From: a virus
Lineage: Duplodnaviria > Caudoviricetes
Virus record (IMG/VR): IMGVR_UViG_3300037485_000603
Location: 1 to 53,736 of that record
Length of the DNA: 53,736 bases
Strand: one strand, 5' to 3'
The translations under genes and the position numbers were made by a program. Within the stretch, counting starts at the first letter, position 1. Each line of letters starts with the position of its first letter. The notes under the pieces were generated by a model. It had not been told where the DNA came from and did not search any database. It saw nothing but the letters and a program-made list of their open reading frames with translations. This document shows, one piece after another, positions 1 through 53,736 of this stretch.

Positions 1-9
1 TCATATTGA

Positions 10-205
10 CGGGGGTAGTTTCTGAAATATATGGGGGTGGGGTTGGGGGAATGGGAATGAAAGGGGGGGTGATTTGTATGAGTGGATTAGGGGTATTTGT
101 ATGAGTGGATTAGAGCGTAAGCTGGAGGAGGGTGGTCATCGCCGCCAAGCCCCCCTCCCCCGTGGGTGCCCTCCCGCTCCCGCCCTCCCGCTCGCCCGCC
201 CGTGT
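10..205. other. G-tract then C-tract region downstream of terS (putative packaging/genome-end region)
   Basis: Runs of G on + strand at 11-70 switch to runs of C at about 149-200; non-coding, immediately 3' of the terS-like gene. Confidence 0.4.
72..113 (+). repeat. 19-bp direct repeat ATTTGTATGAGTGGATTAG x2
   Basis: Exact copies at 72-90 and 95-113. Confidence 0.95.
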
Positions 206-226
206 ACACGCGCACGCGTTTCAACG

Positions 227-880
227 CTAGTCGGTGCCGGTCTTGCCGGCCACTAGGCGCAGGTGCTGCGCGAGGTCGCGCTTGAGTGCGTCAGGCGTTG
301 CACCCGGCGCCTTGTTGCCGGCATCGGGCTCACGGAACAGGCCAGAGGCGCGGGCCATCAGTTCGAGGGCTCTCATCTGGACCATGTCCGACCCGGCCTT
401 ACTGTGCGCCAGAAGCCTTCGCATCACGTACCGCTTCGTCGCCGCCATGTCTTCCGCCAGCGCTTCCTGCGTCTCTTCCCATGCTTCCGCGATCAGCGCT
501 TTGATCCTTGGATTGCGTCCCAGGCGATGCGCCATGACCGCCACGCTCTCATCTGTGGCGCCTGATCCATACGCATCCCGATAGGACTGTTTCAGGCTCT
601 TCCCCTCGATGACCCCTCGGGCGAAGGCGATTTGCTTGGGTGTCAGAGGCTTGACCCTCCTGTAATCAGGTGCCCCTCTTAACTGTCCGTCCTTCCTGGT
701 CCCTGGCTGCGGTGATGCCCAGGCGGCCTGTTCCGCTTCGCTCCCTTCCGGGCCGGGCTCTTGTGCGTTTACACGCTCTAGGTCCGCCTCCGCCTCTTGC
801 AGAGCCTCCAGGTACTCCATAGGGTCCGCCTTCTTCCCCCTCGCTGCCCGGGCCCGTTCAATCCCTGATGTTTCGTACAT
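227..880 (-). CDS. Terminase small subunit-like HTH protein
   Basis: LTPKQIAFARGVIEGKSLKQSYRDAY...AHRLGRNPRIKALI resembles the TerS N-terminal HTH; the start could be 820. Confidence 0.7.
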   Translation of the reverse strand: MYETSGIERARAARGKKADPMEYLEALQEAEADLERVNAQEPGPEGSEAEQAAWASPQPGTRKDGQLRGAPDYRRVKPLTPKQIAFARGVIEGKSLKQSYRDAYGSGATDESVAVMAHRLGRNPRIKALIAEAWEETQEALAEDMAATKRYVMRRLLAHSKAGSDMVQMRALELMARASGLFREPDAGNKAPGATPDALKRDLAQHLRLVAGKTGTD

Positions 881-909
881 ACCTATGCTTCCATCCAGTG
901 GTGTTCACA

Positions 910-1022
910 TTATCCACAGGTTGTTCAAACAGGGCAAGTTGTCCACATCTGTGGATAAGCCTTAGATTTGCCTCATTTTTGAGCATTTACCTATGAAGCC
1001 CTGTGGACAACTTTGTGGACAA
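910..1022. promoter_or_regulatory. Cluster of five DnaA boxes
   Basis: TTATCCACA 910-918, TTGTCCACA 939-947, TGTGGATAA 950-958, TGTGGACAA 1002-1010 and 1014-1022. Confidence 0.8.
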
Positions 1023-1115
1023 CTCGCTGGAAGCTCCGATCTATTTTTTTCCATACCCAGGTAGCCATGCCCCCCTTGCGCGTCTCCTGAGCCCTTCTAG
1101 GCCCCTTCCTGCGGC

Positions 1116-1131
1116 ATGTATGTTCATACAG
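1116..1131. promoter_or_regulatory. Possible LexA (SOS) box
   Basis: ATGTATGTTCATACAG, one mismatch to CTGT-N8-ACAG with an AT-rich core. Confidence 0.4.
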
Positions 1132-1250
1132 GTTTGTCCCTTGGGTTTACTTGGTCTTCTGTCCCTGCTACTCACGCGTGCGGGCGCACACGTTCGTCAG
1201 CTAGTCATCCGGGCTCTGCTCTGCTAGTGCATTTATCTCGCAAAACCCTA

Positions 1251-1279
1251 TTGCAAGCACCCGTTTACCACGGTATGCT
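1251..1279 (+). promoter_or_regulatory. sigma70-type early promoter
   Basis: TTGCAA-17bp-TATGCT, followed by RBS AAGGAG before ATG 1342. Confidence 0.7.
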
Positions 1280-1341
1280 CGCGGTGCCCGCAAGGGCCCC
1301 CGCAGCGAAGGTCGCAGCGGCGGTAGAAAGGAGCGATTGAG

Positions 1342-1926
1342 ATGGCTACACGCGAAGACTGGCTCATGTCCCTCGTGGATGAAGTACGCCCCCTGTTCGA
1401 GGCGCACACTGGCGCCCCCTTGCCCGCCCGCATCCGCGTGGCTTGCGGCTTCCCATCTTCTGCCCGCCGCTCGGGCGCCATCGGTGAGTGCTGGGCCGAC
1501 GCTAGCTCAAAAGATGGGCACTTCGAGATCCTGATCTCGCCCGTCCTGGACGACCCCGCGACGGTCGCAGCCACCCTGGTGCATGAGCTTTGCCATAGCC
1601 TGCCGGGTTCGATGAACCACAGCAAGACCTTCGCCACCCACGCAGCGAACATGGGCCTTGCCCCCGGCGCGAAGGGTTGGAAGAGCACCGGACCGGGCGT
1701 GGACTTCGACTCGCGCTACGGCGCGATCCTGGGTGCCCTTGGTGCCTATCCCCATGCCCAGCTTGTTATGTCTGACAAGCCAAGGCAAGCCACCAGGATG
1801 CTGAAAGCGGTTTGCCCTAGCTGCGGATACACGATCAGGTTGACGAAGAAGTGGGCCGATATGGGCCTGCCTTTGTGCCATCAGGATGGCGAGCAATTCG
1901 CCCTCGAAACCAGCGACGAGGAGTAA
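1342..1926 (+). CDS. SprT-like zinc metalloprotease with C-terminal Zn ribbon
   Basis: HELCH (HExxH) plus downstream His (NHSKTF); CPSCGYTIR...CH; strong RBS. Confidence 0.8.
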   Translation: MATREDWLMSLVDEVRPLFEAHTGAPLPARIRVACGFPSSARRSGAIGECWADASSKDGHFEILISPVLDDPATVAATLVHELCHSLPGSMNHSKTFATHAANMGLAPGAKGWKSTGPGVDFDSRYGAILGALGAYPHAQLVMSDKPRQATRMLKAVCPSCGYTIRLTKKWADMGLPLCHQDGEQFALETSDEE

Positions 1927-1930
1927 AGAG

Positions 1931-3442
1931 ATGAACACCAAGATTCTTCAGACCCTGCTGGCCCTGCCCGGGGCCCAGCTTGCCCGGGCCGCCAATGCCT
2001 TGTGCGGCGCCGCCGAGCGCACGAAGGTCGAGGCCGCCCAGGCCCTCGCCTCGCGCATCAGCGCGGGACTCTGCACGATGGAAGACGTCCGCCGCGCAAC
2101 CGCAACAGCCGGCACTCTCCCCGTCGGCGGGCTCGCTCCCCAGGCTCCAGCGCAGTTCCAGGCTCGCGTGTCGGTCAGCGCACCGACCCCGGCATTCCCC
2201 CCCCTGCCCGACCCTCGGATTGACGCAGCCGCCCAGGTAGCCGCCCGGGCCGAGGCCGAGGCCCTGCGCCTCGCCTCCCAGGTGCAGGCACTCGCCGCAT
2301 TGACGCAGACGCACAACAACGGGTTCGCCCGCGTACAAAGCGAGATATCCATCCTCGGCACGACCCTGGCCCAGGGTCTGGGCTCCCTGCGGGCAGAGGT
2401 CGCCACGCTGCGCGACTCGGGTCCCGAGGTCCGCAGCGAGATCGCTGCCCAGGTAGCCACCGCTTTGGCGCCCCTGCTCGCCCAGGCCACGCCGGAGACG
2501 GCTCCCGCAATCATCGCCTCGGTGGCCGCACCTACAGGGCAGCGCTCGACCCTGGAGGTGTTCGGGTTTGATCTGAACGATGCCAAGGGCAACCCCGTCA
2601 TGGTCGATACATGGGCAGATCCCCAGGCCGAGCAGGTCGATCCCTGCTATATCTGGACTGCCCCCCTCCTGCGCCGCATCATCATCGGCGCCGAAACCGG
2701 GCTTTGGCTCGGTGGCCCCAAGGGGACCGGGAAAAGCGAGGCCTTGCGCCAATTCGCCGCCCGCACCGGGCGCAGGTACACCCGCATCAACTTCCGAAAG
2801 TACACCAGTTCCGAGGAATACATCGGCGGCACGGGTCTGGCCGGCGGCGCAACCGCGTTCCAACCCGGACCCTTTTTGCAGGCGTTTACACACCCTGGTT
2901 GTGTCGTGCTGCTCGACGAGATAAGCAACGCCGACCCCGGGGAGCTAGCCCCGCTAAACGGGCTGCTGGAGCCCCGCGCCGCAGTCAGCATCGGCGGCAG
3001 TGTCTGGCGCCGCGCCCCCGGTGTTTACATCGCCGCCGCCGATAACACGCTCGGGTCGGGTGACCAGTCGGGCCGGTACGCCGGCACCCGGGGGATGAAC
3101 AGTGCCCTTATGGACCGCTTTGGTCTTGTTGCGAGGATGGACTACCTGCCCAAACAGCTTGAGATCGATGCCCTGCGCCGCCACACAGGCTGCTCCCAGG
3201 CCCTGGCCGAGCACGTCATGGGCGCGATCCAGGTATGCCGCGCCAAGGTCGACACAGGCGAGGTCGTGGACGCGCCCAGCATCCGCAGCGCGGTGGCCTT
3301 TATTCGGGCACTGCGCTTGATGCCAGTAGCTGAAGCCTGGGCGGACACCATCGTTGCCCGCCAGCCGGTCGAGTCCCATCCCGCCCTGGCCGCGATCTAC
3401 TCCGCGACGATCAACCACGAAACCATCGAGGCCGCACTGTGA
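1931..3442 (+). CDS. MoxR/CbbQ-NirQ-NorQ (CobS-like) AAA+ ATPase
   Basis: Walker A GPKGTGKS, Walker B VLLDEI, AADNT and ALMDRF motifs; N-terminal helical region. Confidence 0.88.
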   Translation: MNTKILQTLLALPGAQLARAANALCGAAERTKVEAAQALASRISAGLCTMEDVRRATATAGTLPVGGLAPQAPAQFQARVSVSAPTPAFPPLPDPRIDAAAQVAARAEAEALRLASQVQALAALTQTHNNGFARVQSEISILGTTLAQGLGSLRAEVATLRDSGPEVRSEIAAQVATALAPLLAQATPETAPAIIASVAAPTGQRSTLEVFGFDLNDAKGNPVMVDTWADPQAEQVDPCYIWTAPLLRRIIIGAETGLWLGGPKGTGKSEALRQFAARTGRRYTRINFRKYTSSEEYIGGTGLAGGATAFQPGPFLQAFTHPGCVVLLDEISNADPGELAPLNGLLEPRAAVSIGGSVWRRAPGVYIAAADNTLGSGDQSGRYAGTRGMNSALMDRFGLVARMDYLPKQLEIDALRRHTGCSQALAEHVMGAIQVCRAKVDTGEVVDAPSIRSAVAFIRALRLMPVAEAWADTIVARQPVESHPALAAIYSATINHETIEAAL

Positions 3443-5040
3443 CCCAGGTAACAGACACCATCCGCGCCCTGCTCGGGCGCCCGACGATCCACGGGTATCA
3501 GGCCCGCCACGGCCTGGAAACTTTCGCGCACGTTGCTTGCTCGTCCCTTGGCCTGCCCCCCGTGCGCGTCCACTGGCAGGCCGGGGTCCAGACTGCGGCA
3601 ATCAACCGCAGCGGGGATCTGATGCTCTCGGATATCCGCGACGACGCCCAGGTGCGCCGGGCGCAATTTGTCCGCTGGGTCGGGTACGTGGTCCACGAAC
3701 TCCTCCACCGGCGGTATACGGACTTTGGCGCCAGGGATGGCCGGTCTTACGTGGACGCGCTCCACAACGCCCTCGAAGACGCATGGATCGAGTCCCGGGC
3801 CATCCGCGAGGGACTGCTCGGCAACATCTCCGGGGTACTCCGCGAGCTTATCGACGGGATGACTTCCGAGGCTATCGCCTCGGGCCATGACTGGTCCGAT
3901 CCCCGTCAGTATCCCTACAGTATTGCCGTTTACACGCGCCCCCATGCCAGCATCAAGGCCCCGGTGCCGGCCACGCTCCTGCCGGTATGGCGCGAGGCCC
4001 TGGCACGTATCGCCCTGGCCAATAGCTCGCATGACACCCTGGCAGTGGCCCGCTGGGTATACGACCAACTGCAGATCCCGCCGCAGCAACAGCAGCAGCA
4101 GCAACAGCAGCAGCAACAGCAGGGCAAAGCCGGAGGCGCCCAGGCAGGAGGCGCCCAGGCAGGCGACGCCCAGGCAGGCGACGCCCAGGACGCCCAAGAC
4201 GGAAAACCCCGGGCCGGATACGCCGAGGTGCCCGACGCTGGCCCCGCGCAGGCCCCTAAGGCGCACCAGGGCACGCTCGAAACCGAGCCCGAGATGCAGG
4301 GCGGCGGCGGCGCGGGATTCGGGCCTACCGGGGTTCTGGAGCGCGCCGCACTGCACTCGTTTGACCGCTACGAGATCAAACATCAGATCCCGGGCGGACT
4401 GCGCTATCAAGTTCGCCGACTACTGGAGTGCTCCGGGCGCGAAGACCTGGACTCGCACCGGCTCGCTGGTAGCCTGGACACGCGGCGCATCGCCGCCTCG
4501 GCCTGGACCGAAAGGGTCTTCGCCCGCCGGATCGAGGAGGCCGGGATCGAGGCCGCTGTAGTTGTTCTGCTCGACATGAGCGGGTCGATGGGTGGCGAAC
4601 GTGCTCCGGTCGCTATCCCTGCCGCCCTGGCCCTGCTGGAGACTGTCGAGGCGGCGCAAGCCTCGGTCATGGGTGCAGTTTTTGGCGACGAGGTGGCGCC
4701 CTTCAAGCGCTGGACCGAGACAACCCGCCGCGTCACTCCCCAGGCCCGCCGCCTGATGCTGGCCGGGGGGACCAATGACTACTACGCTATCCGATGGGCG
4801 CACGATCAACTCCTGCGCCACCCTGCGCCACGCAAGGTTGTCCTGGTCTTAACCGACGGAGTCGGGGACGGGTACAAGGCTCGCGCCCAGATTGCTAGCG
4901 GCTCGCGCCTGGGTGTCCAGACCATCGGTATCGGGATACAGGCAGACGTCTCCAATGTCTACGGGCACGGCTCACCCTGCGTTGTGTCGCTGGCAGACCT
5001 GGGTTCTGTCGCATTCCAGCAAATCAAGCAAGCCGCTTGA
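3439..5040 (+). CDS. VWA-domain protein (CobT-like partner of the AAA ATPase) with N-terminal HExxH
   Basis: HELLH and NALED N-terminal motifs; MIDAS DMSGSM...GGT...TDG; GTGA overlap with the ATPase gene. Confidence 0.85.
   Translation: MTQVTDTIRALLGRPTIHGYQARHGLETFAHVACSSLGLPPVRVHWQAGVQTAAINRSGDLMLSDIRDDAQVRRAQFVRWVGYVVHELLHRRYTDFGARDGRSYVDALHNALEDAWIESRAIREGLLGNISGVLRELIDGMTSEAIASGHDWSDPRQYPYSIAVYTRPHASIKAPVPATLLPVWREALARIALANSSHDTLAVARWVYDQLQIPPQQQQQQQQQQQQQGKAGGAQAGGAQAGDAQAGDAQDAQDGKPRAGYAEVPDAGPAQAPKAHQGTLETEPEMQGGGGAGFGPTGVLERAALHSFDRYEIKHQIPGGLRYQVRRLLECSGREDLDSHRLAGSLDTRRIAASAWTERVFARRIEEAGIEAAVVVLLDMSGSMGGERAPVAIPAALALLETVEAAQASVMGAVFGDEVAPFKRWTETTRRVTPQARRLMLAGGTNDYYAIRWAHDQLLRHPAPRKVVLVLTDGVGDGYKARAQIASGSRLGVQTIGIGIQADVSNVYGHGSPCVVSLADLGSVAFQQIKQAA
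4084..4188 (+). repeat. In-frame CAG/CAA poly-Q13 tract plus 4 x 15-bp (AG[GD]AQ) repeats
   Basis: 13 Gln codons at 4084-4122; GCMGGMGRCGCCCAG x4 at 4129-4188. Confidence 0.95.
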
Positions 5041-5084
5041 AACCAGTAGCCCCCCACTGGGGGTATCAACAGGAGTGTTTAAAC

Positions 5085-5273
5085 GTGACTTCAATTTTGG
5101 ACATTTATCACCGACCGACGGTTTCGCGCGAGTACAAAACAGCCGACGATTTCGCCGCGCAAGTAGTCGGCTCAGAGGATCTGGACGAGATCGATATCGT
5201 CGCGCTGGAGACCGATGCAAAAGAGTTTTGGCGCGGTTGCCGCGTGGACTTCCCCGTGGGGGCGCAGCAATGA
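5085..5273 (+). CDS. hypothetical protein
   Basis: AGGAG RBS then GTG; ATGA coupling to the next ORF. Confidence 0.6.
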   Translation: MTSILDIYHRPTVSREYKTADDFAAQVVGSEDLDEIDIVALETDAKEFWRGCRVDFPVGAQQ

Positions 5274-5593
5274 TTGACTCAATCATCAGAGCCCTGGACG
5301 CCGGCAGGGACTGCGCAATAGCCGCAGGCGAGGCGGACTATCAATACGCCCAGCGACTCGACCGCCAGGGTATGCAGGGCTCCGCCGCCCGGGCGAACGA
5401 TAGCTACAGGCAGCGCATGGCCGCGCTGCAGGTGATCGAGACGGCACGGGCGCAAGCGCGACTGCTCCCGGAACTGATGGACGCACTGCGCTGGGCGCTG
5501 TCCCAGGTGGAGGACGACATGGACCCGGACCACCGGGCCGCGCTCACCGCAGCCCGCAAGGTGCTGGCCCTGGCCGAGGAGGGGCAGCCATGA
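5270..5593 (+). CDS. hypothetical protein
   Basis: Coupled ORF; C-terminal ...PELMDALRWAL...AARKVLA is typical of small phage proteins. Confidence 0.7.
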   Translation: MIDSIIRALDAGRDCAIAAGEADYQYAQRLDRQGMQGSAARANDSYRQRMAALQVIETARAQARLLPELMDALRWALSQVEDDMDPDHRAALTAARKVLALAEEGQP

Positions 5594-5889
5594 ACAAAAA
5601 AGGCGCAATGCAGGCATCCCGTTACTGCGTCCATGTCTACCGATGGGGGCGCAACTGGACCATGTCCTGCCCTTGGGACATGTCCAGCCCGATGGGGCAC
5701 TACACCGTGCATCAGTACTCGACCTACGTCCAGGCCCGCCGCGCCGCAGCCTGCGCCCGGGCAGAGGTTGTCCTGTCCATGATGGGTCGCCTGTCCGAGG
5801 AGGCTCGGGCAGAGATCCATTGGTATTCATCCGATCCGTACAAGGATCGTTCGTTCCGTGCCCTGGTTAAGGCCGGTCTTAGCGTGTAA
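5590..5889 (+). CDS. hypothetical protein
   Basis: GAGGAGG RBS, ATGA overlap. Confidence 0.6.
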   Translation: MNKKGAMQASRYCVHVYRWGRNWTMSCPWDMSSPMGHYTVHQYSTYVQARRAAACARAEVVLSMMGRLSEEARAEIHWYSSDPYKDRSFRALVKAGLSV

Positions 5890-5901
5890 ACAGGAGACGT
5901 C

Positions 5902-6264
5902 ATGGAAAGGCGGGAGTACTACGGACAGATCCAGTGCGTAGAGAATCGTTTCGCCGCCAGGATTTGGCGATCCCGGAACGAAGAAATTCCGGACTGCGAG
6001 CCGTTCGGAATGTCCTCGGACTACGAGGTGGATCCGTGGAGGTTGGTCCACGAGAAGGAGTTTTTGAGGAAGGTCATGGAAAACACCTTCCTCACCCCGA
6101 GGGAAATGCGGGTAATTGATGAGCGTTTTTTCAGCGATCAAACGCTGGATGAGATTGCTCATCGGCACGACATAACGCGGGAGAGAGTCCGCCAGATACT
6201 GGAAAAAGCCCTTAGGAAACTGAGGATAGTTGCTAGCAGGGAGTTTAAACATGAACACGCATAA
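5902..6264 (+). CDS. Stand-alone sigma70 region 4 HTH protein
   Basis: LTPREMRVI...TLDEIAHRHDITRERVRQILEKALRKLR closely matches RpoD region 4.2. Confidence 0.85.
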   Translation: MERREYYGQIQCVENRFAARIWRSRNEEIPDCEPFGMSSDYEVDPWRLVHEKEFLRKVMENTFLTPREMRVIDERFFSDQTLDEIAHRHDITRERVRQILEKALRKLRIVASREFKHEHA

Positions 6265-6619
6265 GCTCGCCATTGGGATCATCCGAGAGGTTGCTCTCGG
6301 GAAGCGCGAGGCATGGGATGTTCTGTGCCTCGTGGCCGAGCATGAGCCCGACGCACTGTGCCGGTCACTCGGGATCTCGATCCCTCCCGGCTATGCCCGG
6401 GGAGGGTCAGCGACCCCGTCATGGGTCGAGGAGGCCCGCCAGTTCACCGTGGCGGGCAATAAGATCATGGCGATCAAGCACGTCCGAACCCATAGGGGCT
6501 ATAGCCTCAAGCAGGCGAAGGACGTTGTCGAGTACGCCGCAGGCTTGAGCAGCCAGGATGCCATGCGCGAGGCTCTGGCTACCTGGGTTCCCCCGTCAAT
6601 CAACGAATGCCCGTTCTGA
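6251..6619 (+). CDS. Protein with ribosomal protein L7/L12 (bL12) C-terminal-like domain
   Basis: GNKIMAIKHVRTHRGYSLKQAKDVVE resembles the bL12 CTD motif KIxxIKxVRxxTGLGLKEAKDLVE. Confidence 0.75.
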   Translation: MNTHKLAIGIIREVALGKREAWDVLCLVAEHEPDALCRSLGISIPPGYARGGSATPSWVEEARQFTVAGNKIMAIKHVRTHRGYSLKQAKDVVEYAAGLSSQDAMREALATWVPPSINECPF

Positions 6620-6621
6620 TC

Positions 6622-6690
6622 ATGACCGACCGCAATCTTTTGATCGTTTACATAATCATCACGATCCTGCTGCTGACCGGGGTCATATGA
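6622..6690 (+). CDS. Possible 22-aa membrane peptide
   Basis: MTDRNLLIVYIIITILLLTGVI; fills the gap and couples by ATGA to the next ORF. Confidence 0.4.
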   Translation: MTDRNLLIVYIIITILLLTGVI

Positions 6691-6923
6691 TCAAGACCAT
6701 CACCCACCATGCCCCACAGTTTTTGAAGGACACATGGAAGCACCATCAGGTTTCATTGGTTCTGGTGCCGACGATTGACCATGTGCTGGCCGGCGAGCTG
6801 TTCATTGAGTGGCAGGGCAAGGCCTACGGACTCTATAGACTGACCCAAGACCGGGCGCCTCGGTTCATCGGTCTATACAGGGACATCATGGGAGCCCTGT
6901 TTAAAGCAGAGCAGCTGGACTGA
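6687..6923 (+). CDS. hypothetical protein
   Basis: Last ORF before the terminator. Confidence 0.6.
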   Translation: MIKTITHHAPQFLKDTWKHHQVSLVLVPTIDHVLAGELFIEWQGKAYGLYRLTQDRAPRFIGLYRDIMGALFKAEQLD

Positions 6924-6944
6924 AATCGACCATTTCAATCCAAG

Positions 6945-6974
6945 AAAAACGGGGCCTCGGCCCCGTTGTCTTTT
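6945..6974. terminator. Bidirectional rho-independent terminator
   Basis: AAAAACGGGGCC-TC-GGCCCCGTTGTCTTTT between convergent operons. Confidence 0.85.
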
Positions 6975-6975
6975 G

Positions 6976-8673
6976 TCAGAACGCGTCTAGGTTCTCGCTG
7001 TACGTCCCTGCGGTACGGTTGAAGAGGAGGGTCGTTTCTCCCTGCGTCCCGACCCACCGATACCGGCACTTCCAAACTGCGATCTCGACGTACCTATCCT
7101 GCCGGTGGACCGTCAAGCCGCAGTCTGCCTTAGCCCACCATGCCATGGACCCGCTGATGCTCATGCCATCCGGCCGGGGTTGATCTGTCCCTGACCGCGC
7201 CATCTTCGATGGGTGAGCAACGAACCATGTGTGAACATCCTGCGCCTTGCAAAACCTTTGGACCCTGGTCAGCATCTGACTGATAGCGTCAGTTTCTGTC
7301 GTGTCCTTACGGTCTAGATCGATGTAGTTGTACGGGTCTATGACCATTCCCCGCACACCCATGCGCTTGACTGCTGCCCGGGCTCTGGTCAGGATGCTAT
7401 CCAGAGTGTTGGGCTCTTCCCCCGCTGAGTCGATGAAGAGGAAGTGCTCCTTGACCCATGTAAACGCCTCCTCCTTCTCCTTCTCGGTCATCCGGTCTCG
7501 ACCCTCGAAAAACCTTTTGTGTGTGTAGATTTCCATCAACCTGCTGATGTGGATCTCTGGGGAGTTCTCGAAGGATGCAACGGCAAACTTCCAATCGCTC
7601 TTCCTGGCGAGGTTGACCATCAACTGATCAACGAAATTGGACTTGCCCGAAGATGGATAGCCAGTGACCACGGTCAACTGCCCAGGAGCCACCGTGTAAA
7701 TGCTGTCGAGTGCGGGATACCCGGTGCTGAACCCCGAGCCCTGCCCCTTGGAGTAAAGGTCGTTTACACGTTCCTCGAAGGTGCTGGCGTCCGACAGGCC
7801 TGCGATGGGGTACGGATCCGCCGCCTCCACGATAGCCCGCACATCCTCCTTGCCATTCCGAGAGGGGTCATTGAGGATCTCGTTGAAATCCTTGGCATCG
7901 AACTTTGCCAATCGGCACTTGTCCTTGCCAATCCTTCTGGCAAGCTCTTCAGCCAATGCTTGCCCCGGCGGATCCTGATCTGTTGCAAGAACGACGTAAG
8001 GAACAGCATCAAGGAGTTCGCGTGCGTTCCATACAAATGCGAACTTCTTGTCTTCAGATGGAAGAACCTTCCCATCTGCCACCTTCAGTGGAGCGCCACC
8101 CGGCACTGAGACTACGTTCTCGATGCCTGCTTCCTTGGCAGACAGGACATCTATCTCTCCTTCGACGATGACCAGTGGCTTGGTCTTGTCTGCCCACTGC
8201 ATCCCAAAGAAGTCATGCGCCCCGCCGGAGTCTTGTGTAAATGCCTTGTCCGGGACTGCCCGATATTTCACTGCGACCATCACCCCGTCTCTGAAGTACG
8301 GGAACCCAATCGCCTCTGCCTCCTTGTCCAGCTTGTTGAAGTACTTCCTTGTGGAGAAGAGCTTGGCCTCGTCTGATGTCAGCCTTGATATACCCCGGCC
8401 TTCAAGCCAAGCGTAGTGTTCCTCTGTAAGCCTTGCGTCCTCGATCTTGGGGACTGCTTGCACGTATCTCTCCTTCCTGTGTTCTCTGTTATCCCTTGAA
8501 GGGATGATTCCGTTTACACCGCAGTGATGGCAAAAGTAGAGCACTGACCCGTCTTCTTTACGGGTCAGGGTCATGTCTTTGCTTCTTGTTTTTTTCCTAT
8601 CCCTGGTGCATTCGGGACAGGCTACGCGGGCGTGGTCGTTGAAATGTGTTTGCTCAAGGACCGCTTCGATCAT
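6976..8673 (-). CDS. T7 gp4/Twinkle-type DNA primase-helicase
   Basis: Zn finger CPEC...CHHC, TOPRIM (EGEID, DQD), SF4 helicase (TGYPSSGKS, IDPYN, VAHP, ISGS). Confidence 0.93.
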   Translation of the reverse strand: MIEAVLEQTHFNDHARVACPECTRDRKKTRSKDMTLTRKEDGSVLYFCHHCGVNGIIPSRDNREHRKERYVQAVPKIEDARLTEEHYAWLEGRGISRLTSDEAKLFSTRKYFNKLDKEAEAIGFPYFRDGVMVAVKYRAVPDKAFTQDSGGAHDFFGMQWADKTKPLVIVEGEIDVLSAKEAGIENVVSVPGGAPLKVADGKVLPSEDKKFAFVWNARELLDAVPYVVLATDQDPPGQALAEELARRIGKDKCRLAKFDAKDFNEILNDPSRNGKEDVRAIVEAADPYPIAGLSDASTFEERVNDLYSKGQGSGFSTGYPALDSIYTVAPGQLTVVTGYPSSGKSNFVDQLMVNLARKSDWKFAVASFENSPEIHISRLMEIYTHKRFFEGRDRMTEKEKEEAFTWVKEHFLFIDSAGEEPNTLDSILTRARAAVKRMGVRGMVIDPYNYIDLDRKDTTETDAISQMLTRVQRFCKAQDVHTWFVAHPSKMARSGTDQPRPDGMSISGSMAWWAKADCGLTVHRQDRYVEIAVWKCRYRWVGTQGETTLLFNRTAGTYSENLDAF

Positions 8674-8947
8674 CTACGTTCCCGTCGAACAGATCGTGTT
8701 GATTGCGACCATGTTCAACATGGCTCTCGATGATGTTCTTGATCTTCACTTCCCAACTGCTGGGATACAAAGCGAAGCAATGGCTTCCGGCGCCATTGGT
8801 CTTTGGCCTATTGTCCTTGGGCGGCTGTTCGCCGAACTCCCTGTAATAAATGGAAGCCATCTCAGAGCCGACAGACCACGCAGTTTTTTTGTCAAGCGTC
8901 ACGCCCATGTTGCGGGCCACTTGTGGAACTGTGATCCTCTGATTCAT
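8654..8947 (-). CDS. hypothetical protein
   Basis: Coupled ORF in the replication operon. Confidence 0.65.
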   Translation of the reverse strand: MNQRITVPQVARNMGVTLDKKTAWSVGSEMASIYYREFGEQPPKDNRPKTNGAGSHCFALYPSSWEVKIKNIIESHVEHGRNQHDLFDGNVDDRSGP

Positions 8948-9180
8948 TTCATTGACCCGTCCTTCCTCCTTGGGAAGCTACGATTTTTGGACGGAGTCTG
9001 AAGTTTGTACCCGTCCTTGTTTGAACCGCCCTTGGACAGCGCAACGGCGTGGGCTACGTCCTTGCCCTGCCTGTCCACTCCCTTCGCGTCTAGGGCCCTT
9101 CTGGCCCTTTGGCGCTCCATCCGAGAGGGGTGTTCGTCCCTCCCCTTCTGGGTCTTGTACTCCTGCTTGTAGTCCCTCAT
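8944..9180 (-). CDS. Small HNH-like protein
   Basis: GKDVAH...LSKGGSN...SKNRS degenerate HNH pattern. Confidence 0.6.
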   Translation of the reverse strand: MRDYKQEYKTQKGRDEHPSRMERQRARRALDAKGVDRQGKDVAHAVALSKGGSNKDGYKLQTPSKNRSFPRRKDGSMK

Positions 9181-9440
9181 TGCAGAGTCCCCGGGCCTTC
9201 GTGCATGTCTTCCTTCAGATCCTCGGCGATCATCTTGACCGCTTCGACAAGGGTCAGCATCACCCCAAGCGATGCCATGTTGAAACTGCGCATGTTGATC
9301 TTGAGGGAATCGGACATCTCATCAACGGTGATCAAGATGGCGGGCTTACCCGACCCACTACGAAGCTCATCAACGAGGTTCGCCATCTCATCAACACCAA
9401 CATTGATGTGCGTCTCAAACTTCTCGACTTCTGCTTTCAC
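9177..9440 (-). CDS. hypothetical protein
   Basis: GGAG RBS, coupled at both ends. Confidence 0.65.
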   Translation of the reverse strand: MKAEVEKFETHINVGVDEMANLVDELRSGSGKPAILITVDEMSDSLKINMRSFNMASLGVMLTLVEAVKMIAEDLKEDMHEGPGTLQ

Positions 9441-9748
9441 TTCGATCTCCAGACGGGCTGTGCCCGCGCATGACTCCTGACCGAGCGGCTGCTTCTGTAT
9501 TCGCCCGTCTTCTCAATGAGGTTGAGCTTGGACAGATGTAAACATACCGCTCCCCATGCGTTCGGAGAGGGTGGATAGGGTAGACCGTTGTTCTCTGCCC
9601 TGACCCTGACCTCCTCGAACAGGGCGCCTTTGTACCCTATGTCTCGGAGGTATGCAAGCGCTATTTTGAGGGCGGCGCTATGCCAGTCACTTCCTGCATT
9701 GAACAGAGCTTGCTGAGCCCCAGCATCTCTCAGAGTTTGACCGTCCAT
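9437..9748 (-). CDS. hypothetical protein (possible winged helix)
   Basis: PPSPNAWGAV...IEKTG...SH...VWRS pattern; first ORF after the long structured leader. Confidence 0.65.
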   Translation of the reverse strand: MDGQTLRDAGAQQALFNAGSDWHSAALKIALAYLRDIGYKGALFEEVRVRAENNGLPYPPSPNAWGAVCLHLSKLNLIEKTGEYRSSRSVRSHARAQPVWRSK

Positions 9749-9751
9749 TCC

Positions 9752-10191
9752 TGCCTCTCTTTTGATTTAGGCAAGCCTCTGCCAAAGCCAGGGGTTGGGT
9801 GATCCCCCCTGTCTTGCACTGCTCTTCCTGGTAAGAGACCAAGAAGAGATGTCATCCTCCGTGATGCCTGTCATCCTCTGTATCGGATGCTGACCAATTA
9901 AGAAGGTGGGTAAGTCCTTCCGGCTGGTCCCTGCCGCCCCGCGAATCACCCTGTACGCATCATTCGCTTCCTGTGCTGGAGGGCACATGAAGCCCGGTCC
10001 CCTGGATCACCGGCGTTGACAGGCCCGACCACATGCTCTGATCGGTGAGGTGTTTCCTGGGTTCAGCCCATGCAGGCATCTGCTAACGCGCCCTGACGGT
10101 CATCTGCACTGACCACCCCCGGCACCTGGGGCCAGAGGCTCAGTCTGGTTGCCCAAGGGTGAGAGCCCCGAGGGTGGTCAGTGCAGACGAC
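9752..10191 (-). ncRNA. Putative ~440-nt highly structured RNA (ncRNA or leader of the primase-helicase operon)
   Basis: Starts at the predicted TSS; 24-bp stem with G-U pairs valid only on the - strand; possible pseudoknot; about 10 further hairpins. Confidence 0.65.
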
Positions 10192-10197
10192 AAGAAC

Positions 10198-10248
10198 ATC
10201 CTACGTGATGCCGCCGGGGTTTGCAAGCGGAAACCTCTGGGCTACACT
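10198..10248. promoter_or_regulatory. Back-to-back sigma70 promoters sharing a palindromic -35 TTGCAA
   Basis: - strand TTGCAA(10226-10221)-17-TAGGAT; + strand TTGCAA-16-TACACT(10243-10248). Confidence 0.65.
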
Positions 10249-10703
10249 GTCTTCCGCTCAGTTGCTTGAGCGATCTCCCTCCTGTGGCGCTGGGTAGCGC
10301 CTTGACCCCGGTGAGCGCGTCTCCCGGGGTCTTTTTTTTGCCCCGGGATCTCCCGGACTGTGATCACACATCGAGGGCACTCCTTGTCTTGATGCCAGTA
10401 GATGTGCTTCTCCTTGACCTGCCTGTCGTTTACATAGAGCCTTCCCTGGAGCAGATCTAAGATGAGGCTCTCATCCAAGTCTGGCCGTCGGGAGGCGTAC
10501 CAGATGTGGATCTCGACCGAGACATCCTTGTCTGTCGGGTTCTCGACAGGCACACATTGCTGTTGAAACGCATCTGCGTAGGTCAGTGCCTTCTGGCTCT
10601 TGATCAGCCGGGACATCCCTCCGAACCGGACAAGCCTTCGGCTGTTGGCTTTGCTGGCCGGCTCCCCAAAAATTTCTCTTGTCTCACAAAAAAGTGCTTG
10701 CAC
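10242..10703 (-). CDS. rusA: RusA-like Holliday junction resolvase
   Basis: GEPASKANSRR, RRPDLD, LLQGRLYVNDRQV motifs; GTG start at 10703 preferred over 10745. Confidence 0.8.
   Translation of the reverse strand: MQALFCETREIFGEPASKANSRRLVRFGGMSRLIKSQKALTYADAFQQQCVPVENPTDKDVSVEIHIWYASRRPDLDESLILDLLQGRLYVNDRQVKEKHIYWHQDKECPRCVITVREIPGQKKDPGRRAHRGQGATQRHRREIAQATERKTV
10255..10339 (+). ncRNA. Putative ~85-nt sRNA with anti-Shine-Dalgarno seed
   Basis: Hairpin CGCTCA/TGAGCG, unpaired ATCTCCCTCCT, hairpin GGCGCT/AGCGCC, then intrinsic terminator. Confidence 0.65.
10304..10339 (+). terminator. Rho-independent terminator of the putative sRNA
   Basis: GACCCCGG...CCGGGGTC followed by T8. Confidence 0.8.
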
Positions 10704-10726
10704 TGCATCTAAGCTAGTGCTATGCT
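10698..10726 (+). promoter_or_regulatory. sigma70 promoter of the recombination/accessory operon
   Basis: TTGCAC-17-TATGCT with extended -10 TG; same pattern as the promoter at 1251. Confidence 0.7.
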
Positions 10727-10756
10727 CTGTCTCATCGTTCAACACAGGAGGTCTCC

Positions 10757-11635
10757 TTGATCATCACCAACAACCACGGTGCCCCAGCTACGCTGGTCGC
10801 CTTGGCGAACAAGAACTATTACTCGAAGGGGGACTCGGACTATTCTGTCACCGAGCTTCTGTCCCCGCCTCGGGTCAGACGCCTACAAGAACGGCACGAC
10901 CCTTCCTTGAAGAAGGATGTGTCGGACATGTTGTGGGCCTTGCTCGGATCGGCACTCCATGTGGTTGCCGAGCGGGCCTCTGCGGAAGGTCATGTTGTTG
11001 AAGAGCGGATCATTGCAGAGGTGGACGGGGTCAAGGTGTCGGGCGCCATCGATCTGCAGGAGATGACCGCCGAGGGCGTGGTTATCACCGACTACAAGTT
11101 CACCTCCGCCTATTCCGTGATGAACGAGAAGAAGGAATGGGAAGAGCAACTGAACCTGTACAAGTGGCTGGTGGAGTCCGTCAAGAGGATCCCAGTCAAA
11201 GGTCTCAAGATTTGCGCATTGATCCGTGACTTCTCCCGCCATGACCGGCGCGAGAACTATCCGGAGTCCCCGATCCATATGGTGGACATCCCGATGTGGG
11301 ACTCAGTCAAGGCAGAGGCGTTTGTGCGTGCTCGTTTACATCTGCACGCAGAAGCCAAGTTTGCTGACGCGATGGAGGGTCCGCTTCCTCCTTGCTCTGC
11401 AGAAGAGCGTTGGTTCTCAGAGACGACCTACGCTGTGAAGAAGGAAGGCAGGAAGACTGCCGTCCGTGTGTTCAAGACCATTGAAGAGGCCAACGAACTG
11501 GCCGCGAAAGAGAAGGCTCACTATGTCGAAGTCCGAGTCGGAGAACCCCGCCGTTGCACTGGAAACTACTGTAACGTCGCAGAGCACTGCGACCAATGGC
11601 AGTCAGAAGTCCGTGCTGGATCTGCTGAAACTTGA
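10757..11635 (+). CDS. PD-(D/E)XK Cas4-like exonuclease
   Basis: GSALH, SGAID, TDYK, QLNLY motifs; C-terminal Cys cluster RCTGNYCNVAEHC. Confidence 0.85.
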   Translation: MIITNNHGAPATLVALANKNYYSKGDSDYSVTELLSPPRVRRLQERHDPSLKKDVSDMLWALLGSALHVVAERASAEGHVVEERIIAEVDGVKVSGAIDLQEMTAEGVVITDYKFTSAYSVMNEKKEWEEQLNLYKWLVESVKRIPVKGLKICALIRDFSRHDRRENYPESPIHMVDIPMWDSVKAEAFVRARLHLHAEAKFADAMEGPLPPCSAEERWFSETTYAVKKEGRKTAVRVFKTIEEANELAAKEKAHYVEVRVGEPRRCTGNYCNVAEHCDQWQSEVRAGSAET

Positions 11636-12299
11636 TGTCCGTGGCTTCATCGAGAAGAAGCAAGGGCTGAGCTATGTCTCATGGGCACATGCCTGGGCCA
11701 TCGCCCTCAAGGCCGACCCGTATGCGAACTTCCGGGTTCACATGTTCGGCCCGAATGGCGACGAGGCCTACATGCGTGTAAATGGCACGGCACTGGTTTG
11801 GGTGGACGTCACCATCTTTCAGAAGTCGATTACCTGCTGGCTTCCCGTGATGGACCATCGCAACAAACCAATCTCTGATCCGGATGCTTTCCAGGTCAAC
11901 ACGGCACTCATGCGGTGTCTGACCAAGGGCCTGGGCTTCCACGGCATCGGCCTGAACGTTTACGCGGGAGAGGATCTGCCTCTTGCCGTGCCGGGTGATG
12001 AAGAGGAGCCGGTCAAAAAGGAGGCGGAGCCCGTCAAGAAGGAGGCCGCTAAGCCTGCCGTCAAGAAAGAGGAGCCCCAGAAGAACGAAGACCTTTCGGC
12101 GTCTGAAGAGCTTTCCGCAGAACTGTTTGCGGAAGGCTTCGTGGAATACATGATCGTGGTCAATAGTACCGAAGGCTTGAACAGCTATTGGAAGACCAAC
12201 CAATCCAGGCTGGACAAGCTGAAGGTTAAGTACCCCGATCTGTATGAGCGCTGCTTGTCCGTTGCCAAGGACAAGAAGCAACAACTGAGCAAGGAGTGA
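11523..12299 (+). CDS. DUF1071/Sak-type single-strand annealing protein
   Basis: LSYVSWAHAW, WLPVMDHRNK, FQVNTALMRCLTK, GIGLNVYAGEDLP. Confidence 0.85.
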   Translation: MSKSESENPAVALETTVTSQSTATNGSQKSVLDLLKLDVRGFIEKKQGLSYVSWAHAWAIALKADPYANFRVHMFGPNGDEAYMRVNGTALVWVDVTIFQKSITCWLPVMDHRNKPISDPDAFQVNTALMRCLTKGLGFHGIGLNVYAGEDLPLAVPGDEEEPVKKEAEPVKKEAAKPAVKKEEPQKNEDLSASEELSAELFAEGFVEYMIVVNSTEGLNSYWKTNQSRLDKLKVKYPDLYERCLSVAKDKKQQLSKE

Positions 12300-12301
12300 T
12301 C

Positions 12302-12580
12302 ATGGCATTTGAACAACGTCCCGATTCCGGGCGGCTGATGGCCGCTCAGAGCAAGCGCAGCGAGAAGGCCCCGGACTACTGGGGAGAACTCGCCATCAAC
12401 ATCAAAGACTTGACCAACGCACAGGTTGAGAAGGGCTTTGTCACCTTCAAGCTCTCGGGCTGGAAGAAGCAGAGCAAGACTGGCGTTACCTACCTGAGCT
12501 TGGCGATTGATCGCCGGGTTCCCCAGGAAGAGACGCGCAAGCCCGCCCAACGTCAGGATGATGACGACGTTCCGTTCTGA
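12302..12580 (+). CDS. Small ssDNA-binding protein
   Basis: PDYWG...LSGWKK...YLSL pattern and acidic SSB-type tail DDDDVPF. Confidence 0.75.
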   Translation: MAFEQRPDSGRLMAAQSKRSEKAPDYWGELAINIKDLTNAQVEKGFVTFKLSGWKKQSKTGVTYLSLAIDRRVPQEETRKPAQRQDDDDVPF

Positions 12581-12604
12581 TCTCGTTTACACCAGGAGAA
12601 AACC

Positions 12605-12952
12605 ATGAACAAGACCAAGCAAGCTGAAGACATGTTCCGCGCAGACCCCTCTCTCTCCGCCAAGGAGGTTGCTGAGAAGCTGGACATGCACATCAGCCAC
12701 GCCTACAACACGCGGCGGAAGATTGTGGGCGCGGTCTTCAAGAAGAACCGCAAGACCCAAAGGACCATGAAGGTCGTGTCGATCAATCAGGAGCCCAAGC
12801 AGGAGCCCAAGATCAGCGACAAGCATGTGGAGGCGATGGGCAACTCCAACATCCTTCTCCAGGCTCAACTGAACGAGGCACTGCGGGAGCTTGAGGACTG
12901 CCGTGCCGTGATTCGGTATCTGGAGAATAAGATCAATGCCGATGCAGTTTGA
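12605..12952 (+). CDS. HTH-containing hypothetical protein
   Basis: PSLSAKEVAEKLDMHISHAYNTR; AGGAG RBS. Confidence 0.65.
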   Translation: MNKTKQAEDMFRADPSLSAKEVAEKLDMHISHAYNTRRKIVGAVFKKNRKTQRTMKVVSINQEPKQEPKISDKHVEAMGNSNILLQAQLNEALRELEDCRAVIRYLENKINADAV

Positions 12953-13313
12953 GGCGCGAAAGGTCGCCCTCAAGCAGGACAGGACAGGGTTCGTGCTAAC
13001 CATGTCCGTCCACCCCGACGAATTCCCGTCAGAGCTTTTGCGGGACTTCGTTGGGGCAAGGTACGCCTGTGTGATGGTGCGTATAAACGACGACGAGACG
13101 CCCGTTGTCTACAAGAACAGGGTCCAGCAGGCAGGAATGCTTTGCAAGAACCCCAACTTCCAGAAGTTCATGAACACCAAAGGGGAGGACGCCACTGTCA
13201 AAGCCTTGTGCGACCGTCTTGGGGTTGACTCCCGGACAGAACTCAATGGCAACTCACTGGCTCAATCCCTCTTCGACGACCTTATGGCGGAGTTTGAAAA
13301 TGAAGCCTTCTAA
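12936..13313 (+). CDS. conserved phage hypothetical protein
   Basis: Coupled ORF with GC3-rich codon usage. Confidence 0.7.
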   Translation: MPMQFEARKVALKQDRTGFVLTMSVHPDEFPSELLRDFVGARYACVMVRINDDETPVVYKNRVQQAGMLCKNPNFQKFMNTKGEDATVKALCDRLGVDSRTELNGNSLAQSLFDDLMAEFENEAF

Positions 13314-13665
13314 CCTTCGACCGTTCTTCGCCTACCTGAGTGAGTCTCAGTATGCAGCGTTGAAACAGTTTGCCAAGCAGACGGGTGTTTCCATGACGCA
13401 TCTGATTCGGGAGGGCATTGACGCTCGCCTGTCTTCTGGAAACCTTTTCCTGGCTGGCTACAACCAGGGTTTGCAGGACGCAATTTCTGCAATCAATCAG
13501 AACAACATCTCCAAAATGACCTTCCCTTCAGGGAAGACTTTCGGTGAACTCATTGTTGAAGATATCTCCAATCTCACAAGGAACGCAAATGGAACAGGAA
13601 CCAATCAGAGCCAAGCGCCGCAAGAAGCTGCCGGGAACACTGCCGACCCCGGAGAAGCAGCGTGA
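13300..13665 (+). CDS. Ribbon-helix-helix DNA-binding protein
   Basis: FAYLSESQYAALKQFAKQTGVSMTHLIREGID. Confidence 0.7.
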   Translation: MKPSNLRPFFAYLSESQYAALKQFAKQTGVSMTHLIREGIDARLSSGNLFLAGYNQGLQDAISAINQNNISKMTFPSGKTFGELIVEDISNLTRNANGTGTNQSQAPQEAAGNTADPGEAA

Positions 13666-13859
13666 AGCCCAGCGACTCAAGGACGCCGCCATTCGAGCCT
13701 GGGCTGCTGATCGAAAGGTTGGAACTCAGCCACCAACGTTCCCGGAACGTCGATAACTGGCCGTTCGCCTTCTCCATCATCGATGGAGAGGTTGTGAAGA
13801 ACGTCCACCGTTTCAACAAGAAGGCATTCATTGCCGCACAAGAAGAGGCGCTTCTATGA
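13662..13859 (+). CDS. hypothetical protein
   Basis: GTGA/ATGA coupled; an alternative ORF at 13589-13756 competes. Confidence 0.45.
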   Translation: MKPSDSRTPPFEPGLLIERLELSHQRSRNVDNWPFAFSIIDGEVVKNVHRFNKKAFIAAQEEALL

Positions 13860-14071
13860 ACCCGATGGAAATGAACAAGCCATCGTCCCGGTACGAGCAG
13901 ATTGGCTACATCTGCAGGGGGCTGCTCCTTGTTCCTCACTACATCATGCGGGGATCCTTTGTTGCCCCGGGTCATAGGAACGAGGCTCCCCGCGTCTTCC
14001 ATGAGTTGCAACTGAAGCTCATGGGAGCCAAGCCCGTCAAACTTCAACTGTGGCCTAGGAACTACAAATGA
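13856..14071 (+). CDS. hypothetical protein
   Basis: Coupled ORF. Confidence 0.6.
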   Translation: MNPMEMNKPSSRYEQIGYICRGLLLVPHYIMRGSFVAPGHRNEAPRVFHELQLKLMGAKPVKLQLWPRNYK

Positions 14072-14373
14072 ATTACTCCATCGTGGAACTTGAGGTGATC
14101 CGCTGGGCAGAGGCCCGGGGCATCATCCCTAACGCAACCACCAAGTCCCAGCTTCTCAAGGCCATGTCTGAGTTCGGTGAACTCGCAGATGCTGAGGGCA
14201 AAGGAGACATGGAGGCCATCAAAGATGCCGTTGGGGATGTGGTGGTCTGTCTGATCAACTACTGCGCCCTGCACGACATCAACCTTGTTGCGTGCCTGAA
14301 CGGTGCGTTTGAACAGATCAAGCATCGCAAAGGTCGGCTGATGCCCGATGGCACGTTCGTAAAGGAGGTGTGA
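14068..14373 (+). CDS. MazG-like nucleotide pyrophosphohydrolase
   Basis: QLLKAMSEFGELAD...IKDAVGDVVVCL...EQIKHRKG. Confidence 0.85.
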   Translation: MNYSIVELEVIRWAEARGIIPNATTKSQLLKAMSEFGELADAEGKGDMEAIKDAVGDVVVCLINYCALHDINLVACLNGAFEQIKHRKGRLMPDGTFVKEV

Positions 14374-14528
14374 TGAAGATCAAGATGCTGGCTAAGGCCC
14401 GCCAGCTATGGCGCACGGGCAACACGCGCCTGGACAGATACAACCAACGGGCATGGGTTCGTGCCATCCGTCGCCTGGGCGACAAGTGGCTGCTGGCGAA
14501 GCATGTGCCACGGAAGGAGGAAGCATGA
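14373..14528 (+). CDS. 51-aa basic hypothetical protein
   Basis: AAGGAGG RBS; MKIKMLAKARQLW...WVRAIRRLGDKWLLAK; coupled at both ends. Confidence 0.65.
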   Translation: MKIKMLAKARQLWRTGNTRLDRYNQRAWVRAIRRLGDKWLLAKHVPRKEEA

Positions 14529-14794
14529 GCGGCGGGCACTTTGGATACGCGCAGTACAAGATCGATCAGATCGCTGATCAGATCTCTGAGGTCATCCGAA
14601 GGAACGATGAATCTCCGTTCCCCTACCGTCCCGAAGTAGTACAGCGTCTTATCGAAGCTGTAAACGCTTTGGAGGTTGCATTTGTTTACGCACAGCGTGT
14701 GGACTTTCTCATCTGTGGCGATGACAACGAAGAAAACTTTGAGCGCAGGCTCTTGGAAGACCTCGCTGACGTTGATGAGGATCTGAGGAAATGA
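14525..14794 (+). CDS. conserved phage hypothetical protein
   Basis: MSGGHFGYAQY...RVDFLICGDD; AGGAGG RBS. Confidence 0.7.
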   Translation: MSGGHFGYAQYKIDQIADQISEVIRRNDESPFPYRPEVVQRLIEAVNALEVAFVYAQRVDFLICGDDNEENFERRLLEDLADVDEDLRK

Positions 14795-15009
14795 ACCAGA
14801 AGCTCTACGTCATTGACTTCCATTCTCAGGGCAATGTTGTCCCCGAGAAACGGATTGCTGTCTCTGCCCAAACCCCAGACCGGGCACTTGATGCCTTCTG
14901 GTGTTGGATCAGACTGCAGCCTTGGTATTTACACACATGGCAGTTAAACCTTGCCATGACGGAAGTTCTGTGGATCACCCCACCAGACTCCAACATCAAG
15001 CTCTACTAA
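14791..15009 (+). CDS. hypothetical protein
   Basis: Coupled ORF. Confidence 0.55.
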   Translation: MNQKLYVIDFHSQGNVVPEKRIAVSAQTPDRALDAFWCWIRLQPWYLHTWQLNLAMTEVLWITPPDSNIKLY

Positions 15010-15021
15010 CAGGGGATCGCC

Positions 15022-15381
15022 ATGAATAAGCCTCCGAGCAACAAAGGCAAAAGCATCAGTCGAGTCAACGCGCTTTCATTTGCGCAGCTAGTGAAGTTCT
15101 TAAATGAGGGTTTGTACTCATGCAAAGAGCTAGCAAGTCTGACAGGATTGCACTATGTCACTGTGCTGGATCACACGAGAGCCATGCACAGGGCTAAAGC
15201 CATTCACATCTGTGAATGGGAAACAGACTCACGCGGCAGGGCAATGATCAAGATCTACAAGATGGGCGAGGGCAAAGATGCCAAACGCCCAAAGCTCAGC
15301 GGGGCACAGAGATCCCTTGCCTACCGCGCTAAACAGAGTCAGCTTGAAACGCTCAGGAGGTTGCATGGACAAGAACCTTGA
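15022..15381 (+). CDS. HTH-like hypothetical protein
   Basis: SCKELASLTGLHYVTV...IHICEW...IYKMGEGKDAKRP. Confidence 0.65.
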   Translation: MNKPPSNKGKSISRVNALSFAQLVKFLNEGLYSCKELASLTGLHYVTVLDHTRAMHRAKAIHICEWETDSRGRAMIKIYKMGEGKDAKRPKLSGAQRSLAYRAKQSQLETLRRLHGQEP

Positions 15382-15622
15382 TCACTGCGCCCCGTCAATG
15401 ACAGGCGAGCACCACTGGCGCCCGTACCTGTCGGGCGGGTACAAATGCATTTACTGCAGGCAGGAATGGGTGCCCGTCGAACCCTACGTTGATCCCGACG
15501 AGATCGAAGCGTACAGGCTGCAGGAGCCCGAGCCGGAGTCGTGGTGGCCGGAGATTTTGGGCATCGTCGTGGCGATCATCCTGATTGCGGCAGTGTTCGC
15601 GCCTGTGGGGATGGGGAAATGA
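15365..15622 (+). CDS. Zn-finger plus C-terminal TM protein
   Basis: C...HHW...CIYC and hydrophobic C-terminus; AGGAGG RBS. Confidence 0.6.
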   Translation: MDKNLDHCAPSMTGEHHWRPYLSGGYKCIYCRQEWVPVEPYVDPDEIEAYRLQEPEPESWWPEILGIVVAIILIAAVFAPVGMGK

Positions 15623-15708
15623 AGGAAAAGATCCTTTTCCTCGTCGCCACCTGCATCTGGTTTGTCGTTGGCGTGATCATTGGTAGCGCCATAAGGGTGT
15701 TGCCATGA
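15619..15708 (+). CDS. 29-aa membrane peptide
   Basis: MKEKILFLVATCIWFVVGVIIGSAIRVLP; ATGA coupled at both ends. Confidence 0.5.
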   Translation: MKEKILFLVATCIWFVVGVIIGSAIRVLP

Positions 15709-15902
15709 GCGCCGTTAATAAATGGTCCCCTACCGATCCCAGGCACTTTGCCGGCATGTCCACATCAGATTTGCGGCGCGAGCTTGAGCGGGCGGTTGCG
15801 TTCTCGAAGAAGTACCCCCAGTTCCAGCATGGATGGTACAACGAATACATCCAAGAACTGAGGAGGCATATTGCAGAAAGCATCGGGATGAAAAAGAAAT
15901 GA
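15705..15902 (+). CDS. hypothetical protein
   Basis: Coupled ORF. Confidence 0.55.
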   Translation: MSAVNKWSPTDPRHFAGMSTSDLRRELERAVAFSKKYPQFQHGWYNEYIQELRRHIAESIGMKKK

Positions 15903-16036
15903 CCATCAACCCCCGAGCCTTCCTCCGCAGGTGCTTTACCTGCAACAAAGACTACCGCGACCACCCTGGCAGCAGTCTGCGGCGAGGGATCTGGAGATGT
16001 TCTGCGTGTACACGCAGCGCAAAGTCTGAAAAGTAA
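15899..16036 (+). CDS. Small Zn-finger protein
   Basis: CFTC...WRCSAC. Confidence 0.55.
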   Translation: MTINPRAFLRRCFTCNKDYRDHPGSSLRRGIWRCSACTRSAKSEK

Positions 16037-16044
16037 AACAAGGA

Positions 16045-16374
16045 GTGGCGATGAATGCTCAATCAAAAGATCTTCATCCTTTGTTGGATGATGTAAAGTT
16101 TAACGGTGCTGACTACGTTCCAGAGAGAGATAACGCACGACTTACTGGGCAGTTGTTAAGGGTTTGGAATGTAGTCTCTAACGGAGGCTGGCACACCCTA
16201 AAAGAGATCTCTCAAAAAACGGGAGATCCAGAAGCCAGCGTAAGTGCTCAGCTAAGGCATCTCAGAAAAGATAGATTTGGTGGCTACACCGTAGAGCGTA
16301 AACACATCCGATGGGGTTTATACAAATACCGCGTTATTTTGAATAGGACAAAGTCGGCAGAGGAGAACCAATGA
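16045..16374 (+). CDS. Winged-HTH hypothetical protein (lower GC)
   Basis: WHTLKEISQKTGDPEASVSAQLRHLRK. Confidence 0.7.
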   Translation: MAMNAQSKDLHPLLDDVKFNGADYVPERDNARLTGQLLRVWNVVSNGGWHTLKEISQKTGDPEASVSAQLRHLRKDRFGGYTVERKHIRWGLYKYRVILNRTKSAEENQ

Positions 16375-16718
16375 CTGCCGCAACTACCAAAAAACTTTGG
16401 TCTCAGCAGACTATCGAGGAGCGCGTTCGCACCGCGCTTAGTGCGGAGCGGATGTTTATAGAGCGTATTGATCCAGATGATCAGGCGCTTACCCAGGACA
16501 ACTACAAGAACAACATCGGTCTCTACGTGCTAGTGGACGAACATCGTCAGTTCATCCGGGTTCTGGAGAACATTCTGGAGAAGACGACAGCCGAGCCGGT
16601 GCAGATGCACCCATCCCAGTTTGCCGAACTCATCAAAGGCAAGGAGACCATGATCGGCGTGCCTGTGTATTGGTCCGAGTGGCCTACTAAGGAGAGAAGC
16701 AATGATCACACTACGTGA
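16371..16718 (+). CDS. hypothetical protein (mosaic family)
   Basis: Coupled; shares the AEPVQM module with ORF 17324. Confidence 0.6.
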   Translation: MTAATTKKLWSQQTIEERVRTALSAERMFIERIDPDDQALTQDNYKNNIGLYVLVDEHRQFIRVLENILEKTTAEPVQMHPSQFAELIKGKETMIGVPVYWSEWPTKERSNDHTT

Positions 16719-17106
16719 AGCCGCTCAGCAGGCGCTGGAGGCGTTGAAGAACAACGCTGGCGAGATGAGAGTCGAGGGCGCAATCAGCATCCTTGAAACC
16801 GCCCTGGCGCAGCAGGCCGAGCCAGAGGGAGGGGGCAATTTGCCACCCCCCTTGCAGGTTCCCAATGACGTCGCTGCAATCCTGACCACAACAGACATCG
16901 CATGGCTGGAGACGCGCCGCCTGACGAAACTTTGGCAAGAACTCGGGCAGATGCGCTGGGCAGGAGTAGATGAAGGTTGGGACCGCGCAATCGATGCAGT
17001 GCGTAGCCGTTTAAACGACGAGTGCCTAGCGGTGCTGTACTGGAAATTAACGGCTGACAAAAGCCAAGCGACAGCGGTCGAGCTGTTGCAAAAAATGCAA
17101 GGATGA
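16702..17106 (+). CDS. hypothetical protein (TLREAAQQAL family)
   Basis: N-terminus shared with ORFs 17324 and 17932. Confidence 0.65.
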   Translation: MITLREAAQQALEALKNNAGEMRVEGAISILETALAQQAEPEGGGNLPPPLQVPNDVAAILTTTDIAWLETRRLTKLWQELGQMRWAGVDEGWDRAIDAVRSRLNDECLAVLYWKLTADKSQATAVELLQKMQG

Positions 17107-17327
17107 ATATGACAAAGCCAAAGACGCACCATGATTTCAACCCTGTTGGATTTGGTCTTGCCCCAATGAAGCGCGAGGGTGATGTGCAAGATCCTGATGC
17201 GCTGACATGGGAGTGCGGCGATCCCACAATGTGCGATCACTGTCGAGACTTTTACGAAAACTGGAAACGGCGTTATACGGAGCAGGAGGCGAAGGCTGCT
17301 TTTGACCGCGCAAGGAGTAACACATGA
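17103..17327 (+). CDS. hypothetical protein
   Basis: Coupled ORF, C...CDHC. Confidence 0.55.
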   Translation: MNMTKPKTHHDFNPVGFGLAPMKREGDVQDPDALTWECGDPTMCDHCRDFYENWKRRYTEQEAKAAFDRARSNT

Positions 17328-17935
17328 CCACCCTACGCGAAGCCGCCCAGCAGGCGCTGGATGTGATGTCAGACATCTCCAGTTTTGAGAGATGGAGTGA
17401 GGCGCGAGACGCCCTGCGCGCCGCGCTAGCGCAGCAGGATGATCCGGTGGCTGTCGCAGAGCGCGAACGCATCGCTGCGCAGTGGGACGGCTGCGTCACC
17501 CATCAACTGGACACATTCGGCCCAGTGGACATCGGCGCGAGCATTCGGGCTGGCGAACTGGTGGAGCCAGCGCAGCAGGTCGAGCCGTTAATCAACCAAT
17601 GCGGTGAAACCTGCGAGCGAGCCAAGCTGTGCGCTGTGTGCGCGAGCAAGCTGGCCGAGCCGGTGCAGATGCCGGCGCAGGAGCCCTACTGCCACGTCTA
17701 CGAGTACGACAGCGTGTTCGGCTTGCACCGCGAGCTCTACCCGCGCGAGTACAACGGCAGAAAGCCTGACCGCGCGGTGCCTCTCTACACCACCCCGCCC
17801 CAGCGCCTGCCGCTGACGGAGGAGGAGATTGACGAATGCTTTGAGTCAGTGATGTTCAACCCAGACATCGAACCGACTCGGGAGCTTATTGCCCGCGCCA
17901 TCGAGGCCGCGCATGGCATCAAGGAGGGAACATGA
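17324..17935 (+). CDS. hypothetical protein (TLREAAQQAL family)
   Basis: Modules LRAALAQ, PLYTTPP, LTEEEI, ARAIEAAHGI. Confidence 0.7.
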   Translation: MTTLREAAQQALDVMSDISSFERWSEARDALRAALAQQDDPVAVAERERIAAQWDGCVTHQLDTFGPVDIGASIRAGELVEPAQQVEPLINQCGETCERAKLCAVCASKLAEPVQMPAQEPYCHVYEYDSVFGLHRELYPREYNGRKPDRAVPLYTTPPQRLPLTEEEIDECFESVMFNPDIEPTRELIARAIEAAHGIKEGT

Positions 17936-18594
17936 ATGACCTACGAACCGCCGCCCAGCAGGCGCTTGCGTTCACTATGCGCGATTTTGCAACCATGCGT
18001 GATTTTGAGGCAGCAAGAGCGGTGCTACATGACGACCTCCGCGCTGCGTTGAAACAAGAAGAGGAAGCCTCTGCATGGTTATCTGAACGCAAAGAACACT
18101 GGCGCAAAGAGCGCGAAAAAATGCAAGCAACAAAAGACCAAGACCCTGAACTGTCCGCTGCCCTCGGTTGGCCTGGAGGTACCAGCGATCCGGTGCTAGA
18201 TCGCACGCGGCTGCTACAGATGGTGGCAGCGCTGCGCGTGGCTTCCAAGCAGGCGCTGGAGGCGTTGGAGTCCGGGTTGCTGATACCGCACAGTGCCGAA
18301 GTGTTCACAGCCCTCCGCGCCGCGCTGGCGCAGCAGGATGAGCGCGATTGGTCTCTGTTGGAAGCAACGCAGGAGTCTCTGCGCGAGCACATGACTGAGA
18401 TTCATCGACTCCGCGCCGCCACACCCCAGCTACTGGCCCAGCGCGACGCGCTGCTGGAGGTGTTGAAAAGCACTGGGCTGTTTTTGCACCACTGCTGGTG
18501 CGATGTGCAGATGGACGACTACTCGTTTGAGAAGTTGAATCGGCAGATGGAGATTGTGGACGCCGCCTTGATGGCGGCGGAGGAAACGAAATGA
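17932..18594 (+). CDS. hypothetical protein (TLREAAQQAL family)
   Basis: Two copies of the QAL...LRAAL module. Confidence 0.7.
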   Translation: MNDLRTAAQQALAFTMRDFATMRDFEAARAVLHDDLRAALKQEEEASAWLSERKEHWRKEREKMQATKDQDPELSAALGWPGGTSDPVLDRTRLLQMVAALRVASKQALEALESGLLIPHSAEVFTALRAALAQQDERDWSLLEATQESLREHMTEIHRLRAATPQLLAQRDALLEVLKSTGLFLHHCWCDVQMDDYSFEKLNRQMEIVDAALMAAEETK

Positions 18595-18761
18595 CCCCGA
18601 CACCAACAAACAAGCTGCGCTTTGTGGAGCGCAAGGACTTTACCGACGACCCTGCAAACCCGGTAGTCCGGCGCATCCTCCAGCAGTGGTGGGAGCCCGC
18701 ATTTTTTACCGAGCCGGGCGAATGGCGCGATGTTCCTGTGGAGATGGAGGAGGGGAAATGA
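18591..18761 (+). CDS. 56-aa hypothetical protein
   Basis: PTNKLRFVER...ILQQWW...GEWRDVP; coupled. Confidence 0.65.
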   Translation: MTPTPTNKLRFVERKDFTDDPANPVVRRILQQWWEPAFFTEPGEWRDVPVEMEEGK

Positions 18762-18979
18762 CCCGCGAAGCCATCATTCGCATGGCGCGGGAGGCTTGCG
18801 AAACAACAAGCTGGAAACCCGGGCTTGGCAACGAGCACGTTGTTGAATTCATGGCACGCTTCGCAGCCCTTATCGCCGCTGTCGAGCGTGAGGCAATAGC
18901 GCGGATATTCGACGGCCCCGTATGGAGCTACGACTACCGCGAGATTGCGGCCGCCATCCGCGCAAGGGGGAACGCATGA
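18758..18979 (+). CDS. hypothetical protein
   Basis: MTREAIIRMAREA...EREA...AAAIRARG. Confidence 0.65.
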   Translation: MTREAIIRMAREACETTSWKPGLGNEHVVEFMARFAALIAAVEREAIARIFDGPVWSYDYREIAAAIRARGNA

Positions 18980-19067
18980 CCACCATTCATTTCTACTGCC
19001 CGCTGCGTCGGGCATATGTATCAATGCAAGTGCCGACAGAGACGGCTTTCAAACTGGCGGGGTTGGT

Positions 19068-19388
19068 ATGACCGACAAAGAAATGCTGGAGCTTGCCGCG
19101 AAAGCGGCGGGGCTCGACGCACAATGGGATTGCCCAGAGCGCGGGATGATGATGTTGACGCCGAACGGCGTAGACACAATGACATGGAACCCGCTGACCA
19201 ACGACGGGGATGCGTTGCGGCTTGCGGTGAAGTGCCGTCTCGAAATAGGTTTTCCCGCGCCCCGTAAGGTCTGGTCGTTTGGGCGGAAAAGCGATGTTTG
19301 TTCTGAGGAGTACAGGTCAGACCCCCTCGCCGCCACCCGCCGCGCCATCGTCAGGGCTGCGGCAGAGATCGGAAAGGCTATGGTATGA
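19068..19388 (+). CDS. hypothetical protein
   Basis: MTDKEMLELAAKAAG...WNPLTNDGDALRLAV...TRRAIVRAAAEIG. Confidence 0.7.
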   Translation: MTDKEMLELAAKAAGLDAQWDCPERGMMMLTPNGVDTMTWNPLTNDGDALRLAVKCRLEIGFPAPRKVWSFGRKSDVCSEEYRSDPLAATRRAIVRAAAEIGKAMV

Positions 19389-19531
19389 CCCGAGAACACT
19401 ACCTCAACATCCTGATCCTGCTCAGCAATCTGGAGTCGCTTATCCTGGCGCACAAGGCGCCGATTCCGGTTCCTCTGTCTGCGGACATTGACTACGTTAC
19501 GAAAGAGCTTCGTAAGGAGATCCTGAAATGA
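19385..19531 (+). CDS. 48-aa hypothetical protein
   Basis: ATGA-coupled ORF. Confidence 0.5.
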   Translation: MTREHYLNILILLSNLESLILAHKAPIPVPLSADIDYVTKELRKEILK

Positions 19532-19701
19532 AACAGCGAGCCCGCATCCGCAGGGTTAAGGAGAACACCTACAAATACTACATTTACATGTGGACGCTCA
19601 AGCGTAGGTGGCGATCCATAAAGGAAGAGATGCGCAAGCTCAGCGATGAGATGCGCAAGGTATACGAGATCAGCAGGGAGGAACATGCATCTACCCAATG
19701 A
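19528..19701 (+). CDS. 57-aa basic hypothetical protein
   Basis: AAGGAG RBS, coupled. Confidence 0.5.
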   Translation: MKQRARIRRVKENTYKYYIYMWTLKRRWRSIKEEMRKLSDEMRKVYEISREEHASTQ

Positions 19702-19897
19702 TTACGCTCGCTGTGCGGGCACGCACCGGGCAGAATGCCAAGACTGTCTGCGCAGGACGTCACCGTCAAACTCAGAGCGCCAAGTCTGGATAGGCGTCTG
19801 GGTACTCCCAGAACCGTGTAAGTCAAGGATTGCCGATGAAGTGCCCAAGGTGTCAAAAAGAAGGAAAGAGCCCCGTTCTGGAAAGCCGACCAACTGA
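19685..19897 (+). CDS. Cys-rich hypothetical protein
   Basis: DYARCAG...CQDCLRR; GGAGG RBS. Confidence 0.5.
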   Translation: MHLPNDYARCAGTHRAECQDCLRRTSPSNSERQVWIGVWVLPEPCKSRIADEVPKVSKRRKEPRSGKPTN

Positions 19898-20066
19898 CGG
19901 TCAGATCTGGCGCAGGCGGATGTGCGGTCTGTGTTTCAACACATATGTCTCTTGTGAGATCGCTGAACCCGGCATGACCATGCCTACCAAGACGCAATCA
20001 CGGCACCGACTCAAAGATCGCACCACCAAGCCCGAGCAACGCAACGTAAGATGGAACAACATATGA
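19836..20066 (+). CDS. NrdR N-terminal-like Zn-ribbon protein
   Basis: MKCPRC...VLESR...RRRMCGLC. Confidence 0.7.
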   Translation: MKCPRCQKEGKSPVLESRPTDGQIWRRRMCGLCFNTYVSCEIAEPGMTMPTKTQSRHRLKDRTTKPEQRNVRWNNI

Positions 20067-20338
20067 GCGCGAACAACACTGGCCCCGGCCACTACAAGGA
20101 CAAGGCTATTCAGCCTTGGGACTTCATCGTCTCCAACAACCTCAGCTATCTGGAGGGGAATGTCGTCAAGTACATCTCCCGCTGGCGGGAGAAGGGAGGA
20201 GTTGACGACCTCCGTAAAGCGAAGCACTACATTGAAAAGCTCATCGAGGTAGAGACTGGCGAGCAACCGCCGACCACGGTCAACGATGCAGCAATCCGAG
20301 CCCAGCGGGCTACCTGGGATGCCAGGACCAAGGGATGA
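20063..20338 (+). CDS. DUF3310/SaV-like protein
   Basis: HYK..IQPWDFI...GNVVKYISRW..KGGVDDLRKAKHY. Confidence 0.85.
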   Translation: MSANNTGPGHYKDKAIQPWDFIVSNNLSYLEGNVVKYISRWREKGGVDDLRKAKHYIEKLIEVETGEQPPTTVNDAAIRAQRATWDARTKG

Positions 20339-20595
20339 ACAACAAGCTGAACGCCGCAGAGAGGGAACATCTCCGCAGGGTCAAGGAGCTACCCTGCGGG
20401 GTCTGCGGCGCGGCGGGCCCTTCTGATGCTCACCACATCAAACAAGGGCTTCAGTACCTCTGCATCCCTCTTTGCCGGGACTGCCATCAAGGTGGTTTCA
20501 ACGGCATCCACGGACAGGCCAGGATCTGGTCTGTCCTAAAGAAGGATGAGATGACCGTTTTAAACGACATCATTGCGCGGCTATCATCTTCTTGA
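20335..20595 (+). CDS. DUF968/Ref-like HNH-type Zn nuclease
   Basis: LPCGVCG...AHH...IPLCRDCH..GIHG. Confidence 0.75.
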   Translation: MNNKLNAAEREHLRRVKELPCGVCGAAGPSDAHHIKQGLQYLCIPLCRDCHQGGFNGIHGQARIWSVLKKDEMTVLNDIIARLSSS

Positions 20596-23500
20596 TGTGC
20601 TGAATGTTGGAGGCCATGTTGTTCTCCATCGTCGTGATGTTGAGGGTGATGTCCCTCTTCTCATCCGCATCCATGTCTGAGGCCCGCACAAAGGTCTTCA
20701 TCTCGCGGAAGTCCTTCATGGATTTCTCCATGTCCAGCACGTAGTCCTTCGTCAAGAACAGTCCCTGGTTCTCTTGCACGTAGTCCGCCCAGTCCTGGGG
20801 CTTCATACTTCTTTCCAGGAGGTTGGCGGTTCTTACAGCCTCATCCACAGAGTTCTTCAACTCGTAGTAGGCAGTGACCTGACCTCGTGCCTCGGGATCC
20901 ACCGCGAACCGTTTAATCACCGGCATCTGTTCAAACCGCTTGGATGCCTTGGGGGAGTCGCTGTTCATGTCGTAGATGGCATCGAACAGATCCACCATGT
21001 ACCCGCCCAGAGTACCGGTGTATCCCCGGATCATCTGGTCAACCTTCATGGGCGATAGCTGGAGTGCCGTGGGTAGTCCCTTGCTTGCTTCCCCGGCCAA
21101 CTCTGCAAGCCTGGAGGTGGAAGGCCCGACCTGATACGCCGGAGCCACACTCTCCAGACCCTGAGACACGATGGGCCTCTGGGTGAAGAAGGAGTAGTTC
21201 GTCACCGACTCCACAATCGGAAGAGCCGTCTGAGGGATCGGGTTAAACGCCAGGGTGCTGGTCAACTGCCGAGCCATCGACTTGAGGAAGTCCTTCCCGG
21301 TGTCATCCCCAAAGCTGTACTCCAGGATGCGCTCAGGGATGACCTTGAAGAGAACACCGATTTCAAACGGGATGGGAATCTTGACGTCCCCTAGGATCCA
21401 GTAGTTGTCCCGGGTCTCTTGCTCCTGCTTCTTCCACTCATCGTCTTCGTGGACCAGCATCCAGTACATCGTGGACAGGGCTGCGATGGTCATGCCCCGG
21501 ATGAAGAAGCTCGTCTGGATCTCCTTGGCGTTTGCTTCCGTACCCTTCCCAAATGCCGCCCGGTACAGAACATCAAGGCCCTGCATCCGAGCATTCAAGA
21601 ACGGCACTGCTGCGGTCAGAACACGCACCAGAGGGTTGTTGCCCTTCCGGTTGAAGTTCATCACCTCCACCGCCCGGAACAGAGCTTCTGCCTCATTGCC
21701 GGTCGCCGCAAGAGTCTTCTTGTAGACCTCCATGCGGGTTGCTGCGTCAGAAGCCTGGGTGCCCGTTTCAAGCGCATCCCAGAGAGATGTAAACGGACGA
21801 GCCAGTTTTTCTCCAGTTGTGTAAATACCAGCTTTCTTGCGCAGAGCCCGGTCAAACCTACGTGCGCTGATCTCTACACCTTGGGAGTAGTCATAACCAC
21901 CGATGACACCGGAGTTGAGGAGTGCCGAGTACTCTGGGTTCTGGCCCCTGAGAGCCTTGCCAAAGTTGGTCATGGTGTCCACCATTGGGGTCATCTTGAC
22001 CCCGGAAGACACCCAGGCAGACACTGAGTCCCGCATCATGTTGGCAAGCATGAAGGCAGGATCCTTGGTGACCAAGTTCCGCAGGACGTTCGCCGGTCCA
22101 GCCAGAAGCCCAATGAACGGCAGATCCCCCAGGTTCAGACTCTTCATGGCCTCCACGAAGAGCATGTCCTTGGTCTCGTAGTACGAGGTCTTGCCGTTCT
22201 CCAGCACCTTGACCACGTTGGGGGCCGAGGAGACGTAGTTCAGCCTGTTTGCCTGACCGATGGCAACAGCAGTGTTTACAGCACGCTGGGCTGCAACGTT
22301 CTTCATCCCCGCTTCGATGGAGTACTGAACGTTCCGGACCACCGTCTCCAGGAACTCTCCGATGGGCAGATCAGATTTCTTGAGTTTCTTGGGGGCGCGA
22401 ACACCAGACAAGGAGGCAAAGATCTGGGGGCCGACAGTCTCTTCCCCGTCAGCCTGACGGTAGAAGGGGATGTAGTCCGAATACTTGACGAACTCCTTGG
22501 CCGCTTCTTCAGAGAGAACCCCGGTGTCCTTCAGATATTGAACCAGACCATTGTTGAACTTGATCCATTCATCATGGATGTCTTTGAACTCAGGATGATC
22601 CTTGAGGATCTGCGCGGCAGTAGCACGATCTGCCGGCGTGATGATCCCGGTTTCTCTACCCTGTCCGTACAAACGGATGCCCCTGTTTATAGCGGCCCAG
22701 GTCTGGTACTTCTGGTAGATGAACGGATCGTTGTACTTCGCCAGCGGGGCGAAGATGGCAATCGGCCCCTTGACCGTGTTGTTGTTGTTGACGATCTTGG
22801 TGTGACCGTTTACATACACAGGAATACCGCCAACGCCATCATGCACCCCCATAGCCCCGGCCAGGACACCGGCACTCAGATCAGACATGAGCGCAGCGCC
22901 ATGAGAACTTGCATCCGCAAGCAGCGGAGCGCCGCCCATCAGGCGGACAAGCTCTTTGTCGTACTCGCTCAGACGGTTGTACCGATCCAGGAAAGCCGCC
23001 CGGAAGGAGGAGGCAGACTTCGGGGCAATGGCCTCGGTGATCCGCTTGATGAAGGACTTTTCTTCGCGGGGGGTGGTGATCTGATCGACCCGGGCACGGG
23101 TGACAGGATCTGTCGTATCACGCAGGCTTGCCTTGATGCTCGGATCTACAGGATCAAACTTGCCAACGTTGCCGATGGCAGATTTGATCTGTTCGGGGCG
23201 GAAGGCAATATATGCGTTTTGATCTTTCCACTCGGCATTTCCATGTTTTTTAATGATGATGCCGTCATACAAACCGTACATCTCATCAAGAAACGCATCC
23301 GAACTTCCCCAATGCCTGTTTGCTTTATGAGCCTTGGCGGCTGGCCCCCTCGTTGGCTGCGAGTCCTTCCACAAATCACGAAGCTCTTGAAAAGAATCAA
23401 GAACAAGTGGATTTTTCAGGCTCAGATACGACGGCATCGTCACAGGACCATAGTCCTGCGCCCGGGCTCGATTGTCTGTAAACCACGATCCTATTGAATC

Positions 23501-26500
23501 CAGACCATCAATTGCCTTTTGTGGCGGGCGCCGCATGAATTCTGAAAAGTCTGCAGCCGTCCCGTGATACACCACAAGAGGCCTTCCATCCCCATCAACA
23601 ACGGCACTATCCTTGAACCATCTCCAGAAGTTCTTGGTTCCTTCTTCATTGGGATAGATGGGCTTGTTGGTGCTGCTGGTAGTAGGACGCTCAGTGCCGT
23701 CTACGTTGACGGTGTCACGCAGGCTGAACCGGGGCAGTCCGGTAGTGCGGACACGCTCCTTCATAGCGGGGGTGACATCGAAGCCGGGTTGCTGGTCATG
23801 CGCGTACTTGGCACGGAACCCGCCTTCCCCAAGTCTCCTCAAGTCCTCCTTCATTACTTCTTTGTCGTACTTCCGCATGGAGTCCTTGAGCAGATTGACA
23901 TCTGTCATCTGCCCACCACCAACCTTTGGCAGGAGCTTCTTCACTGCTGTCGGGACAATGGTGTCGTAGAAGGTCTTCATGCCTTCGCCGCCGACCCTGA
24001 GATCGAGGCCGGAAAGCTCACGCGTATCTGCAAGGGCAGGCTCGACTTCAGGGTCAAAAGGCTGCTTGCCTTCGCGGGCGTCCATCTTTTTAACGATCTC
24101 GACGCCAACAATATCCTCAAGCTCGCTACGGGTGAAGTTGCCATCCTTCACGTTTCTGCCGCCTGCCATTACGTTAATGCTATAACCTTTTCCAGTAGGC
24201 TCGTAAGAAATACTATCAACCTGCTTGCTCAGGTCATATCGCTCGGCACTCTGGTCCCCGTTTACAAACGCCACCTTGTCATAGCCACCCTCTCCGGCCA
24301 TGACCATGATGCGTTTCAACGCAAGGTTCAGCCAGCCTTCGGTCTTGGTGACGAAGGGGGCGGCGGGGATCCGATCCCGCAAAGCAACTGCCTTGTCCCA
24401 AGCCTCCTCCATCTGTCTGCGTTCGTCCATTACCTTCGCAATGCTGTCAATATCTTCTCTTGCTGCGAGCTTTTCTCCCATGCGTATAGCAGTCGCTCGC
24501 TCTTCTTCGGTGTCTGCGGCGTCAAGGTAAAACAATTTTGCGCGCTCTCTCAAACCGCGCTTCCATTCTTTAAATGATTCCCTCCAGTCCCCGGCAATAA
24601 ACCCCTTCTTCTTCCCCTCCTGCCCCCAGTCAGATTGAATCTCTTCCACAAACAGCACCTTGTTGCCTTCGGCGTCGGTGCGGTCGTTTACACGGATATG
24701 GGCAAGGACGTTGGGCTGCTTCCAATGACTAGACCTGTACTCCGGCCTGTTTTGCGGGGCTCCATATGCCGCTTTATCCAATTCAGCAATCAACCGATCA
24801 GCCTCGGCGTTCTCTTCCTTTGTGGCTTTTCGGCGCCAAGCGAAAGAACCGTTGTACTTTTCTTGCATCTGCTCTTGATACGAGACCCATGCACGTTTGG
24901 CTCTTTCGTGTTCGCTTCTGGAGATGTCAGGAATGGTTAGCAGCACTTCCCGGTAGTTCTCGCCGCCCGGGAGGCTGTATTGGCTGTACTGGGCTTGACT
25001 ACTTTCCGGCGCAGTTGTTGGGCCCTCACGATCAAAGCGATCACGAAGCTCTTCAAGCTCTTCTTTTTCTGCGGCACTAAGGTTTCTATAGCCCCTGGTT
25101 TCCAGTAGGTCAAGCCTTTCGCGCCACGGCTCTCTTCCGCCCAGCACCGTCTCTTCAACCTGCACGCCACCATTCTTCAGGTAGGCCAGCAGATCTTCCT
25201 TGGTGACAGAGCCCTTCTGGAGATCAAGCCAGTCCCTGACGCCAGACCACTCGATCTCTTCCGGCTTGACACCCTTCTGGGTCAGGCCATTGATGTAGCC
25301 CTTCCATGCCTCTGCCGTTCCCTTGCCAGGGCCTTGGGAGACCTTGGCTTCGAGTTCGCTGTAGAGGCCGAGCTTGTCTCTCAGGCTGAACTTGACTTTG
25401 CTTTCTCCGCCAAACTCTTCTTTTAGAGCTTTTGTTTGACGATATTCAAGCGGAATCAACTTGGTTGCTGTCAATGAAAGGCCGCGGCCTGATTGAAACC
25501 TTTGCCCTTTGATTTCAACGCTGTCACGGCGTTCGTATTGATCAGGCTTCTTAGACCCAAAACGGTCTTTTACATACAGGACAACAGGGGCAGACTCAAC
25601 ACCTTCAGCCGCCATCGCAGCCATACGGTGTCTGCCCTCATGCCCAATGATGACTCCCTTCTCAATGTCCCATTCCAAAAATGGGGTCTGAGATTGACGG
25701 GCGATTTGTTCTCGATCCAACTTTCCAGCTTCCGCCTTAATCTCGTCGGCAAATTCTTTTGAAGGTGTTGTTGCCCCAATAAAGTCTTGTGGGTTTACAT
25801 AAGCGGCTATACCAAATGTCCTGCCGTCTATATAACCATAGTCATTGATCAGTTTGTCAATGCGTCTGTCTGACCATGTTGCATCAGTTTCTCTCAGGCT
25901 GGGCTTGGCAATCGGGATGATCTTCTTGCCGGCCTTGATCTTCTCTTGATCTCGGATGACAACGGTGTTCCCGTCCCTCTGCCGGTCGTAATCGACAAAG
26001 AATCCATCGTGCCGTAGTGCAGCGTCTTCTGGCCTGCCCGTCCTGTCCTTGTTGGTCAGGCCGATGATCATGCCCTTGTTGAAGAGGTTGCCCTTCTGGC
26101 CGGGCCGAGGATCCAGGAACCGGGCGTCGTAGTTATCGCCGTTCCAGACCTGGAACTTGTCCCCGGTCTTCTCATCCAGCACAAAGTCGGGCATGTCCCG
26201 CTTGCTTGTAAACGCCATCGCCACGTTGAACCCATTGTTCAAACGCTTGATCATGGCGTCCCAGTTGGACCCGACACCAACCGTCTTTCCTTCAACAACC
26301 TGAGCCGCGCCGTCAGAGCTATAGGTCAGGTGGTGGTTGTCAGCAATCGGACCCGGCGTTGCCAGCTTGGTGTAGTCATAGAACCGGACACCAGGGAACC
26401 CCTCAATGAAGGGCTTGAGCATCTTCGGCGGGAAGTCGCTCGTCACGTTCAGGCGTATAGCAGGTGTGTAAACCTGCTTCTTAACGCGACTTTTTTCTCC

Positions 26501-29500
26501 GTTCTCTTCCGTGATGACCTCAAAGCCCTTGTCGCTCTTGGCCCAGGATTCAAACTTCTTGATCTCGTCGTAGAGGACGATGCCGAACTCTTCCGGGTGC
26601 ATCACCAGGGCTTCGGTCTTCAGATACTGAGACAGCCTGGGGCCGGCGCGGAACGGACCATCACCGCCGTAAAGCTGGTTCTGACCGCTGGTCTCACCCA
26701 GGCACAGACCCTCACACCGGGCCGACTGCGGGCAGGTAGACAGGTTGCGCTCGTTGATCTTCTGGGCGCTGGCAAGCCCAAGCCCCAGGGACGCCACGCT
26801 GTTCTGGATGTCTTCCGGAAGCTGGTACTCGTTCAAACGGGTCTTCTGCAGCTTCCCGTTTTCACCAAGGAGGGTGCCGACGTTGTGCTCGTCCTTGAGC
26901 ACCTGCCGGGCCTGGGCGAGCTTGGCACGCTGATCTGCCGGCGAGAGTTGCTTGTACGCAGAGATGGCAGACTCAAGGCCCTTGCCGATGTCACCAATCG
27001 TCGTGGTCTTGGCGATAGCCTCGCTGCGCGGCTTGTAGAGCGTGAACAGCTTGGTCATCTTCATCTTCTCAGCGAAGGCATTGCCCTCTGCCAGTTGGAT
27101 GAAGAAATCCTTCCGGCCATCCGAATGCTCCATGTCGAACTGGAGCATCTCCGGCGGCACCTGAACCATCACGTTGGCTTCAATCGGACCCTGATCGATG
27201 TTGCCAGCCCTGGTCCGGACAGCAGCAGGATTGGACTCGTTGGTCAGATAGATCCGGTTGGACGTTGGGCTGGTCGCCTTGAGTCTCTTGGTCTTGGCGA
27301 CTTCCCGGGCGGACAGATTGCTGGTCGGGAAGTACAGGGTGACCGTGCCATTCGCGTTGAGCGGCACGTTCAGAACAGGATGGTTCTCTTTGCCCTTGGC
27401 AAGCTCTTTCTCCCCATACGGGGCCTTGATGGAGAGCTTGGGCGTTTCAACGGGCACCTCGATCTGCCCCGCCGAGGTATAGGGAAGGATGCCGTTCTGC
27501 TCTTCGTACTTCTCCGCGTCCGCATCCTCCTTCTCGGAGTCTTTCCAAGAATCGGGCGCGACGGGGCCGGCACGAAGCTCGCCCCGCTCCACCTTCTTGA
27601 AGATCCGCTCTGCATCAGGCTCGGCGCCGAATGCTTCCTTGATGGACTGGAAGAAGGTCCACAACTTCTTCACCAGAGCCTGGAGCATCCCAGGAGGGGC
27701 CTTGGTGGCCCTGAAGTCTGCGAAGGCATCAGCGATAGCCTCCTCCAGCATCGCCTCCTCGTCGCCGCCGTAGAACTTCATGTAGGCGTCGTACCGGGAC
27801 ATCTGCCCTTCTTGCAGAGGCTGTCTGTTTACATTCTTCTTCTTCAGGTACTGATCGACCCACTTCTCCTTGGCCTGCCGCTCAAGAGACTTCCACTGGG
27901 CCGGGGTGAAGAACCCAAGCTCCTTCAAGGCATGGATGGCCTCATGCCGCAGAGCAACGACAGGATCCACAGCATCAAGTGCCAGACTGAGAACCTTGGA
28001 GGCGTACTCCCCTTCAGCCTTCATGTCCGCCACAAGCCTGAGAGCCACATCCCTCAGTCCATAACGCGACATTATTCTTTGCAGAGCCTTGCCGAGCGCA
28101 TCGATCTTGGCCTGGATCTCAGCCGGCACTTCCTTGGCCTCTTTGACCGGCTCAGTTTCCCGGACAGAAGGCTTCTCCTCGGGCTTCTCTGCCTTGGGCT
28201 CCATCTCCTTGCGGATCTCTTGCACAAGATCAGGAGAGCTTGACCAGTTATCCCAGGCCGCTCTCTGCTGGCGGAGTTCCTTCTCCCGCTTCTTGAGGGC
28301 ATCGGGATCCTTGATGTCGATCCCTTCCTTCTTGGCGATCTCCGGGCGCCTGCTGGCGCCAGAGATGGCAGCAAGACGCTGGGCCAGTTGGTTCTGCTTG
28401 AGGGTGGCGATCTTCGCCATCTCCTCCGCTTCCCTCATGGCCGAGTCATCGAACCCAAAGAGATCACCACCACCCTCCGGCGCGGGACGGCCCTTGGAGA
28501 CCTCCTGCACCGCCTTGATGATGTTTACAGCAGCAAGAGGGCTCTTGCCCTCCTGGATAGCCTTTACGCCGACTGCTTGGAGGCGGGAGTCTCCAGGGGC
28601 TGCGTTTGCGATTGCGGCTGCGCCTGCGTCAGATACGATATCGGCGCGATGCGCTCCAACAAGCTCTTCACTGCCGTTCTTTGCGATGGCGAAAGCTGGC
28701 TTTCCCGGGGACCGCCCCAGGAGTCCTCTAGCCGAGGCGTCTTCTTCGGAGATCCCTGATTTCCTGAAGTAGGCGACATAGTCTCTTCCCTTTCCTTGTT
28801 GATCCCGGATGTTCAACTCAGCATCCAGGATCGACGCCTGATCTGCATCGAAACCAGTAGCCTCATCATGGACCTGGGCGCGGATCAGCTTATCGCCGCT
28901 ACGCTTCGCCAGATCAAACCTGTGCCGACCGGAGATGATCTCCAGCCTGCCGTCGTTCCTGCGCCAGACTTGGATGGGGGCAACACCTCGCTGATCGAAG
29001 GTTCCCTCCAGCTTCTCAACAATACCTTCAGTGTCGGCATCACCCTTGAACTGCGGCACTTCCTTTGACAAGGACAGTTGATCCAGGGGCAGTTCAACAA
29101 TTGGGTAGTTGAGGATGAAGTTCTGGACCGGCTTTTCCTTAGCCGCATCCGCCGCAACTTCTTCTTCCTCTTTGGTCATAGCCACAGCAGGAGGCTTGAC
29201 CGGCTCAACAACCTCCGGCTTTGCTTCTTCTGCAGGCTTCTCCGCCACGACAGGTTTTGTCGGCGCAGCACCTTCTCCAGGTTGTGTGGCCGGCTGTGTA
29301 GCTGTTTGTGTAAACAGATCAGGCGGGACAGTCTTCTCTCGGGGAACCCGCTGCGTCAGGATGGATTGGAGCGTGGATGCCCGCTGCTCCGGCGGCAGGT
29401 TCATGGCATATGCCCTTGCCTGATCCAGAGTGCCGACTGATCCATCGGGGAAGCGGAAGACGTCCTCTCCTTCGGGGGCCGTTGAAACAACAGGCTCAGT

Positions 29501-30646
29501 GGGGGCGGCGGGCGGCGTCACCGGGGCAAGAGGCTGTTCTGCACGCCGAGCAGCCTCGATCTCCCGGCTCATCCTGCGAGCGAAAGCCGAGTCGGACTCG
29601 CCCTCTTGTTGACCCGGCAAACGCTCCACGCCAGTGCGAGGAACAGCAAGTCCACCACCCAGGATAGCCCCGGCAGCACCCTCCATCGCGCCAGCACCGA
29701 ACACATTCCTGAACAAGGGAACATCAAAGCCCTCGCTCCGCAGGGCAATGTTCTGGGCAAGCTGGGACTGAGAAGCCTGGGCAAACTCAGGGGCGCCTTC
29801 CTTGAGAGCGCCAAGCCCCACGCGGGACATCAGCCCACGCTCAGCCTCTCGAAGAGCTTGTTGCTCTGCAACATCTTTGACCGCGCCCCGACTCAGCAGG
29901 CTGACAAGAGGGCGCTCGACACCAACACCGCCAGCCAACGCACCCAGGCCACCGGCGACGGCCAGGGATGGAAGGTTGGTGCTTGCGTAGGACTGAGCCT
30001 CCTGAGCCTTGGCCTTAGCCATCTCTGGAGAAGCACCCTTGTTGAGGTACTCCCTCTCTACCGCCTCATAGATAGAGCCCTTGACCTCGCCAACGCCCAT
30101 AGCCGCACCCACGGCAGGCATGGCTACGGCACCAAGGCGAGCAGTCCCAAGAACAGCGCCAACAGGACCAGATGCCAATCCAGCGATGAGGACCGGGGCA
30201 GTGGAGCCAAGCGCCTGGGAAAGGGTATCAACCGGCGCAACAAAGAAAGCCTGGAAGCCAGCCTTCACCTGATCAAGAACGCCCTTGTCCTCGGCATCCT
30301 TCAGGATCTGGGCTACCCGGCGCTGATCCTTCTGTGCCTCTGCGGACAGAAGATCTGCCAGCCATGTATCAGCACTCTTCAGCGCTTCAGAGGCAGAAGA
30401 CCCCGCGCCGAACAGATCGGCCAGCATCCGAATGCCACCAACACCCCCTCGGGCCACTTGAAGGGGAACATCCAGCGCTTGCCGGAAGAATCCGCTTTGT
30501 TCAGGCTGGGGCGGGGCCGTGACGGGCGCCGCAGGTTGCCCAAGCTGAGACTGAACATACTGGATGATCTGATCTTGTGTTGCACCACGAGGAGCATCAA
30601 CAAGATACTTCTTGCCATCCGGCGCGGAAACTTCATAGGTCGGCAT
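20570..30646 (-). CDS. 3358-aa large polyvalent / internal virion protein (ParB-like, zincin HExxH, Gp88-like, second ParB-like, ART-like, LPD38-like C-terminus)
   Basis: IISGRHRF; HEAIH; CPQSARCEGLC...RLNVTSD...FYDYTK; GHEGRHRM; EEIQSDW domain; RPLVVYHGT...LKNP...YDGI...PEQIKSA; NYW...IPIPFEIG. Confidence 0.85.
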   Translation of the reverse strand: MPTYEVSAPDGKKYLVDAPRGATQDQIIQYVQSQLGQPAAPVTAPPQPEQSGFFRQALDVPLQVARGGVGGIRMLADLFGAGSSASEALKSADTWLADLLSAEAQKDQRRVAQILKDAEDKGVLDQVKAGFQAFFVAPVDTLSQALGSTAPVLIAGLASGPVGAVLGTARLGAVAMPAVGAAMGVGEVKGSIYEAVEREYLNKGASPEMAKAKAQEAQSYASTNLPSLAVAGGLGALAGGVGVERPLVSLLSRGAVKDVAEQQALREAERGLMSRVGLGALKEGAPEFAQASQSQLAQNIALRSEGFDVPLFRNVFGAGAMEGAAGAILGGGLAVPRTGVERLPGQQEGESDSAFARRMSREIEAARRAEQPLAPVTPPAAPTEPVVSTAPEGEDVFRFPDGSVGTLDQARAYAMNLPPEQRASTLQSILTQRVPREKTVPPDLFTQTATQPATQPGEGAAPTKPVVAEKPAEEAKPEVVEPVKPPAVAMTKEEEEVAADAAKEKPVQNFILNYPIVELPLDQLSLSKEVPQFKGDADTEGIVEKLEGTFDQRGVAPIQVWRRNDGRLEIISGRHRFDLAKRSGDKLIRAQVHDEATGFDADQASILDAELNIRDQQGKGRDYVAYFRKSGISEEDASARGLLGRSPGKPAFAIAKNGSEELVGAHRADIVSDAGAAAIANAAPGDSRLQAVGVKAIQEGKSPLAAVNIIKAVQEVSKGRPAPEGGGDLFGFDDSAMREAEEMAKIATLKQNQLAQRLAAISGASRRPEIAKKEGIDIKDPDALKKREKELRQQRAAWDNWSSSPDLVQEIRKEMEPKAEKPEEKPSVRETEPVKEAKEVPAEIQAKIDALGKALQRIMSRYGLRDVALRLVADMKAEGEYASKVLSLALDAVDPVVALRHEAIHALKELGFFTPAQWKSLERQAKEKWVDQYLKKKNVNRQPLQEGQMSRYDAYMKFYGGDEEAMLEEAIADAFADFRATKAPPGMLQALVKKLWTFFQSIKEAFGAEPDAERIFKKVERGELRAGPVAPDSWKDSEKEDADAEKYEEQNGILPYTSAGQIEVPVETPKLSIKAPYGEKELAKGKENHPVLNVPLNANGTVTLYFPTSNLSAREVAKTKRLKATSPTSNRIYLTNESNPAAVRTRAGNIDQGPIEANVMVQVPPEMLQFDMEHSDGRKDFFIQLAEGNAFAEKMKMTKLFTLYKPRSEAIAKTTTIGDIGKGLESAISAYKQLSPADQRAKLAQARQVLKDEHNVGTLLGENGKLQKTRLNEYQLPEDIQNSVASLGLGLASAQKINERNLSTCPQSARCEGLCLGETSGQNQLYGGDGPFRAGPRLSQYLKTEALVMHPEEFGIVLYDEIKKFESWAKSDKGFEVITEENGEKSRVKKQVYTPAIRLNVTSDFPPKMLKPFIEGFPGVRFYDYTKLATPGPIADNHHLTYSSDGAAQVVEGKTVGVGSNWDAMIKRLNNGFNVAMAFTSKRDMPDFVLDEKTGDKFQVWNGDNYDARFLDPRPGQKGNLFNKGMIIGLTNKDRTGRPEDAALRHDGFFVDYDRQRDGNTVVIRDQEKIKAGKKIIPIAKPSLRETDATWSDRRIDKLINDYGYIDGRTFGIAAYVNPQDFIGATTPSKEFADEIKAEAGKLDREQIARQSQTPFLEWDIEKGVIIGHEGRHRMAAMAAEGVESAPVVLYVKDRFGSKKPDQYERRDSVEIKGQRFQSGRGLSLTATKLIPLEYRQTKALKEEFGGESKVKFSLRDKLGLYSELEAKVSQGPGKGTAEAWKGYINGLTQKGVKPEEIEWSGVRDWLDLQKGSVTKEDLLAYLKNGGVQVEETVLGGREPWRERLDLLETRGYRNLSAAEKEELEELRDRFDREGPTTAPESSQAQYSQYSLPGGENYREVLLTIPDISRSEHERAKRAWVSYQEQMQEKYNGSFAWRRKATKEENAEADRLIAELDKAAYGAPQNRPEYRSSHWKQPNVLAHIRVNDRTDAEGNKVLFVEEIQSDWGQEGKKKGFIAGDWRESFKEWKRGLRERAKLFYLDAADTEEERATAIRMGEKLAAREDIDSIAKVMDERRQMEEAWDKAVALRDRIPAAPFVTKTEGWLNLALKRIMVMAGEGGYDKVAFVNGDQSAERYDLSKQVDSISYEPTGKGYSINVMAGGRNVKDGNFTRSELEDIVGVEIVKKMDAREGKQPFDPEVEPALADTRELSGLDLRVGGEGMKTFYDTIVPTAVKKLLPKVGGGQMTDVNLLKDSMRKYDKEVMKEDLRRLGEGGFRAKYAHDQQPGFDVTPAMKERVRTTGLPRFSLRDTVNVDGTERPTTSSTNKPIYPNEEGTKNFWRWFKDSAVVDGDGRPLVVYHGTAADFSEFMRRPPQKAIDGLDSIGSWFTDNRARAQDYGPVTMPSYLSLKNPLVLDSFQELRDLWKDSQPTRGPAAKAHKANRHWGSSDAFLDEMYGLYDGIIIKKHGNAEWKDQNAYIAFRPEQIKSAIGNVGKFDPVDPSIKASLRDTTDPVTRARVDQITTPREEKSFIKRITEAIAPKSASSFRAAFLDRYNRLSEYDKELVRLMGGAPLLADASSHGAALMSDLSAGVLAGAMGVHDGVGGIPVYVNGHTKIVNNNNTVKGPIAIFAPLAKYNDPFIYQKYQTWAAINRGIRLYGQGRETGIITPADRATAAQILKDHPEFKDIHDEWIKFNNGLVQYLKDTGVLSEEAAKEFVKYSDYIPFYRQADGEETVGPQIFASLSGVRAPKKLKKSDLPIGEFLETVVRNVQYSIEAGMKNVAAQRAVNTAVAIGQANRLNYVSSAPNVVKVLENGKTSYYETKDMLFVEAMKSLNLGDLPFIGLLAGPANVLRNLVTKDPAFMLANMMRDSVSAWVSSGVKMTPMVDTMTNFGKALRGQNPEYSALLNSGVIGGYDYSQGVEISARRFDRALRKKAGIYTTGEKLARPFTSLWDALETGTQASDAATRMEVYKKTLAATGNEAEALFRAVEVMNFNRKGNNPLVRVLTAAVPFLNARMQGLDVLYRAAFGKGTEANAKEIQTSFFIRGMTIAALSTMYWMLVHEDDEWKKQEQETRDNYWILGDVKIPIPFEIGVLFKVIPERILEYSFGDDTGKDFLKSMARQLTSTLAFNPIPQTALPIVESVTNYSFFTQRPIVSQGLESVAPAYQVGPSTSRLAELAGEASKGLPTALQLSPMKVDQMIRGYTGTLGGYMVDLFDAIYDMNSDSPKASKRFEQMPVIKRFAVDPEARGQVTAYYELKNSVDEAVRTANLLERSMKPQDWADYVQENQGLFLTKDYVLDMEKSMKDFREMKTFVRASDMDADEKRDITLNITTMENNMASNIQHIKKMIAAQ

Positions 30647-30648
30647 AT

Positions 30649-32277
30649 TTAGTTACCACCAGTTTGTGCAGGCACTTCCCTCATTCTCCATGCGCCGGGG
30701 AGGGGGACTCCGGCCAACTGGCCCAGTCTGGCAATAGCCGCATCTTGATTTTTAATTTCGTCGCTATCTCTAAATGCTTTTTCAAAATCTTGTTGCATTT
30801 GTTTCCATTTGTCTACATCTTCCGGCTTTGCGCCCGAAGCAGATGCTTTCATAGCGGCCATCTTGACCGGCATACCTTTTAGCCATTCCTCCTTGGCGTC
30901 CCGATAAGACTTCTCTCTATTCCCAAGGGCAATCGTAAGTCTTTGGACATTTGTTGCCTCCCGGGCCGCTGCCGTGCTGTCGCCCGCCGCCCTGGCCTTT
31001 TCCCGCTCAGCGTCGGCACTCCGCATCCGGTAATCGATGTCTGCCTGCGTCTTGCGCATCTCAACCGCCAACTGGGCCTGAGCAAGTTCTGCGTTGCGCT
31101 TGCCTTCCGCATCGTTTGTGAGGATGGCGAGCTTCCTCTGCTCTTCCAGAGCCTGAGCCTCCATGTACTGAGAGTTGAGAAGGCGGATCTTGTCGCTGAG
31201 GGCGGAAATGCCTTCTTCTGCCTTCTCGGCACGAGACCTGCGCTCACCAAGTACCTTGGCTCCACCGGCAGACAGAGAACCAAGCACCTTGCCCTTCTCA
31301 GTGTTGATGGATGCAGCCAAAGCAAGGAGAGCCTCTGGATCCTCGATCAAGGGACGGCGGGCAGAATCAAGCCTTCCCTGAAGTTGGCGGATGCCTTCTT
31401 CCCGGATCTTTCCAGAATCCTCCTGGATCTTCTGAAGCTGTCCAGCACGCATCTCCTCAAGCCGACCTCGCGCTGCCTTTATCTCAGGGCTAACTTCTCC
31501 TTGTTTGCCCCGGATATCCATGAGCTTTCTATAGTCGTCTTCAAGACGACTAGCATATTGAGTAAGGCCCGGGTCAGAGAGCGCCGCAAGCCCTTGTCTT
31601 TTTTGCTCAGGTTCCTCCCTAGAGACTTGCTTTACCGAAAAGCCTGTGCCAGAAGACGCGGAAGAGGCTGCACTAGCTCCAGCATTTGTTGAGGGAGCGG
31701 TTTCCTGCTGTTGCGCTAGCCAAGGATGTTCCTTCAACATCCGTTGCACTGCAGGCTCAGACTCGGCTTTTTGAACAAATTCAAATTGCTCGCGAATCTT
31801 TTGCCGGCGCTTTTGTTCTTCTTGAGCTTGTCTGTCCTCCTCGCTAAATCCCGATCCACCTTCTGGGCTAAGCTGAGCAACGACGTCTTCATCAAGATTG
31901 TCAATACCCTCAGCAATACCCCCGCCGAGGGTATAAGACTTCATCTCCCCGCCAGACGCGGCCATTTGAGTCATAACCTCATCTGCCACGGGAGGTTGTT
32001 GCTGCGCTGCAGCATTCTGGGCCATTGCCTGCTGACCCTCCACTCCCTGCTGCAAAGCCTTGGCCTTCATCGCATCAGCATAGGCAGATGCCACAGCCCA
32101 CTTGGGGCGGAAATCGTTGGTGTCGTTGTAGAGCCTGATCAGTTCTTCCGGGGGAAGCTGTTTCAACGACGCCGTGAAAGCAACAGGATTCCTCCCCTGT
32201 TGCCCGGGAAGAGCGGAGAACGACCCAGCCTGACCGGGCATCTGTCCTCTTTGCATCAGGGTCTGAAGTCCTGCCAT
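30649..32277 (-). CDS. Putative internal virion (ejection) protein
   Basis: Ala/Gln/Glu-rich helical protein directly upstream of the giant protein. Confidence 0.65.
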   Translation of the reverse strand: MAGLQTLMQRGQMPGQAGSFSALPGQQGRNPVAFTASLKQLPPEELIRLYNDTNDFRPKWAVASAYADAMKAKALQQGVEGQQAMAQNAAAQQQPPVADEVMTQMAASGGEMKSYTLGGGIAEGIDNLDEDVVAQLSPEGGSGFSEEDRQAQEEQKRRQKIREQFEFVQKAESEPAVQRMLKEHPWLAQQQETAPSTNAGASAASSASSGTGFSVKQVSREEPEQKRQGLAALSDPGLTQYASRLEDDYRKLMDIRGKQGEVSPEIKAARGRLEEMRAGQLQKIQEDSGKIREEGIRQLQGRLDSARRPLIEDPEALLALAASINTEKGKVLGSLSAGGAKVLGERRSRAEKAEEGISALSDKIRLLNSQYMEAQALEEQRKLAILTNDAEGKRNAELAQAQLAVEMRKTQADIDYRMRSADAEREKARAAGDSTAAAREATNVQRLTIALGNREKSYRDAKEEWLKGMPVKMAAMKASASGAKPEDVDKWKQMQQDFEKAFRDSDEIKNQDAAIARLGQLAGVPLPGAWRMREVPAQTGGN

Positions 32278-32279
32278 GA

Positions 32280-33128
32280 TCACGTTCCTTGCTTGTTACC
32301 CATCAGCAGGTTGTAGAACGCCAGCCCACCAAGACCACCCTGCATCATGTTGCCGAAGGTGGAGGTGCCGGGGTTGTACGGCTGTGAACTGACAGGCATA
32401 CCGCTAACAATGTCCCGCATGAAGCTAAGCTGTTTATACGGGTAGTTCATGGAGTCGGAAAAGTCCTTGGCGCCAAGATCCAGAGGAGCCTGCTCGATGC
32501 CCCGCTGGATGGTCCCGGCCTTCATCTGCTCACCGATGGTGTCAATGTCTTGCTTGGCGCCAAACTGACGAGACATTTCTCCAAGACGCTGACCTTCGAG
32601 ACCCAGGGTCGCCTCGCCCAGGCGCTGCTTCTGCGCCTGCTCATACGCAGCCATGAGTCCCTTGGACTGAATGTCTCCGATCTGCGTGCCGAGGTTGCGC
32701 TGACGCTCCGCCTCCATGATCGCCTGACGACTGCCACCGTAGGCGCCGGCCTGGGCGAGACGCGCTTGCTCTGAGGTGCGACCAATGTCAGCGGTCCTAC
32801 GCGCCTCCCGAGCCTGGACATCAACGACGTTCTGCAGGAACGGGTTCATGTAGTCCTGGACAGAACCAACAGGACCGAGGCCCGTGTTGAACTGCCCGGG
32901 CTGATACGTGCCGATGTTCCCTAGGCCTGTAAACGCCTTTTCCTCAAGAGGGGAGTACCCGGCCTTGACCTGCCCGGTCACAGGATCCTTGGTCTCATAT
33001 GCGGTTCGCGGGCCGGTGTATGGCTGGTATCCCTGTTGCGCAAGGCCCCAGGCACGATTCAGCATGTCCGTGAGGTAGCCCTCAAAGCCCGGGGCAACGG
33101 TCCCGCTCGGATTGATTTCACCCATCAT
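32280..33128 (-). CDS. Putative DNA-transfer/ejection protein
   Basis: YMNPFLQNVVD, AGAYGGSRQAI and Gly-rich hydrophobic C-terminus. Confidence 0.7.
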   Translation of the reverse strand: MMGEINPSGTVAPGFEGYLTDMLNRAWGLAQQGYQPYTGPRTAYETKDPVTGQVKAGYSPLEEKAFTGLGNIGTYQPGQFNTGLGPVGSVQDYMNPFLQNVVDVQAREARRTADIGRTSEQARLAQAGAYGGSRQAIMEAERQRNLGTQIGDIQSKGLMAAYEQAQKQRLGEATLGLEGQRLGEMSRQFGAKQDIDTIGEQMKAGTIQRGIEQAPLDLGAKDFSDSMNYPYKQLSFMRDIVSGMPVSSQPYNPGTSTFGNMMQGGLGGLAFYNLLMGNKQGT

Positions 33129-33817
33129 GCGCTCCTTTGCAGTTGGTGCATCAAGGCATAAAGCGCCGGTGCGCCGCCCGCTTGGTCAACCTGCGCCTTT
33201 GGGACATACATCTCGCCATTGGAGACGCGGGCCGGAGTCCTTCCGGCGATTGTCGCAGGGATGTGATCGCTTGTGCCAGTCCCTGGACCCCGGATCAGTT
33301 GGGCCTGCGGTAGAAGCTGGCGGATACCTTGAGGTGTGCCGTTCTTGACTGCGTCGGCGGTCAGGACAAACCCTCCGTCTTCCATAGGAAGAGGATTCTG
33401 TTTGGTGCCGGTAACCATCCCTCCGGAGGCATAGGCTTCCATCAGCCCGCCGTTGGCAGCGAACTTATGAACGGCTGTTGGACCATACCGCCCGGGCGCC
33501 ATCTCCCGGGTCACCTTGGATGGCGAGAGCTTCAGATTGACCCCGCCGCGTTCCTTTTGAGTGCCTTGCAGTCCTCCGGCCAGAAGCCCAAGAAGACCGG
33601 CAAGCCCTCTGGGCGACATCAGCCCTTGGCCCAATCCTTTGGCAGAAGCGAGGAGCGTATCTACGATGCTGCTGCCTACATTTGCGCCGGACGGAGGAAG
33701 GAAGTACGAAGATGGAACGCCGATGTTGAAGCCCATAGCCGCCGCTACGTCATCATTAGACAAAGCGGGCAACGGTATTTGGGGGTCAGAAAAGTCTGCG
33801 TAATAGTAATCGTCCAT
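33125..33817 (-). CDS. Putative virion protein with AxGG motifs and GPGTGTSD domain
   Basis: IRGPGTGTSDHIPA...ARVSNGE; FAANGG, YASGG. Confidence 0.7.
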   Translation of the reverse strand: MDDYYYADFSDPQIPLPALSNDDVAAAMGFNIGVPSSYFLPPSGANVGSSIVDTLLASAKGLGQGLMSPRGLAGLLGLLAGGLQGTQKERGGVNLKLSPSKVTREMAPGRYGPTAVHKFAANGGLMEAYASGGMVTGTKQNPLPMEDGGFVLTADAVKNGTPQGIRQLLPQAQLIRGPGTGTSDHIPATIAGRTPARVSNGEMYVPKAQVDQAGGAPALYALMHQLQRSA

Positions 33818-33818
33818 G

Positions 33819-34664
33819 TCACGCTCCAAACTCGTAGTTCGTTATGGGGCCGTAGCGTCCTGCGACCGTCTGCCGTTCCCAAGCAGGTTGCGCCGGTTCT
33901 TGCGCAGCTTGTTCTATCGCGGCCAGCACAGCGTAGGTGTCCGGGCTGATGCCCACGTCGCCGGAGGCGTTGCCCGTGGGGGCAGACCCTTGAGAAGGCG
34001 CAGATGCCCCGCCGAGCAGTCCAGTCAGCCCGCTTGAAGAGGAGCTGGGGGCACCGCCCCGGGAGCCACCCACAGCGTCCGACACGCCCCGGTTGACTGC
34101 GGAGCCCAGCCCAGACAGGTTCACTGCAAGCCCGCCAAACGGGCTCATGCTGTTCGCAAGAGATGTGAGCCCTGCCTGAGCGCCCGCGCCTGCGGCCTTG
34201 CCCGGGTTGTTCTCGAAGAGCCCTTCCAAGATGCCAGACGGAATGCCCGTCTTGGCGCCGATGAGCCCTGCAGCAAGCCCAGGCACCACTTCGGCTGGCG
34301 TCAGCCTGCCTTCTATGAGCCCGTGAATGTTGGCGATGCCCTTGCCAAGCGCAGACACCGTGCCGTAGCCAGGGATCATGCTGACAAATGCGGGGACGGC
34401 GTAGTTCAGGACGTTGTGGACGTTCTGTGCAGCAAGGGCTTGCTCGATGTTCTGATTGAAGCCCGGGATACCCATCTTCCCGAGACCGATGTCATTCAAG
34501 GTATTCAGGGTCGCGTAGCTAAGCCCCGGAGAGTGCATTGGTCCGGTTTGCGAAGCGCCCATCCCTGGGATACTTTCGTTTATACCGTATCCGTATCCGA
34601 GTCCGTAGTCGCCGAAATTCTCGCCGCTAAGATCTGAGCCGCCAGGGCCAGTTTCGCCGTCCAT
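33819..34664 (-). CDS. Gly-rich putative virion protein
   Basis: GAGG RBS; Gly/Ala-rich. Confidence 0.65.
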   Translation of the reverse strand: MDGETGPGGSDLSGENFGDYGLGYGYGINESIPGMGASQTGPMHSPGLSYATLNTLNDIGLGKMGIPGFNQNIEQALAAQNVHNVLNYAVPAFVSMIPGYGTVSALGKGIANIHGLIEGRLTPAEVVPGLAAGLIGAKTGIPSGILEGLFENNPGKAAGAGAQAGLTSLANSMSPFGGLAVNLSGLGSAVNRGVSDAVGGSRGGAPSSSSSGLTGLLGGASAPSQGSAPTGNASGDVGISPDTYAVLAAIEQAAQEPAQPAWERQTVAGRYGPITNYEFGA

Positions 34665-34671
34665 CTCTACC

Positions 34672-36063
34672 TCACTGTGTCAGATCCCATAACGACAGCG
34701 ATCCAACACCGCTGCCTTTGGTCGCTCCGTCCACCGTGCGGACAGCTAGCGTGTAGATTTCACTTGCGCCTGACAGCTTTACGCCGATCTGCAAGTCCCA
34801 GTTATATCCTGCCGGGTCCACCAGCGGGTTGGTGCCGCCGCTACCGCTTGAGCTGACGTAGTCCGTTTGAACAATCGTGCCGACAGACGAAATAGCCGTA
34901 GCAGCAACGTCAAACTCCACATTACTATCTGACGGTACTGTTGCCGCAAAGGTTGCGCCGGTCAGCGTTGGATCTCTCAGAAGAACGACTTCGTAATTCT
35001 GGCTGGTCAGGGGGAGAAACTGCACTCGCTGCGGAAGCACAACGGCGCCCGTGCGTCCAGAAGCCAGACGAATGGAAACAATTGGGAAGAAAGTTGCTGT
35101 CGTATCAATGTTTGTAAGCACCGATGTGCGCCGCGCCACATGCGACGCAGAGGACTGCTCGTACCCGCCTTCAGACACAACAGAGCAACAGATGGCCTTC
35201 ATCGACGCCGCAAGTGCCGTAGAACTAGTGATCTCGTACCGCACCGGCAGGATGGCCGTCGTCATGTAAACGGCGGTGATCTCATTGGCGTTGTTAAACG
35301 TGTGGCAGACGATGTACTCACCGTTGATGATGAACCCACACCGCACGGAACCTACGCCCAGCCATTCAAAGTCGATCCACAGGATCTGCGCCTTGGATGG
35401 GTCAAGCGTGTACCCACTAAGTCCGGTGCCGTCGAGCTTGTCGCCGTTCCAGCTTGACTGCGGCACAGAACGATCATCGTTGGGCGTGCCGCCGGGGGCG
35501 GGCAGGGAGCTAGACCGCAGCACGAAGGAGTAGACGCCGTCTACCCGCTGGAAGAACACCCCGTTGCCGGTGTTGAAGTACCCAACACGCTGCGTCAGGC
35601 TTGTACTGGCGCTTCCATCCATCACGAAGGTGGCAAGCAGCAGCAGCCCCTTCCCCGGTTGGTATGGAAAAGACCGGTAGCTCTGGCGAACAACAGACCC
35701 TACGCCTCCCGCAGTGACCTCCATCTTGACGGCGGCTTCATTGGGCAGAAAGGATGTAGCTCCAGTGCCCGTCAGTGCAACGTCAAACTGGTTGTCCGCT
35801 GCGTACCTGTTCTGACTGTCGAAAAGGGTGTAGGGTTGGCTGACACGAATCCGGCCAAACGCATCGACGTTGGTTCCACCTATGGATACCGGGACGGTTG
35901 TTGACGATGCGTCCACGATGCGCTCCAGAAGATTGTCCAGTTGGTTGAAGTAGATCCGCAGGATGCTCAGCAGCTTGTCGAAGTACTGCGGATCATAGGT
36001 GCGCGTGGGGAGCGGCAGGGCCGGAGCCCTGAACCGCTTGATGATGTTGGCCCAGATTGTCAT
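34672..36063 (-). CDS. Putative tail/virion protein
   Basis: APALP...LRIYFNQLD N-terminus and DAFGRIRVS...YQPGK beta-rich domain. Confidence 0.7.
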   Translation of the reverse strand: MTIWANIIKRFRAPALPLPTRTYDPQYFDKLLSILRIYFNQLDNLLERIVDASSTTVPVSIGGTNVDAFGRIRVSQPYTLFDSQNRYAADNQFDVALTGTGATSFLPNEAAVKMEVTAGGVGSVVRQSYRSFPYQPGKGLLLLATFVMDGSASTSLTQRVGYFNTGNGVFFQRVDGVYSFVLRSSSLPAPGGTPNDDRSVPQSSWNGDKLDGTGLSGYTLDPSKAQILWIDFEWLGVGSVRCGFIINGEYIVCHTFNNANEITAVYMTTAILPVRYEITSSTALAASMKAICCSVVSEGGYEQSSASHVARRTSVLTNIDTTATFFPIVSIRLASGRTGAVVLPQRVQFLPLTSQNYEVVLLRDPTLTGATFAATVPSDSNVEFDVAATAISSVGTIVQTDYVSSSGSGGTNPLVDPAGYNWDLQIGVKLSGASEIYTLAVRTVDGATKGSGVGSLSLWDLTQ

Positions 36064-38282
36064 GACTTGCGCCCATCAGGACGGAGGTCGATCCGGAACT
36101 TGCCCAACTGCCACTGAACACCTAGTGTGTTTGACTGCACCCTAACCGCCATCTGGCGCCCACGAACCCGGATGTACAGGTTGCCCTTGAACGGTGTAGC
36201 TACGTCGGTATAGCGCCCTTGGAAACGCTCAACACCGTTATTGGACAAACGATCAATAGTTCTTTCGCTCTCAAGCGCCACCGACATATTTGCCGATGGC
36301 GCCACGTTGTTTACACCTCGTGTGTATCCCGAACCAGAGTTCTGCAAAGGCAGCAGGGACATGTTAACGGACTGACTCTCCACAGCCGCCGTAGAACCTG
36401 CAAAGGTCACATCTGGAAGAACCCGGGTGACAAAGCCAAAGTTGTGACCGTCATCGATATCAAACTCCGACGAGATGATGTACGAATCTATAGGGGCAAG
36501 GGTTGAGGTGGTGCCGTCGTCACACCCAATTTCATGGTACAGAAGCTGGCTGTTGTAGTCCGCCGCAATCGGGATGTTGGAAAACACGCTGGCATCGTTC
36601 CAAGCGGTCCGACCCATGCTGCCGTAGTACCACACCTTGTCGGCATAGTTGTAAACGACGTAGCGATCCACCGTAGTGTTCGGGTTCGTAGGCGTGCCGG
36701 TGCCGTTAGGCCCTGTGATAGAGCAGTAGAACCACCACACCTCGCTGAACTGCTCCACGGTGGAGGCAAAGATCTGCAGGTTCTGGTTAACGTTCAAATC
36801 ATCGAAGATGAATTTCCGAATGTCGCATTGCAACGTGGCCGTCCGTCCATCGAAGACGTAGAACTTTTCGTCGCCCATCCAGTACACCACGCCCGCCGCC
36901 ACAGCCCAAGCGCGGTCAGAGACGATGGTGATGTTGTCGGCCAGGATCTGCGAGCCCCACACAATCGGCGGGCCGAGGTACTGCAGCGAGTACAGGGCGG
37001 TGTCCGTCCAGACCAAGATCTCCTGCCGGGTCTGCGCCACAGCTTGGATCTCAGAGCCCCGGGACAGCGTGAGGCTCCCCGCCTGCGTCGTGGCCGATGG
37101 TGTCCAGTTGGCGGCAGACTCTTGGTCCGACCACCGGATCAGCATGGGGTTGAGCGTGGACGAGCCGTAGTCCGTCGTGCCAAAGGCCAGGACGAAGCGC
37201 GAAGCATCCGAGACGAGGCGGAACAGCGCCGCAGAAGGCGTGTCGCTGGCACCGGTCAACGTGGAGATGTTTACACCACGCGTGGTAATACCGCCCGCCG
37301 TCCAGTAGTAGATTGCGCCGCCCTTGGGGCCGTAGATCAGATCTGAGCCAAAGTTGGCGTGGTTCCACAGACCGATCTGTATCGGATTCCCAACTGTAAA
37401 CGTCCCTGCGCCGCCCCAACCACCGCTACCCCAGCCGCTGGAGCCCCAGCCAGATCCAAAAGTGTTGGTGGCAGTGTTTTGTGTTGCAGACCCGACACTG
37501 ACTTGGTATTGAGCAGTTATGCCGGTGCCGCTTGCCGAGGACGAGGCATTGATTGGGAGTCCTGTGCCTGAGTTCTTGGCCTGGATGTAGTATGTCCCGG
37601 GGTTTTCAATGCCGAACTGAGTGTTTGTGGACACTGCGGGTGATGGCGTGCCACTAAGCGTATACGTCCCGGTAGTACCTGTGCCGGTGATTGTGTAGTC
37701 TGTGCCGTTGATGTTAACCGTGGCCGTAGACACAATGATCCCTGGGGAATCTATTGAGATCACGGTAAGCGTAGTACCGCTTGTCGTGCAGGTAGCCAGC
37801 GTTACGTTAGAGACGATCTGGTACTCGGCGGTGCCGTTTACACCAGAGGTGGCGAAGTTGATCCCGCCAATGGTGCCGGGGGCGGTGAACGTGACGTAGG
37901 AGCCTACAGTCAATTCTCCTGTAGCAAACGTTCCAACGCCTGCCCCTGCGTCTGAAACTCCCGCATAAGAGAACCCGTTGTACGTGGTGATAGCCGCTAC
38001 TGTGCTTGTGACCCGTACTGGCGTGATGTCGTAGTATCCCCCTGTGTAAATGTAGTACTTTAGGTTCGTGCCGAGGCCGAGATAGATGCTCCAAGGCCAC
38101 AGAGCGCGGCAGACGCCGAGGAACGTGCCTGCTGTGCTGCTGACCTGCTGCCAACCGCCGATCTTCTCAGGCTGGCCGGAGCGGAAGCGGATCTTGTCGC
38201 ACTCGTACCAACCGTTCTCAGCGGCGTAGCGCGTGTTCTCCCGGAAGATCCCCGGGCGAAGTTGGAGCGTCTTCAGCGGCAT
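36060..38282 (-). CDS. Tail tubular/stabilisation (nozzle-like) protein
   Basis: KIRFRSGQPEKIGGW, IRWSDQE, EVWWFY, RGRQ..RIDLRPDGRK. Confidence 0.75.
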   Translation of the reverse strand: MPLKTLQLRPGIFRENTRYAAENGWYECDKIRFRSGQPEKIGGWQQVSSTAGTFLGVCRALWPWSIYLGLGTNLKYYIYTGGYYDITPVRVTSTVAAITTYNGFSYAGVSDAGAGVGTFATGELTVGSYVTFTAPGTIGGINFATSGVNGTAEYQIVSNVTLATCTTSGTTLTVISIDSPGIIVSTATVNINGTDYTITGTGTTGTYTLSGTPSPAVSTNTQFGIENPGTYYIQAKNSGTGLPINASSSASGTGITAQYQVSVGSATQNTATNTFGSGWGSSGWGSGGWGGAGTFTVGNPIQIGLWNHANFGSDLIYGPKGGAIYYWTAGGITTRGVNISTLTGASDTPSAALFRLVSDASRFVLAFGTTDYGSSTLNPMLIRWSDQESAANWTPSATTQAGSLTLSRGSEIQAVAQTRQEILVWTDTALYSLQYLGPPIVWGSQILADNITIVSDRAWAVAAGVVYWMGDEKFYVFDGRTATLQCDIRKFIFDDLNVNQNLQIFASTVEQFSEVWWFYCSITGPNGTGTPTNPNTTVDRYVVYNYADKVWYYGSMGRTAWNDASVFSNIPIAADYNSQLLYHEIGCDDGTTSTLAPIDSYIISSEFDIDDGHNFGFVTRVLPDVTFAGSTAAVESQSVNMSLLPLQNSGSGYTRGVNNVAPSANMSVALESERTIDRLSNNGVERFQGRYTDVATPFKGNLYIRVRGRQMAVRVQSNTLGVQWQLGKFRIDLRPDGRKS

Positions 38283-38285
38283 GTG

Positions 38286-38789
38286 TTACCTCAGAAACAG
38301 CGCACGCTCATCTTTGCGCCGCTTGACAAGGCCCGGTAGCTCTTTGCCACCACCTTTAGTCCACTGCATGAACGCATCAGCAGCCCCTTCAATATCACCG
38401 CGATTGGCCTTCATGCGGATCTGGCTGCGCTGCAGATTGCCTAGCCCTGCATTGAACGCAAAACTGACCAAAGCGTCGAAGCGCCCTTGATGACCAGCGC
38501 AGCCGGGAACCAGACGAAGAACACCTCGCTCAAAAGCAGCGACATCCAGCGCGAATAGTTTCTCGATCTCCGCCTTGGACCAGACGCGGTTATCCCCTGA
38601 CCGGAGCGGGTAGTCCTTCCTGATGAACCCATCATAGCCCTCTTTGCGCATCACCGGAAGCCCAATCTGGTCTTGGTACAGAACATGCCCGTAGCCGATG
38701 GTCCAGATGTAGGCAGGGCACAGGTAGGGCTTGTTTCTGTAACCCTCGTACCTGTGCATCAGTTCTGCGCCGACCGGGCTCAGCTTCAC
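38286..38789 (-). CDS. Endolysin, GH24 phage lysozyme
   Basis: YEG...YLCPA..WTIGYGH, FDALVSFAFNAG, GLVKRRKDE. Confidence 0.92.
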   Translation of the reverse strand: MKLSPVGAELMHRYEGYRNKPYLCPAYIWTIGYGHVLYQDQIGLPVMRKEGYDGFIRKDYPLRSGDNRVWSKAEIEKLFALDVAAFERGVLRLVPGCAGHQGRFDALVSFAFNAGLGNLQRSQIRMKANRGDIEGAADAFMQWTKGGGKELPGLVKRRKDERALFLR

Positions 38790-39289
38790 TTCTTGCCCCA
38801 CTGCCTGCTGCCGAACCAGAACCCGATGATGCCGCCCAGCATCGCCATCTCGTCTTCGCTAAAAATAATCGCGGTCACGCGGATCAGGTCGTCCACAGAC
38901 AGGATCAGGCCAGGGTGCTTCCAGACGTAGAGCGTCAGGGCTGCGTTGATCAGCACAAGCTCGATGATGAAGATGTAAGTGACCGTGGGCCTGACCGTTC
39001 CGACGTAGTTCGCCACCCACCGGCTGGCCTTCTCCAAGACTTTCTCGTCGTGCCGCAGCGCCGCTTCGGTCATCTGCGCTTCGGTCTGCATCGCAACCTG
39101 CTCGGTGCGGATCTCCTCCATCTTGGCCTGGGCAGCGTAGCCCTGGGCAGCAAGCTGAAGTTCGCGCTCCGTCTGGAGCCGCGCCATTGCGATCTCGTGC
39201 TTCTGGTCAGCCTTGTTCTGGAAGAACTCCAGCAGCTTGGGCAGGCCGCTGATGAGCAGTCCGCCGAGGGTTGAAAACAGGCTGAGCAT
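38786..39289 (-). CDS. Holin-like membrane protein
   Basis: TM segments, VRPTVTY, IIGFWFGSR; adjacent to the lysin. Confidence 0.7.
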   Translation of the reverse strand: MLSLFSTLGGLLISGLPKLLEFFQNKADQKHEIAMARLQTERELQLAAQGYAAQAKMEEIRTEQVAMQTEAQMTEAALRHDEKVLEKASRWVANYVGTVRPTVTYIFIIELVLINAALTLYVWKHPGLILSVDDLIRVTAIIFSEDEMAMLGGIIGFWFGSRQWGKK

Positions 39290-39753
39290 TACTTCTCCAA
39301 CATGAACGACAGGTTCTGGTGGCGCGGGTAGGTCACCACCCGCGAACCTTCGGGGCACTTGTACTGGATGACGGCAGTCAACGTAGCCTTGCCCGGAGCC
39401 ACAGGCTCTTTCTTGGACATGGTGAGCAAGTACGTGAACGTGTCGATCTGATTCCCGGCAGGCCCCGTGAACTTGCTCGTTGACGGAGTGGCATCGTGGA
39501 CCATTCCTGCAGCGTCCTGCACGTTCGTTGTAAACGATTCAACCGAGCAGTCATCGCGCTTCTTGATCCGCGCCACAGTGACGTTGATGGGGTGCCCGAT
39601 CTTGGTATCTGAGATGTGGAAGTGCTCCGGAGCCCATTCCAGTATCGGCTTCTGGAGCCACCCAAACTTGTCCCCAGCCGTGTATCCACCCACCAGCAGC
39701 GCAAAGCTGGCGGTGACAAACTGGACGACGGGGGTGAGCTTGGGGATTTCCAT
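39289..39753 (-). CDS. Membrane-anchored hypothetical protein
   Basis: N-terminal hydrophobic segment. Confidence 0.65.
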   Translation of the reverse strand: MEIPKLTPVVQFVTASFALLVGGYTAGDKFGWLQKPILEWAPEHFHISDTKIGHPINVTVARIKKRDDCSVESFTTNVQDAAGMVHDATPSTSKFTGPAGNQIDTFTYLLTMSKKEPVAPGKATLTAVIQYKCPEGSRVVTYPRHQNLSFMLEK

Positions 39754-39754
39754 G

Positions 39755-40165
39755 TCAGTTCCGAGCTGTGATCACATCTTCACCGCGCTGTACCGTGACC
39801 TTGTCGCCTTCCACGTTGACCTTCATAGACGGTTCCTGACGCTCAGGTTTGTCCAGGCGCCCGATCAACTCCTTGATGATTGTGATTTCAGGCTTCTCTT
39901 CCTTCTTGGTCTCATTGACGATACCGTTGACCATCTGGATCAAAGCCATCGTGGCGGTCGCCACAAGACCAATCACAGCAGGAAGCGCCTCAGTATTCAG
40001 GAAAGCAGATGACACCACGCCCACCAACACCAGCAGGAAGATCCAGATGATGGCCGTCTTGCCAATAGCCTTGGCGGCAACTTCCTTGGCGGTAGCTTGG
40101 GCCTCCAGCCGTTGAAGCTCAACTTCAGCCTGGGCCTTCAAAGTCTTCAGATCAATTGGTTCCAT
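39755..40165 (-). CDS. Two-TM membrane protein
   Basis: Two hydrophobic helices. Confidence 0.65.
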   Translation of the reverse strand: MEPIDLKTLKAQAEVELQRLEAQATAKEVAAKAIGKTAIIWIFLLVLVGVVSSAFLNTEALPAVIGLVATATMALIQMVNGIVNETKKEEKPEITIIKELIGRLDKPERQEPSMKVNVEGDKVTVQRGEDVITARN

Positions 40166-40208
40166 TACAACACCTTGAATTTACTGCATTTGATGGCTGC
40201 ATCGAAGT

Positions 40209-40487
40209 TCATACTTTGCCTTCAGAAAACACATTCACGAACACCGTGCCGTCTTCCAGTGCTTCGATCTCGTGCCATTCTCCAGCAACAAGATCCAAGG
40301 GCATGGACTGCTTGTTGATAATGCGTTCGCCCTTTTCCTTACGAACAACACAGCTACCGGCATGGCACATTGTCAGATGTGCGTAAGCGTGTTCATGCCT
40401 GGGCAGCCCCTCCCCCGTGTTGGCGTGGTACACGCTGACGGTAGTGCCCCCATACGACACGATGTGCTTAGGGGAAAGCATGTTCAT
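40209..40487 (-). CDS. Cupin-domain protein
   Basis: LPRHEHAYAH...GEWHEIEALEDGT. Confidence 0.8.
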   Translation of the reverse strand: MNMLSPKHIVSYGGTTVSVYHANTGEGLPRHEHAYAHLTMCHAGSCVVRKEKGERIINKQSMPLDLVAGEWHEIEALEDGTVFVNVFSEGKV

Positions 40488-40783
40488 CAGAACTGTTCCG
40501 CGCCGGTCTGTGTAGGTTCGGACGGGGCCAACTCCGGGAACGGCGCATTTACCACAGGGTTCAATTGCGCAGTCACAGTGTCGTAGTACCACTGATCTGC
40601 AACTACGTTGTCAGAACACTCGACCCAGAAAAGCGGCGGAGCAACATCGAACGACGCGTCTGAAACCTCACAAACGCGTGCAGAATTTGCGTAAGTTTCG
40701 ATTATTGGCTTATATGGCGTGCTAGAAGTCCACGCCGCAATAAACTGCACGCTGGTGGTTGGGTCGATCAATGCGTTTTTCAT
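40487..40783 (-). CDS. Tail-fibre assembly-like protein
   Basis: Follows the fibre gene; FDVAPPLFWVEC. Confidence 0.55.
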   Translation of the reverse strand: MKNALIDPTTSVQFIAAWTSSTPYKPIIETYANSARVCEVSDASFDVAPPLFWVECSDNVVADQWYYDTVTAQLNPVVNAPFPELAPSEPTQTGAEQF

Positions 40784-40794
40784 TTGCTTCTCCT

Positions 40795-42288
40795 TTACCA
40801 GAACACTACGACAGCGCCACCGCCGCCACCGCCACCACCGCCACTTTGATTAGCACCACCGGCACCAGCAGCACCTCCGTTTGCTGCGCCCCCTTGAACG
40901 CCCGCTCCCCCCGCTCCCCCAGCGGCACCAGAGCCACTAGACGCATTACTTCCTGCGGCACCCACGCCGTTAGTAAGCCCGCCAGTTCCTCCGTTGCCTG
41001 ACACCGCTGTATTTCCCCCGCCACCCCCGCCACCACTCCCTGCGCCACCGCCTCCCCCCGCAGTGGTGCCGCAACCAGAGGTTCCAGAATTACCGACAGC
41101 CCCTGTCGCTGTGAGACCGAGCGACGGACCCCGTCTAACCAACAGCGTTGCACTGCCGCCTGTAGTAACAGTCCCTGCGGCGCCCGTGCCTCCTGCGCTA
41201 GGACCTCCTGCGCCGCCAGTACAACTTACATGCGACCCGAAAGACGACGTATTACCCGCACTGCCTGCGCTGGGAGTTCCGTTGGCTCCTGCACTGCCTG
41301 CGCCGCCTGACCCCACTGTGACAGAAACAGTTGATAGTGGCGTAAGCCCTGATACTCGCGCAAAAGCTGCGCCTCCGGCGCCACCAACACCACCACCAGA
41401 AAGAGTATTATTGCCGTTACCTCCTGAACCACCACCGCCGCCAGCCATGACGGCTACGTAAACGGTGGTAACCCCCGCAGGAACTGTAAACGTGCCGCTT
41501 GCGTCGAATGTCTGGCTGTTTGGGCCCGCATAGGAACTTGGTGCAGCAGCACTGGCCCAGGTGCCACCGACAGAAGTCAGGACGTTCCCCGCAGTCCCGG
41601 GGGCTACTGTTTGAACAGCCCCGGTGTCGTTGCCCAGCAGGACGTTGTTCAAGGCCAGCGTGGCTGCGCCCGTGCCGCCTGAGGCCACAGGGAGCGTGGT
41701 CACCCACGAAGGAATGCCCGCAGCGACCGTCAGGACTGCGTTGGTTGCGCCCACCGTGAGCTTGCTCAGCGCGGTGGTGGTGGAGGCGTAGAGGAGATCT
41801 CCAACCGCGTAGCTGGCCTGCCCCGTGCCGCCTGAGGTTGCAGGCAGGGCTGTGCCGAGGGACATGGACGCCGCGTAGGTCATGGCCTCTTCCACGCCCA
41901 AGTTGGTCACCCGCACGACCACAGACTTGCCGTTGGGGACAACAACGCTGGTGCCCCCGGTTGTGACGGTGACGTCCTGCCCCGCGCCGTTCTTGACGAA
42001 GTACAGCTTGAAGTTGGTTGAGGTGCCTGCGGGCAGTGAAACCGTGGCCGTCTGCCCCGAGGTGAGGGAGCCAGTGATAGCCAGGAATTGGTTCCGGGCA
42101 TCCGAGGATGCGCCATCCGCAATCAAGGGGACCGTCGTCGTCGCGCCCGCAGTAACAGCAATGCTTACCGCCCCTGTCAGGGACTGTTCCACCATGTCCG
42201 TAAAACCGCTGTTGACCGCAGTACCCCAGCCTGCATCTCCCAGGCCGGGTTTATTGAACTTGAGGATAGCGGTATACGATGAAGACAT
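40795..42288 (-). CDS. Tail fibre with Gly-rich C-terminal domain
   Basis: GGTG repeats, SGTFTVPAGVT..V..AGGGGG. Confidence 0.8.
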   Translation of the reverse strand: MSSSYTAILKFNKPGLGDAGWGTAVNSGFTDMVEQSLTGAVSIAVTAGATTTVPLIADGASSDARNQFLAITGSLTSGQTATVSLPAGTSTNFKLYFVKNGAGQDVTVTTGGTSVVVPNGKSVVVRVTNLGVEEAMTYAASMSLGTALPATSGGTGQASYAVGDLLYASTTTALSKLTVGATNAVLTVAAGIPSWVTTLPVASGGTGAATLALNNVLLGNDTGAVQTVAPGTAGNVLTSVGGTWASAAAPSSYAGPNSQTFDASGTFTVPAGVTTVYVAVMAGGGGGSGGNGNNTLSGGGVGGAGGAAFARVSGLTPLSTVSVTVGSGGAGSAGANGTPSAGSAGNTSSFGSHVSCTGGAGGPSAGGTGAAGTVTTGGSATLLVRRGPSLGLTATGAVGNSGTSGCGTTAGGGGGAGSGGGGGGGNTAVSGNGGTGGLTNGVGAAGSNASSGSGAAGGAGGAGVQGGAANGGAAGAGGANQSGGGGGGGGGAVVVFW

Positions 42289-42296
42289 GATGTACC

Positions 42297-42722
42297 TCAG
42301 GCAAAGCGCAACAGCGCCGTGGTGGCCGTAGCCGCAGGTAGCTGGACGGTGAACGTGCCAGATGCAGTCTTGTCAGCACCGAAGTCCAACACAGCAATTG
42401 CCCGGTCAGCTTCGGACGAGTTGTAGATCAGCGCACCACGGCAGACAAAGGACGCGCCTGACCAGACCGGGTTGTTGAACGTGACGTAGGCAGTGGTCCC
42501 GGACAGCAGGACTTGCACGTTGGTCAGCGTCACTCCACCCGTCGCGTATCCCGCGCCTGCGGCCACTTGCCCTGGCGTTGAAACGTTGTACGCGGTCGTG
42601 GCTTGACTCAGATCTGCGCTCGCGGTGTAGAGCGCCATCTTGAGGACGTCCGTATCCAGATCGTGGATGCCGAGCCAGGACTCCTGTTTGAACGAGGAGC
42701 ACATTCCTTGGAGGATTGCCAT
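42297..42722 (-). CDS. Virion structural protein
   Basis: SFKQE...KMALYT...GALIYN...VLDFGADK. Confidence 0.7.
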   Translation of the reverse strand: MAILQGMCSSFKQESWLGIHDLDTDVLKMALYTASADLSQATTAYNVSTPGQVAAGAGYATGGVTLTNVQVLLSGTTAYVTFNNPVWSGASFVCRGALIYNSSEADRAIAVLDFGADKTASGTFTVQLPAATATTALLRFA

Positions 42723-43376
42723 TTACTTCACCGGGTTTCTGACTTGCCCATTCCTGAAAGCGTCGCCTCGGTTCTTAGCGTCCCCCAGGTTCTTCAGCAG
42801 CAGCATTGAATCGTTGAACTGGCTGACGTACAACTGAACAATGTCCTGCTCAGCCTTCATGAACCGGGCTGCTTCCACCAGCACAGCGTTGATGAGCACG
42901 CTCTCGAAGTTGTTGCCAAGCCACGTAGAACCCGCAGTGACAATGCTTTCCGGCTGGTAGAAGTAGTTCAACTCCACGTTGAGCGCAGCGTTCGGCGTGG
43001 GGCCAAGGATGATCTTCTGGATCAGCGTGGTGGCCGTTCCATCCAGTGCGTAATATTTAGGCTGGCCCTGCGTAGTCGGGTTTGGATAGCTCTCCCGCAT
43101 GAAGTTCACATCCTTGTTCAGGAGGAACTCATAGGCACCCGAAGCCAGCACAAGCGCCAAGCTATACGCAGCCAAGAAATCAGAAGGCAGGCTCAGATTC
43201 CTGTTGCCTGCCGTAAGCGTCAGCGTGCTGTCCGTCTTCCGCAGGATCGGAAGCTGCACCGTCTGGTAGATCTTCTGCTCGGCAAGCCGAGTCAGCGTAG
43301 CGAAGTCAGTAGCCGAGAACGTATTCTCGGTTGTGTCCTCGACGGCGGTCTGAAGCTGCGTATAGGTAACAGCCAT
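42723..43376 (-). CDS. Head-tail adaptor/tail tubular-like protein
   Basis: LLNKDVNFMRESYP...GQPKYYA...PTP. Confidence 0.7.
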   Translation of the reverse strand: MAVTYTQLQTAVEDTTENTFSATDFATLTRLAEQKIYQTVQLPILRKTDSTLTLTAGNRNLSLPSDFLAAYSLALVLASGAYEFLLNKDVNFMRESYPNPTTQGQPKYYALDGTATTLIQKIILGPTPNAALNVELNYFYQPESIVTAGSTWLGNNFESVLINAVLVEAARFMKAEQDIVQLYVSQFNDSMLLLKNLGDAKNRGDAFRNGQVRNPVK

Positions 43377-43385
43377 GATTCACTT

Positions 43386-43562
43386 TCAGGCCATCGGCCC
43401 CCGGGCCATCGTACCCTTGGTCGCAGCGCCGGTCCCACGGATCTTGATCCCCGAGGTCTTGGCAGCAGGAGCAGCAGAGGTGGCGATGTTGCCCACCACC
43501 ATGCGCGGCATGGGCGCCGGGGCGTTCACAACCGGCGTCGGAACAGGCTTGGCCTTCATCAT
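43386..43562 (-). CDS. Small basic protein with RGxGAAxKG tail
   Basis: TSGIKIRGTGAATKGTMARGPMA. Confidence 0.7.
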   Translation of the reverse strand: MMKAKPVPTPVVNAPAPMPRMVVGNIATSAAPAAKTSGIKIRGTGAATKGTMARGPMA

Positions 43563-43563
43563 G

Positions 43564-43737
43564 TCACTTCCCCTTGCGCCCGACCGGGCCCTGGTTCGCC
43601 ACACGGGCCATGTTGCGCCCCATCTTCTGGGACATCGCGGTGGTCACACCACCCTTGGCGAGCGTTGCGCCCGCGCCGTGCGCCACGTTGGGGGGCTTCT
43701 TGACGTGTTCCCGGAGGGCCTTCATTGCGTCTTTCAT
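43564..43737 (-). CDS. 57-aa basic protein
   Basis: AAGGAG RBS; MKDAMKAL...LAKGGV...MGRNMARVANQ (below ORF-track cutoff). Confidence 0.65.
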   Translation of the reverse strand: MKDAMKALREHVKKPPNVAHGAGATLAKGGVTTAMSQKMGRNMARVANQGPVGRKGK

Positions 43738-43749
43738 GTTCTCTCCTTG

Positions 43750-44175
43750 TCAGGTAACCGTTACTGTACCAACTTCCCCCACGCCCACCAAGGTGTTCGG
43801 TGTGAGAACTGCGTCGAAGTCTTGAGAGCCGCCAATCGGGTTCCAGCCCCACTGGATGACCAACATGCCCTCGCCGGGAAAACCCTCCTGCAAGGGTCCA
43901 GTGCCGGTTGTGGTGGCCGTCTGCAAACCGTTGGTGCCAGACTGATACCACGTATTGGTGTCAGGCCGGGGATCTCTGATTGCTTGCGGGTCAGAGATCG
44001 GATACATGCCAAGCTGCAACTGCGGCTGATCCGGCGTCCAGCACTGTGGACATGCCTTGATCTGCGTCTGCTTGGTCTTGACGACGAGGTTCTTGAGCTT
44101 CTTCAGGTCGAAGCGGAACCCACAGACATCGCAGAAGCCGAATGCCTTTGCGCCGTTTGCAAAGCGGTTTGCCAT
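43750..44175 (-). CDS. Zn-binding conserved phage protein
   Basis: CDVCG...CPQC...DPQAIRDPRPD. Confidence 0.75.
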   Translation of the reverse strand: MANRFANGAKAFGFCDVCGFRFDLKKLKNLVVKTKQTQIKACPQCWTPDQPQLQLGMYPISDPQAIRDPRPDTNTWYQSGTNGLQTATTTGTGPLQEGFPGEGMLVIQWGWNPIGGSQDFDAVLTPNTLVGVGEVGTVTVT

Positions 44176-44176
44176 G

Positions 44177-44692
44177 TCAGATCATCCGACCTTTTGTCCT
44201 GCCACGCTGCGCAATACCGTCGCCACGGTGTGCTTTTACTTTGCCGCCGCGTTTGTACTCTTCCGACGAATCGGAAGGTACAAATTTGTCTAAGTTCTCT
44301 GCAACGGCTCTTACATTAGATTTGTTTATTGCTGTGTCTAAAGCACGTCTTGCTTGCCGTTGTGCTGTCAACGCCTCTTTATCACGCAAATTTTTAAGTG
44401 GCGCGTTACTGTTTCCTAGCCCTACATTTGCCCACGGATTTGCTTTGTGTTCTGGAGGAATACGAAGATTCTTAATCGCTCTTTGCGTATTTGCCTGTCT
44501 TACCGCGTTTATTTCCTTCAAACGCTTTATTGCGGCAGCAGCACCGGGCACTATAAATGCTTCTGGATAGACGTTTTCAATAGCATCCCGCCCCGGACGC
44601 TGCAACTCTTGTTGTCTTTGCTCTTCCTTCCACGCTTCATATTCGCGTGGAGACATTTCAAGGAAATGTTTTTTCGTATACGGAGCAGGCAT
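44177..44692 (-). CDS. Hypothetical protein with AT-rich body and conserved C-terminal tag
   Basis: Ends YKRGGKVKAHRGDGIAQRGRTKGRMI. Confidence 0.7.
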   Translation of the reverse strand: MPAPYTKKHFLEMSPREYEAWKEEQRQQELQRPGRDAIENVYPEAFIVPGAAAAIKRLKEINAVRQANTQRAIKNLRIPPEHKANPWANVGLGNSNAPLKNLRDKEALTAQRQARRALDTAINKSNVRAVAENLDKFVPSDSSEEYKRGGKVKAHRGDGIAQRGRTKGRMI

Positions 44693-44700
44693 AGCGCGTC

Positions 44701-45441
44701 CTAGCTTATGAACATCTGCCTCGGCACGAACCGCACTGCGGCCTTCTCACGGTCTTCTTCCGAAGCACGCTGCCAGTCTTCGTCGTACTGCGCCTTCAGA
44801 ACCTGCATACGCTCCATAGCGCCAGGGATCTTCATCGACAGGTAGTACGCCAGCCCAGACACGAGGCAGGGCAGGAAGCGGAAGGGGATGTCCTGGGTGT
44901 ACTCACCACCAGACCCTGCATCCTGAATGCGCCGCAGATACCAGTAGACGAACTGATACACACCCGTCTGGTCAGGCGTGGGCCACACCGTGATGCTCGG
45001 CAGGGCTGTGGCGCTCGGAGAGTAGCCGCTGGTGGCCGGGTAGGTCGCACCGGAGTTCCGGTTGACCAGCACCTGAATGGGCCGCGCCTGCTGTAGCTTG
45101 TTCGGGATGGACGAGTACGTGCTGATGCTGATCCGCGTGATCGTCAGATCAACCTGGGTCGAGACGTTCCCTGCCCCCGTGCGGATGACATGCTCCAAGA
45201 GGTCCACGGTGTCTGACGGTAACGTGTAGGTGTTGGTCCCCTGTACCAGGGGAATCGTGCCCTGGTTGAAGGTCCACATGTTTACACCACGGTTCGCCCA
45301 GTCTGCAAACAGCAGGTTCAGGGACCGCCGCGCCGTGCGCAGGTCATAGCCCGTGCGAAGCTCGGATCCGCAGCGCTCAAACGCCTCCTCGACCGCGTCA
45401 TTGAGGTCGAGGTTGAACGTGGTAGCCCCTGAGGTAGGCAT
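44701..45441 (-). CDS. Head completion/adaptor-like virion protein
   Basis: EEAFERCG...ARRSLNLLFADWANRG...RFLPCLVSGLAYYL. Confidence 0.75.
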   Translation of the reverse strand: MPTSGATTFNLDLNDAVEEAFERCGSELRTGYDLRTARRSLNLLFADWANRGVNMWTFNQGTIPLVQGTNTYTLPSDTVDLLEHVIRTGAGNVSTQVDLTITRISISTYSSIPNKLQQARPIQVLVNRNSGATYPATSGYSPSATALPSITVWPTPDQTGVYQFVYWYLRRIQDAGSGGEYTQDIPFRFLPCLVSGLAYYLSMKIPGAMERMQVLKAQYDEDWQRASEEDREKAAVRFVPRQMFIS

Positions 45442-45445
45442 TTAC

Positions 45446-45694
45446 TTACCCCTTCGCTGTCTTGGCAGACTGTTTAAATGCTCGTGCTGTAGGCGCTCCT
45501 GGAGACCCTGGGCTGCGCATCTTTTCGCCAGACCCGGCTGCTATGCGTTTACGCTTCGCGTTGATATTTGCATAGAGGCCGACCGGGCCACCATCCGCAT
45601 AGAGCTTGACAGGCTCCAAGGCATCCTTACGCAGGATCTTCTTGGGCTTCTTCAACTCCGGGCGGATGGCGCCCATCCCGCGTGAGGTTCGCAT
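45446..45694 (-). CDS. Small basic protein
   Basis: MRTSRGMGAI...YADGG..GLYANINAKRKR. Confidence 0.7.
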   Translation of the reverse strand: MRTSRGMGAIRPELKKPKKILRKDALEPVKLYADGGPVGLYANINAKRKRIAAGSGEKMRSPGSPGAPTARAFKQSAKTAKG

Positions 45695-46605
45695 CAGCAC
45701 ACCTTGCAAGGCCTGACACCGCGTTGAGCAATGCCAGCACCCCGGACACTGCCACCCTTGGCGTAGGTTTTCACCTTGCCGCCCTTCTTGAACTCGCCAT
45801 CCTCTTCGTCCCGGGTGCGGGAACGCGGAGATTCCTTGGCCTTTTCCGTCCGAAGGATAGGCTTGTCTGCCTTGGCTTCTGCTGCGGCCTGAGAACGGCC
45901 CGTCCGAGCCTCTTGGACTGCCTTGCGGCTTGCAGCGCCCCTGACAGCAGAGGTTGCTGCTTCCATCTCTTCTGCTGGTGTAAACCTACGCCCAGCGTCA
46001 GAGGTGGTTGCCGTCGATCTCATGGGAGTGCCGCGCCCTATGGAGCCAGAACTCATGTCTTTTGCCAATTCTTTGGCAAGTGCTTCTTTAGACATGCCCC
46101 CCGAAGGGGTTGCGCCCCCAGGGTACTTTTCATCAATTTGGCGAACGATTGCCTGCCATTTACTAGGGTCCGCACCCGCCGGAGGCGTATCACGCCAATC
46201 GCGTGCAGCCTTTGCCCCAGCCATAGCGGTTCGAGCGGCACTACCTGCGCCTGCGCCAACAAACGCGGCGCCAAGCCCGCGCCCAGCAGGGACACGATCC
46301 GCGCCTTCAGACATGCCGCGAACGAGCAAGCCAGGGATGTCCTCAACCGAAGCACGGCGACGGGGAGTTTCAACACGCGGGGCAACATTTGCTTCCTGCG
46401 GCCCCCGCGCACGCATGTCACGTTCGCTAGACACTTCAGGCAGCTTTCCAGAGCGATCTGCGTTCAGAAGATCTCTGAGGGTCTTGTCGGCGCCGTACTT
46501 ACGCCGAAAGTCCGCAAGCTCCTCACGGCTGACGAGGGCCCGGCCCTGGTCATCTTCACCCCGGTTTTTTACCGGGCCGGTGTATGACGTTCTGCTGTAC
46601 GACAT
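45694..46605 (-). CDS. Hypothetical protein with C-terminal tag
   Basis: Ends FKKGGKVKTYAKGGSVRGAGIAQRG. Confidence 0.7.
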   Translation of the reverse strand: MSYSRTSYTGPVKNRGEDDQGRALVSREELADFRRKYGADKTLRDLLNADRSGKLPEVSSERDMRARGPQEANVAPRVETPRRRASVEDIPGLLVRGMSEGADRVPAGRGLGAAFVGAGAGSAARTAMAGAKAARDWRDTPPAGADPSKWQAIVRQIDEKYPGGATPSGGMSKEALAKELAKDMSSGSIGRGTPMRSTATTSDAGRRFTPAEEMEAATSAVRGAASRKAVQEARTGRSQAAAEAKADKPILRTEKAKESPRSRTRDEEDGEFKKGGKVKTYAKGGSVRGAGIAQRGVRPCKVC

Positions 46606-46606
46606 G

Positions 46607-46915
46607 TCACACCATCCTTCCCTTGGTACGGCCCTTGGTGATGCAGCCATCAGCGCGGGTCACACCGCGCTTCTTGACCATACCGCCCTTGGCGTACCCG
46701 GCTTGGTTGTACGCCTCACCTTCACGGGCCGCTGCAGGAACCGACTCCCGCATCTTCTTGGCAGAACGTTGGGTATCCCGGGCGGACTTCGCCATCGTGG
46801 GAGAGATCTTGGACAGGAAGTCCGTTTCGCCCTCGATGCCTTTCTGCATCATCTCGCGGGACTTGTCCAGCTTGGCAGATTCTTCTGCCGTGGGGCTGCG
46901 GTAGTTCCTAGGCAT
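46607..46915 (-). CDS. Small protein with C-terminal tag
   Basis: Ends YAKGGMV...RADGCITKGRTKGRMV. Confidence 0.7.
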   Translation of the reverse strand: MPRNYRSPTAEESAKLDKSREMMQKGIEGETDFLSKISPTMAKSARDTQRSAKKMRESVPAAAREGEAYNQAGYAKGGMVKKRGVTRADGCITKGRTKGRMV

Positions 46916-46925
46916 ATCTTGCTCC

Positions 46926-47222
46926 TCAGCAGCTTCCGCCGCCCATTTTCTTGACCGTCTTGCCGCCCTTGGCGAACGGCTTACCCTTGGCTTCCGCCAT
47001 CTCATGCTTGATCATTGACTTGGGAGCGCCCTTCTTCTTCATGAAGGCCATCTCCTTCTTGACCATTGCGGGGGATTCTTTCTTCATGGTGGGGCCTCCT
47101 TCGGCCTTGTGAGACTCAAACTTCTGGCCTACGGCCTGGGGAATGCCCACCTTCTTGGCGAAGCCTGGGCTATGGGCGACGGCCCGCATGAGCCGTTCTT
47201 GCTTTGGTGAACTATACGGCAT
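46926..47222 (-). CDS. Small basic protein
   Basis: MPYSSPKQERLMRAVAH...FAKGG. Confidence 0.7.
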   Translation of the reverse strand: MPYSSPKQERLMRAVAHSPGFAKKVGIPQAVGQKFESHKAEGGPTMKKESPAMVKKEMAFMKKKGAPKSMIKHEMAEAKGKPFAKGGKTVKKMGGGSC

Positions 47223-47457
47223 GGGTCTTGCTCCGTAAAGTGTCGATCTTGGCCTCGATCCGGTCGAAGCGTTCGAGCAACTCCTTCATGTCCTGCCGGA
47301 ATTCCGAGCGGGTGATGTGGTCCCGGGCCACCTCTTCGCGGGTCTTGTTCAGCAGAATGCTGACCCGGTCGAGTTCTTTGAACTTGGCTGACATGAAGAA
47401 CCCCACAACGCCGATCAGCAACGTCAGGATAGTGTTCCAAACAAACGTCGCTTCCAT
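47212..47457 (-). CDS. TM plus coiled-coil small protein
   Basis: WNTILTLLIGVVGFF...LLNKTREEVARD. Confidence 0.7.
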   Translation of the reverse strand: MEATFVWNTILTLLIGVVGFFMSAKFKELDRVSILLNKTREEVARDHITRSEFRQDMKELLERFDRIEAKIDTLRSKTHAV

Positions 47458-47458
47458 G

Positions 47459-47878
47459 TCAGCACCCCGAAGCCTCATATTTTTCTCGGTAGGCGTCCCA
47501 TTCCGGAGCATCAACAGACGCATAGAGATACTGTACGGCAAATTCAAGCAGCATTGGACTGTCTCTGAAATGCCCCAATCCTCTATTACAGTGGTTACAC
47601 AACATGCCTCGTACCTTTCCGGTTGAATGGTCGTGATCTACAACCAAATCACCGTTATTGCCGCAAATAACACATTCTGTAACTTCAGCTCTGATGCGCT
47701 TGAGTTGCTCGTCTGAAATATCCGATCTGAATTTTCCACGACAAATTTCGTTTCTGTACGCGGCTCGACAGGCGCGGCACCAACTGTCAAGGCCGTTCAG
47801 CTTCTTGTTATGCGGCGGAAAATATTCAGCCGTAGCAGGCTTTTCCGTTTTGCAGCGGGTGCAGGTCAGCAATTCCAT
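47459..47878 (-). CDS. Endonuclease VII-family (His-Me) nuclease, possibly homing
   Basis: CVICG...VDHDHSTGKVRGMLCNHCNRGLG. Confidence 0.85.
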   Translation of the reverse strand: MELLTCTRCKTEKPATAEYFPPHNKKLNGLDSWCRACRAAYRNEICRGKFRSDISDEQLKRIRAEVTECVICGNNGDLVVDHDHSTGKVRGMLCNHCNRGLGHFRDSPMLLEFAVQYLYASVDAPEWDAYREKYEASGC

Positions 47879-48126
47879 GCTTTTAACGACAACGCTTTAC
47901 GCGTGGGGCGTCCCTTTTCGTCTTTCATGGGCCCGGGCATCCCGGACATCCTAGCGCAAAACGACTTTCGTCTTGCCGCATCCTTTTCTGTCTTAGGGTG
48001 CGGCGCTGGCGGCTTGAGTCCAGGCTTGCCAGGATTAGCAGCGTTGTAGGATGCACGGCCTTTGGCATTGAGCCCTCCGGCTTCTGATTTGCCTTCCTTG
48101 CGGGTCCAGGCGGGGGACTTTGCCAT
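47866..48126 (-). CDS. Small basic conserved phage protein
   Basis: AWTRKEGK..GGLNAKGR...RRKSFCARM...AWNC. Confidence 0.75.
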   Translation of the reverse strand: MAKSPAWTRKEGKSEAGGLNAKGRASYNAANPGKPGLKPPAPHPKTEKDAARRKSFCARMSGMPGPMKDEKGRPTRKALSLKAWNC

Positions 48127-48139
48127 TGTATTCTCCAGA

Positions 48140-48922
48140 TCAATCATCGAACACGAACAGGGCTCCCGGGGCCATTGTGCCCACGTAGATGCCCCCAGGG
48201 CCGTAGATCACGCCTGCCCGGACATCTGACGGGGCCGGGTACTCAGAGACATTTACAAGCGATGCATCCTGTCCACTAATTACATACGTCCCGGCTTGCG
48301 CAAACAACAACCATGTCTTGTTAAGCGATGCTGGTTGCCCCGTATTGATGTACGACCCAGGGTCCGCAGAAAGCTGCCCCAGCGCAAGAAGAGATGCATC
48401 CTGGCCGAAGATCGAGTACGAACCCGCCTCTGCGTTGACGTTCCGGCTTGCCTGTAGCGCTGCGTCCTGGCCCGTGATGGCGTAAGCGCCGACCTCAGCG
48501 TTTACATTCCTCGCGGCCAGCAGAGTGGCGGCTTGGCCCAGGATGTCGTAGGCACCGACCTCTGCGTTTACAGCCCGCCCAGCAAACAGCGATGCTGCTT
48601 GCCCATCAATTGAGAACGTCCCGGACTCTGCGTTGATGCTTCGCGGCACCAGCAGCGTAGCGTCTTGGCCTGTGATGACATATGTGCCTGCCGCAGCATC
48701 AATCGCCCTGGGAACCGAAAGCGTGGCGTCTTGGCCTGTGATGGCATACGTACCAGCCGCTGCATCAATAGCTTGGGGGACCGAGAGCGTGGCATCCTGG
48801 CCCGTGATGACGTAGGAGCCGACTTCTGCGTTGAGGGTGTACGCTGTCGAACCGCCAGACGCAAATATCCACCCAAACGAACCGTTGTTCGTTGAGTTAG
48901 TACCTGCGTACCAGTCGCTCAT
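48140..48922 (-). CDS. Repetitive (22-aa unit) tail-associated protein
   Basis: About 9 repeats of [IV][ND]A[EA].G.Y.ITGQDA.L. Confidence 0.75.
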   Translation of the reverse strand: MSDWYAGTNSTNNGSFGWIFASGGSTAYTLNAEVGSYVITGQDATLSVPQAIDAAAGTYAITGQDATLSVPRAIDAAAGTYVITGQDATLLVPRSINAESGTFSIDGQAASLFAGRAVNAEVGAYDILGQAATLLAARNVNAEVGAYAITGQDAALQASRNVNAEAGSYSIFGQDASLLALGQLSADPGSYINTGQPASLNKTWLLFAQAGTYVISGQDASLVNVSEYPAPSDVRAGVIYGPGGIYVGTMAPGALFVFDD

Positions 48923-51900
48923 CAGTAAGCCCTCACGCCCGTGATGACAAGGTAGTCCACGTTAGCAGCCGTGCCTGTGCCGGTGTGGATAAGCCTGCAG
49001 GGGCTAATTGACGAGACGCCTTGGATGGTCAAGAGCCTTCCTGCTTCGCCTGCAGCGGTCCACTGGCTGACACGTTGTGTTGTGTTTCCCATCGTGATGT
49101 TGGTAGCACCAGTGGCCTTGTAGGTGTTGGTGATGTCCTTGAACGTGTTGTTGCCGGTGATGGTCAGTGCTCCTGCGCCGCCTTGGTTCAAAGTGATGTT
49201 GGTGTAGGAAACGCCGCCGCCAGAGAAGGTCTTGGCAGAGGCTGAGGTGAGGGTGATGGTGCCGGTGCCGGTGACGGTGAGGTTGGTGGAGGTGGCGGTA
49301 GACCATGCATTAGCAGCTGTCCATGTGCCAGACCCAACAGCCAGTGTCCTAACACTAGTAGATACACCAGCCGACATAAAACTTGACCCACCCGACAACG
49401 TAACGTTGTAAATAGCAGCGTCAAATGTTCCTGCCCATAATACAAACGCATTAGTGCTGTTTTCGCTTACTGTCAAAGAATCTTGTAAAGTTACACTTCC
49501 TCCTGGTGTTTCTGTGCGTAATTGTTGAGTAAACGTCTTTCCTGCGCTTGTAAGTGTCTGGCTTCCACGGCCTGCAAACGTAATCGTTCCCGTACCGCTC
49601 AGCGTCGTGCCCGTCCCATTGATCCAGTTGCCATAGATAAACGGCGCCCCAGTCCCCGTCGCCAGCGTCATCGTGTTAGCCGTCCTGGCCGACATGTTGA
49701 TGGTGCCGATGTTGTAGCTTTGGTCGATGGTGACGGTGGCGCCACTGTTCAGCCCCGTGGCTTCAAAGAAACAGGTGTCCTGCGCCAAAGGGAAGTTGTT
49801 AATTGCAAGAGAACCGCCGCTGGTAGTCGCCCAGCCCACTGCAGACCAATTGCCACCACCGGCAAGGTTCCAATACTTGTTAGCCGCAGCCGTGAACGTG
49901 ATGCCGCTGTTGCCCTTGCAGTCACCAATCCGCGTACCAGACGCAGGAGCAGCAGCACCAGCAATGGTGACGTCGCGGAAGTCTACGTCGGTCATGCTCA
50001 CAGCAGCGGCTGTGATGGTGCGGGTGGTGCCGATGATGTTGCTCTGGACAAAATGCCGCATGGTGGCGTTAGTGCCTGCGGAGAAGGTGAGCGTGCCTGT
50101 GACGGTTTGGTTGGCGGTAAGGGAGATGTTATTCAGGCCAGCAGAGGTGATGCCGGTGAAGGACAAATTGTTGAAGCTGTTGGCGCCCCTAATAACAGGT
50201 GTTCCGACCAATGCACTGGTAAAACTGATGTTGTAAAAAGTTTGGTTATTGCCAACTAATTCTGATGACTGGCCAGAAAGATTAAGCTGGGAAGTCCCCG
50301 CAATAAATGTAAGGTTTGCCCGTTCGGATTCTGTAGTACCTAAGCCAGAAGTACCTCCAGAGCCAGTAAGCGTTATTGTTGAGGCTCCTAAATTAAAAGT
50401 ACGTGAGTTTGTTGTCGCCGAAACAATAAAAGAAATAGATACTGCATACCCTGCAAAATCTATGGACCCATTAGTGTTAATAAAGGAGGAGCTTGTAGAA
50501 AAAGCACTTCCAAGCGCCCATCCACATCCCACCCCATTAACCGTAACCGCAGATGCCAGTGTCACACCGTTGGTCGTCAACGTCCGACCAGTAGCCGAAC
50601 CAGACAGCACAATGCCGCCCGTATACGTCCGCGTCAGCCCCGTCGCAGGCAGCGTCACATTGCCGTGAATGCCTACCATTGCCGTAGACCCAGCCAATGT
50701 CACATTCCCAGACGCAGGGCCAGCAATGGTCAACGCCTTCATCCTAACGCCGCCAGTGACAGCGTCCACCGTAGCTGTGTAGGCGGTGGCGTTGGAGGCC
50801 GAGTTGAACACCACGTTATCGTGGCTGCGCGGAACAGAGGCCCCAGAAGCCCCGCCAGATGACGTAGACCAACGTGCTGTGTCGCTCCAGTTGCCGGTGC
50901 CGCCAACCCAGTAGCGCGTGCTGTCAGCAGGTTTGGCCGTGCGATAGACAGGGGCGCCTGCGGTGCCAGTGCTGTTGGCCCCTGCGTAGAACTCACCAGG
51001 GCTTGTGGCAGCAAAGCCAAAAGTATCCATCGCAAGCCAGTCAATGCCGCTGGTGCAGGCTCCTGCGAGGATGTGCGTGGCGTTGCCAAAAAGGCTAACT
51101 AAAATAAGTCCAAAGTTTCCTCCGGATATTGTCCATTTCCCAAAAGTTTGAGTTGTTGTTCCAAAAGAAATACTATGGTTTATTGTTAACGGCGCTGCAA
51201 ATTCAGTAAATTGATTATTTCCGTTAACAATTAAATTATTACCATTTGGCGTGATAGTCAATTTGTTATAAGACAACCCTCCTCCCGTAAATGTGCGGGA
51301 TAGACTAGTAGTGCTTGACAGGAAGATATTTGCAGTGCCTTTATAAAAGGCTACAGGCGTGCCCATGCTCCAGATGGTTCCCGTTCCAGCTAGCGTCCAT
51401 AGGCCAGAACCCATTTTAAGCGTTCCGCCGGTCAAAGTAAACGACCACGTTGTCACGTTGTAAGTAACAGCATCAAACGTGCCGCTGGTCAGCGTCAGGG
51501 TTCTTGCAGAGCCAATCGTCAGGGCGTCGGCAAGCTGGACTGTTCCTGTAATTGAATTAATAACTATCGGTATATTAAATGTTACTCCGTTGCTGGTGAT
51601 TGTTTTTGTTCCACGGCCAGCAAACGTAATCGTGCCTGTTGCGGTGCTCGACGTCACGCCAGTTCCAAACTTCCAATCGCCATACACAAAGGGCAGATTG
51701 GTGCTTGTCGTCAACGTCATCGCTGTCGTCCGCAGCGATGCGTCAAACGTACCAATGTTCCATGCAGTATTGATGGTGATGGTGCCTGTCACGCTTCCGG
51801 TGTTGTCAAACACCGCCGTGTCCTGAGCCAACGGGAACTGATTGATGTCGGGCGTGCCGCCAGAGGACGGTGCCCAAGCGGTGGCAGACCAGTTCTGCGT

Positions 51901-53418
51901 CCCTGCAAGGTTCCAGTACACCGTCTTGCCCGCAGGGAACGTGATGCCGCTGTTGCCACCGCAGTCGCCTGCACGGGTCGGAGAAGACCCAGCAGCAGTG
52001 CCGGTGATGGCAATGTCTCTGAAGTCGCAGTCGGTGGCGCTGAGCGTGCCTACGCTGAGCGTTCGTTGGGCGCCCAGGGTGTCAGAGCGGACGAAGATGC
52101 GTCGGACTGCGGTGGCTCCAGCAACGGTGAGGGTGCCGGTGATGGTTGGATTGGCGTTGAAAGTACACCCCATCAGACCCGCAGAGGCTGGCGCAGTCAG
52201 GGTGAAGTTGTTAAATGTGTTAGCCCCAGTGATAACGTGTGTCACGGCAGTGGTGCCTGTAAACGAAACGTTGTAGAACGTCAATTCACCCCCAGCAAAT
52301 GTAGCTGCGGCGGTAGACGACATATTTATCTGCGACGTTCCTGGGCTAAGCGTCAAATTAGTTGGCGTTGTAAACACTATCGGCGTTGTCCCGCTCAACG
52401 TCACCGTACTACTACCAAGCGTAATAGCCCTGACGTTGTTATTATCGGAAGATATCGAGGCTGCCGTGACGTTGAAGTTCTTGGTGTCAAAGGCGCCGTT
52501 GGTGACGGTGAGGGTATTACTACCCATGTTAAGCGCGCCCCCTAGCTCGACGGAGCCGTTAAAGGTATCAATTTCTAACGGGGAATTAAAGGCACTACCT
52601 GCGGTAGAAAGTACCTGTGTTTTTCTCCCGCGCATTACAAACGTGGTTCCAGCGTTTAGGGTAGTTAACGCATTAAAAAGCCAGTCCCCGTACAAGGAAA
52701 ATGTGGTCGCATTTACAAATGTTGTAGCCGTTGCTCTTGCGGAAACATCGATTGTGCCCGTATAAGGAATTGACGCATCAAACGTAATAAGCCCAATCGT
52801 TGCAAAATTGGTAAATACGGCCGTATCCTGCGCCAACGGAAAATATATACTGTTAGGAGTCCCTGTCGAAGTGTTGGACCATGCGTTATTGTTCCAAACA
52901 ATTCCGCCCGTAACTGTTCGAGTCCAATATACGGTTTTTGGTGTACTAAAGACGATATTAGCGTTACCCTTAAGGTCGCCAATACGTGTGCCAGTTAACG
53001 TGCCTCCCGTACCAGTAATGCGTATATCACGGAAATCTGCGTCAATTACCGTTCCGATGGTGGCAATCTGTATGTCACGCATCAAACCGTAAGTTGAAGA
53101 TCTGAATAAAACTCTTTGGTATCCGCCGGTGCCGACACCCGTAGCAGAAAAAGTTCCTGCAATAACAAATCCGTTACTTACGATAAATTCGGTAACGCCA
53201 ATTACATTTTCTGGTGTAAACGTAAAATTAGCGCAAGTGGAATTGTCCGTCACCGTGACGGTGTAATGCGCCGCTCCGGAGCCCGAGTTTGCGTCAAAAA
53301 TTACATTGTCTGCAGACGTAGGCACAGACGCACCTGACGCCCCTCCAGACGTAGCGGACCAATTAGTGGTACTGTTCCAGTTACCTGTCCCGAGGGGAAC
53401 CCAGTATCTGTCGGCCAT
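48922..53418 (-). CDS. 1498-aa Thr/Gly-rich repetitive tail fibre/adhesin-like protein
   Basis: Five YW...W...W...GG...(FPLAQD/VP..DNV) repeat units separated by beta-helix-like T/G stretches. Confidence 0.8.
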   Translation of the reverse strand: MADRYWVPLGTGNWNSTTNWSATSGGASGASVPTSADNVIFDANSGSGAAHYTVTVTDNSTCANFTFTPENVIGVTEFIVSNGFVIAGTFSATGVGTGGYQRVLFRSSTYGLMRDIQIATIGTVIDADFRDIRITGTGGTLTGTRIGDLKGNANIVFSTPKTVYWTRTVTGGIVWNNNAWSNTSTGTPNSIYFPLAQDTAVFTNFATIGLITFDASIPYTGTIDVSARATATTFVNATTFSLYGDWLFNALTTLNAGTTFVMRGRKTQVLSTAGSAFNSPLEIDTFNGSVELGGALNMGSNTLTVTNGAFDTKNFNVTAASISSDNNNVRAITLGSSTVTLSGTTPIVFTTPTNLTLSPGTSQINMSSTAAATFAGGELTFYNVSFTGTTAVTHVITGANTFNNFTLTAPASAGLMGCTFNANPTITGTLTVAGATAVRRIFVRSDTLGAQRTLSVGTLSATDCDFRDIAITGTAAGSSPTRAGDCGGNSGITFPAGKTVYWNLAGTQNWSATAWAPSSGGTPDINQFPLAQDTAVFDNTGSVTGTITINTAWNIGTFDASLRTTAMTLTTSTNLPFVYGDWKFGTGVTSSTATGTITFAGRGTKTITSNGVTFNIPIVINSITGTVQLADALTIGSARTLTLTSGTFDAVTYNVTTWSFTLTGGTLKMGSGLWTLAGTGTIWSMGTPVAFYKGTANIFLSSTTSLSRTFTGGGLSYNKLTITPNGNNLIVNGNNQFTEFAAPLTINHSISFGTTTQTFGKWTISGGNFGLILVSLFGNATHILAGACTSGIDWLAMDTFGFAATSPGEFYAGANSTGTAGAPVYRTAKPADSTRYWVGGTGNWSDTARWSTSSGGASGASVPRSHDNVVFNSASNATAYTATVDAVTGGVRMKALTIAGPASGNVTLAGSTAMVGIHGNVTLPATGLTRTYTGGIVLSGSATGRTLTTNGVTLASAVTVNGVGCGWALGSAFSTSSSFINTNGSIDFAGYAVSISFIVSATTNSRTFNLGASTITLTGSGGTSGLGTTESERANLTFIAGTSQLNLSGQSSELVGNNQTFYNISFTSALVGTPVIRGANSFNNLSFTGITSAGLNNISLTANQTVTGTLTFSAGTNATMRHFVQSNIIGTTRTITAAAVSMTDVDFRDVTIAGAAAPASGTRIGDCKGNSGITFTAAANKYWNLAGGGNWSAVGWATTSGGSLAINNFPLAQDTCFFEATGLNSGATVTIDQSYNIGTINMSARTANTMTLATGTGAPFIYGNWINGTGTTLSGTGTITFAGRGSQTLTSAGKTFTQQLRTETPGGSVTLQDSLTVSENSTNAFVLWAGTFDAAIYNVTLSGGSSFMSAGVSTSVRTLAVGSGTWTAANAWSTATSTNLTVTGTGTITLTSASAKTFSGGGVSYTNITLNQGGAGALTITGNNTFKDITNTYKATGATNITMGNTTQRVSQWTAAGEAGRLLTIQGVSSISPCRLIHTGTGTAANVDYLVITGVRAY

Positions 53419-53419
53419 G

Positions 53420-53662
53420 TCACACCCTCACATAGCGGACGCCATCGATCTCGATGTACTCGGGCGCAGGTTCCTCTAGGACAGGTGCAGGCTCTTCCAC
53501 GGGCTCTGCAGGCGGGGCGGTGACGATGGCGATCCAGTTGTCCACCCGCTGCTGCTTCATGGCCTGGATCTCGTCCTGCGTGAAGGCGTGATCATCCGGC
53601 AGATGCAGGGCATCCCGGAACACCCCGTGAGGGGTGTCAAACTCGAAGTCGATCTTGACCAT
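53420..53662 (-). CDS. hypothetical virion-associated protein
   Basis: KIDFEF...FRDALHLPDDH...MKQQRVDNW. Confidence 0.7.
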   Translation of the reverse strand: MVKIDFEFDTPHGVFRDALHLPDDHAFTQDEIQAMKQQRVDNWIAIVTAPPAEPVEEPAPVLEEPAPEYIEIDGVRYVRV

Positions 53663-53664
53663 GA

Positions 53665-53736
53665 TCAAGCCAGCGTGAAGATTGCCCCAGGCGTGGTATT
53701 CGAGAACTTGACGGTGAACGTCTCACCGTCAGCCAG
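53665..53736 (-). CDS. 3' end of a virion structural gene (truncated by the window edge)
   Basis: ...LADGETFTVKFSNTTPGAIFTLA*. Confidence 0.55.
   Translation of the reverse strand: MADGETFTVKFSNTTPGAIFTLA

Follow-up and report, generated by a model that had tools for sequence, protein, structure and literature searches.

Genes and sites in the phage genome

The window analysed here is a stretch of 53,736 nt of phage DNA with a GC content of 57.5%. Besides a TerS-like gene (227-880), it carries on the plus strand a cassette of three genes. The first codes for an SprT-like metalloprotease (p194, 1342-1926) with an HExxH motif and a C-terminal zinc ribbon, the second for a MoxR-type AAA+ ATPase annotated as CobS-like (1886-3442; Pfam AAA_5), and the third for a CobT-like VWA-domain partner (3439-5040). 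A T7 gp4-like primase-helicase gene (6976-8673, minus strand) served as the family marker. Further genes code for a RusA-like Holliday-junction resolvase (10242-10745, minus strand), an RHH protein (13219-13665, plus strand) and a polyvalent protein of 3358 aa (20570-30646, minus strand).

The exact count of GTTTACA/TGTAAAC in the window was 42 copies: 23 GTTTACA, given below as plus-strand sites, and 19 TGTAAAC, given as minus-strand sites. All 41 positions listed in the initial annotation were exact, and one copy had been overlooked (TGTAAAC at 45979-45985, minus).

On the left side of the genome, sites were found antisense in the TerS-like gene (767-773, plus), sense in the MoxR/CobS-like gene (2884-2890 and 3023-3029, plus) and the VWA/CobT-like gene (3928-3934, plus), sense (7459-7465, minus) and antisense (7762-7768 and 8512-8518, plus) in the primase-helicase gene, antisense within the RusA-like gene (10428-10434, plus), and antisense in the gene at 14408-14794 (14659-14665, minus). 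The polyvalent protein gene has sense sites at 21788-21794, 23477-23483, 26207-26213, 26467-26473 and 29309-29315 (minus) and antisense sites at 22274-22280, 22808-22814, 24260-24266, 24686-24692, 25793-25799, 27827-27833 and 28523-28529 (plus). Farther on, sense sites lie in 32280-33128 (32928-32934, minus), in the structural gene 34672-36063 (35265-35271, minus), in the structural gene 36060-38282 (36650-36656 and 37395-37401, minus), in 40795-42288 (41485-41491, minus) and in a gene for a protein of 1498 aa (52258-52264, 52369-52375 and 53215-53221, minus). Antisense sites lie in the same structural gene 36060-38282 (36309-36315, 37269-37275 and 37836-37842, plus), in 44701-45441 (45280-45286, plus) and in 48140-48922 (48500-48506 and 48566-48572, plus). 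Four sites are beyond called genes (6646-6652 and 11334-11340, plus; 9537-9543 and 39529-39535, minus). One is located immediately 5' of an RBS and the ATG at 5902 (5885-5891, minus) and one shortly 5' of the RBS of the gene 12605-12952 (12585-12591, plus).

The initial annotation had described the word as mostly intragenic, in several frames and in both orientations, with a few copies next to RBSs. This description was borne out: 36 of the 42 sites were in called CDSs, 18 sense and 18 antisense, in three of the five stop-free frames, and the sites at 5885 and 12585, together with two palindromes of a related form (5077 and 6243, see below), adjoin an RBS or a start codon. The mean spacing was 1279 bp with a CV of 1.04, which is Poisson-like, and the sites were not clustered. 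Strand counts were 23:19, 21:20, 17:18, 12:13 and 28:28 with random runs, showing no polarity, and the sites had no relation to the direction of transcription or to genome position.

Enrichment of GTTTACA at the DNA level

The roughly 10-fold excess first estimated for the word was real and proved larger than claimed, with 42 copies against 3-6 expected under Markov models of orders 0 to 3 (3.86, 2.68, 3.04 and 6.15 on both strands; z = 19.4, 24.0, 22.4 and 14.5). Under each of these orders the word ranked first among all 7-mers, and the Poisson tail for 42 copies with 3.04 expected was 7e-33. At orders 4 and 5 the expected counts were 15.8 and 29.1, but these expectations derive from the motif's own 5- and 6-mers and are therefore circular, so that they do not refute the enrichment; the 6-mers internal to the motif were over-represented too (TGTAAA, 56 vs 10.4; GTAAAC, 51 vs 12.1).

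Codon-shuffled nulls, which had been proposed as a check along with Markov z-scores, left the enrichment intact. The 36 sites in CDSs compared with 3.44 ± 1.79 (maximum 9) in 1000 rounds of synonymous shuffling, and with 3.30 ± 1.86 (maximum 11) when codon order was shuffled. Dipeptides spanning the word were not enriched in the CDSs (V-N, 46 vs 39.5; F-T, 38 vs 36.6), and the codon pairs spanning it were in excess (GTA-AAC, 18 vs 3.9; TTT-ACA, 14 vs 2.8). The control words CGGCAC and ACTAC, also enriched in the window, were found in one frame and on the sense strand, unlike GTTTACA. The possibility that unrelated genomes share the enrichment equally was not borne out in 10 bacterial MAGs, in which no enrichment of GTTTACA was found.

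Because the excess survived codon shuffles and sense and antisense use was equal, the word is a DNA-level site, and its excess is neither a coding nor a compositional effect. It is kept by selection, chiefly through rare synonymous codons and at times by accepting a changed amino acid.

Extent of the site

The site is one base longer than the 7-mer. CGTTTACA had 27 copies against 0.87 expected, and the base preceding the 42 copies was C in 27, T in 11, G in 4 and A in none; the full site in the window is [C>T][G>A]TTTACA. The control with the word reversed came to 3+1, against 15+12. Three related words named in the initial annotation were recovered. GTTTAAAC was present in three copies (0.19 sites expected), one between an RBS and a GTG (5077-5084), one immediately 5' of an ATG (6243-6250) and one at 17009-17016. 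GTGTAAAT, with five copies, falls within the tolerated ATTTACA form (10 vs 1.5 expected), and GTGTACAC was present twice, a statement of presence only. The consensus GTKTAMAY given there did not stand, with G at the third position showing no clear enrichment (4 vs 1.4), and is replaced by Y-R-TTTA-M-A. Neighbours one mismatch away occurred at expectation, without depletion.

The word across related phages

GTTTAAA, GTTTACA or both were enriched in 59 of 61 loci of at least 10 kb around related primase-helicase genes, the criterion being that either word was among the four top words of the locus. Additional loci, each 8 kb or longer, all had an observed/expected ratio of at least 4 (88/88). Most relatives have the palindrome Y-GTTTAAAC-R as the dominant form of the site; of 25 whole records, 15 contain 16-49 copies of GTTTAAAC, compared with 0-2 of the reversed word. 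Many of the relatives in which GTTTAAAC abounds are uncultured phages of fresh water. Phages using the same word span 45-60% GC. The AAA and ACA forms were both enriched in most loci, as a single specificity. The general family site is YGTTTAMA, the window's clade retains the ACA form only, and YGTTTACA is this clade's version of the family-wide site.

Conservation in related phages, another check proposed at the outset, held in part: some positions were kept, with considerable turnover between relatives. Identical sites were found at 9 of 20 positions in G010 and 7 of 19 in G011, above the 0.16-0.21 of other 7-mer windows (P 0.0025-0.057). Sites 8512-8518 and 45280-45286 are kept in both of these genomes, and G017 has GTTTAAAC in the same column as the latter. 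Within the primase-helicase gene, columns 317 and 418 keep a site even though the proteins have diverged by about 30%, K/T and L/V replacements included: column 317 (7762-7768) is GTTTAAAC in G016 and G017, and column 418 (7459-7465) is GTTTAAA in G015, G016 and G017. Amino-acid replacements go with the AAA/ACA switch at these fixed positions. Clades also differ in what they avoid. G010 has no TTTAAA at all, and G014 has 2 palindromes against 56 asymmetric sites, avoiding the palindrome and keeping the asymmetric 7-mer.

The word is a property of the phage lineage, of which the density is maintained and individual sites persist in part. Together with its sister form GTTTAAAC in the relatives, it points to a conserved DNA-reading system.

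A lineage without the motif

One closely related lineage (G008/G009) has no motif, although it shares the capsid protein at 86-92%, the terminase at about 80% and the primase at 69%. It lacks the RusA-like gene, p194, the MoxR gene and the VWA gene, and retains the primase, the polyvalent protein and the RHH protein. Its cassette slot is occupied by an ArdC-like anti-restriction protein (ArdcN + Peptidase_M78). Among loci covering the slots, RusA was present in 190 motif-positive loci and absent from 1 motif-negative locus, and the cassette was present in 146 of 146 motif-positive and absent from 4 of 4 motif-negative loci; the motif-free lineage consists of four contigs of one species, and the RusA link amounts to one loss event. 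Since RusA and the SprT/MoxR/VWA cassette were lost together, the two gene sets are inseparable by co-occurrence. We infer that a factor encoded by the phage, from one of these two sets, reads the site.

The readers suggested in the initial annotation, the ParB-like part of the giant protein and the RHH protein, do not fit this pattern. Both are kept in the motif-free lineage (the polyvalent protein in G008, with 48-49% identity for G008/G009; the RHH protein in G009, 52-54%), which argues against them. For the giant protein, Pfam gave no ParB match at E ≤ 0.001.

A RusA-type resolvase as candidate reader

The RusA-like protein, absent only from the motif-free lineage, is our favoured candidate. 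It matched Pfam RusA (26.8 bits, E 8.9e-6) and PHROG 140, and the top seven PDB matches of its structure model, which is of medium quality (pLDDT 69.5), were all E. coli RusA; the family profile searched against PDB matched no RusA by sequence. The alignment of 19 family members has 51 invariant columns, which fits a constant specificity.

As a tentative best guess, the words may be obligate target sites of this candidate Holliday-junction resolvase. The enzyme would cleave a junction only when the crossover falls on this sequence. A Sak annealase and a PD-(D/E)XK exonuclease, both of the phage, would give rise to branched intermediates of replication and recombination, whose resolution ahead of packaging would be confined to places where branch migration runs into a site. 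The need for resolution would select for a density near one site per kb, irrespective of strand; a palindromic site would serve both strand pairs simultaneously, and single sites could turn over while the overall density is held. We know of no resolvase that needs 7-8 specified bases. Cultured phages with RusA-like proteins of 41-50% identity (Pag-Yong1, RSK1 and PE067) showed no GTTTAMA enrichment. E. coli RusA is described as cutting junctions sequence-selectively, 5' of CC (PMC1636454), and the motif does not contain CC.

Other possible readers

The cassette at 1342-5040 shares the perfect co-occurrence of RusA, and it is possible, if unlikely, that the sites recruit it to the DNA of the phage itself. 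As a self-marking barcode, the word would then steer a remodeller and protease that depend on DNA, for instance against host defence or silencing proteins. The HExxH motif, zinc ribbon and weak SprT-like Pfam match of p194 agree with this, and the ArdC-like protein in the same slot of the motif-free lineage suggests an anti-defence locus with DNA-linked proteases. However, a DNA-binding domain was not identified in the cassette proteins, NorQ and CbbQ, which the MoxR model matches, are protein remodellers, and the N-terminal helical domain of MoxR is poorly conserved in the family while the motif is constant. Moreover, Pag-Yong1 has the VWA and ATPase genes and no motif.

The lineage without the motif might merely infect another host. 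A conserved host factor would then read the sites, be it a nucleoid protein, a function linked to restriction, or a regulator that acts on RecBCD/AddAB in the manner of Chi. A host shift could account for a single loss of the motif, and the clade-specific purging of TTTAAA in G010 or of the full palindrome in G014 resembles an imprint of host restriction. We regard such a factor as improbable, because the same word in phages of 45-60% GC suggests varied hosts, and the sites lack the strand polarity of Chi and KOPS. In the 10 MAGs, which carry related contigs and are not proven hosts, the word was at or below the reversed control.

Binding by an ordinary protein (RHH, HTH or the ParB-like part of the giant protein), in the manner of stoperators or of parS, Noc and SlmA sites, is quite unlikely. 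A palindromic site of 8-10 bp suits a dimeric binder, and family members share the RHH protein, whose beta-strand is not the same in ACA as in AAA clades. Besides the orthologues kept in the motif-free lineage and the missing ParB match, the analogies fail on the sites themselves, which are single, unclustered, mostly intragenic and independent of transcription direction; and G014 avoids the palindrome yet keeps the asymmetric 7-mer.

The near-universal presence of the motif among relatives of the primase-helicase raises the question of whether the sites are extended recognition sites of this T7 gp4-like primase on both strands, seeding Okazaki fragments every 1-3 kb (for instance with the template 5'-TGTAAAC-R and a primer beginning pppG). 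The site is asymmetric and equally common on both strands, and its density in the window, about 1 per 2.5 kb per strand, is within the range of Okazaki fragment lengths. Known primases, however, recognise about 3 bases. The primase of the motif-free lineage has the same zinc-finger and TOPRIM motifs, and its similarity of 69% lies among the values for motif-bearing clades (67-71%), which makes this role for the sites rather improbable.

Covalent marks are also doubtful, be they methylation or another modification, as put forward for HIP1, or nicks at specific positions like those of T5, tf and phiKMV-like phages. Precedents are described for both, in the link of HIP1, an 8-bp palindrome, to orphan methyltransferases (PMC4390886) and in nicked phage genomes with consensus nick sites (PMC3517423). 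Nevertheless, N6_N4 and D12 methyltransferases were found in none of five genomes and a C5 methyltransferase only in G010, and nicking of both strands at palindromes would probably break genomes carrying 30-49 of them.

That the word is functionless, a product of VSP-like biased repair, which can enrich short words, or of codon and composition effects, is very improbable despite the considerable site turnover, given the undepleted neighbours, the codon shuffles, the above-background site conservation, the replacements that go with the AAA/ACA switch, and the absence of enrichment in a close relative of similar composition.

Comparison with known systems

No described function for the word was found in the literature searched, as the initial annotation had supposed. 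Chi, KOPS and DUS/USS are likewise over-represented short words, 5-12-mers kept because a DNA-processing machine reads them. They are chromosomal, whereas the word is a trait of a phage family. It lacks the strong polarity of Chi and KOPS, and DUS/USS depend on competence machinery.

Among sequence-selective resolvases such as RusA and RuvC, the RusA-fold protein co-occurs with the phage motif. RuvC prefers a tetranucleotide consensus. Known resolvase preferences cover 2-4 bases and need no genome enrichment, and the RusA-preferred CC is missing from the motif. Resolvases of the RusA kind are described as cutting only at preferred sequences reached via branch migration (PMC1636454).

The stoperators of Cluster A mycobacteriophages resemble the word as short, asymmetric, clade-variable words in tens of copies. 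Stoperators are described as 13-mers that bind the immunity repressor, follow the direction of transcription and occupy promoters and short gaps between genes (PMC9283540), while the phage word is 7-8 bp long, with 36 of 42 copies intragenic and random orientation.

The closest analogue is cyanobacterial HIP1 (GCGATCGC), by likeness of pattern. The phage word differs from it in sequence, being AT-rich, in being carried by phage genomes rather than chromosomes, and in its Poisson-like spacing in a genome of about 60 kb; no cognate methyltransferase was found in five genomes, and in the window's clade and G014 the functional unit is an asymmetric 7-8-mer. In most family members, on the other hand, both are 8-bp palindromes occurring once per 0.3-1.5 kb, within and between genes, and over-represented tens of fold (15-300-fold is reported for HIP1, PMC5861425). 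For HIP1, a Chi-like part in recombination has been put forward (bioRxiv 10.1101/2024.09.10.611283). Conservation from genome to genome, which speaks for selection, is common to the two words.

Over-representation of GTTTACA in the window

The initial annotation had listed 41 copies of the word GTTTACA/TGTAAAC, and every position was exact on recount. One further copy, TGTAAAC at 45979, brought the total to 23 + 19 = 42 in the window, a whole IMG/VR virus record of 53,736 bp at 57.5% GC. The both-strand expectation was 3.86, 2.68, 3.04, and 6.15 under Markov models of orders 0 to 3, and at every one of these orders no 7-mer was more over-represented (z 14-24). Orders 4 and 5 gave expectations of 15.8 and 29.1. 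They were rejected as a null, because even the 29 copies expected at the maximal order derive from the motif's own sub-words, the 5- and 6-mers of which were 4-5-fold enriched in the window.

The base at -1 was C at 27 of the 42 sites, T at 11, G at 4, and A at none. CGTTTACA accordingly occurred 27 times against 0.87 expected, while its reversed-word control occurred 4 times. Position 2 tolerated A (CATTTACA, 7 copies against 0.5 expected), and the remaining one-base variants were all close to expectation. Flank logos out to 12 or 14 bases on either side contained no signal past the Y at -1 in the window, and nothing beyond this Y and an R after the palindrome in relatives. The word is not a piece of a longer repeat or promoter. 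The palindromic form GTTTAAAC had only 3 copies, and the dominant word of the window was non-palindromic.

Evidence for a DNA-level site

By our own ORF calls (55 genes covering 85% of the window), 36 of the 42 sites lay in genes, 18 in the sense and 18 in the antisense orientation. The view that the word is a DNA-level site held against a codon-shuffled null: synonymous shuffling within genes left 3.44 +/- 1.79 sites, with a maximum of 9 in 1000 shuffles, and shuffling of codon order left 3.30 +/- 1.86, against the 36 observed. The dipeptides that carry the word were not enriched (V-N 46 against 39.5; F-T 38 against 36.6). The specific codon pairs were, with GTA-AAC at 18 against 3.9 and TTT-ACA at 14 against 2.8, and GTA made up just 11% of the Val codons in the window. 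In contrast, the words CGGCAC (92 against 36), ACTAC (92 against 39), and GACTAC were enriched on the sense strand in a single frame and are codon-pair effects rather than DNA sites; the contrast with CGGCAC and ACTAC supports reading GTTTACA at the DNA level. GATC (668 against 443) and CCCGGG (92 against 41, strand-counted) were likewise above expectation in the window.

Distribution and forms of the site in the phage family

Relatives confirmed by tblastn numbered 219-596 per query, and the family amounts to hundreds of contigs with genomes of about 60 kb. In the surroundings of T7 gp4-like primase-helicase relatives (at least 10 kb, n=61), GTTTAAA or GTTTACA ranked among the top four over-represented 7-mers in 59 of 61 loci, typically with 20-69 copies per 20 kb where 1-4 were expected. 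All of another 88 loci, each at least 8 kb long and located via two other genes, had a ratio of observed to expected of at least 4. The logo built from 529 GTTTAAA sites in 11 loci read Y-GTTTAAAC-R, and position +7 was C in 83%. Sites of the form GTTTAAAC numbered 16-49 per record in 15 of 25 whole records, where the reversed word occurred 0-2 times; the related genomes G015-G017 had 30-49 against about 0.4-1.5 expected. Since GTTTACA was also enriched alongside the palindromic form in most loci, a common specificity YGTTTAMA (M = A or C) follows.

The window's clade (primases 91-94% identical, plus L159/G013 at 74%) used the ACA form almost exclusively, with 0-1 palindromes per locus, and this ACA-only form is derived within the family. 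The related genome G010 had no TTTAAA across 66 kb. Another clade (G014, L089, L090, and L092) retained GTTTAAA with T, G, or A as the next base, at 9-24 such sites and 1-3 full palindromes per locus; in G014 only 2 of 73 TTTAAA sites were palindromes. The ACA-only clade and the palindrome-poor clade argue that the asymmetric 7-8-mer is the working unit, and the palindrome is the same unit provided on both strands simultaneously. Where a clade has been purged of TTTAAA or of complete palindromes, the pattern resembles avoidance of restriction by DraI- or PmeI-type enzymes, superimposed on the motif, and it may record host restriction pressure.

The block of large terminase, portal, and major capsid genes (cf. 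15370-23101 of G016), found in all complete relatives, was missing from the window, which agrees with the estimated completeness of 89%. The closest structural-gene relative (contig L002, 88% identity) and L035, L038, L050, L061, and L072 were without GTTTAMA; they had other, mildly enriched words such as GAGTACA (8 against 0.9), CTACTCC (12 against 0.8), and CTACACC/CTACAAC.

Placement and persistence of sites

Strand counts in the five genomes with asymmetric sites were 23:19, 21:20, 17:18, 12:13, and 28:28, and in these genomes orientation runs and cumulative excursion were random; orientation did not switch between regions and did not follow local GC skew. Site orientation was unrelated to gene direction in the window and four other genomes. 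Spacing was Poisson-like (CV 0.88-1.10), without clusters or phasing.

The site was identical at 9 of 20 places in the comparison with G010 and at 7 of 19 in that with G011; other 7-base windows of these alignments gave a background of 0.16-0.21 (P 0.0025-0.057). Two columns of the primase gene alignment kept the site between the window's clade, as GTTTACA/TGTAAAC, and relatives of about 68% protein identity, as GTTTAAA(C), with K/T or L/V replacement. Individual sites showed considerable turnover between relatives. Turnover combined with persistence is as expected if selection acts on density more than on each site. None of the 40 variant places listed out of 847 fell inside a site. The relatives, at 63-92% DNA identity (HSPs of at least 300 bp), were too distant for recombination breakpoints to be placed against sites.

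The longest GTTTACA-free stretch in the window was 7.1 kb (14659-21788), of which about 5 kb (roughly 15.7-20 kb) held small genes whose homologues in relatives are few or absent. Family-wide, orphan and accessory genes had 0.90 sites per kb against 1.24 in core genes, a modest difference, and the gap is weak evidence of a lower density in accessory genes.

Loss of the word in one lineage

The word was not enriched in G008/G009, a lineage of four contigs of one species with primases 99-100% identical. Compared with motif-bearing genomes, its capsid protein was 86-92% identical, its terminase about 80%, its primase 69%, and its polyvalent protein 42-54%. Orthologues of the RHH protein, the Sak annealase, the PD-(D/E)XK exonuclease, and the 94-aa protein were kept. 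Counterparts of the window's RusA-like gene (10242-10745, minus strand) and of its cassette of p194 (1342-1926), a MoxR AAA+ ATPase (1886-3442), and a VWA protein (3439-5040) were all missing. An ArdC-like protein (ArdcN + Peptidase_M78; L118:13004-13765) takes the cassette's slot in this lineage, which suggests that the slot between TerS and the primase is an anti-defence locus.

Among loci covering the slot, which overlap in part, the cassette was present in 146 motif-positive and absent from 4 motif-negative loci; RusA was present in 190 and absent from 1, respectively. Two borderline loci with 3.8- and 4.0-fold enrichment of the word carried RusA. A search for intermediate lineages with the motif-free primase gave just the 4 contigs of one species. 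The joint loss of word, RusA, and cassette is a single evolutionary event, and because both were lost together in one species, RusA and the cassette are inseparable by co-occurrence. Searches for the RusA-like protein and p194 on other phage backbones returned family members alone, and the RusA profile had no match in 25 structural-gene relatives, which are fragmentary and hence uninformative. This natural knock-out narrows the candidate partners to four genes, in small genomes of about 60 kb, and leaves RusA, the cassette, or a change of host.

Candidate readers of the word

The site YGTTTAMA, usually as the palindrome GTTTAAAC, reaches up to more than 100 copies per genome (strand-counted), accommodated by synonymous codons. 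It may serve as a 'self' barcode of this family of uncultured freshwater phages, the obligate site of one of two co-inherited modules, either a RusA-type resolvase with 7-8-base specificity or a SprT-like/MoxR/VWA machine, a reading that we regard as plausible at somewhat less than an even chance.

Taken separately, the proposal that the word is the obligate target of a RusA-type Holliday-junction resolvase at the crossover is put forward tentatively. The RusA-like protein matched Pfam RusA at 26.8 bits (cut-off 22.8) and PHROG 140. A PDB sequence-profile search gave no match; the top 7 PDB matches of its predicted model were all E. coli RusA (E 4e-5, TM 0.63-0.66). The family alignment of 19 sequences had 51 invariant columns, which fits a constant specificity, and its invariant acidic residues were D88, D90, E91, D96, and D106. 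E. coli RusA has catalytic acidic residues D70, D72, and D91 and prefers to cut junctions on the 5' side of CC at the crossover (PMC1636454). CC, however, is absent from the word, cultured phages with RusA-like proteins of 41-50% identity have no such word, and the association is based on one loss event in which the cassette was lost alongside. We know of no resolvase with a specificity as long as YGTTTAMA. In the proposed mechanism, the RusA-like resolvase would cleave a junction only with YGTTTAMA at the crossover. Such an enzyme would explain why both strands are used without polarity, why a palindrome is of value, why sites are placed at random at about one per kb, why density is selected, and why the word goes when the enzyme is replaced.

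The cassette, which shares the co-occurrence pattern of RusA, is an unlikely reader when taken on its own. Its first gene, p194, encodes a SprT-like protein with HExxH plus a zinc ribbon, and the predicted model of the MoxR AAA+ ATPase matches NorQ/CbbQ. An atlas search with the MoxR N-terminus gave no result, and PDB sequence searches with p194, p94, and the RHH protein gave nothing usable.

A host factor, which the change of host left by the knock-out would allow, appeared similarly improbable. In ten MAGs with related contigs, the word was at or below the reversed control, and phages of 45-60% GC used the same word; both favour a phage-encoded reader. The related contigs were found in MAGs of several phyla, probably by mis-binning. 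The window sequence, whole or in part, was present in 20 runs; these came from 11 studies whose metagenomes were labelled as freshwater, lake-water, and sediment. The best cultured match was Planktothrix/Synechococcus phage Pag-Yong1/MinM2 (32.5% primase identity), and a megablast search with 23.7 kb gave no match among cultured phages. Pag-Yong1 (OL906435.1; L412+L413; 68.9% GC), a cultured distant relative, had zero GTTTAMA. It carried a palindrome some 19-21 bp long, CCGGTTCAG-S-CTGAACCGG, in about 25-30 copies (e.g. at 29687, 30599, 35979, 36241, and 38426), with 9-mers at 20-26 against 0.7-0.8 expected. Many copies appear to lie between small early genes in the record's CDS table, and this palindrome is another kind of iterated element than YGTTTAMA.

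The primase-helicase (6976-8673, minus strand) has a zinc finger and TOPRIM motifs, and recognition of the word by the primase is quite unlikely: G008/G009 keep a 69%-identical enzyme with the same motifs, yet have no word. The word does not co-vary with the primase, and no zinc-finger difference tracks it. The initial annotation had proposed the RHH protein (13219-13665, plus strand) and the giant polyvalent protein (20570-30646, minus strand, 3358 aa) as readers, against which their orthologues in the motif-free lineage speak, as for the primase. Differences in the RHH beta-strand exist and are confounded with phylogeny, and RHH is present in motif-free G009. We give a low probability to any other DNA-binding protein.

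That the word is a modification site, or a nick site of the T5, tf, or phiKMV type, is also rather doubtful. All 21 runs found consisted of assembled contigs, in which molecule ends do not show. PF01555 and PF02086 methyltransferases were found in none of five family genomes, and PF00145 (C5 DNA methyltransferase) only in G010, as a 529-aa open frame at 23768-25279; a conserved methyltransferase of these three major families is absent from the five genomes searched. G010, the sole carrier, is also the genome without TTTAAA. Drive or an artefact as the source of the word is very improbable.

Comparison with known iterated words

Sites of the parS, Noc, and SlmA type are palindromes about 14-16 bp long that are few in number or clustered by region, and a binder of the ParB/Noc/SlmA family is encoded. 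The analogy drawn by the initial annotation is not borne out: the phage site has 7-8 bp and does not cluster (CV about 1), and the giant protein had zero ParB Pfam matches at E<=0.001. Its stoperator analogy fared no better: with 18 sense and 18 antisense sites, 36/42 in CDS, and alike in four other genomes, the word differs in length, place, and polarity from stoperators, which follow transcription in orientation and lie in promoters and short intergenic gaps (PMC9283540). Chi and KOPS are strongly biased to one strand with respect to replication or the genome ends, whereas the phage word has no such bias.

Each of the over-represented words Chi, KOPS, DUS, and HIP1 has led to a DNA-handling machine. 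HIP1 is the nearest known phenomenon, and to our knowledge is unexplained three decades on. It is described as an 8-bp palindrome of cyanobacteria, conserved and 15-300-fold over-represented, of unsettled function (PMC5861425), with a Chi-like part in recombination as one suggestion (bioRxiv 10.1101/2024.09.10.611283). A search of the available literature turned up no description of the window's word, of GTTTAAAC, or of an iterated octamer in phages. Like HIP-type words, the sites are conserved between genomes above background. In relatives GTTTAAAC is a palindromic octamer over-represented tens-fold; the dominant word of the window is non-palindromic. A HIP-type word would be expected to have a cognate orphan methyltransferase; PF01555 and PF02086 were in 0/5 of the phage genomes searched, and PF00145 was in G010 only. 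The word provides a simple signature for spotting this phage family in metagenomes. If the proposed partnership is true, the phage word would be the first of the HIP-like iterated words for which a genetic partner can be identified, and also the first case in which a phage shapes its whole coding sequence around its own DNA-processing enzyme. We rate the phage word among the selected, highly iterated short words, with the unusual addition of a short list of candidate partners.

What the first reader, a model, noticed from the sequence alone, without database searches (positions are those of the whole stretch)
9752..10191. ~440-nt densely structured RNA heading the primase-helicase operon
Seen on the - strand: promoter TTGCAA-17-TAGGAT puts the start near 10191, at the first base of a 24-bp stem (GUCGUCUGCACUGACCACCCUCGG / CCGGGGGUGGUCAGUGCAGAUGAC). 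Its two irregular pairs are G-U on this strand but A-C mismatches on the other, which suggests selection at RNA level. Inside the stem a GGCUC bulge can pair with the apical loop GAGCC (pseudoknot). About 10 hairpins follow before the RBS of ORF 9748: UGGG/CCCA, CCGAUCA/UGGUCGG, CCGGU/ACCGG, GCUUC-UGUGC/GCACA-GAAGC, GCGAAU/AUUCGC, GACCAG-GAAGG/CCUUC-UUGGUC, CAUCC/GGAUG, CAUC/GAUG, CUCUUCUUGGU/ACCAGGAAGAG, CAGGGG/CCCCUG. I cannot assign it to a known family. Inference: a large phage ncRNA, replication primer/origin RNA, or regulatory leader.
Basis: partly seen in the sequence, partly recalled or inferred. Interest (0 to 1): 0.78.

Follow-up and report, generated by a model that had tools for sequence, protein, structure and literature searches.

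The report
New pseudoknotted leader RNA of phages
The stretch encodes a real, conserved, heavily folded RNA at the head of a phage replication operon, and it belongs to a large, apparently undescribed family of phage RNAs whose job is still unknown.

Summary
Observation confirmed. Window 9749-10191 (- strand) is a non-coding, strand-specific structured RNA. It folds better than shuffles (z -4.5; opposite strand -1.6). Eleven related loci give nine distinct rows: 111 modelled pairs, 95.5% paired, 17 with compensatory changes. It is as conserved (89-91%) as neighbouring genes, while its linker and promoter spacer are unalignable. The TTGCAA-17-TAGGAT hexamers are invariant. The 73-aa ORF is broken in 7 of 9 rows. 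Rfam 15 gives no hit.

New here: its first 52-56 nt (10045-10100) form a module found in 109 IMG/VR phage stretches, in 0 of 185,579 prokaryote species genomes and in one GenBank phage. Most carriers hold a shorter RNA (about 225-290 nt) with a well-supported pseudoknot. A second pseudoknot (GGUGR loop with YCACC near the 3' end) covaries across the family and is present in the window (GGGUGAU/AUCACCC). The window RNA is a rare enlarged variant with a different body.

In most short-form loci the RNA ends on the start codon of the next gene, so I favour a cis-acting leader (about 0.4). Antitermination, a trans-acting RNA and a ribozyme remain open. Origin or primer RNA is not supported.

The parts
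10221..10226 (-). -35-like hexamer TTGCAA
   Evidence: Invariant in 9 of 9 aligned homologues while neighbouring bases vary. Part of the only TTGCAA-N16-18-TANNAT in the window. Below the generic scan's threshold.
10198..10203 (-). -10-like hexamer TAGGAT; inferred transcript start near 10191
   Evidence: Invariant in 9 of 9 rows, with a variable 17-nt spacer. The start is inferred from spacing. No RNA data could be obtained.
10099..10191 (-). 5' hairpin P0: 24-bp stem (10191-10168 with 10122-10099), with inner GGG/CCC and CCAGA/UCUGG helices and apical loop CUGAGCC
   Evidence: MFE fold. On A3, 94% of stem cells pair, 3 pairs change on both sides, and there are several G-U pairs. It is window-clade specific: short-form relatives carry other hairpins, often with a U-run, at this place.
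10045..10100 (-). Family-defining 5' module: ACCGUCAGGGCGCGUUAGC..., hairpin H-a (GCCU 10077-10074 with GGGC 10069-10066), then GAACCCAGGAAACACC
   Evidence: nhmmer E 6e-14 to MW202484.1. Pattern found in 109 IMG/VR stretches. Covariance model R1 gives 54.4 bits, E 1e-17, with only model positions 1-52 truly aligned. H-a is 100% paired with one covarying pair.
10090..10097 (-). P1 5' arm GUCAGGGC (predicted closing helix of the 320-nt domain)
   Evidence: Predicted by RNAfold and RNAalifold. All 8 pairs are invariant in 9 rows, so the helix is untested.
9781..9788 (-). P1 3' arm GCUUUGGC
   Evidence: As for the 5' arm. It lies in the part that resembles the short family's 3' module ...UUGG....
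9804..10044 (-). Body of the window-type RNA (its last hairpin H17 and PK2 3' arm, 9789-9811, are listed separately). Helices: H9 10045-10040/10030-10025; H10 10024-10019/9871-9866; H11 10013-10009/9998-9994; H12 9993-9983/9976-9966; H13 9929-9924/9897-9892; H14 9920-9916/9906-9902; H15 9889-9885/9876-9872; H16 9848-9838/9832-9822
   Evidence: Counts on A3: the whole modelled RNA (P0 to H17) has 111 pairs, 95.5% paired, 17 pairs with change on both sides (0 of 500 shuffles), and slid controls pair 36-47%. Within the body, H9, H11, H12, H14 and H16 covary, while H10 and H15 never vary. The body is not alignable to the short family's body.
9945..9951 (-). PK2 5' arm GGGUGAU
   Evidence: Complementary to AUCACCC at 9797-9803 and invariant within the window clade (helix 10). 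The equivalent GGUGR/YCACC pairing covaries across the family: 68 G-C and 19 A-U, no mismatch, in 87 parsed of 101 unique sequences.
9789..9811 (-). Hairpin H17 (CAGGGG 9811-9806 with CCCCUG 9794-9789); its loop holds the PK2 3' arm AUCACCC (9803-9797)
   Evidence: All positions are invariant in the window clade. The homologous YCACC element is present in short-form relatives.
9749..9780 (-). Poorly conserved linker with the Shine-Dalgarno-like GAGAGG/AGGCAGGA before the ATG at 9748
   Evidence: No blastn alignment of 9749-9775 in 6 of 6 relatives. Three different linker versions appear in A3. The L004 type keeps ACCUAUG in frame with the ORF.
9437..9748 (-). First gene of the operon (103 aa, phrog_27658, function unknown). 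It is followed by ORFs of 87, 78 and 97 aa and the primase-helicase (6976-8673)
   Evidence: No terminator-like site between the RNA and this ORF.

Best explanation
Window 9749-10191 (- strand) encodes a non-coding, multi-pseudoknotted RNA. It is transcribed from its own conserved sigma-70-like promoter as the 5' leader of the operon ORF103...primase-helicase. It is a rare, enlarged variant of an undescribed family of phage RNAs.

Three things define the family: (i) a nearly invariant 52-56-nt 5' module; (ii) a 3' element YCACC(C)...UUGG... that pairs with a GGUGR loop of the body (PK2); and (iii) a body that can be exchanged. Most members carry a roughly 130-nt body with an H-type pseudoknot. 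The window clade carries a roughly 250-nt body plus a 93-nt 5' hairpin.

Shown: the RNA-level structure, strand, conservation, non-coding nature and family membership through the 5' module and PK2.

Inferred: it acts in cis on expression of the genes behind it. The folded domain, with its 5' and 3' ends brought together beside the ribosome-binding region, would set how well translation of the first gene starts, and it would probably also stabilise the 5' end of the mRNA. What it senses or binds is unknown.
For: Structure and selection: z -4.53 against -1.60 on the other strand. On A3, 111 pairs are 95.5% paired and 17 change on both sides, 0 of 500 shuffles. The RNAalifold structure gives 120 pairs, 98.7% paired, 14 with change on both sides. 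G-U cells number 112 against 16 A-C cells. The RNA is 89-91% identical to relatives, against 79-95% for neighbouring genes, while the linker and promoter spacer are unalignable.

Not coding: the 73-aa frame has stops or frameshifts in 7 of 9 rows, and variable columns fall 15/17/15 by codon phase.

Family: the module occurs in 109 IMG/VR stretches. The short form has 36 pairs, 93.4% paired; all 6 pairs of pseudoknot PK1 covary with 100% pairing; the covariation score is 0.445 against 0.142, 0 of 500 shuffles. PK2 shows 87 of 87 Watson-Crick pairs at the variable position, and the window type fits it.

Cis role: among 54 parsed t1 loci, the terminal AUG/GUG of the RNA opens, or is in frame with, the long downstream ORF in 34. 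In 14 more it opens an ORF of 15 codons or fewer that ends within 12 nt of the next long ORF's start. In the L004-type relatives of the window, ACCUAUG is in frame with ORF103. The RNA always has the orientation of the genes that follow, and there is no terminator between the RNA and ORF103.
Against: In 19 of 21 parsed t2 loci the RNA's terminal AUG opens only a 2-13-codon ORF, and the next long ORF (the major head protein) lies farther on, behind a consensus-like TTGACA-17-TATAAT. Yet the 3' module and PK2 are conserved there, so the 3' end matters apart from any start codon.

In the window itself the conserved RNA ends 32 nt before the ATG, and the linker with the Shine-Dalgarno is not conserved. 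No conserved sequestration of the ribosome-binding site is visible.

Downstream genes are diverse (replication-initiator-like, methylase-like, HNH, capsid), so no ligand or autoregulator suggests itself. The AUG/GUG count was made with a pattern that required RUG, and 29 of 104 unique loci were not parsed. No transcript data could be obtained.
Confidence: 0.4

Rival explanations
1. Processive antitermination element (put-like or nut-like). The nascent RNA would bind the host RNA polymerase, directly or with a factor, and make it read through terminators of the operon behind it.
For: Short-form t1 members lie in early, lambdoid-like regions: Erf-like protein and exonuclease divergent upstream, RusA about 1.1 kb downstream in 37 loci. 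They are usually preceded by a long hairpin with a U-run, and many contain ...CUUGGGGCUUUUUU inside the RNA. A near-invariant 52-56-nt module shared by otherwise unrelated phage contigs would fit contact with a conserved host machine. This role does not depend on distance to a start codon, so it fits t2 and the window. [quoted passage not shown]
Against: put RNAs are about 70 nt with two stem-loops (passages). These RNAs are 225-440 nt with two pseudoknots. No sequence or model comparison with put was possible. The scan of 8600-11000, which covers only part of the operon, found just three weak terminator-like sites on the - strand, all inside ORFs. A conserved SD-like UUGGRG plus RUG at the 3' end is not needed for this role.
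Confidence: 0.2
2. Trans-acting stable non-coding RNA. It would be cut out of the transcript and act as a scaffold or as a decoy for a host protein or defence system, as is suspected for other large phage-associated RNAs.
For: The domain is closed by P1 and followed by an unconserved linker in the window. In t2 it sits at the end of the portal / 258-aa-protein unit, in front of a separate promoter-like site and not in front of a long ORF. Conservation begins abruptly at CGUCAGGG whatever lies upstream. The bodies are exchangeable.
Against: There is no terminator or other defined 3' end behind the RNA in the window. 48 of 54 t1 loci tie its last three bases to a start codon. No abundance or processing data exist. 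No complementarity or likeness to E. coli rRNA beyond shuffles, best 22.3 bits with 23 of 40 shuffles at least as good for the window.
Confidence: 0.2
3. Self-cleaving or otherwise catalytic RNA that processes the polycistronic transcript at its own 5' edge. In the window this would release the 93-nt hairpin. Alternatively, it is an RNase III or other processing cassette.
For: Large size, two pseudoknots and many invariant unpaired bases. A sharp 5' boundary of conservation directly after unrelated upstream elements. In the window the 24-bp stem ends one base before CGUCAGGG. From my own knowledge, not from a call, a helix of 20 bp or more is the usual substrate of RNase III.
Against: No match to any ribozyme family of Rfam, even at E up to 10. 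No cleavage data exist. The body, which would hold much of a catalytic core, differs between subtypes.
Confidence: 0.1
4. Replication origin or primer RNA for the primase-helicase module.
For: It lies next to replication genes, behind a promoter.
Against: No iteron array, only two-copy repeats of 10-22 nt. G+C of 0.62-0.63 with no AT-rich stretch. G-U pairs show selection on one strand. Relatives sit between the portal and major head protein genes. More distant phages with the same ORF103 homologue lack the element (0 of 8 loci).
Confidence: 0.03
5. Protein-coding: the 73-aa ORF at 9767-9988 is a real small gene.
For: The ORF is open in the window and in L003.
Against: Stops or frameshifts in 7 of 9 rows. 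No third-position excess (15/17/15). No Pfam or PHROG match.
Confidence: 0.01

Closest known systems
Riboswitch-type and r-protein-type translational leaders with a pseudoknot beside the Shine-Dalgarno (for example preQ1-II, SAM-II, the rpsO/S15 operator, the T4 gene 32 leader). These are named from my own knowledge, not from a call.
   Same: A conserved folded domain in a 5' UTR. A pseudoknot strand (YCACC) lies a few bases before an SD-like UUGGRG and the start codon in most family members.
   Different: Much larger. The downstream genes are unrelated to one another, so there is no ligand-pathway or autoregulatory logic. The body is exchangeable. In the window the SD lies outside the conserved fold. 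No Rfam riboswitch or leader family matches.
HK022 put RNAs (cis-acting antiterminator RNAs)
   Same: Phage RNA elements downstream of promoters in early operons that contain terminators, acting without regard to the identity of downstream genes (PMC9378689, passages read; context).
   Different: put RNAs are about 70 nt with two stem-loops. Here there are 225-440 nt with two pseudoknots and a conserved start-codon region. No sequence comparison was possible.
GOLLD, ROOL and other large 'ornate' RNAs found in phages and prophages
   Same: Large, intricately folded, of unknown function, phage-borne and known mainly from metagenomes. I saw only the search listing and abstract of 10.1101/2024.12.08.627333 and of PMC2864571.
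   Different: No Rfam match to these families at gathering score, or at E up to 10 in the 1-kb region. This RNA is smaller and sits directly against a start codon in most members.
Phage T7 / lambda RNase III processing hairpins at the 5' ends of early mRNAs (named from my own knowledge)
   Same: A long, nearly perfect hairpin of 20-24 pairs with G-U pairs and, in relatives, internal mismatches, at the 5' end of an early transcript.
   Different: This applies only to the first 93 nt. Cleavage is untested. The remaining 350 nt has no counterpart.

Membership tests
Any Rfam 15 family (4227 models, including riboswitches, ribozymes, group I/II introns, GOLLD, ROOL, RNase P, tmRNA, 6S) | Covariance-model score at or above the family's gathering score | tested here: not met
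   0 matches in the whole window and in 14 family loci. At E up to 10 there are only miRNA-like chance hits on the long hairpin and other sub-threshold noise.
New phage RNA family defined here ('CGUCAGGGCGCG module' RNAs) | The 52-56-nt 5' module with hairpin H-a | tested here: met
   R1 gives 54.4 bits, E 1e-17, at 9988-10100, with model positions 1-52 aligned. nhmmer E 6e-14 to MW202484.1. The pattern search that defined the family did not list the window itself.
New phage RNA family defined here | PK2: a GGUGR loop of the body pairs with YCACC near the 3' end | tested here: met
   GGGUGAU (9951-9945) and AUCACCC (9803-9797) give 7 Watson-Crick pairs. Family-wide there are 68 G-C and 19 A-U with no mismatch in 87 parsed sequences; 14 of 101 were not parsed, and in 19 the best of several GGUG sites was chosen. 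Within the window clade the pairing is invariant.
New phage RNA family defined here | 3' tail ...CCC UUGG RG AAC CUAUG ending on a start codon | tested here: inconclusive
   The L004-type relatives keep AUCACCC[11 nt]UUGGCAGACCUAUG in frame with the ORF. The window keeps UUGGCAG but then diverges.
New phage RNA family defined here | Short-form body (H-b, H-c with PK1, H-d) | tested here: not met
   R1 skips 117 model positions in the window and its relatives. Body clustering puts the window type apart: 7 loci against 97.
Metabolite riboswitch | Association with genes of one pathway or transporter class | tested here: not met
   The first downstream genes are replication-initiator-like proteins, HNH, methylase-like, PAPS-reductase-like, major head protein and ORF103.
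Metabolite riboswitch | Ligand binding and a ligand-dependent structural switch | not testable with these tools
   This needs in-line probing or ITC with candidate ligands.
Group I intron | Interrupts a gene whose exons join into a functional product, and matches the conserved core | tested here: not met
   No RF00028 hit at E up to 10. The flanks are a promoter, hairpins or complete ORFs, not split genes.
HK022-type put RNA | About 70 nt, two stem-loops, confers terminator read-through on RNA polymerase | not tested
   Size and fold differ (against passages). The activity cannot be tested here, and no put sequence or model was available for comparison.
Replication origin | Iterons or initiator boxes plus an AT-rich unwinding element | tested here: not met

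The most novel reading that the evidence does not exclude
The family is a new class of functional phage RNA that works through its invariant 5' module and its double-pseudoknot core on a conserved host machine (RNA polymerase or the ribosome), or by catalysis. Interchangeable body domains would act as modular add-ons. The window carries the largest known version, about 420 nt with an extra 93-nt hairpin. On this reading it is neither an ordinary riboswitch nor an attenuator, but a portable 'expression cassette' RNA that phages of different morphotypes exchange.
Probability: 0.3. Interest if true: 0.88.

Novelty: new variant of a known kind. Interest (0 to 1): 0.72.

Why it matters
Structured RNAs longer than about 200 nt with several pseudoknots are rare, and those characterised so far are mostly ribozymes, riboswitches or machine-binding RNAs.

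This family has more than 100 copies in uncultured, mostly freshwater phage contigs. It has no counterpart in 185,579 prokaryote species genomes by exact pattern, and no Rfam family. I found no paper on it in four full-text searches.

It is shared by phages with different genome organisations. It sits at gene-expression choke points: the head of a replication operon, the head of nin-like early genes, and in front of the capsid gene.

In at least one GenBank record (MW202484.1) it is annotated as a hypothetical protein, so it is also a source of false gene calls. A defined fold with testable pseudoknots makes the question of what the RNA does for the phage directly approachable.

Tried and rejected
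- Rfam: nothing at gathering score. At E up to 10, only chance-level hits.
- tRNA/tmRNA: none in the window. None in six family loci, although three of them show a T-arm-like GGUUCGAUUCC just upstream.
- Protein-coding ORF73: rejected.
- Distant ORF103 loci L009-L016: no RNA by blastn, nhmmer or R1, and ORFs abut the gene.
- Pattern TACAGGGTGA..GGCGGCAGGGA in metagenomes: 15 stretches. Three are true homologues (L029, L030, L034). The other 12 are chance matches, for example inside a 774-aa ORF in L032.
- Exact-pattern scans of prokaryote genomes: 0 and 0. Diverged copies would be missed.
- INPHARED blastn with the window, a t1 and a t2 query: only MW202484.1.
- rRNA complementarity or mimicry, against the E. 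coli rrnH operon as a stand-in: best matches no better than shuffles.
- Iterons and AT-rich origin: none.
- Sequencing runs: no RNA holder listed. Two 'RNA-Seq'-labelled runs are probably DNA, and laying contigs gave no transcript ends.
- P1-type pairing of UCAGGG with CCUUGG in the short family: no support. Seven sequences with CCUAGG have no compensating change there. That change instead covaries with AAC[A>U]AGG in the H-d loop, but within one subclade only.
- Helix CCCAAG/CUUGGG in the short form: only 84.5% paired, 1 covarying pair.
- ORF103 against the usual first gene of t1 loci: no similarity. The Atlas gives only viral hypothetical clusters.
- CsrA-sponge idea (GGA motifs): dropped on inspection, because the number of GGA triplets is about what the base composition gives. 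No call was made for this.

Full report
WHAT IS THERE

The window is a 53.7-kb linear virus record, CheckV 89% complete. On the - strand, a RusA-like gene (10242-10745) is followed by 493 bases without a conserved ORF. After that come ORFs of 103, 87, 78 and 97 aa and a primase-helicase at 6976-8673.

TTGCAA (10226-10221) and TAGGAT (10203-10198) are 17 nt apart. A perfect 24-bp stem with two G-U pairs starts at 10191. A string of hairpins runs down to the ATG at 9748.

The generic promoter scan does not call the site, since it matches 8 of 12. It is the only such motif in the window. Both hexamers are invariant in all nine aligned homologues while the spacer changes.

IS IT MORE THAN CHANCE?

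The 443-nt RNA folds at -204.5 kcal/mol, z -4.53, with 0 of 100 shuffles as good. The complementary strand gives z -1.60. Without the long 5' hairpin the values are -2.23 and 0.03.

A protein search with ORF103 brought in 16 viral loci. Eight of them (L001-L008) carry the RNA at 85-88% identity. The eight more distant ones do not, and they have ORFs abutting the gene. One metagenome scan added L029, L030 and L034; the other 12 matches of that scan were chance.

I aligned nine distinct rows (A3). I left out L005 and L006, which are identical to L004. I also left out L034, which gives the same nhmmer score and the same printed 150 nt as L029.

On A3, the RNAalifold structure has 120 pairs, 98.7% paired, with 14 changing on both sides. 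It has 111 pairs, 95.5% paired, with 17 changing on both sides. No shuffle in 500 reaches these values, and slid controls pair only 36-47%.

G-U cells outnumber A-C cells 112 to 16. This fits RNA on this strand, with the caveat that the structure was derived on it.

The RNA is 89-91% identical to its relatives. Neighbouring genes are 79-95% identical. The 27-nt linker and the promoter spacer do not align at all.

The 73-aa ORF has stops or frameshifts in 7 of 9 rows, and its variable columns show no codon periodicity, 15/17/15. Rfam 15 has nothing at gathering score. At E up to 10 there are only miRNA-like hits on the hairpin.

A LARGER FAMILY

The single INPHARED hit (MW202484.1, an uncultured podovirus) shares only 56 nt with the window, at 10045-10100. 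There the sequence lies inside an annotated hypothetical CDS.

A pattern taken from this module (CAGGGCGCGTTAGC, 3-9 nt, CTGCATGG) finds 109 stretches in IMG/VR. It finds none in one genome each of 185,579 prokaryote species (a 3' motif also gave none).

Of 106 loci with enough sequence, 97 carry a shorter RNA, 7 are of the window type, one (L055) has a third kind of body, and one (L101) has the 5' module fused directly to the 3' end.

The short form measures 225-286 nt from the module to a conserved ...CUAUCCACCCUUGGRGAACCUAUG. It comes in two body subtypes, t1 (44 unique) and t2 (17 unique).

On a 56-row alignment of its first 187 nt, a structure of 36 pairs is 93.4% paired. It has seven helices, one of them (PK1) an H-type pseudoknot. 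23 pairs change on both sides. All six pseudoknot pairs covary with 100% pairing. The covariation score is 0.445 against 0.142 in shuffles, 0 of 500. Neither subtype matches Rfam.

HOW THE WINDOW RNA RELATES TO THE FAMILY

A covariance model of the short form (R1) hits the window once, at 54.4 bits, E 1e-17. It aligns only its first 52 positions and skips the body. The same holds for the window's relatives.

A second, long-range pairing links the forms. A GGUGR segment in the loop of body helix H-d pairs with YCACC in the 3' module. In 87 parsed unique sequences (14 of 101 could not be parsed) the variable position is G-C 68 times and A-U 19 times, never mismatched. The next position often covaries as well. 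In 19 of these sequences I took the best of several GGUG sites.

The window type fits this pairing with GGGUGAU (9951-9945) and AUCACCC (9803-9797). The latter is presented in the loop of the CAGGGG/CCCCUG hairpin.

Its 3' end in the L004-type relatives reads AUCACCC + 11 nt + UUGGCAGACCUAUG. That is the short form's 3' module with an insertion. In the window the last part has diverged.

I therefore read the window RNA as a family member with a homologous 5' module, PK2 and 3' element. It has a different and larger body and an added 93-nt 5' hairpin.

CONTEXT

- t1 RNAs lie in early, lambdoid-like regions. An Erf-like protein and an exonuclease lie divergently upstream. A small protein resembling the C-terminal part of replication initiators is the commonest neighbour. 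RusA lies about 1.1 kb downstream in 37 loci.
- t1 RNAs are usually preceded by a long hairpin with a U-run.
- t2 RNAs lie between a portal gene plus a 258-aa gene and the major head protein. They are directly followed by a TTGACA-17-TATAAT-like site.
- In the window, RusA lies upstream and the primase-helicase operon downstream.
- The RNA always has the orientation of the following genes.

WHAT IT MAY DO

Among 54 parsed t1 loci, the last three bases of the RNA (AUG or GUG) open, or are in frame with, the long downstream ORF in 34. In 14 more they open an ORF of at most 15 codons that ends within 12 nt of the next long ORF's start. A purine-rich UUGGRG lies 5-7 nt before this codon, just after the PK2 strand.

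This points to a cis-acting leader whose fold sits on the translation start region. It is my preferred reading (0.4).

Three things weigh against it:
- 19 of 21 t2 loci have no long ORF behind the RNA, yet they conserve the 3' module.
- The window's own Shine-Dalgarno lies in an unconserved linker outside the fold.
- My parsing pattern required RUG, so the start-codon count is conditional on that.

A put-like antitermination role (0.2) fits the terminator-rich early-operon setting and the extreme conservation of the 5' module. Passages of PMC9378689 describe put RNAs as about 70 nt with two stem-loops downstream of early promoters; size and fold are quite different here.

A trans-acting or processed RNA (0.2) and a self-cleaving or processing element (0.1) cannot be excluded. 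The sharp 5' edge of conservation and the 24-bp stem that ends one base before CGUCAGGG would suit processing.

An origin or primer RNA is not supported. Likeness or complementarity to rRNA was tested against E. coli rrnH and is at shuffle level. No transcript data could be obtained.

NOVELTY

Four full-text searches and look-ups in two recent preprints on intergenic RNA discovery turned up no description of this RNA. Supplements were not consulted, and subscription journals are not covered.

I rate it as a new family within the broad known kind 'structured phage leader / large ncRNA'. Its modular build is unusual: constant ends with exchangeable bodies.

The apparent invariance of the 5' module is partly an artefact of finding members with an exact pattern.

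Noticed in passing
L042:2410-2769 (MW202484.1 33533-33892): The short-form RNA (module at L042:2502-2557) lies inside a CDS annotated as hypothetical protein UOF77725.1. In my ORF clustering, two clusters of spurious ORFs (60 and 19 members) overlap the conserved RNA. The family probably generates false gene calls.
   Followed up: partly
window 20570-30646 (-): The 3358-aa ORF is a 'polyvalent' giant protein with an ADP-ribosyltransferase domain (ART-PolyVal, E 2e-24), LPD38 (E 1e-35) and a GP88 domain. It is not an N4-type virion RNA polymerase.
   Followed up: partly
window 8647-8943 (ORF 8654-8947, -): The 97-aa ORF just upstream of the primase-helicase is an indel. Contigs of three runs join 8646 to 8944 with 17 other letters between. 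Only L002 of six relatives aligns to it.
   Followed up: partly
window 10340-10456: Summed contig depth is 40-60 times the local background in two aquatic runs. Many other phages in those samples share this part of the RusA-like gene. The stretch also holds a CCCGGGG / A8-loop / CCCCGGG hairpin at about 10338-10368 inside the ORF.
   Followed up: no
window 1886-5040 (+): An AAA_5 ATPase (518 aa; PHROG 'porphyrin biosynthesis') is followed by a VWA/CobT-like protein (533 aa). This is a chelatase-like or MoxR-VWA-like pair on the opposite strand.
   Followed up: no
L101:3400-3468: A minimal 66-69-nt version in which the 5' module is fused directly to ...UCCACCCUUGGGGAACCUAUG. R1 gives 63.5 bits. 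It is either a deletion derivative or the bare core of the family.
   Followed up: partly
L049, L123, L138: about 20-60 nt upstream of the module: A T-arm-like CUGGUUCGAUUCCAG precedes the RNA, but ARAGORN calls no tRNA there. In other t1 loci two recurrent kinds of long hairpin with a U-run precede the RNA. These may be conserved elements in their own right.
   Followed up: partly
t2 loci, e.g. L045:1104-1553 (-): Directly after the RNA comes an A-rich stretch and a near-consensus TTGACA-17-TATAAT, then a conserved hairpin (GGGCCAUGGACAACCGAAAGGCCC) about 130 nt before the major head protein gene.
   Followed up: no
window 9853-9868 and 10197-10212: A 16-nt direct repeat (15 of 16 identical) links the -10 region (GGCATCACGTAGGATG on the - strand) with a segment inside the RNA. 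Relatives have a different spacer sequence at the promoter copy, so it is probably chance.
   Followed up: partly
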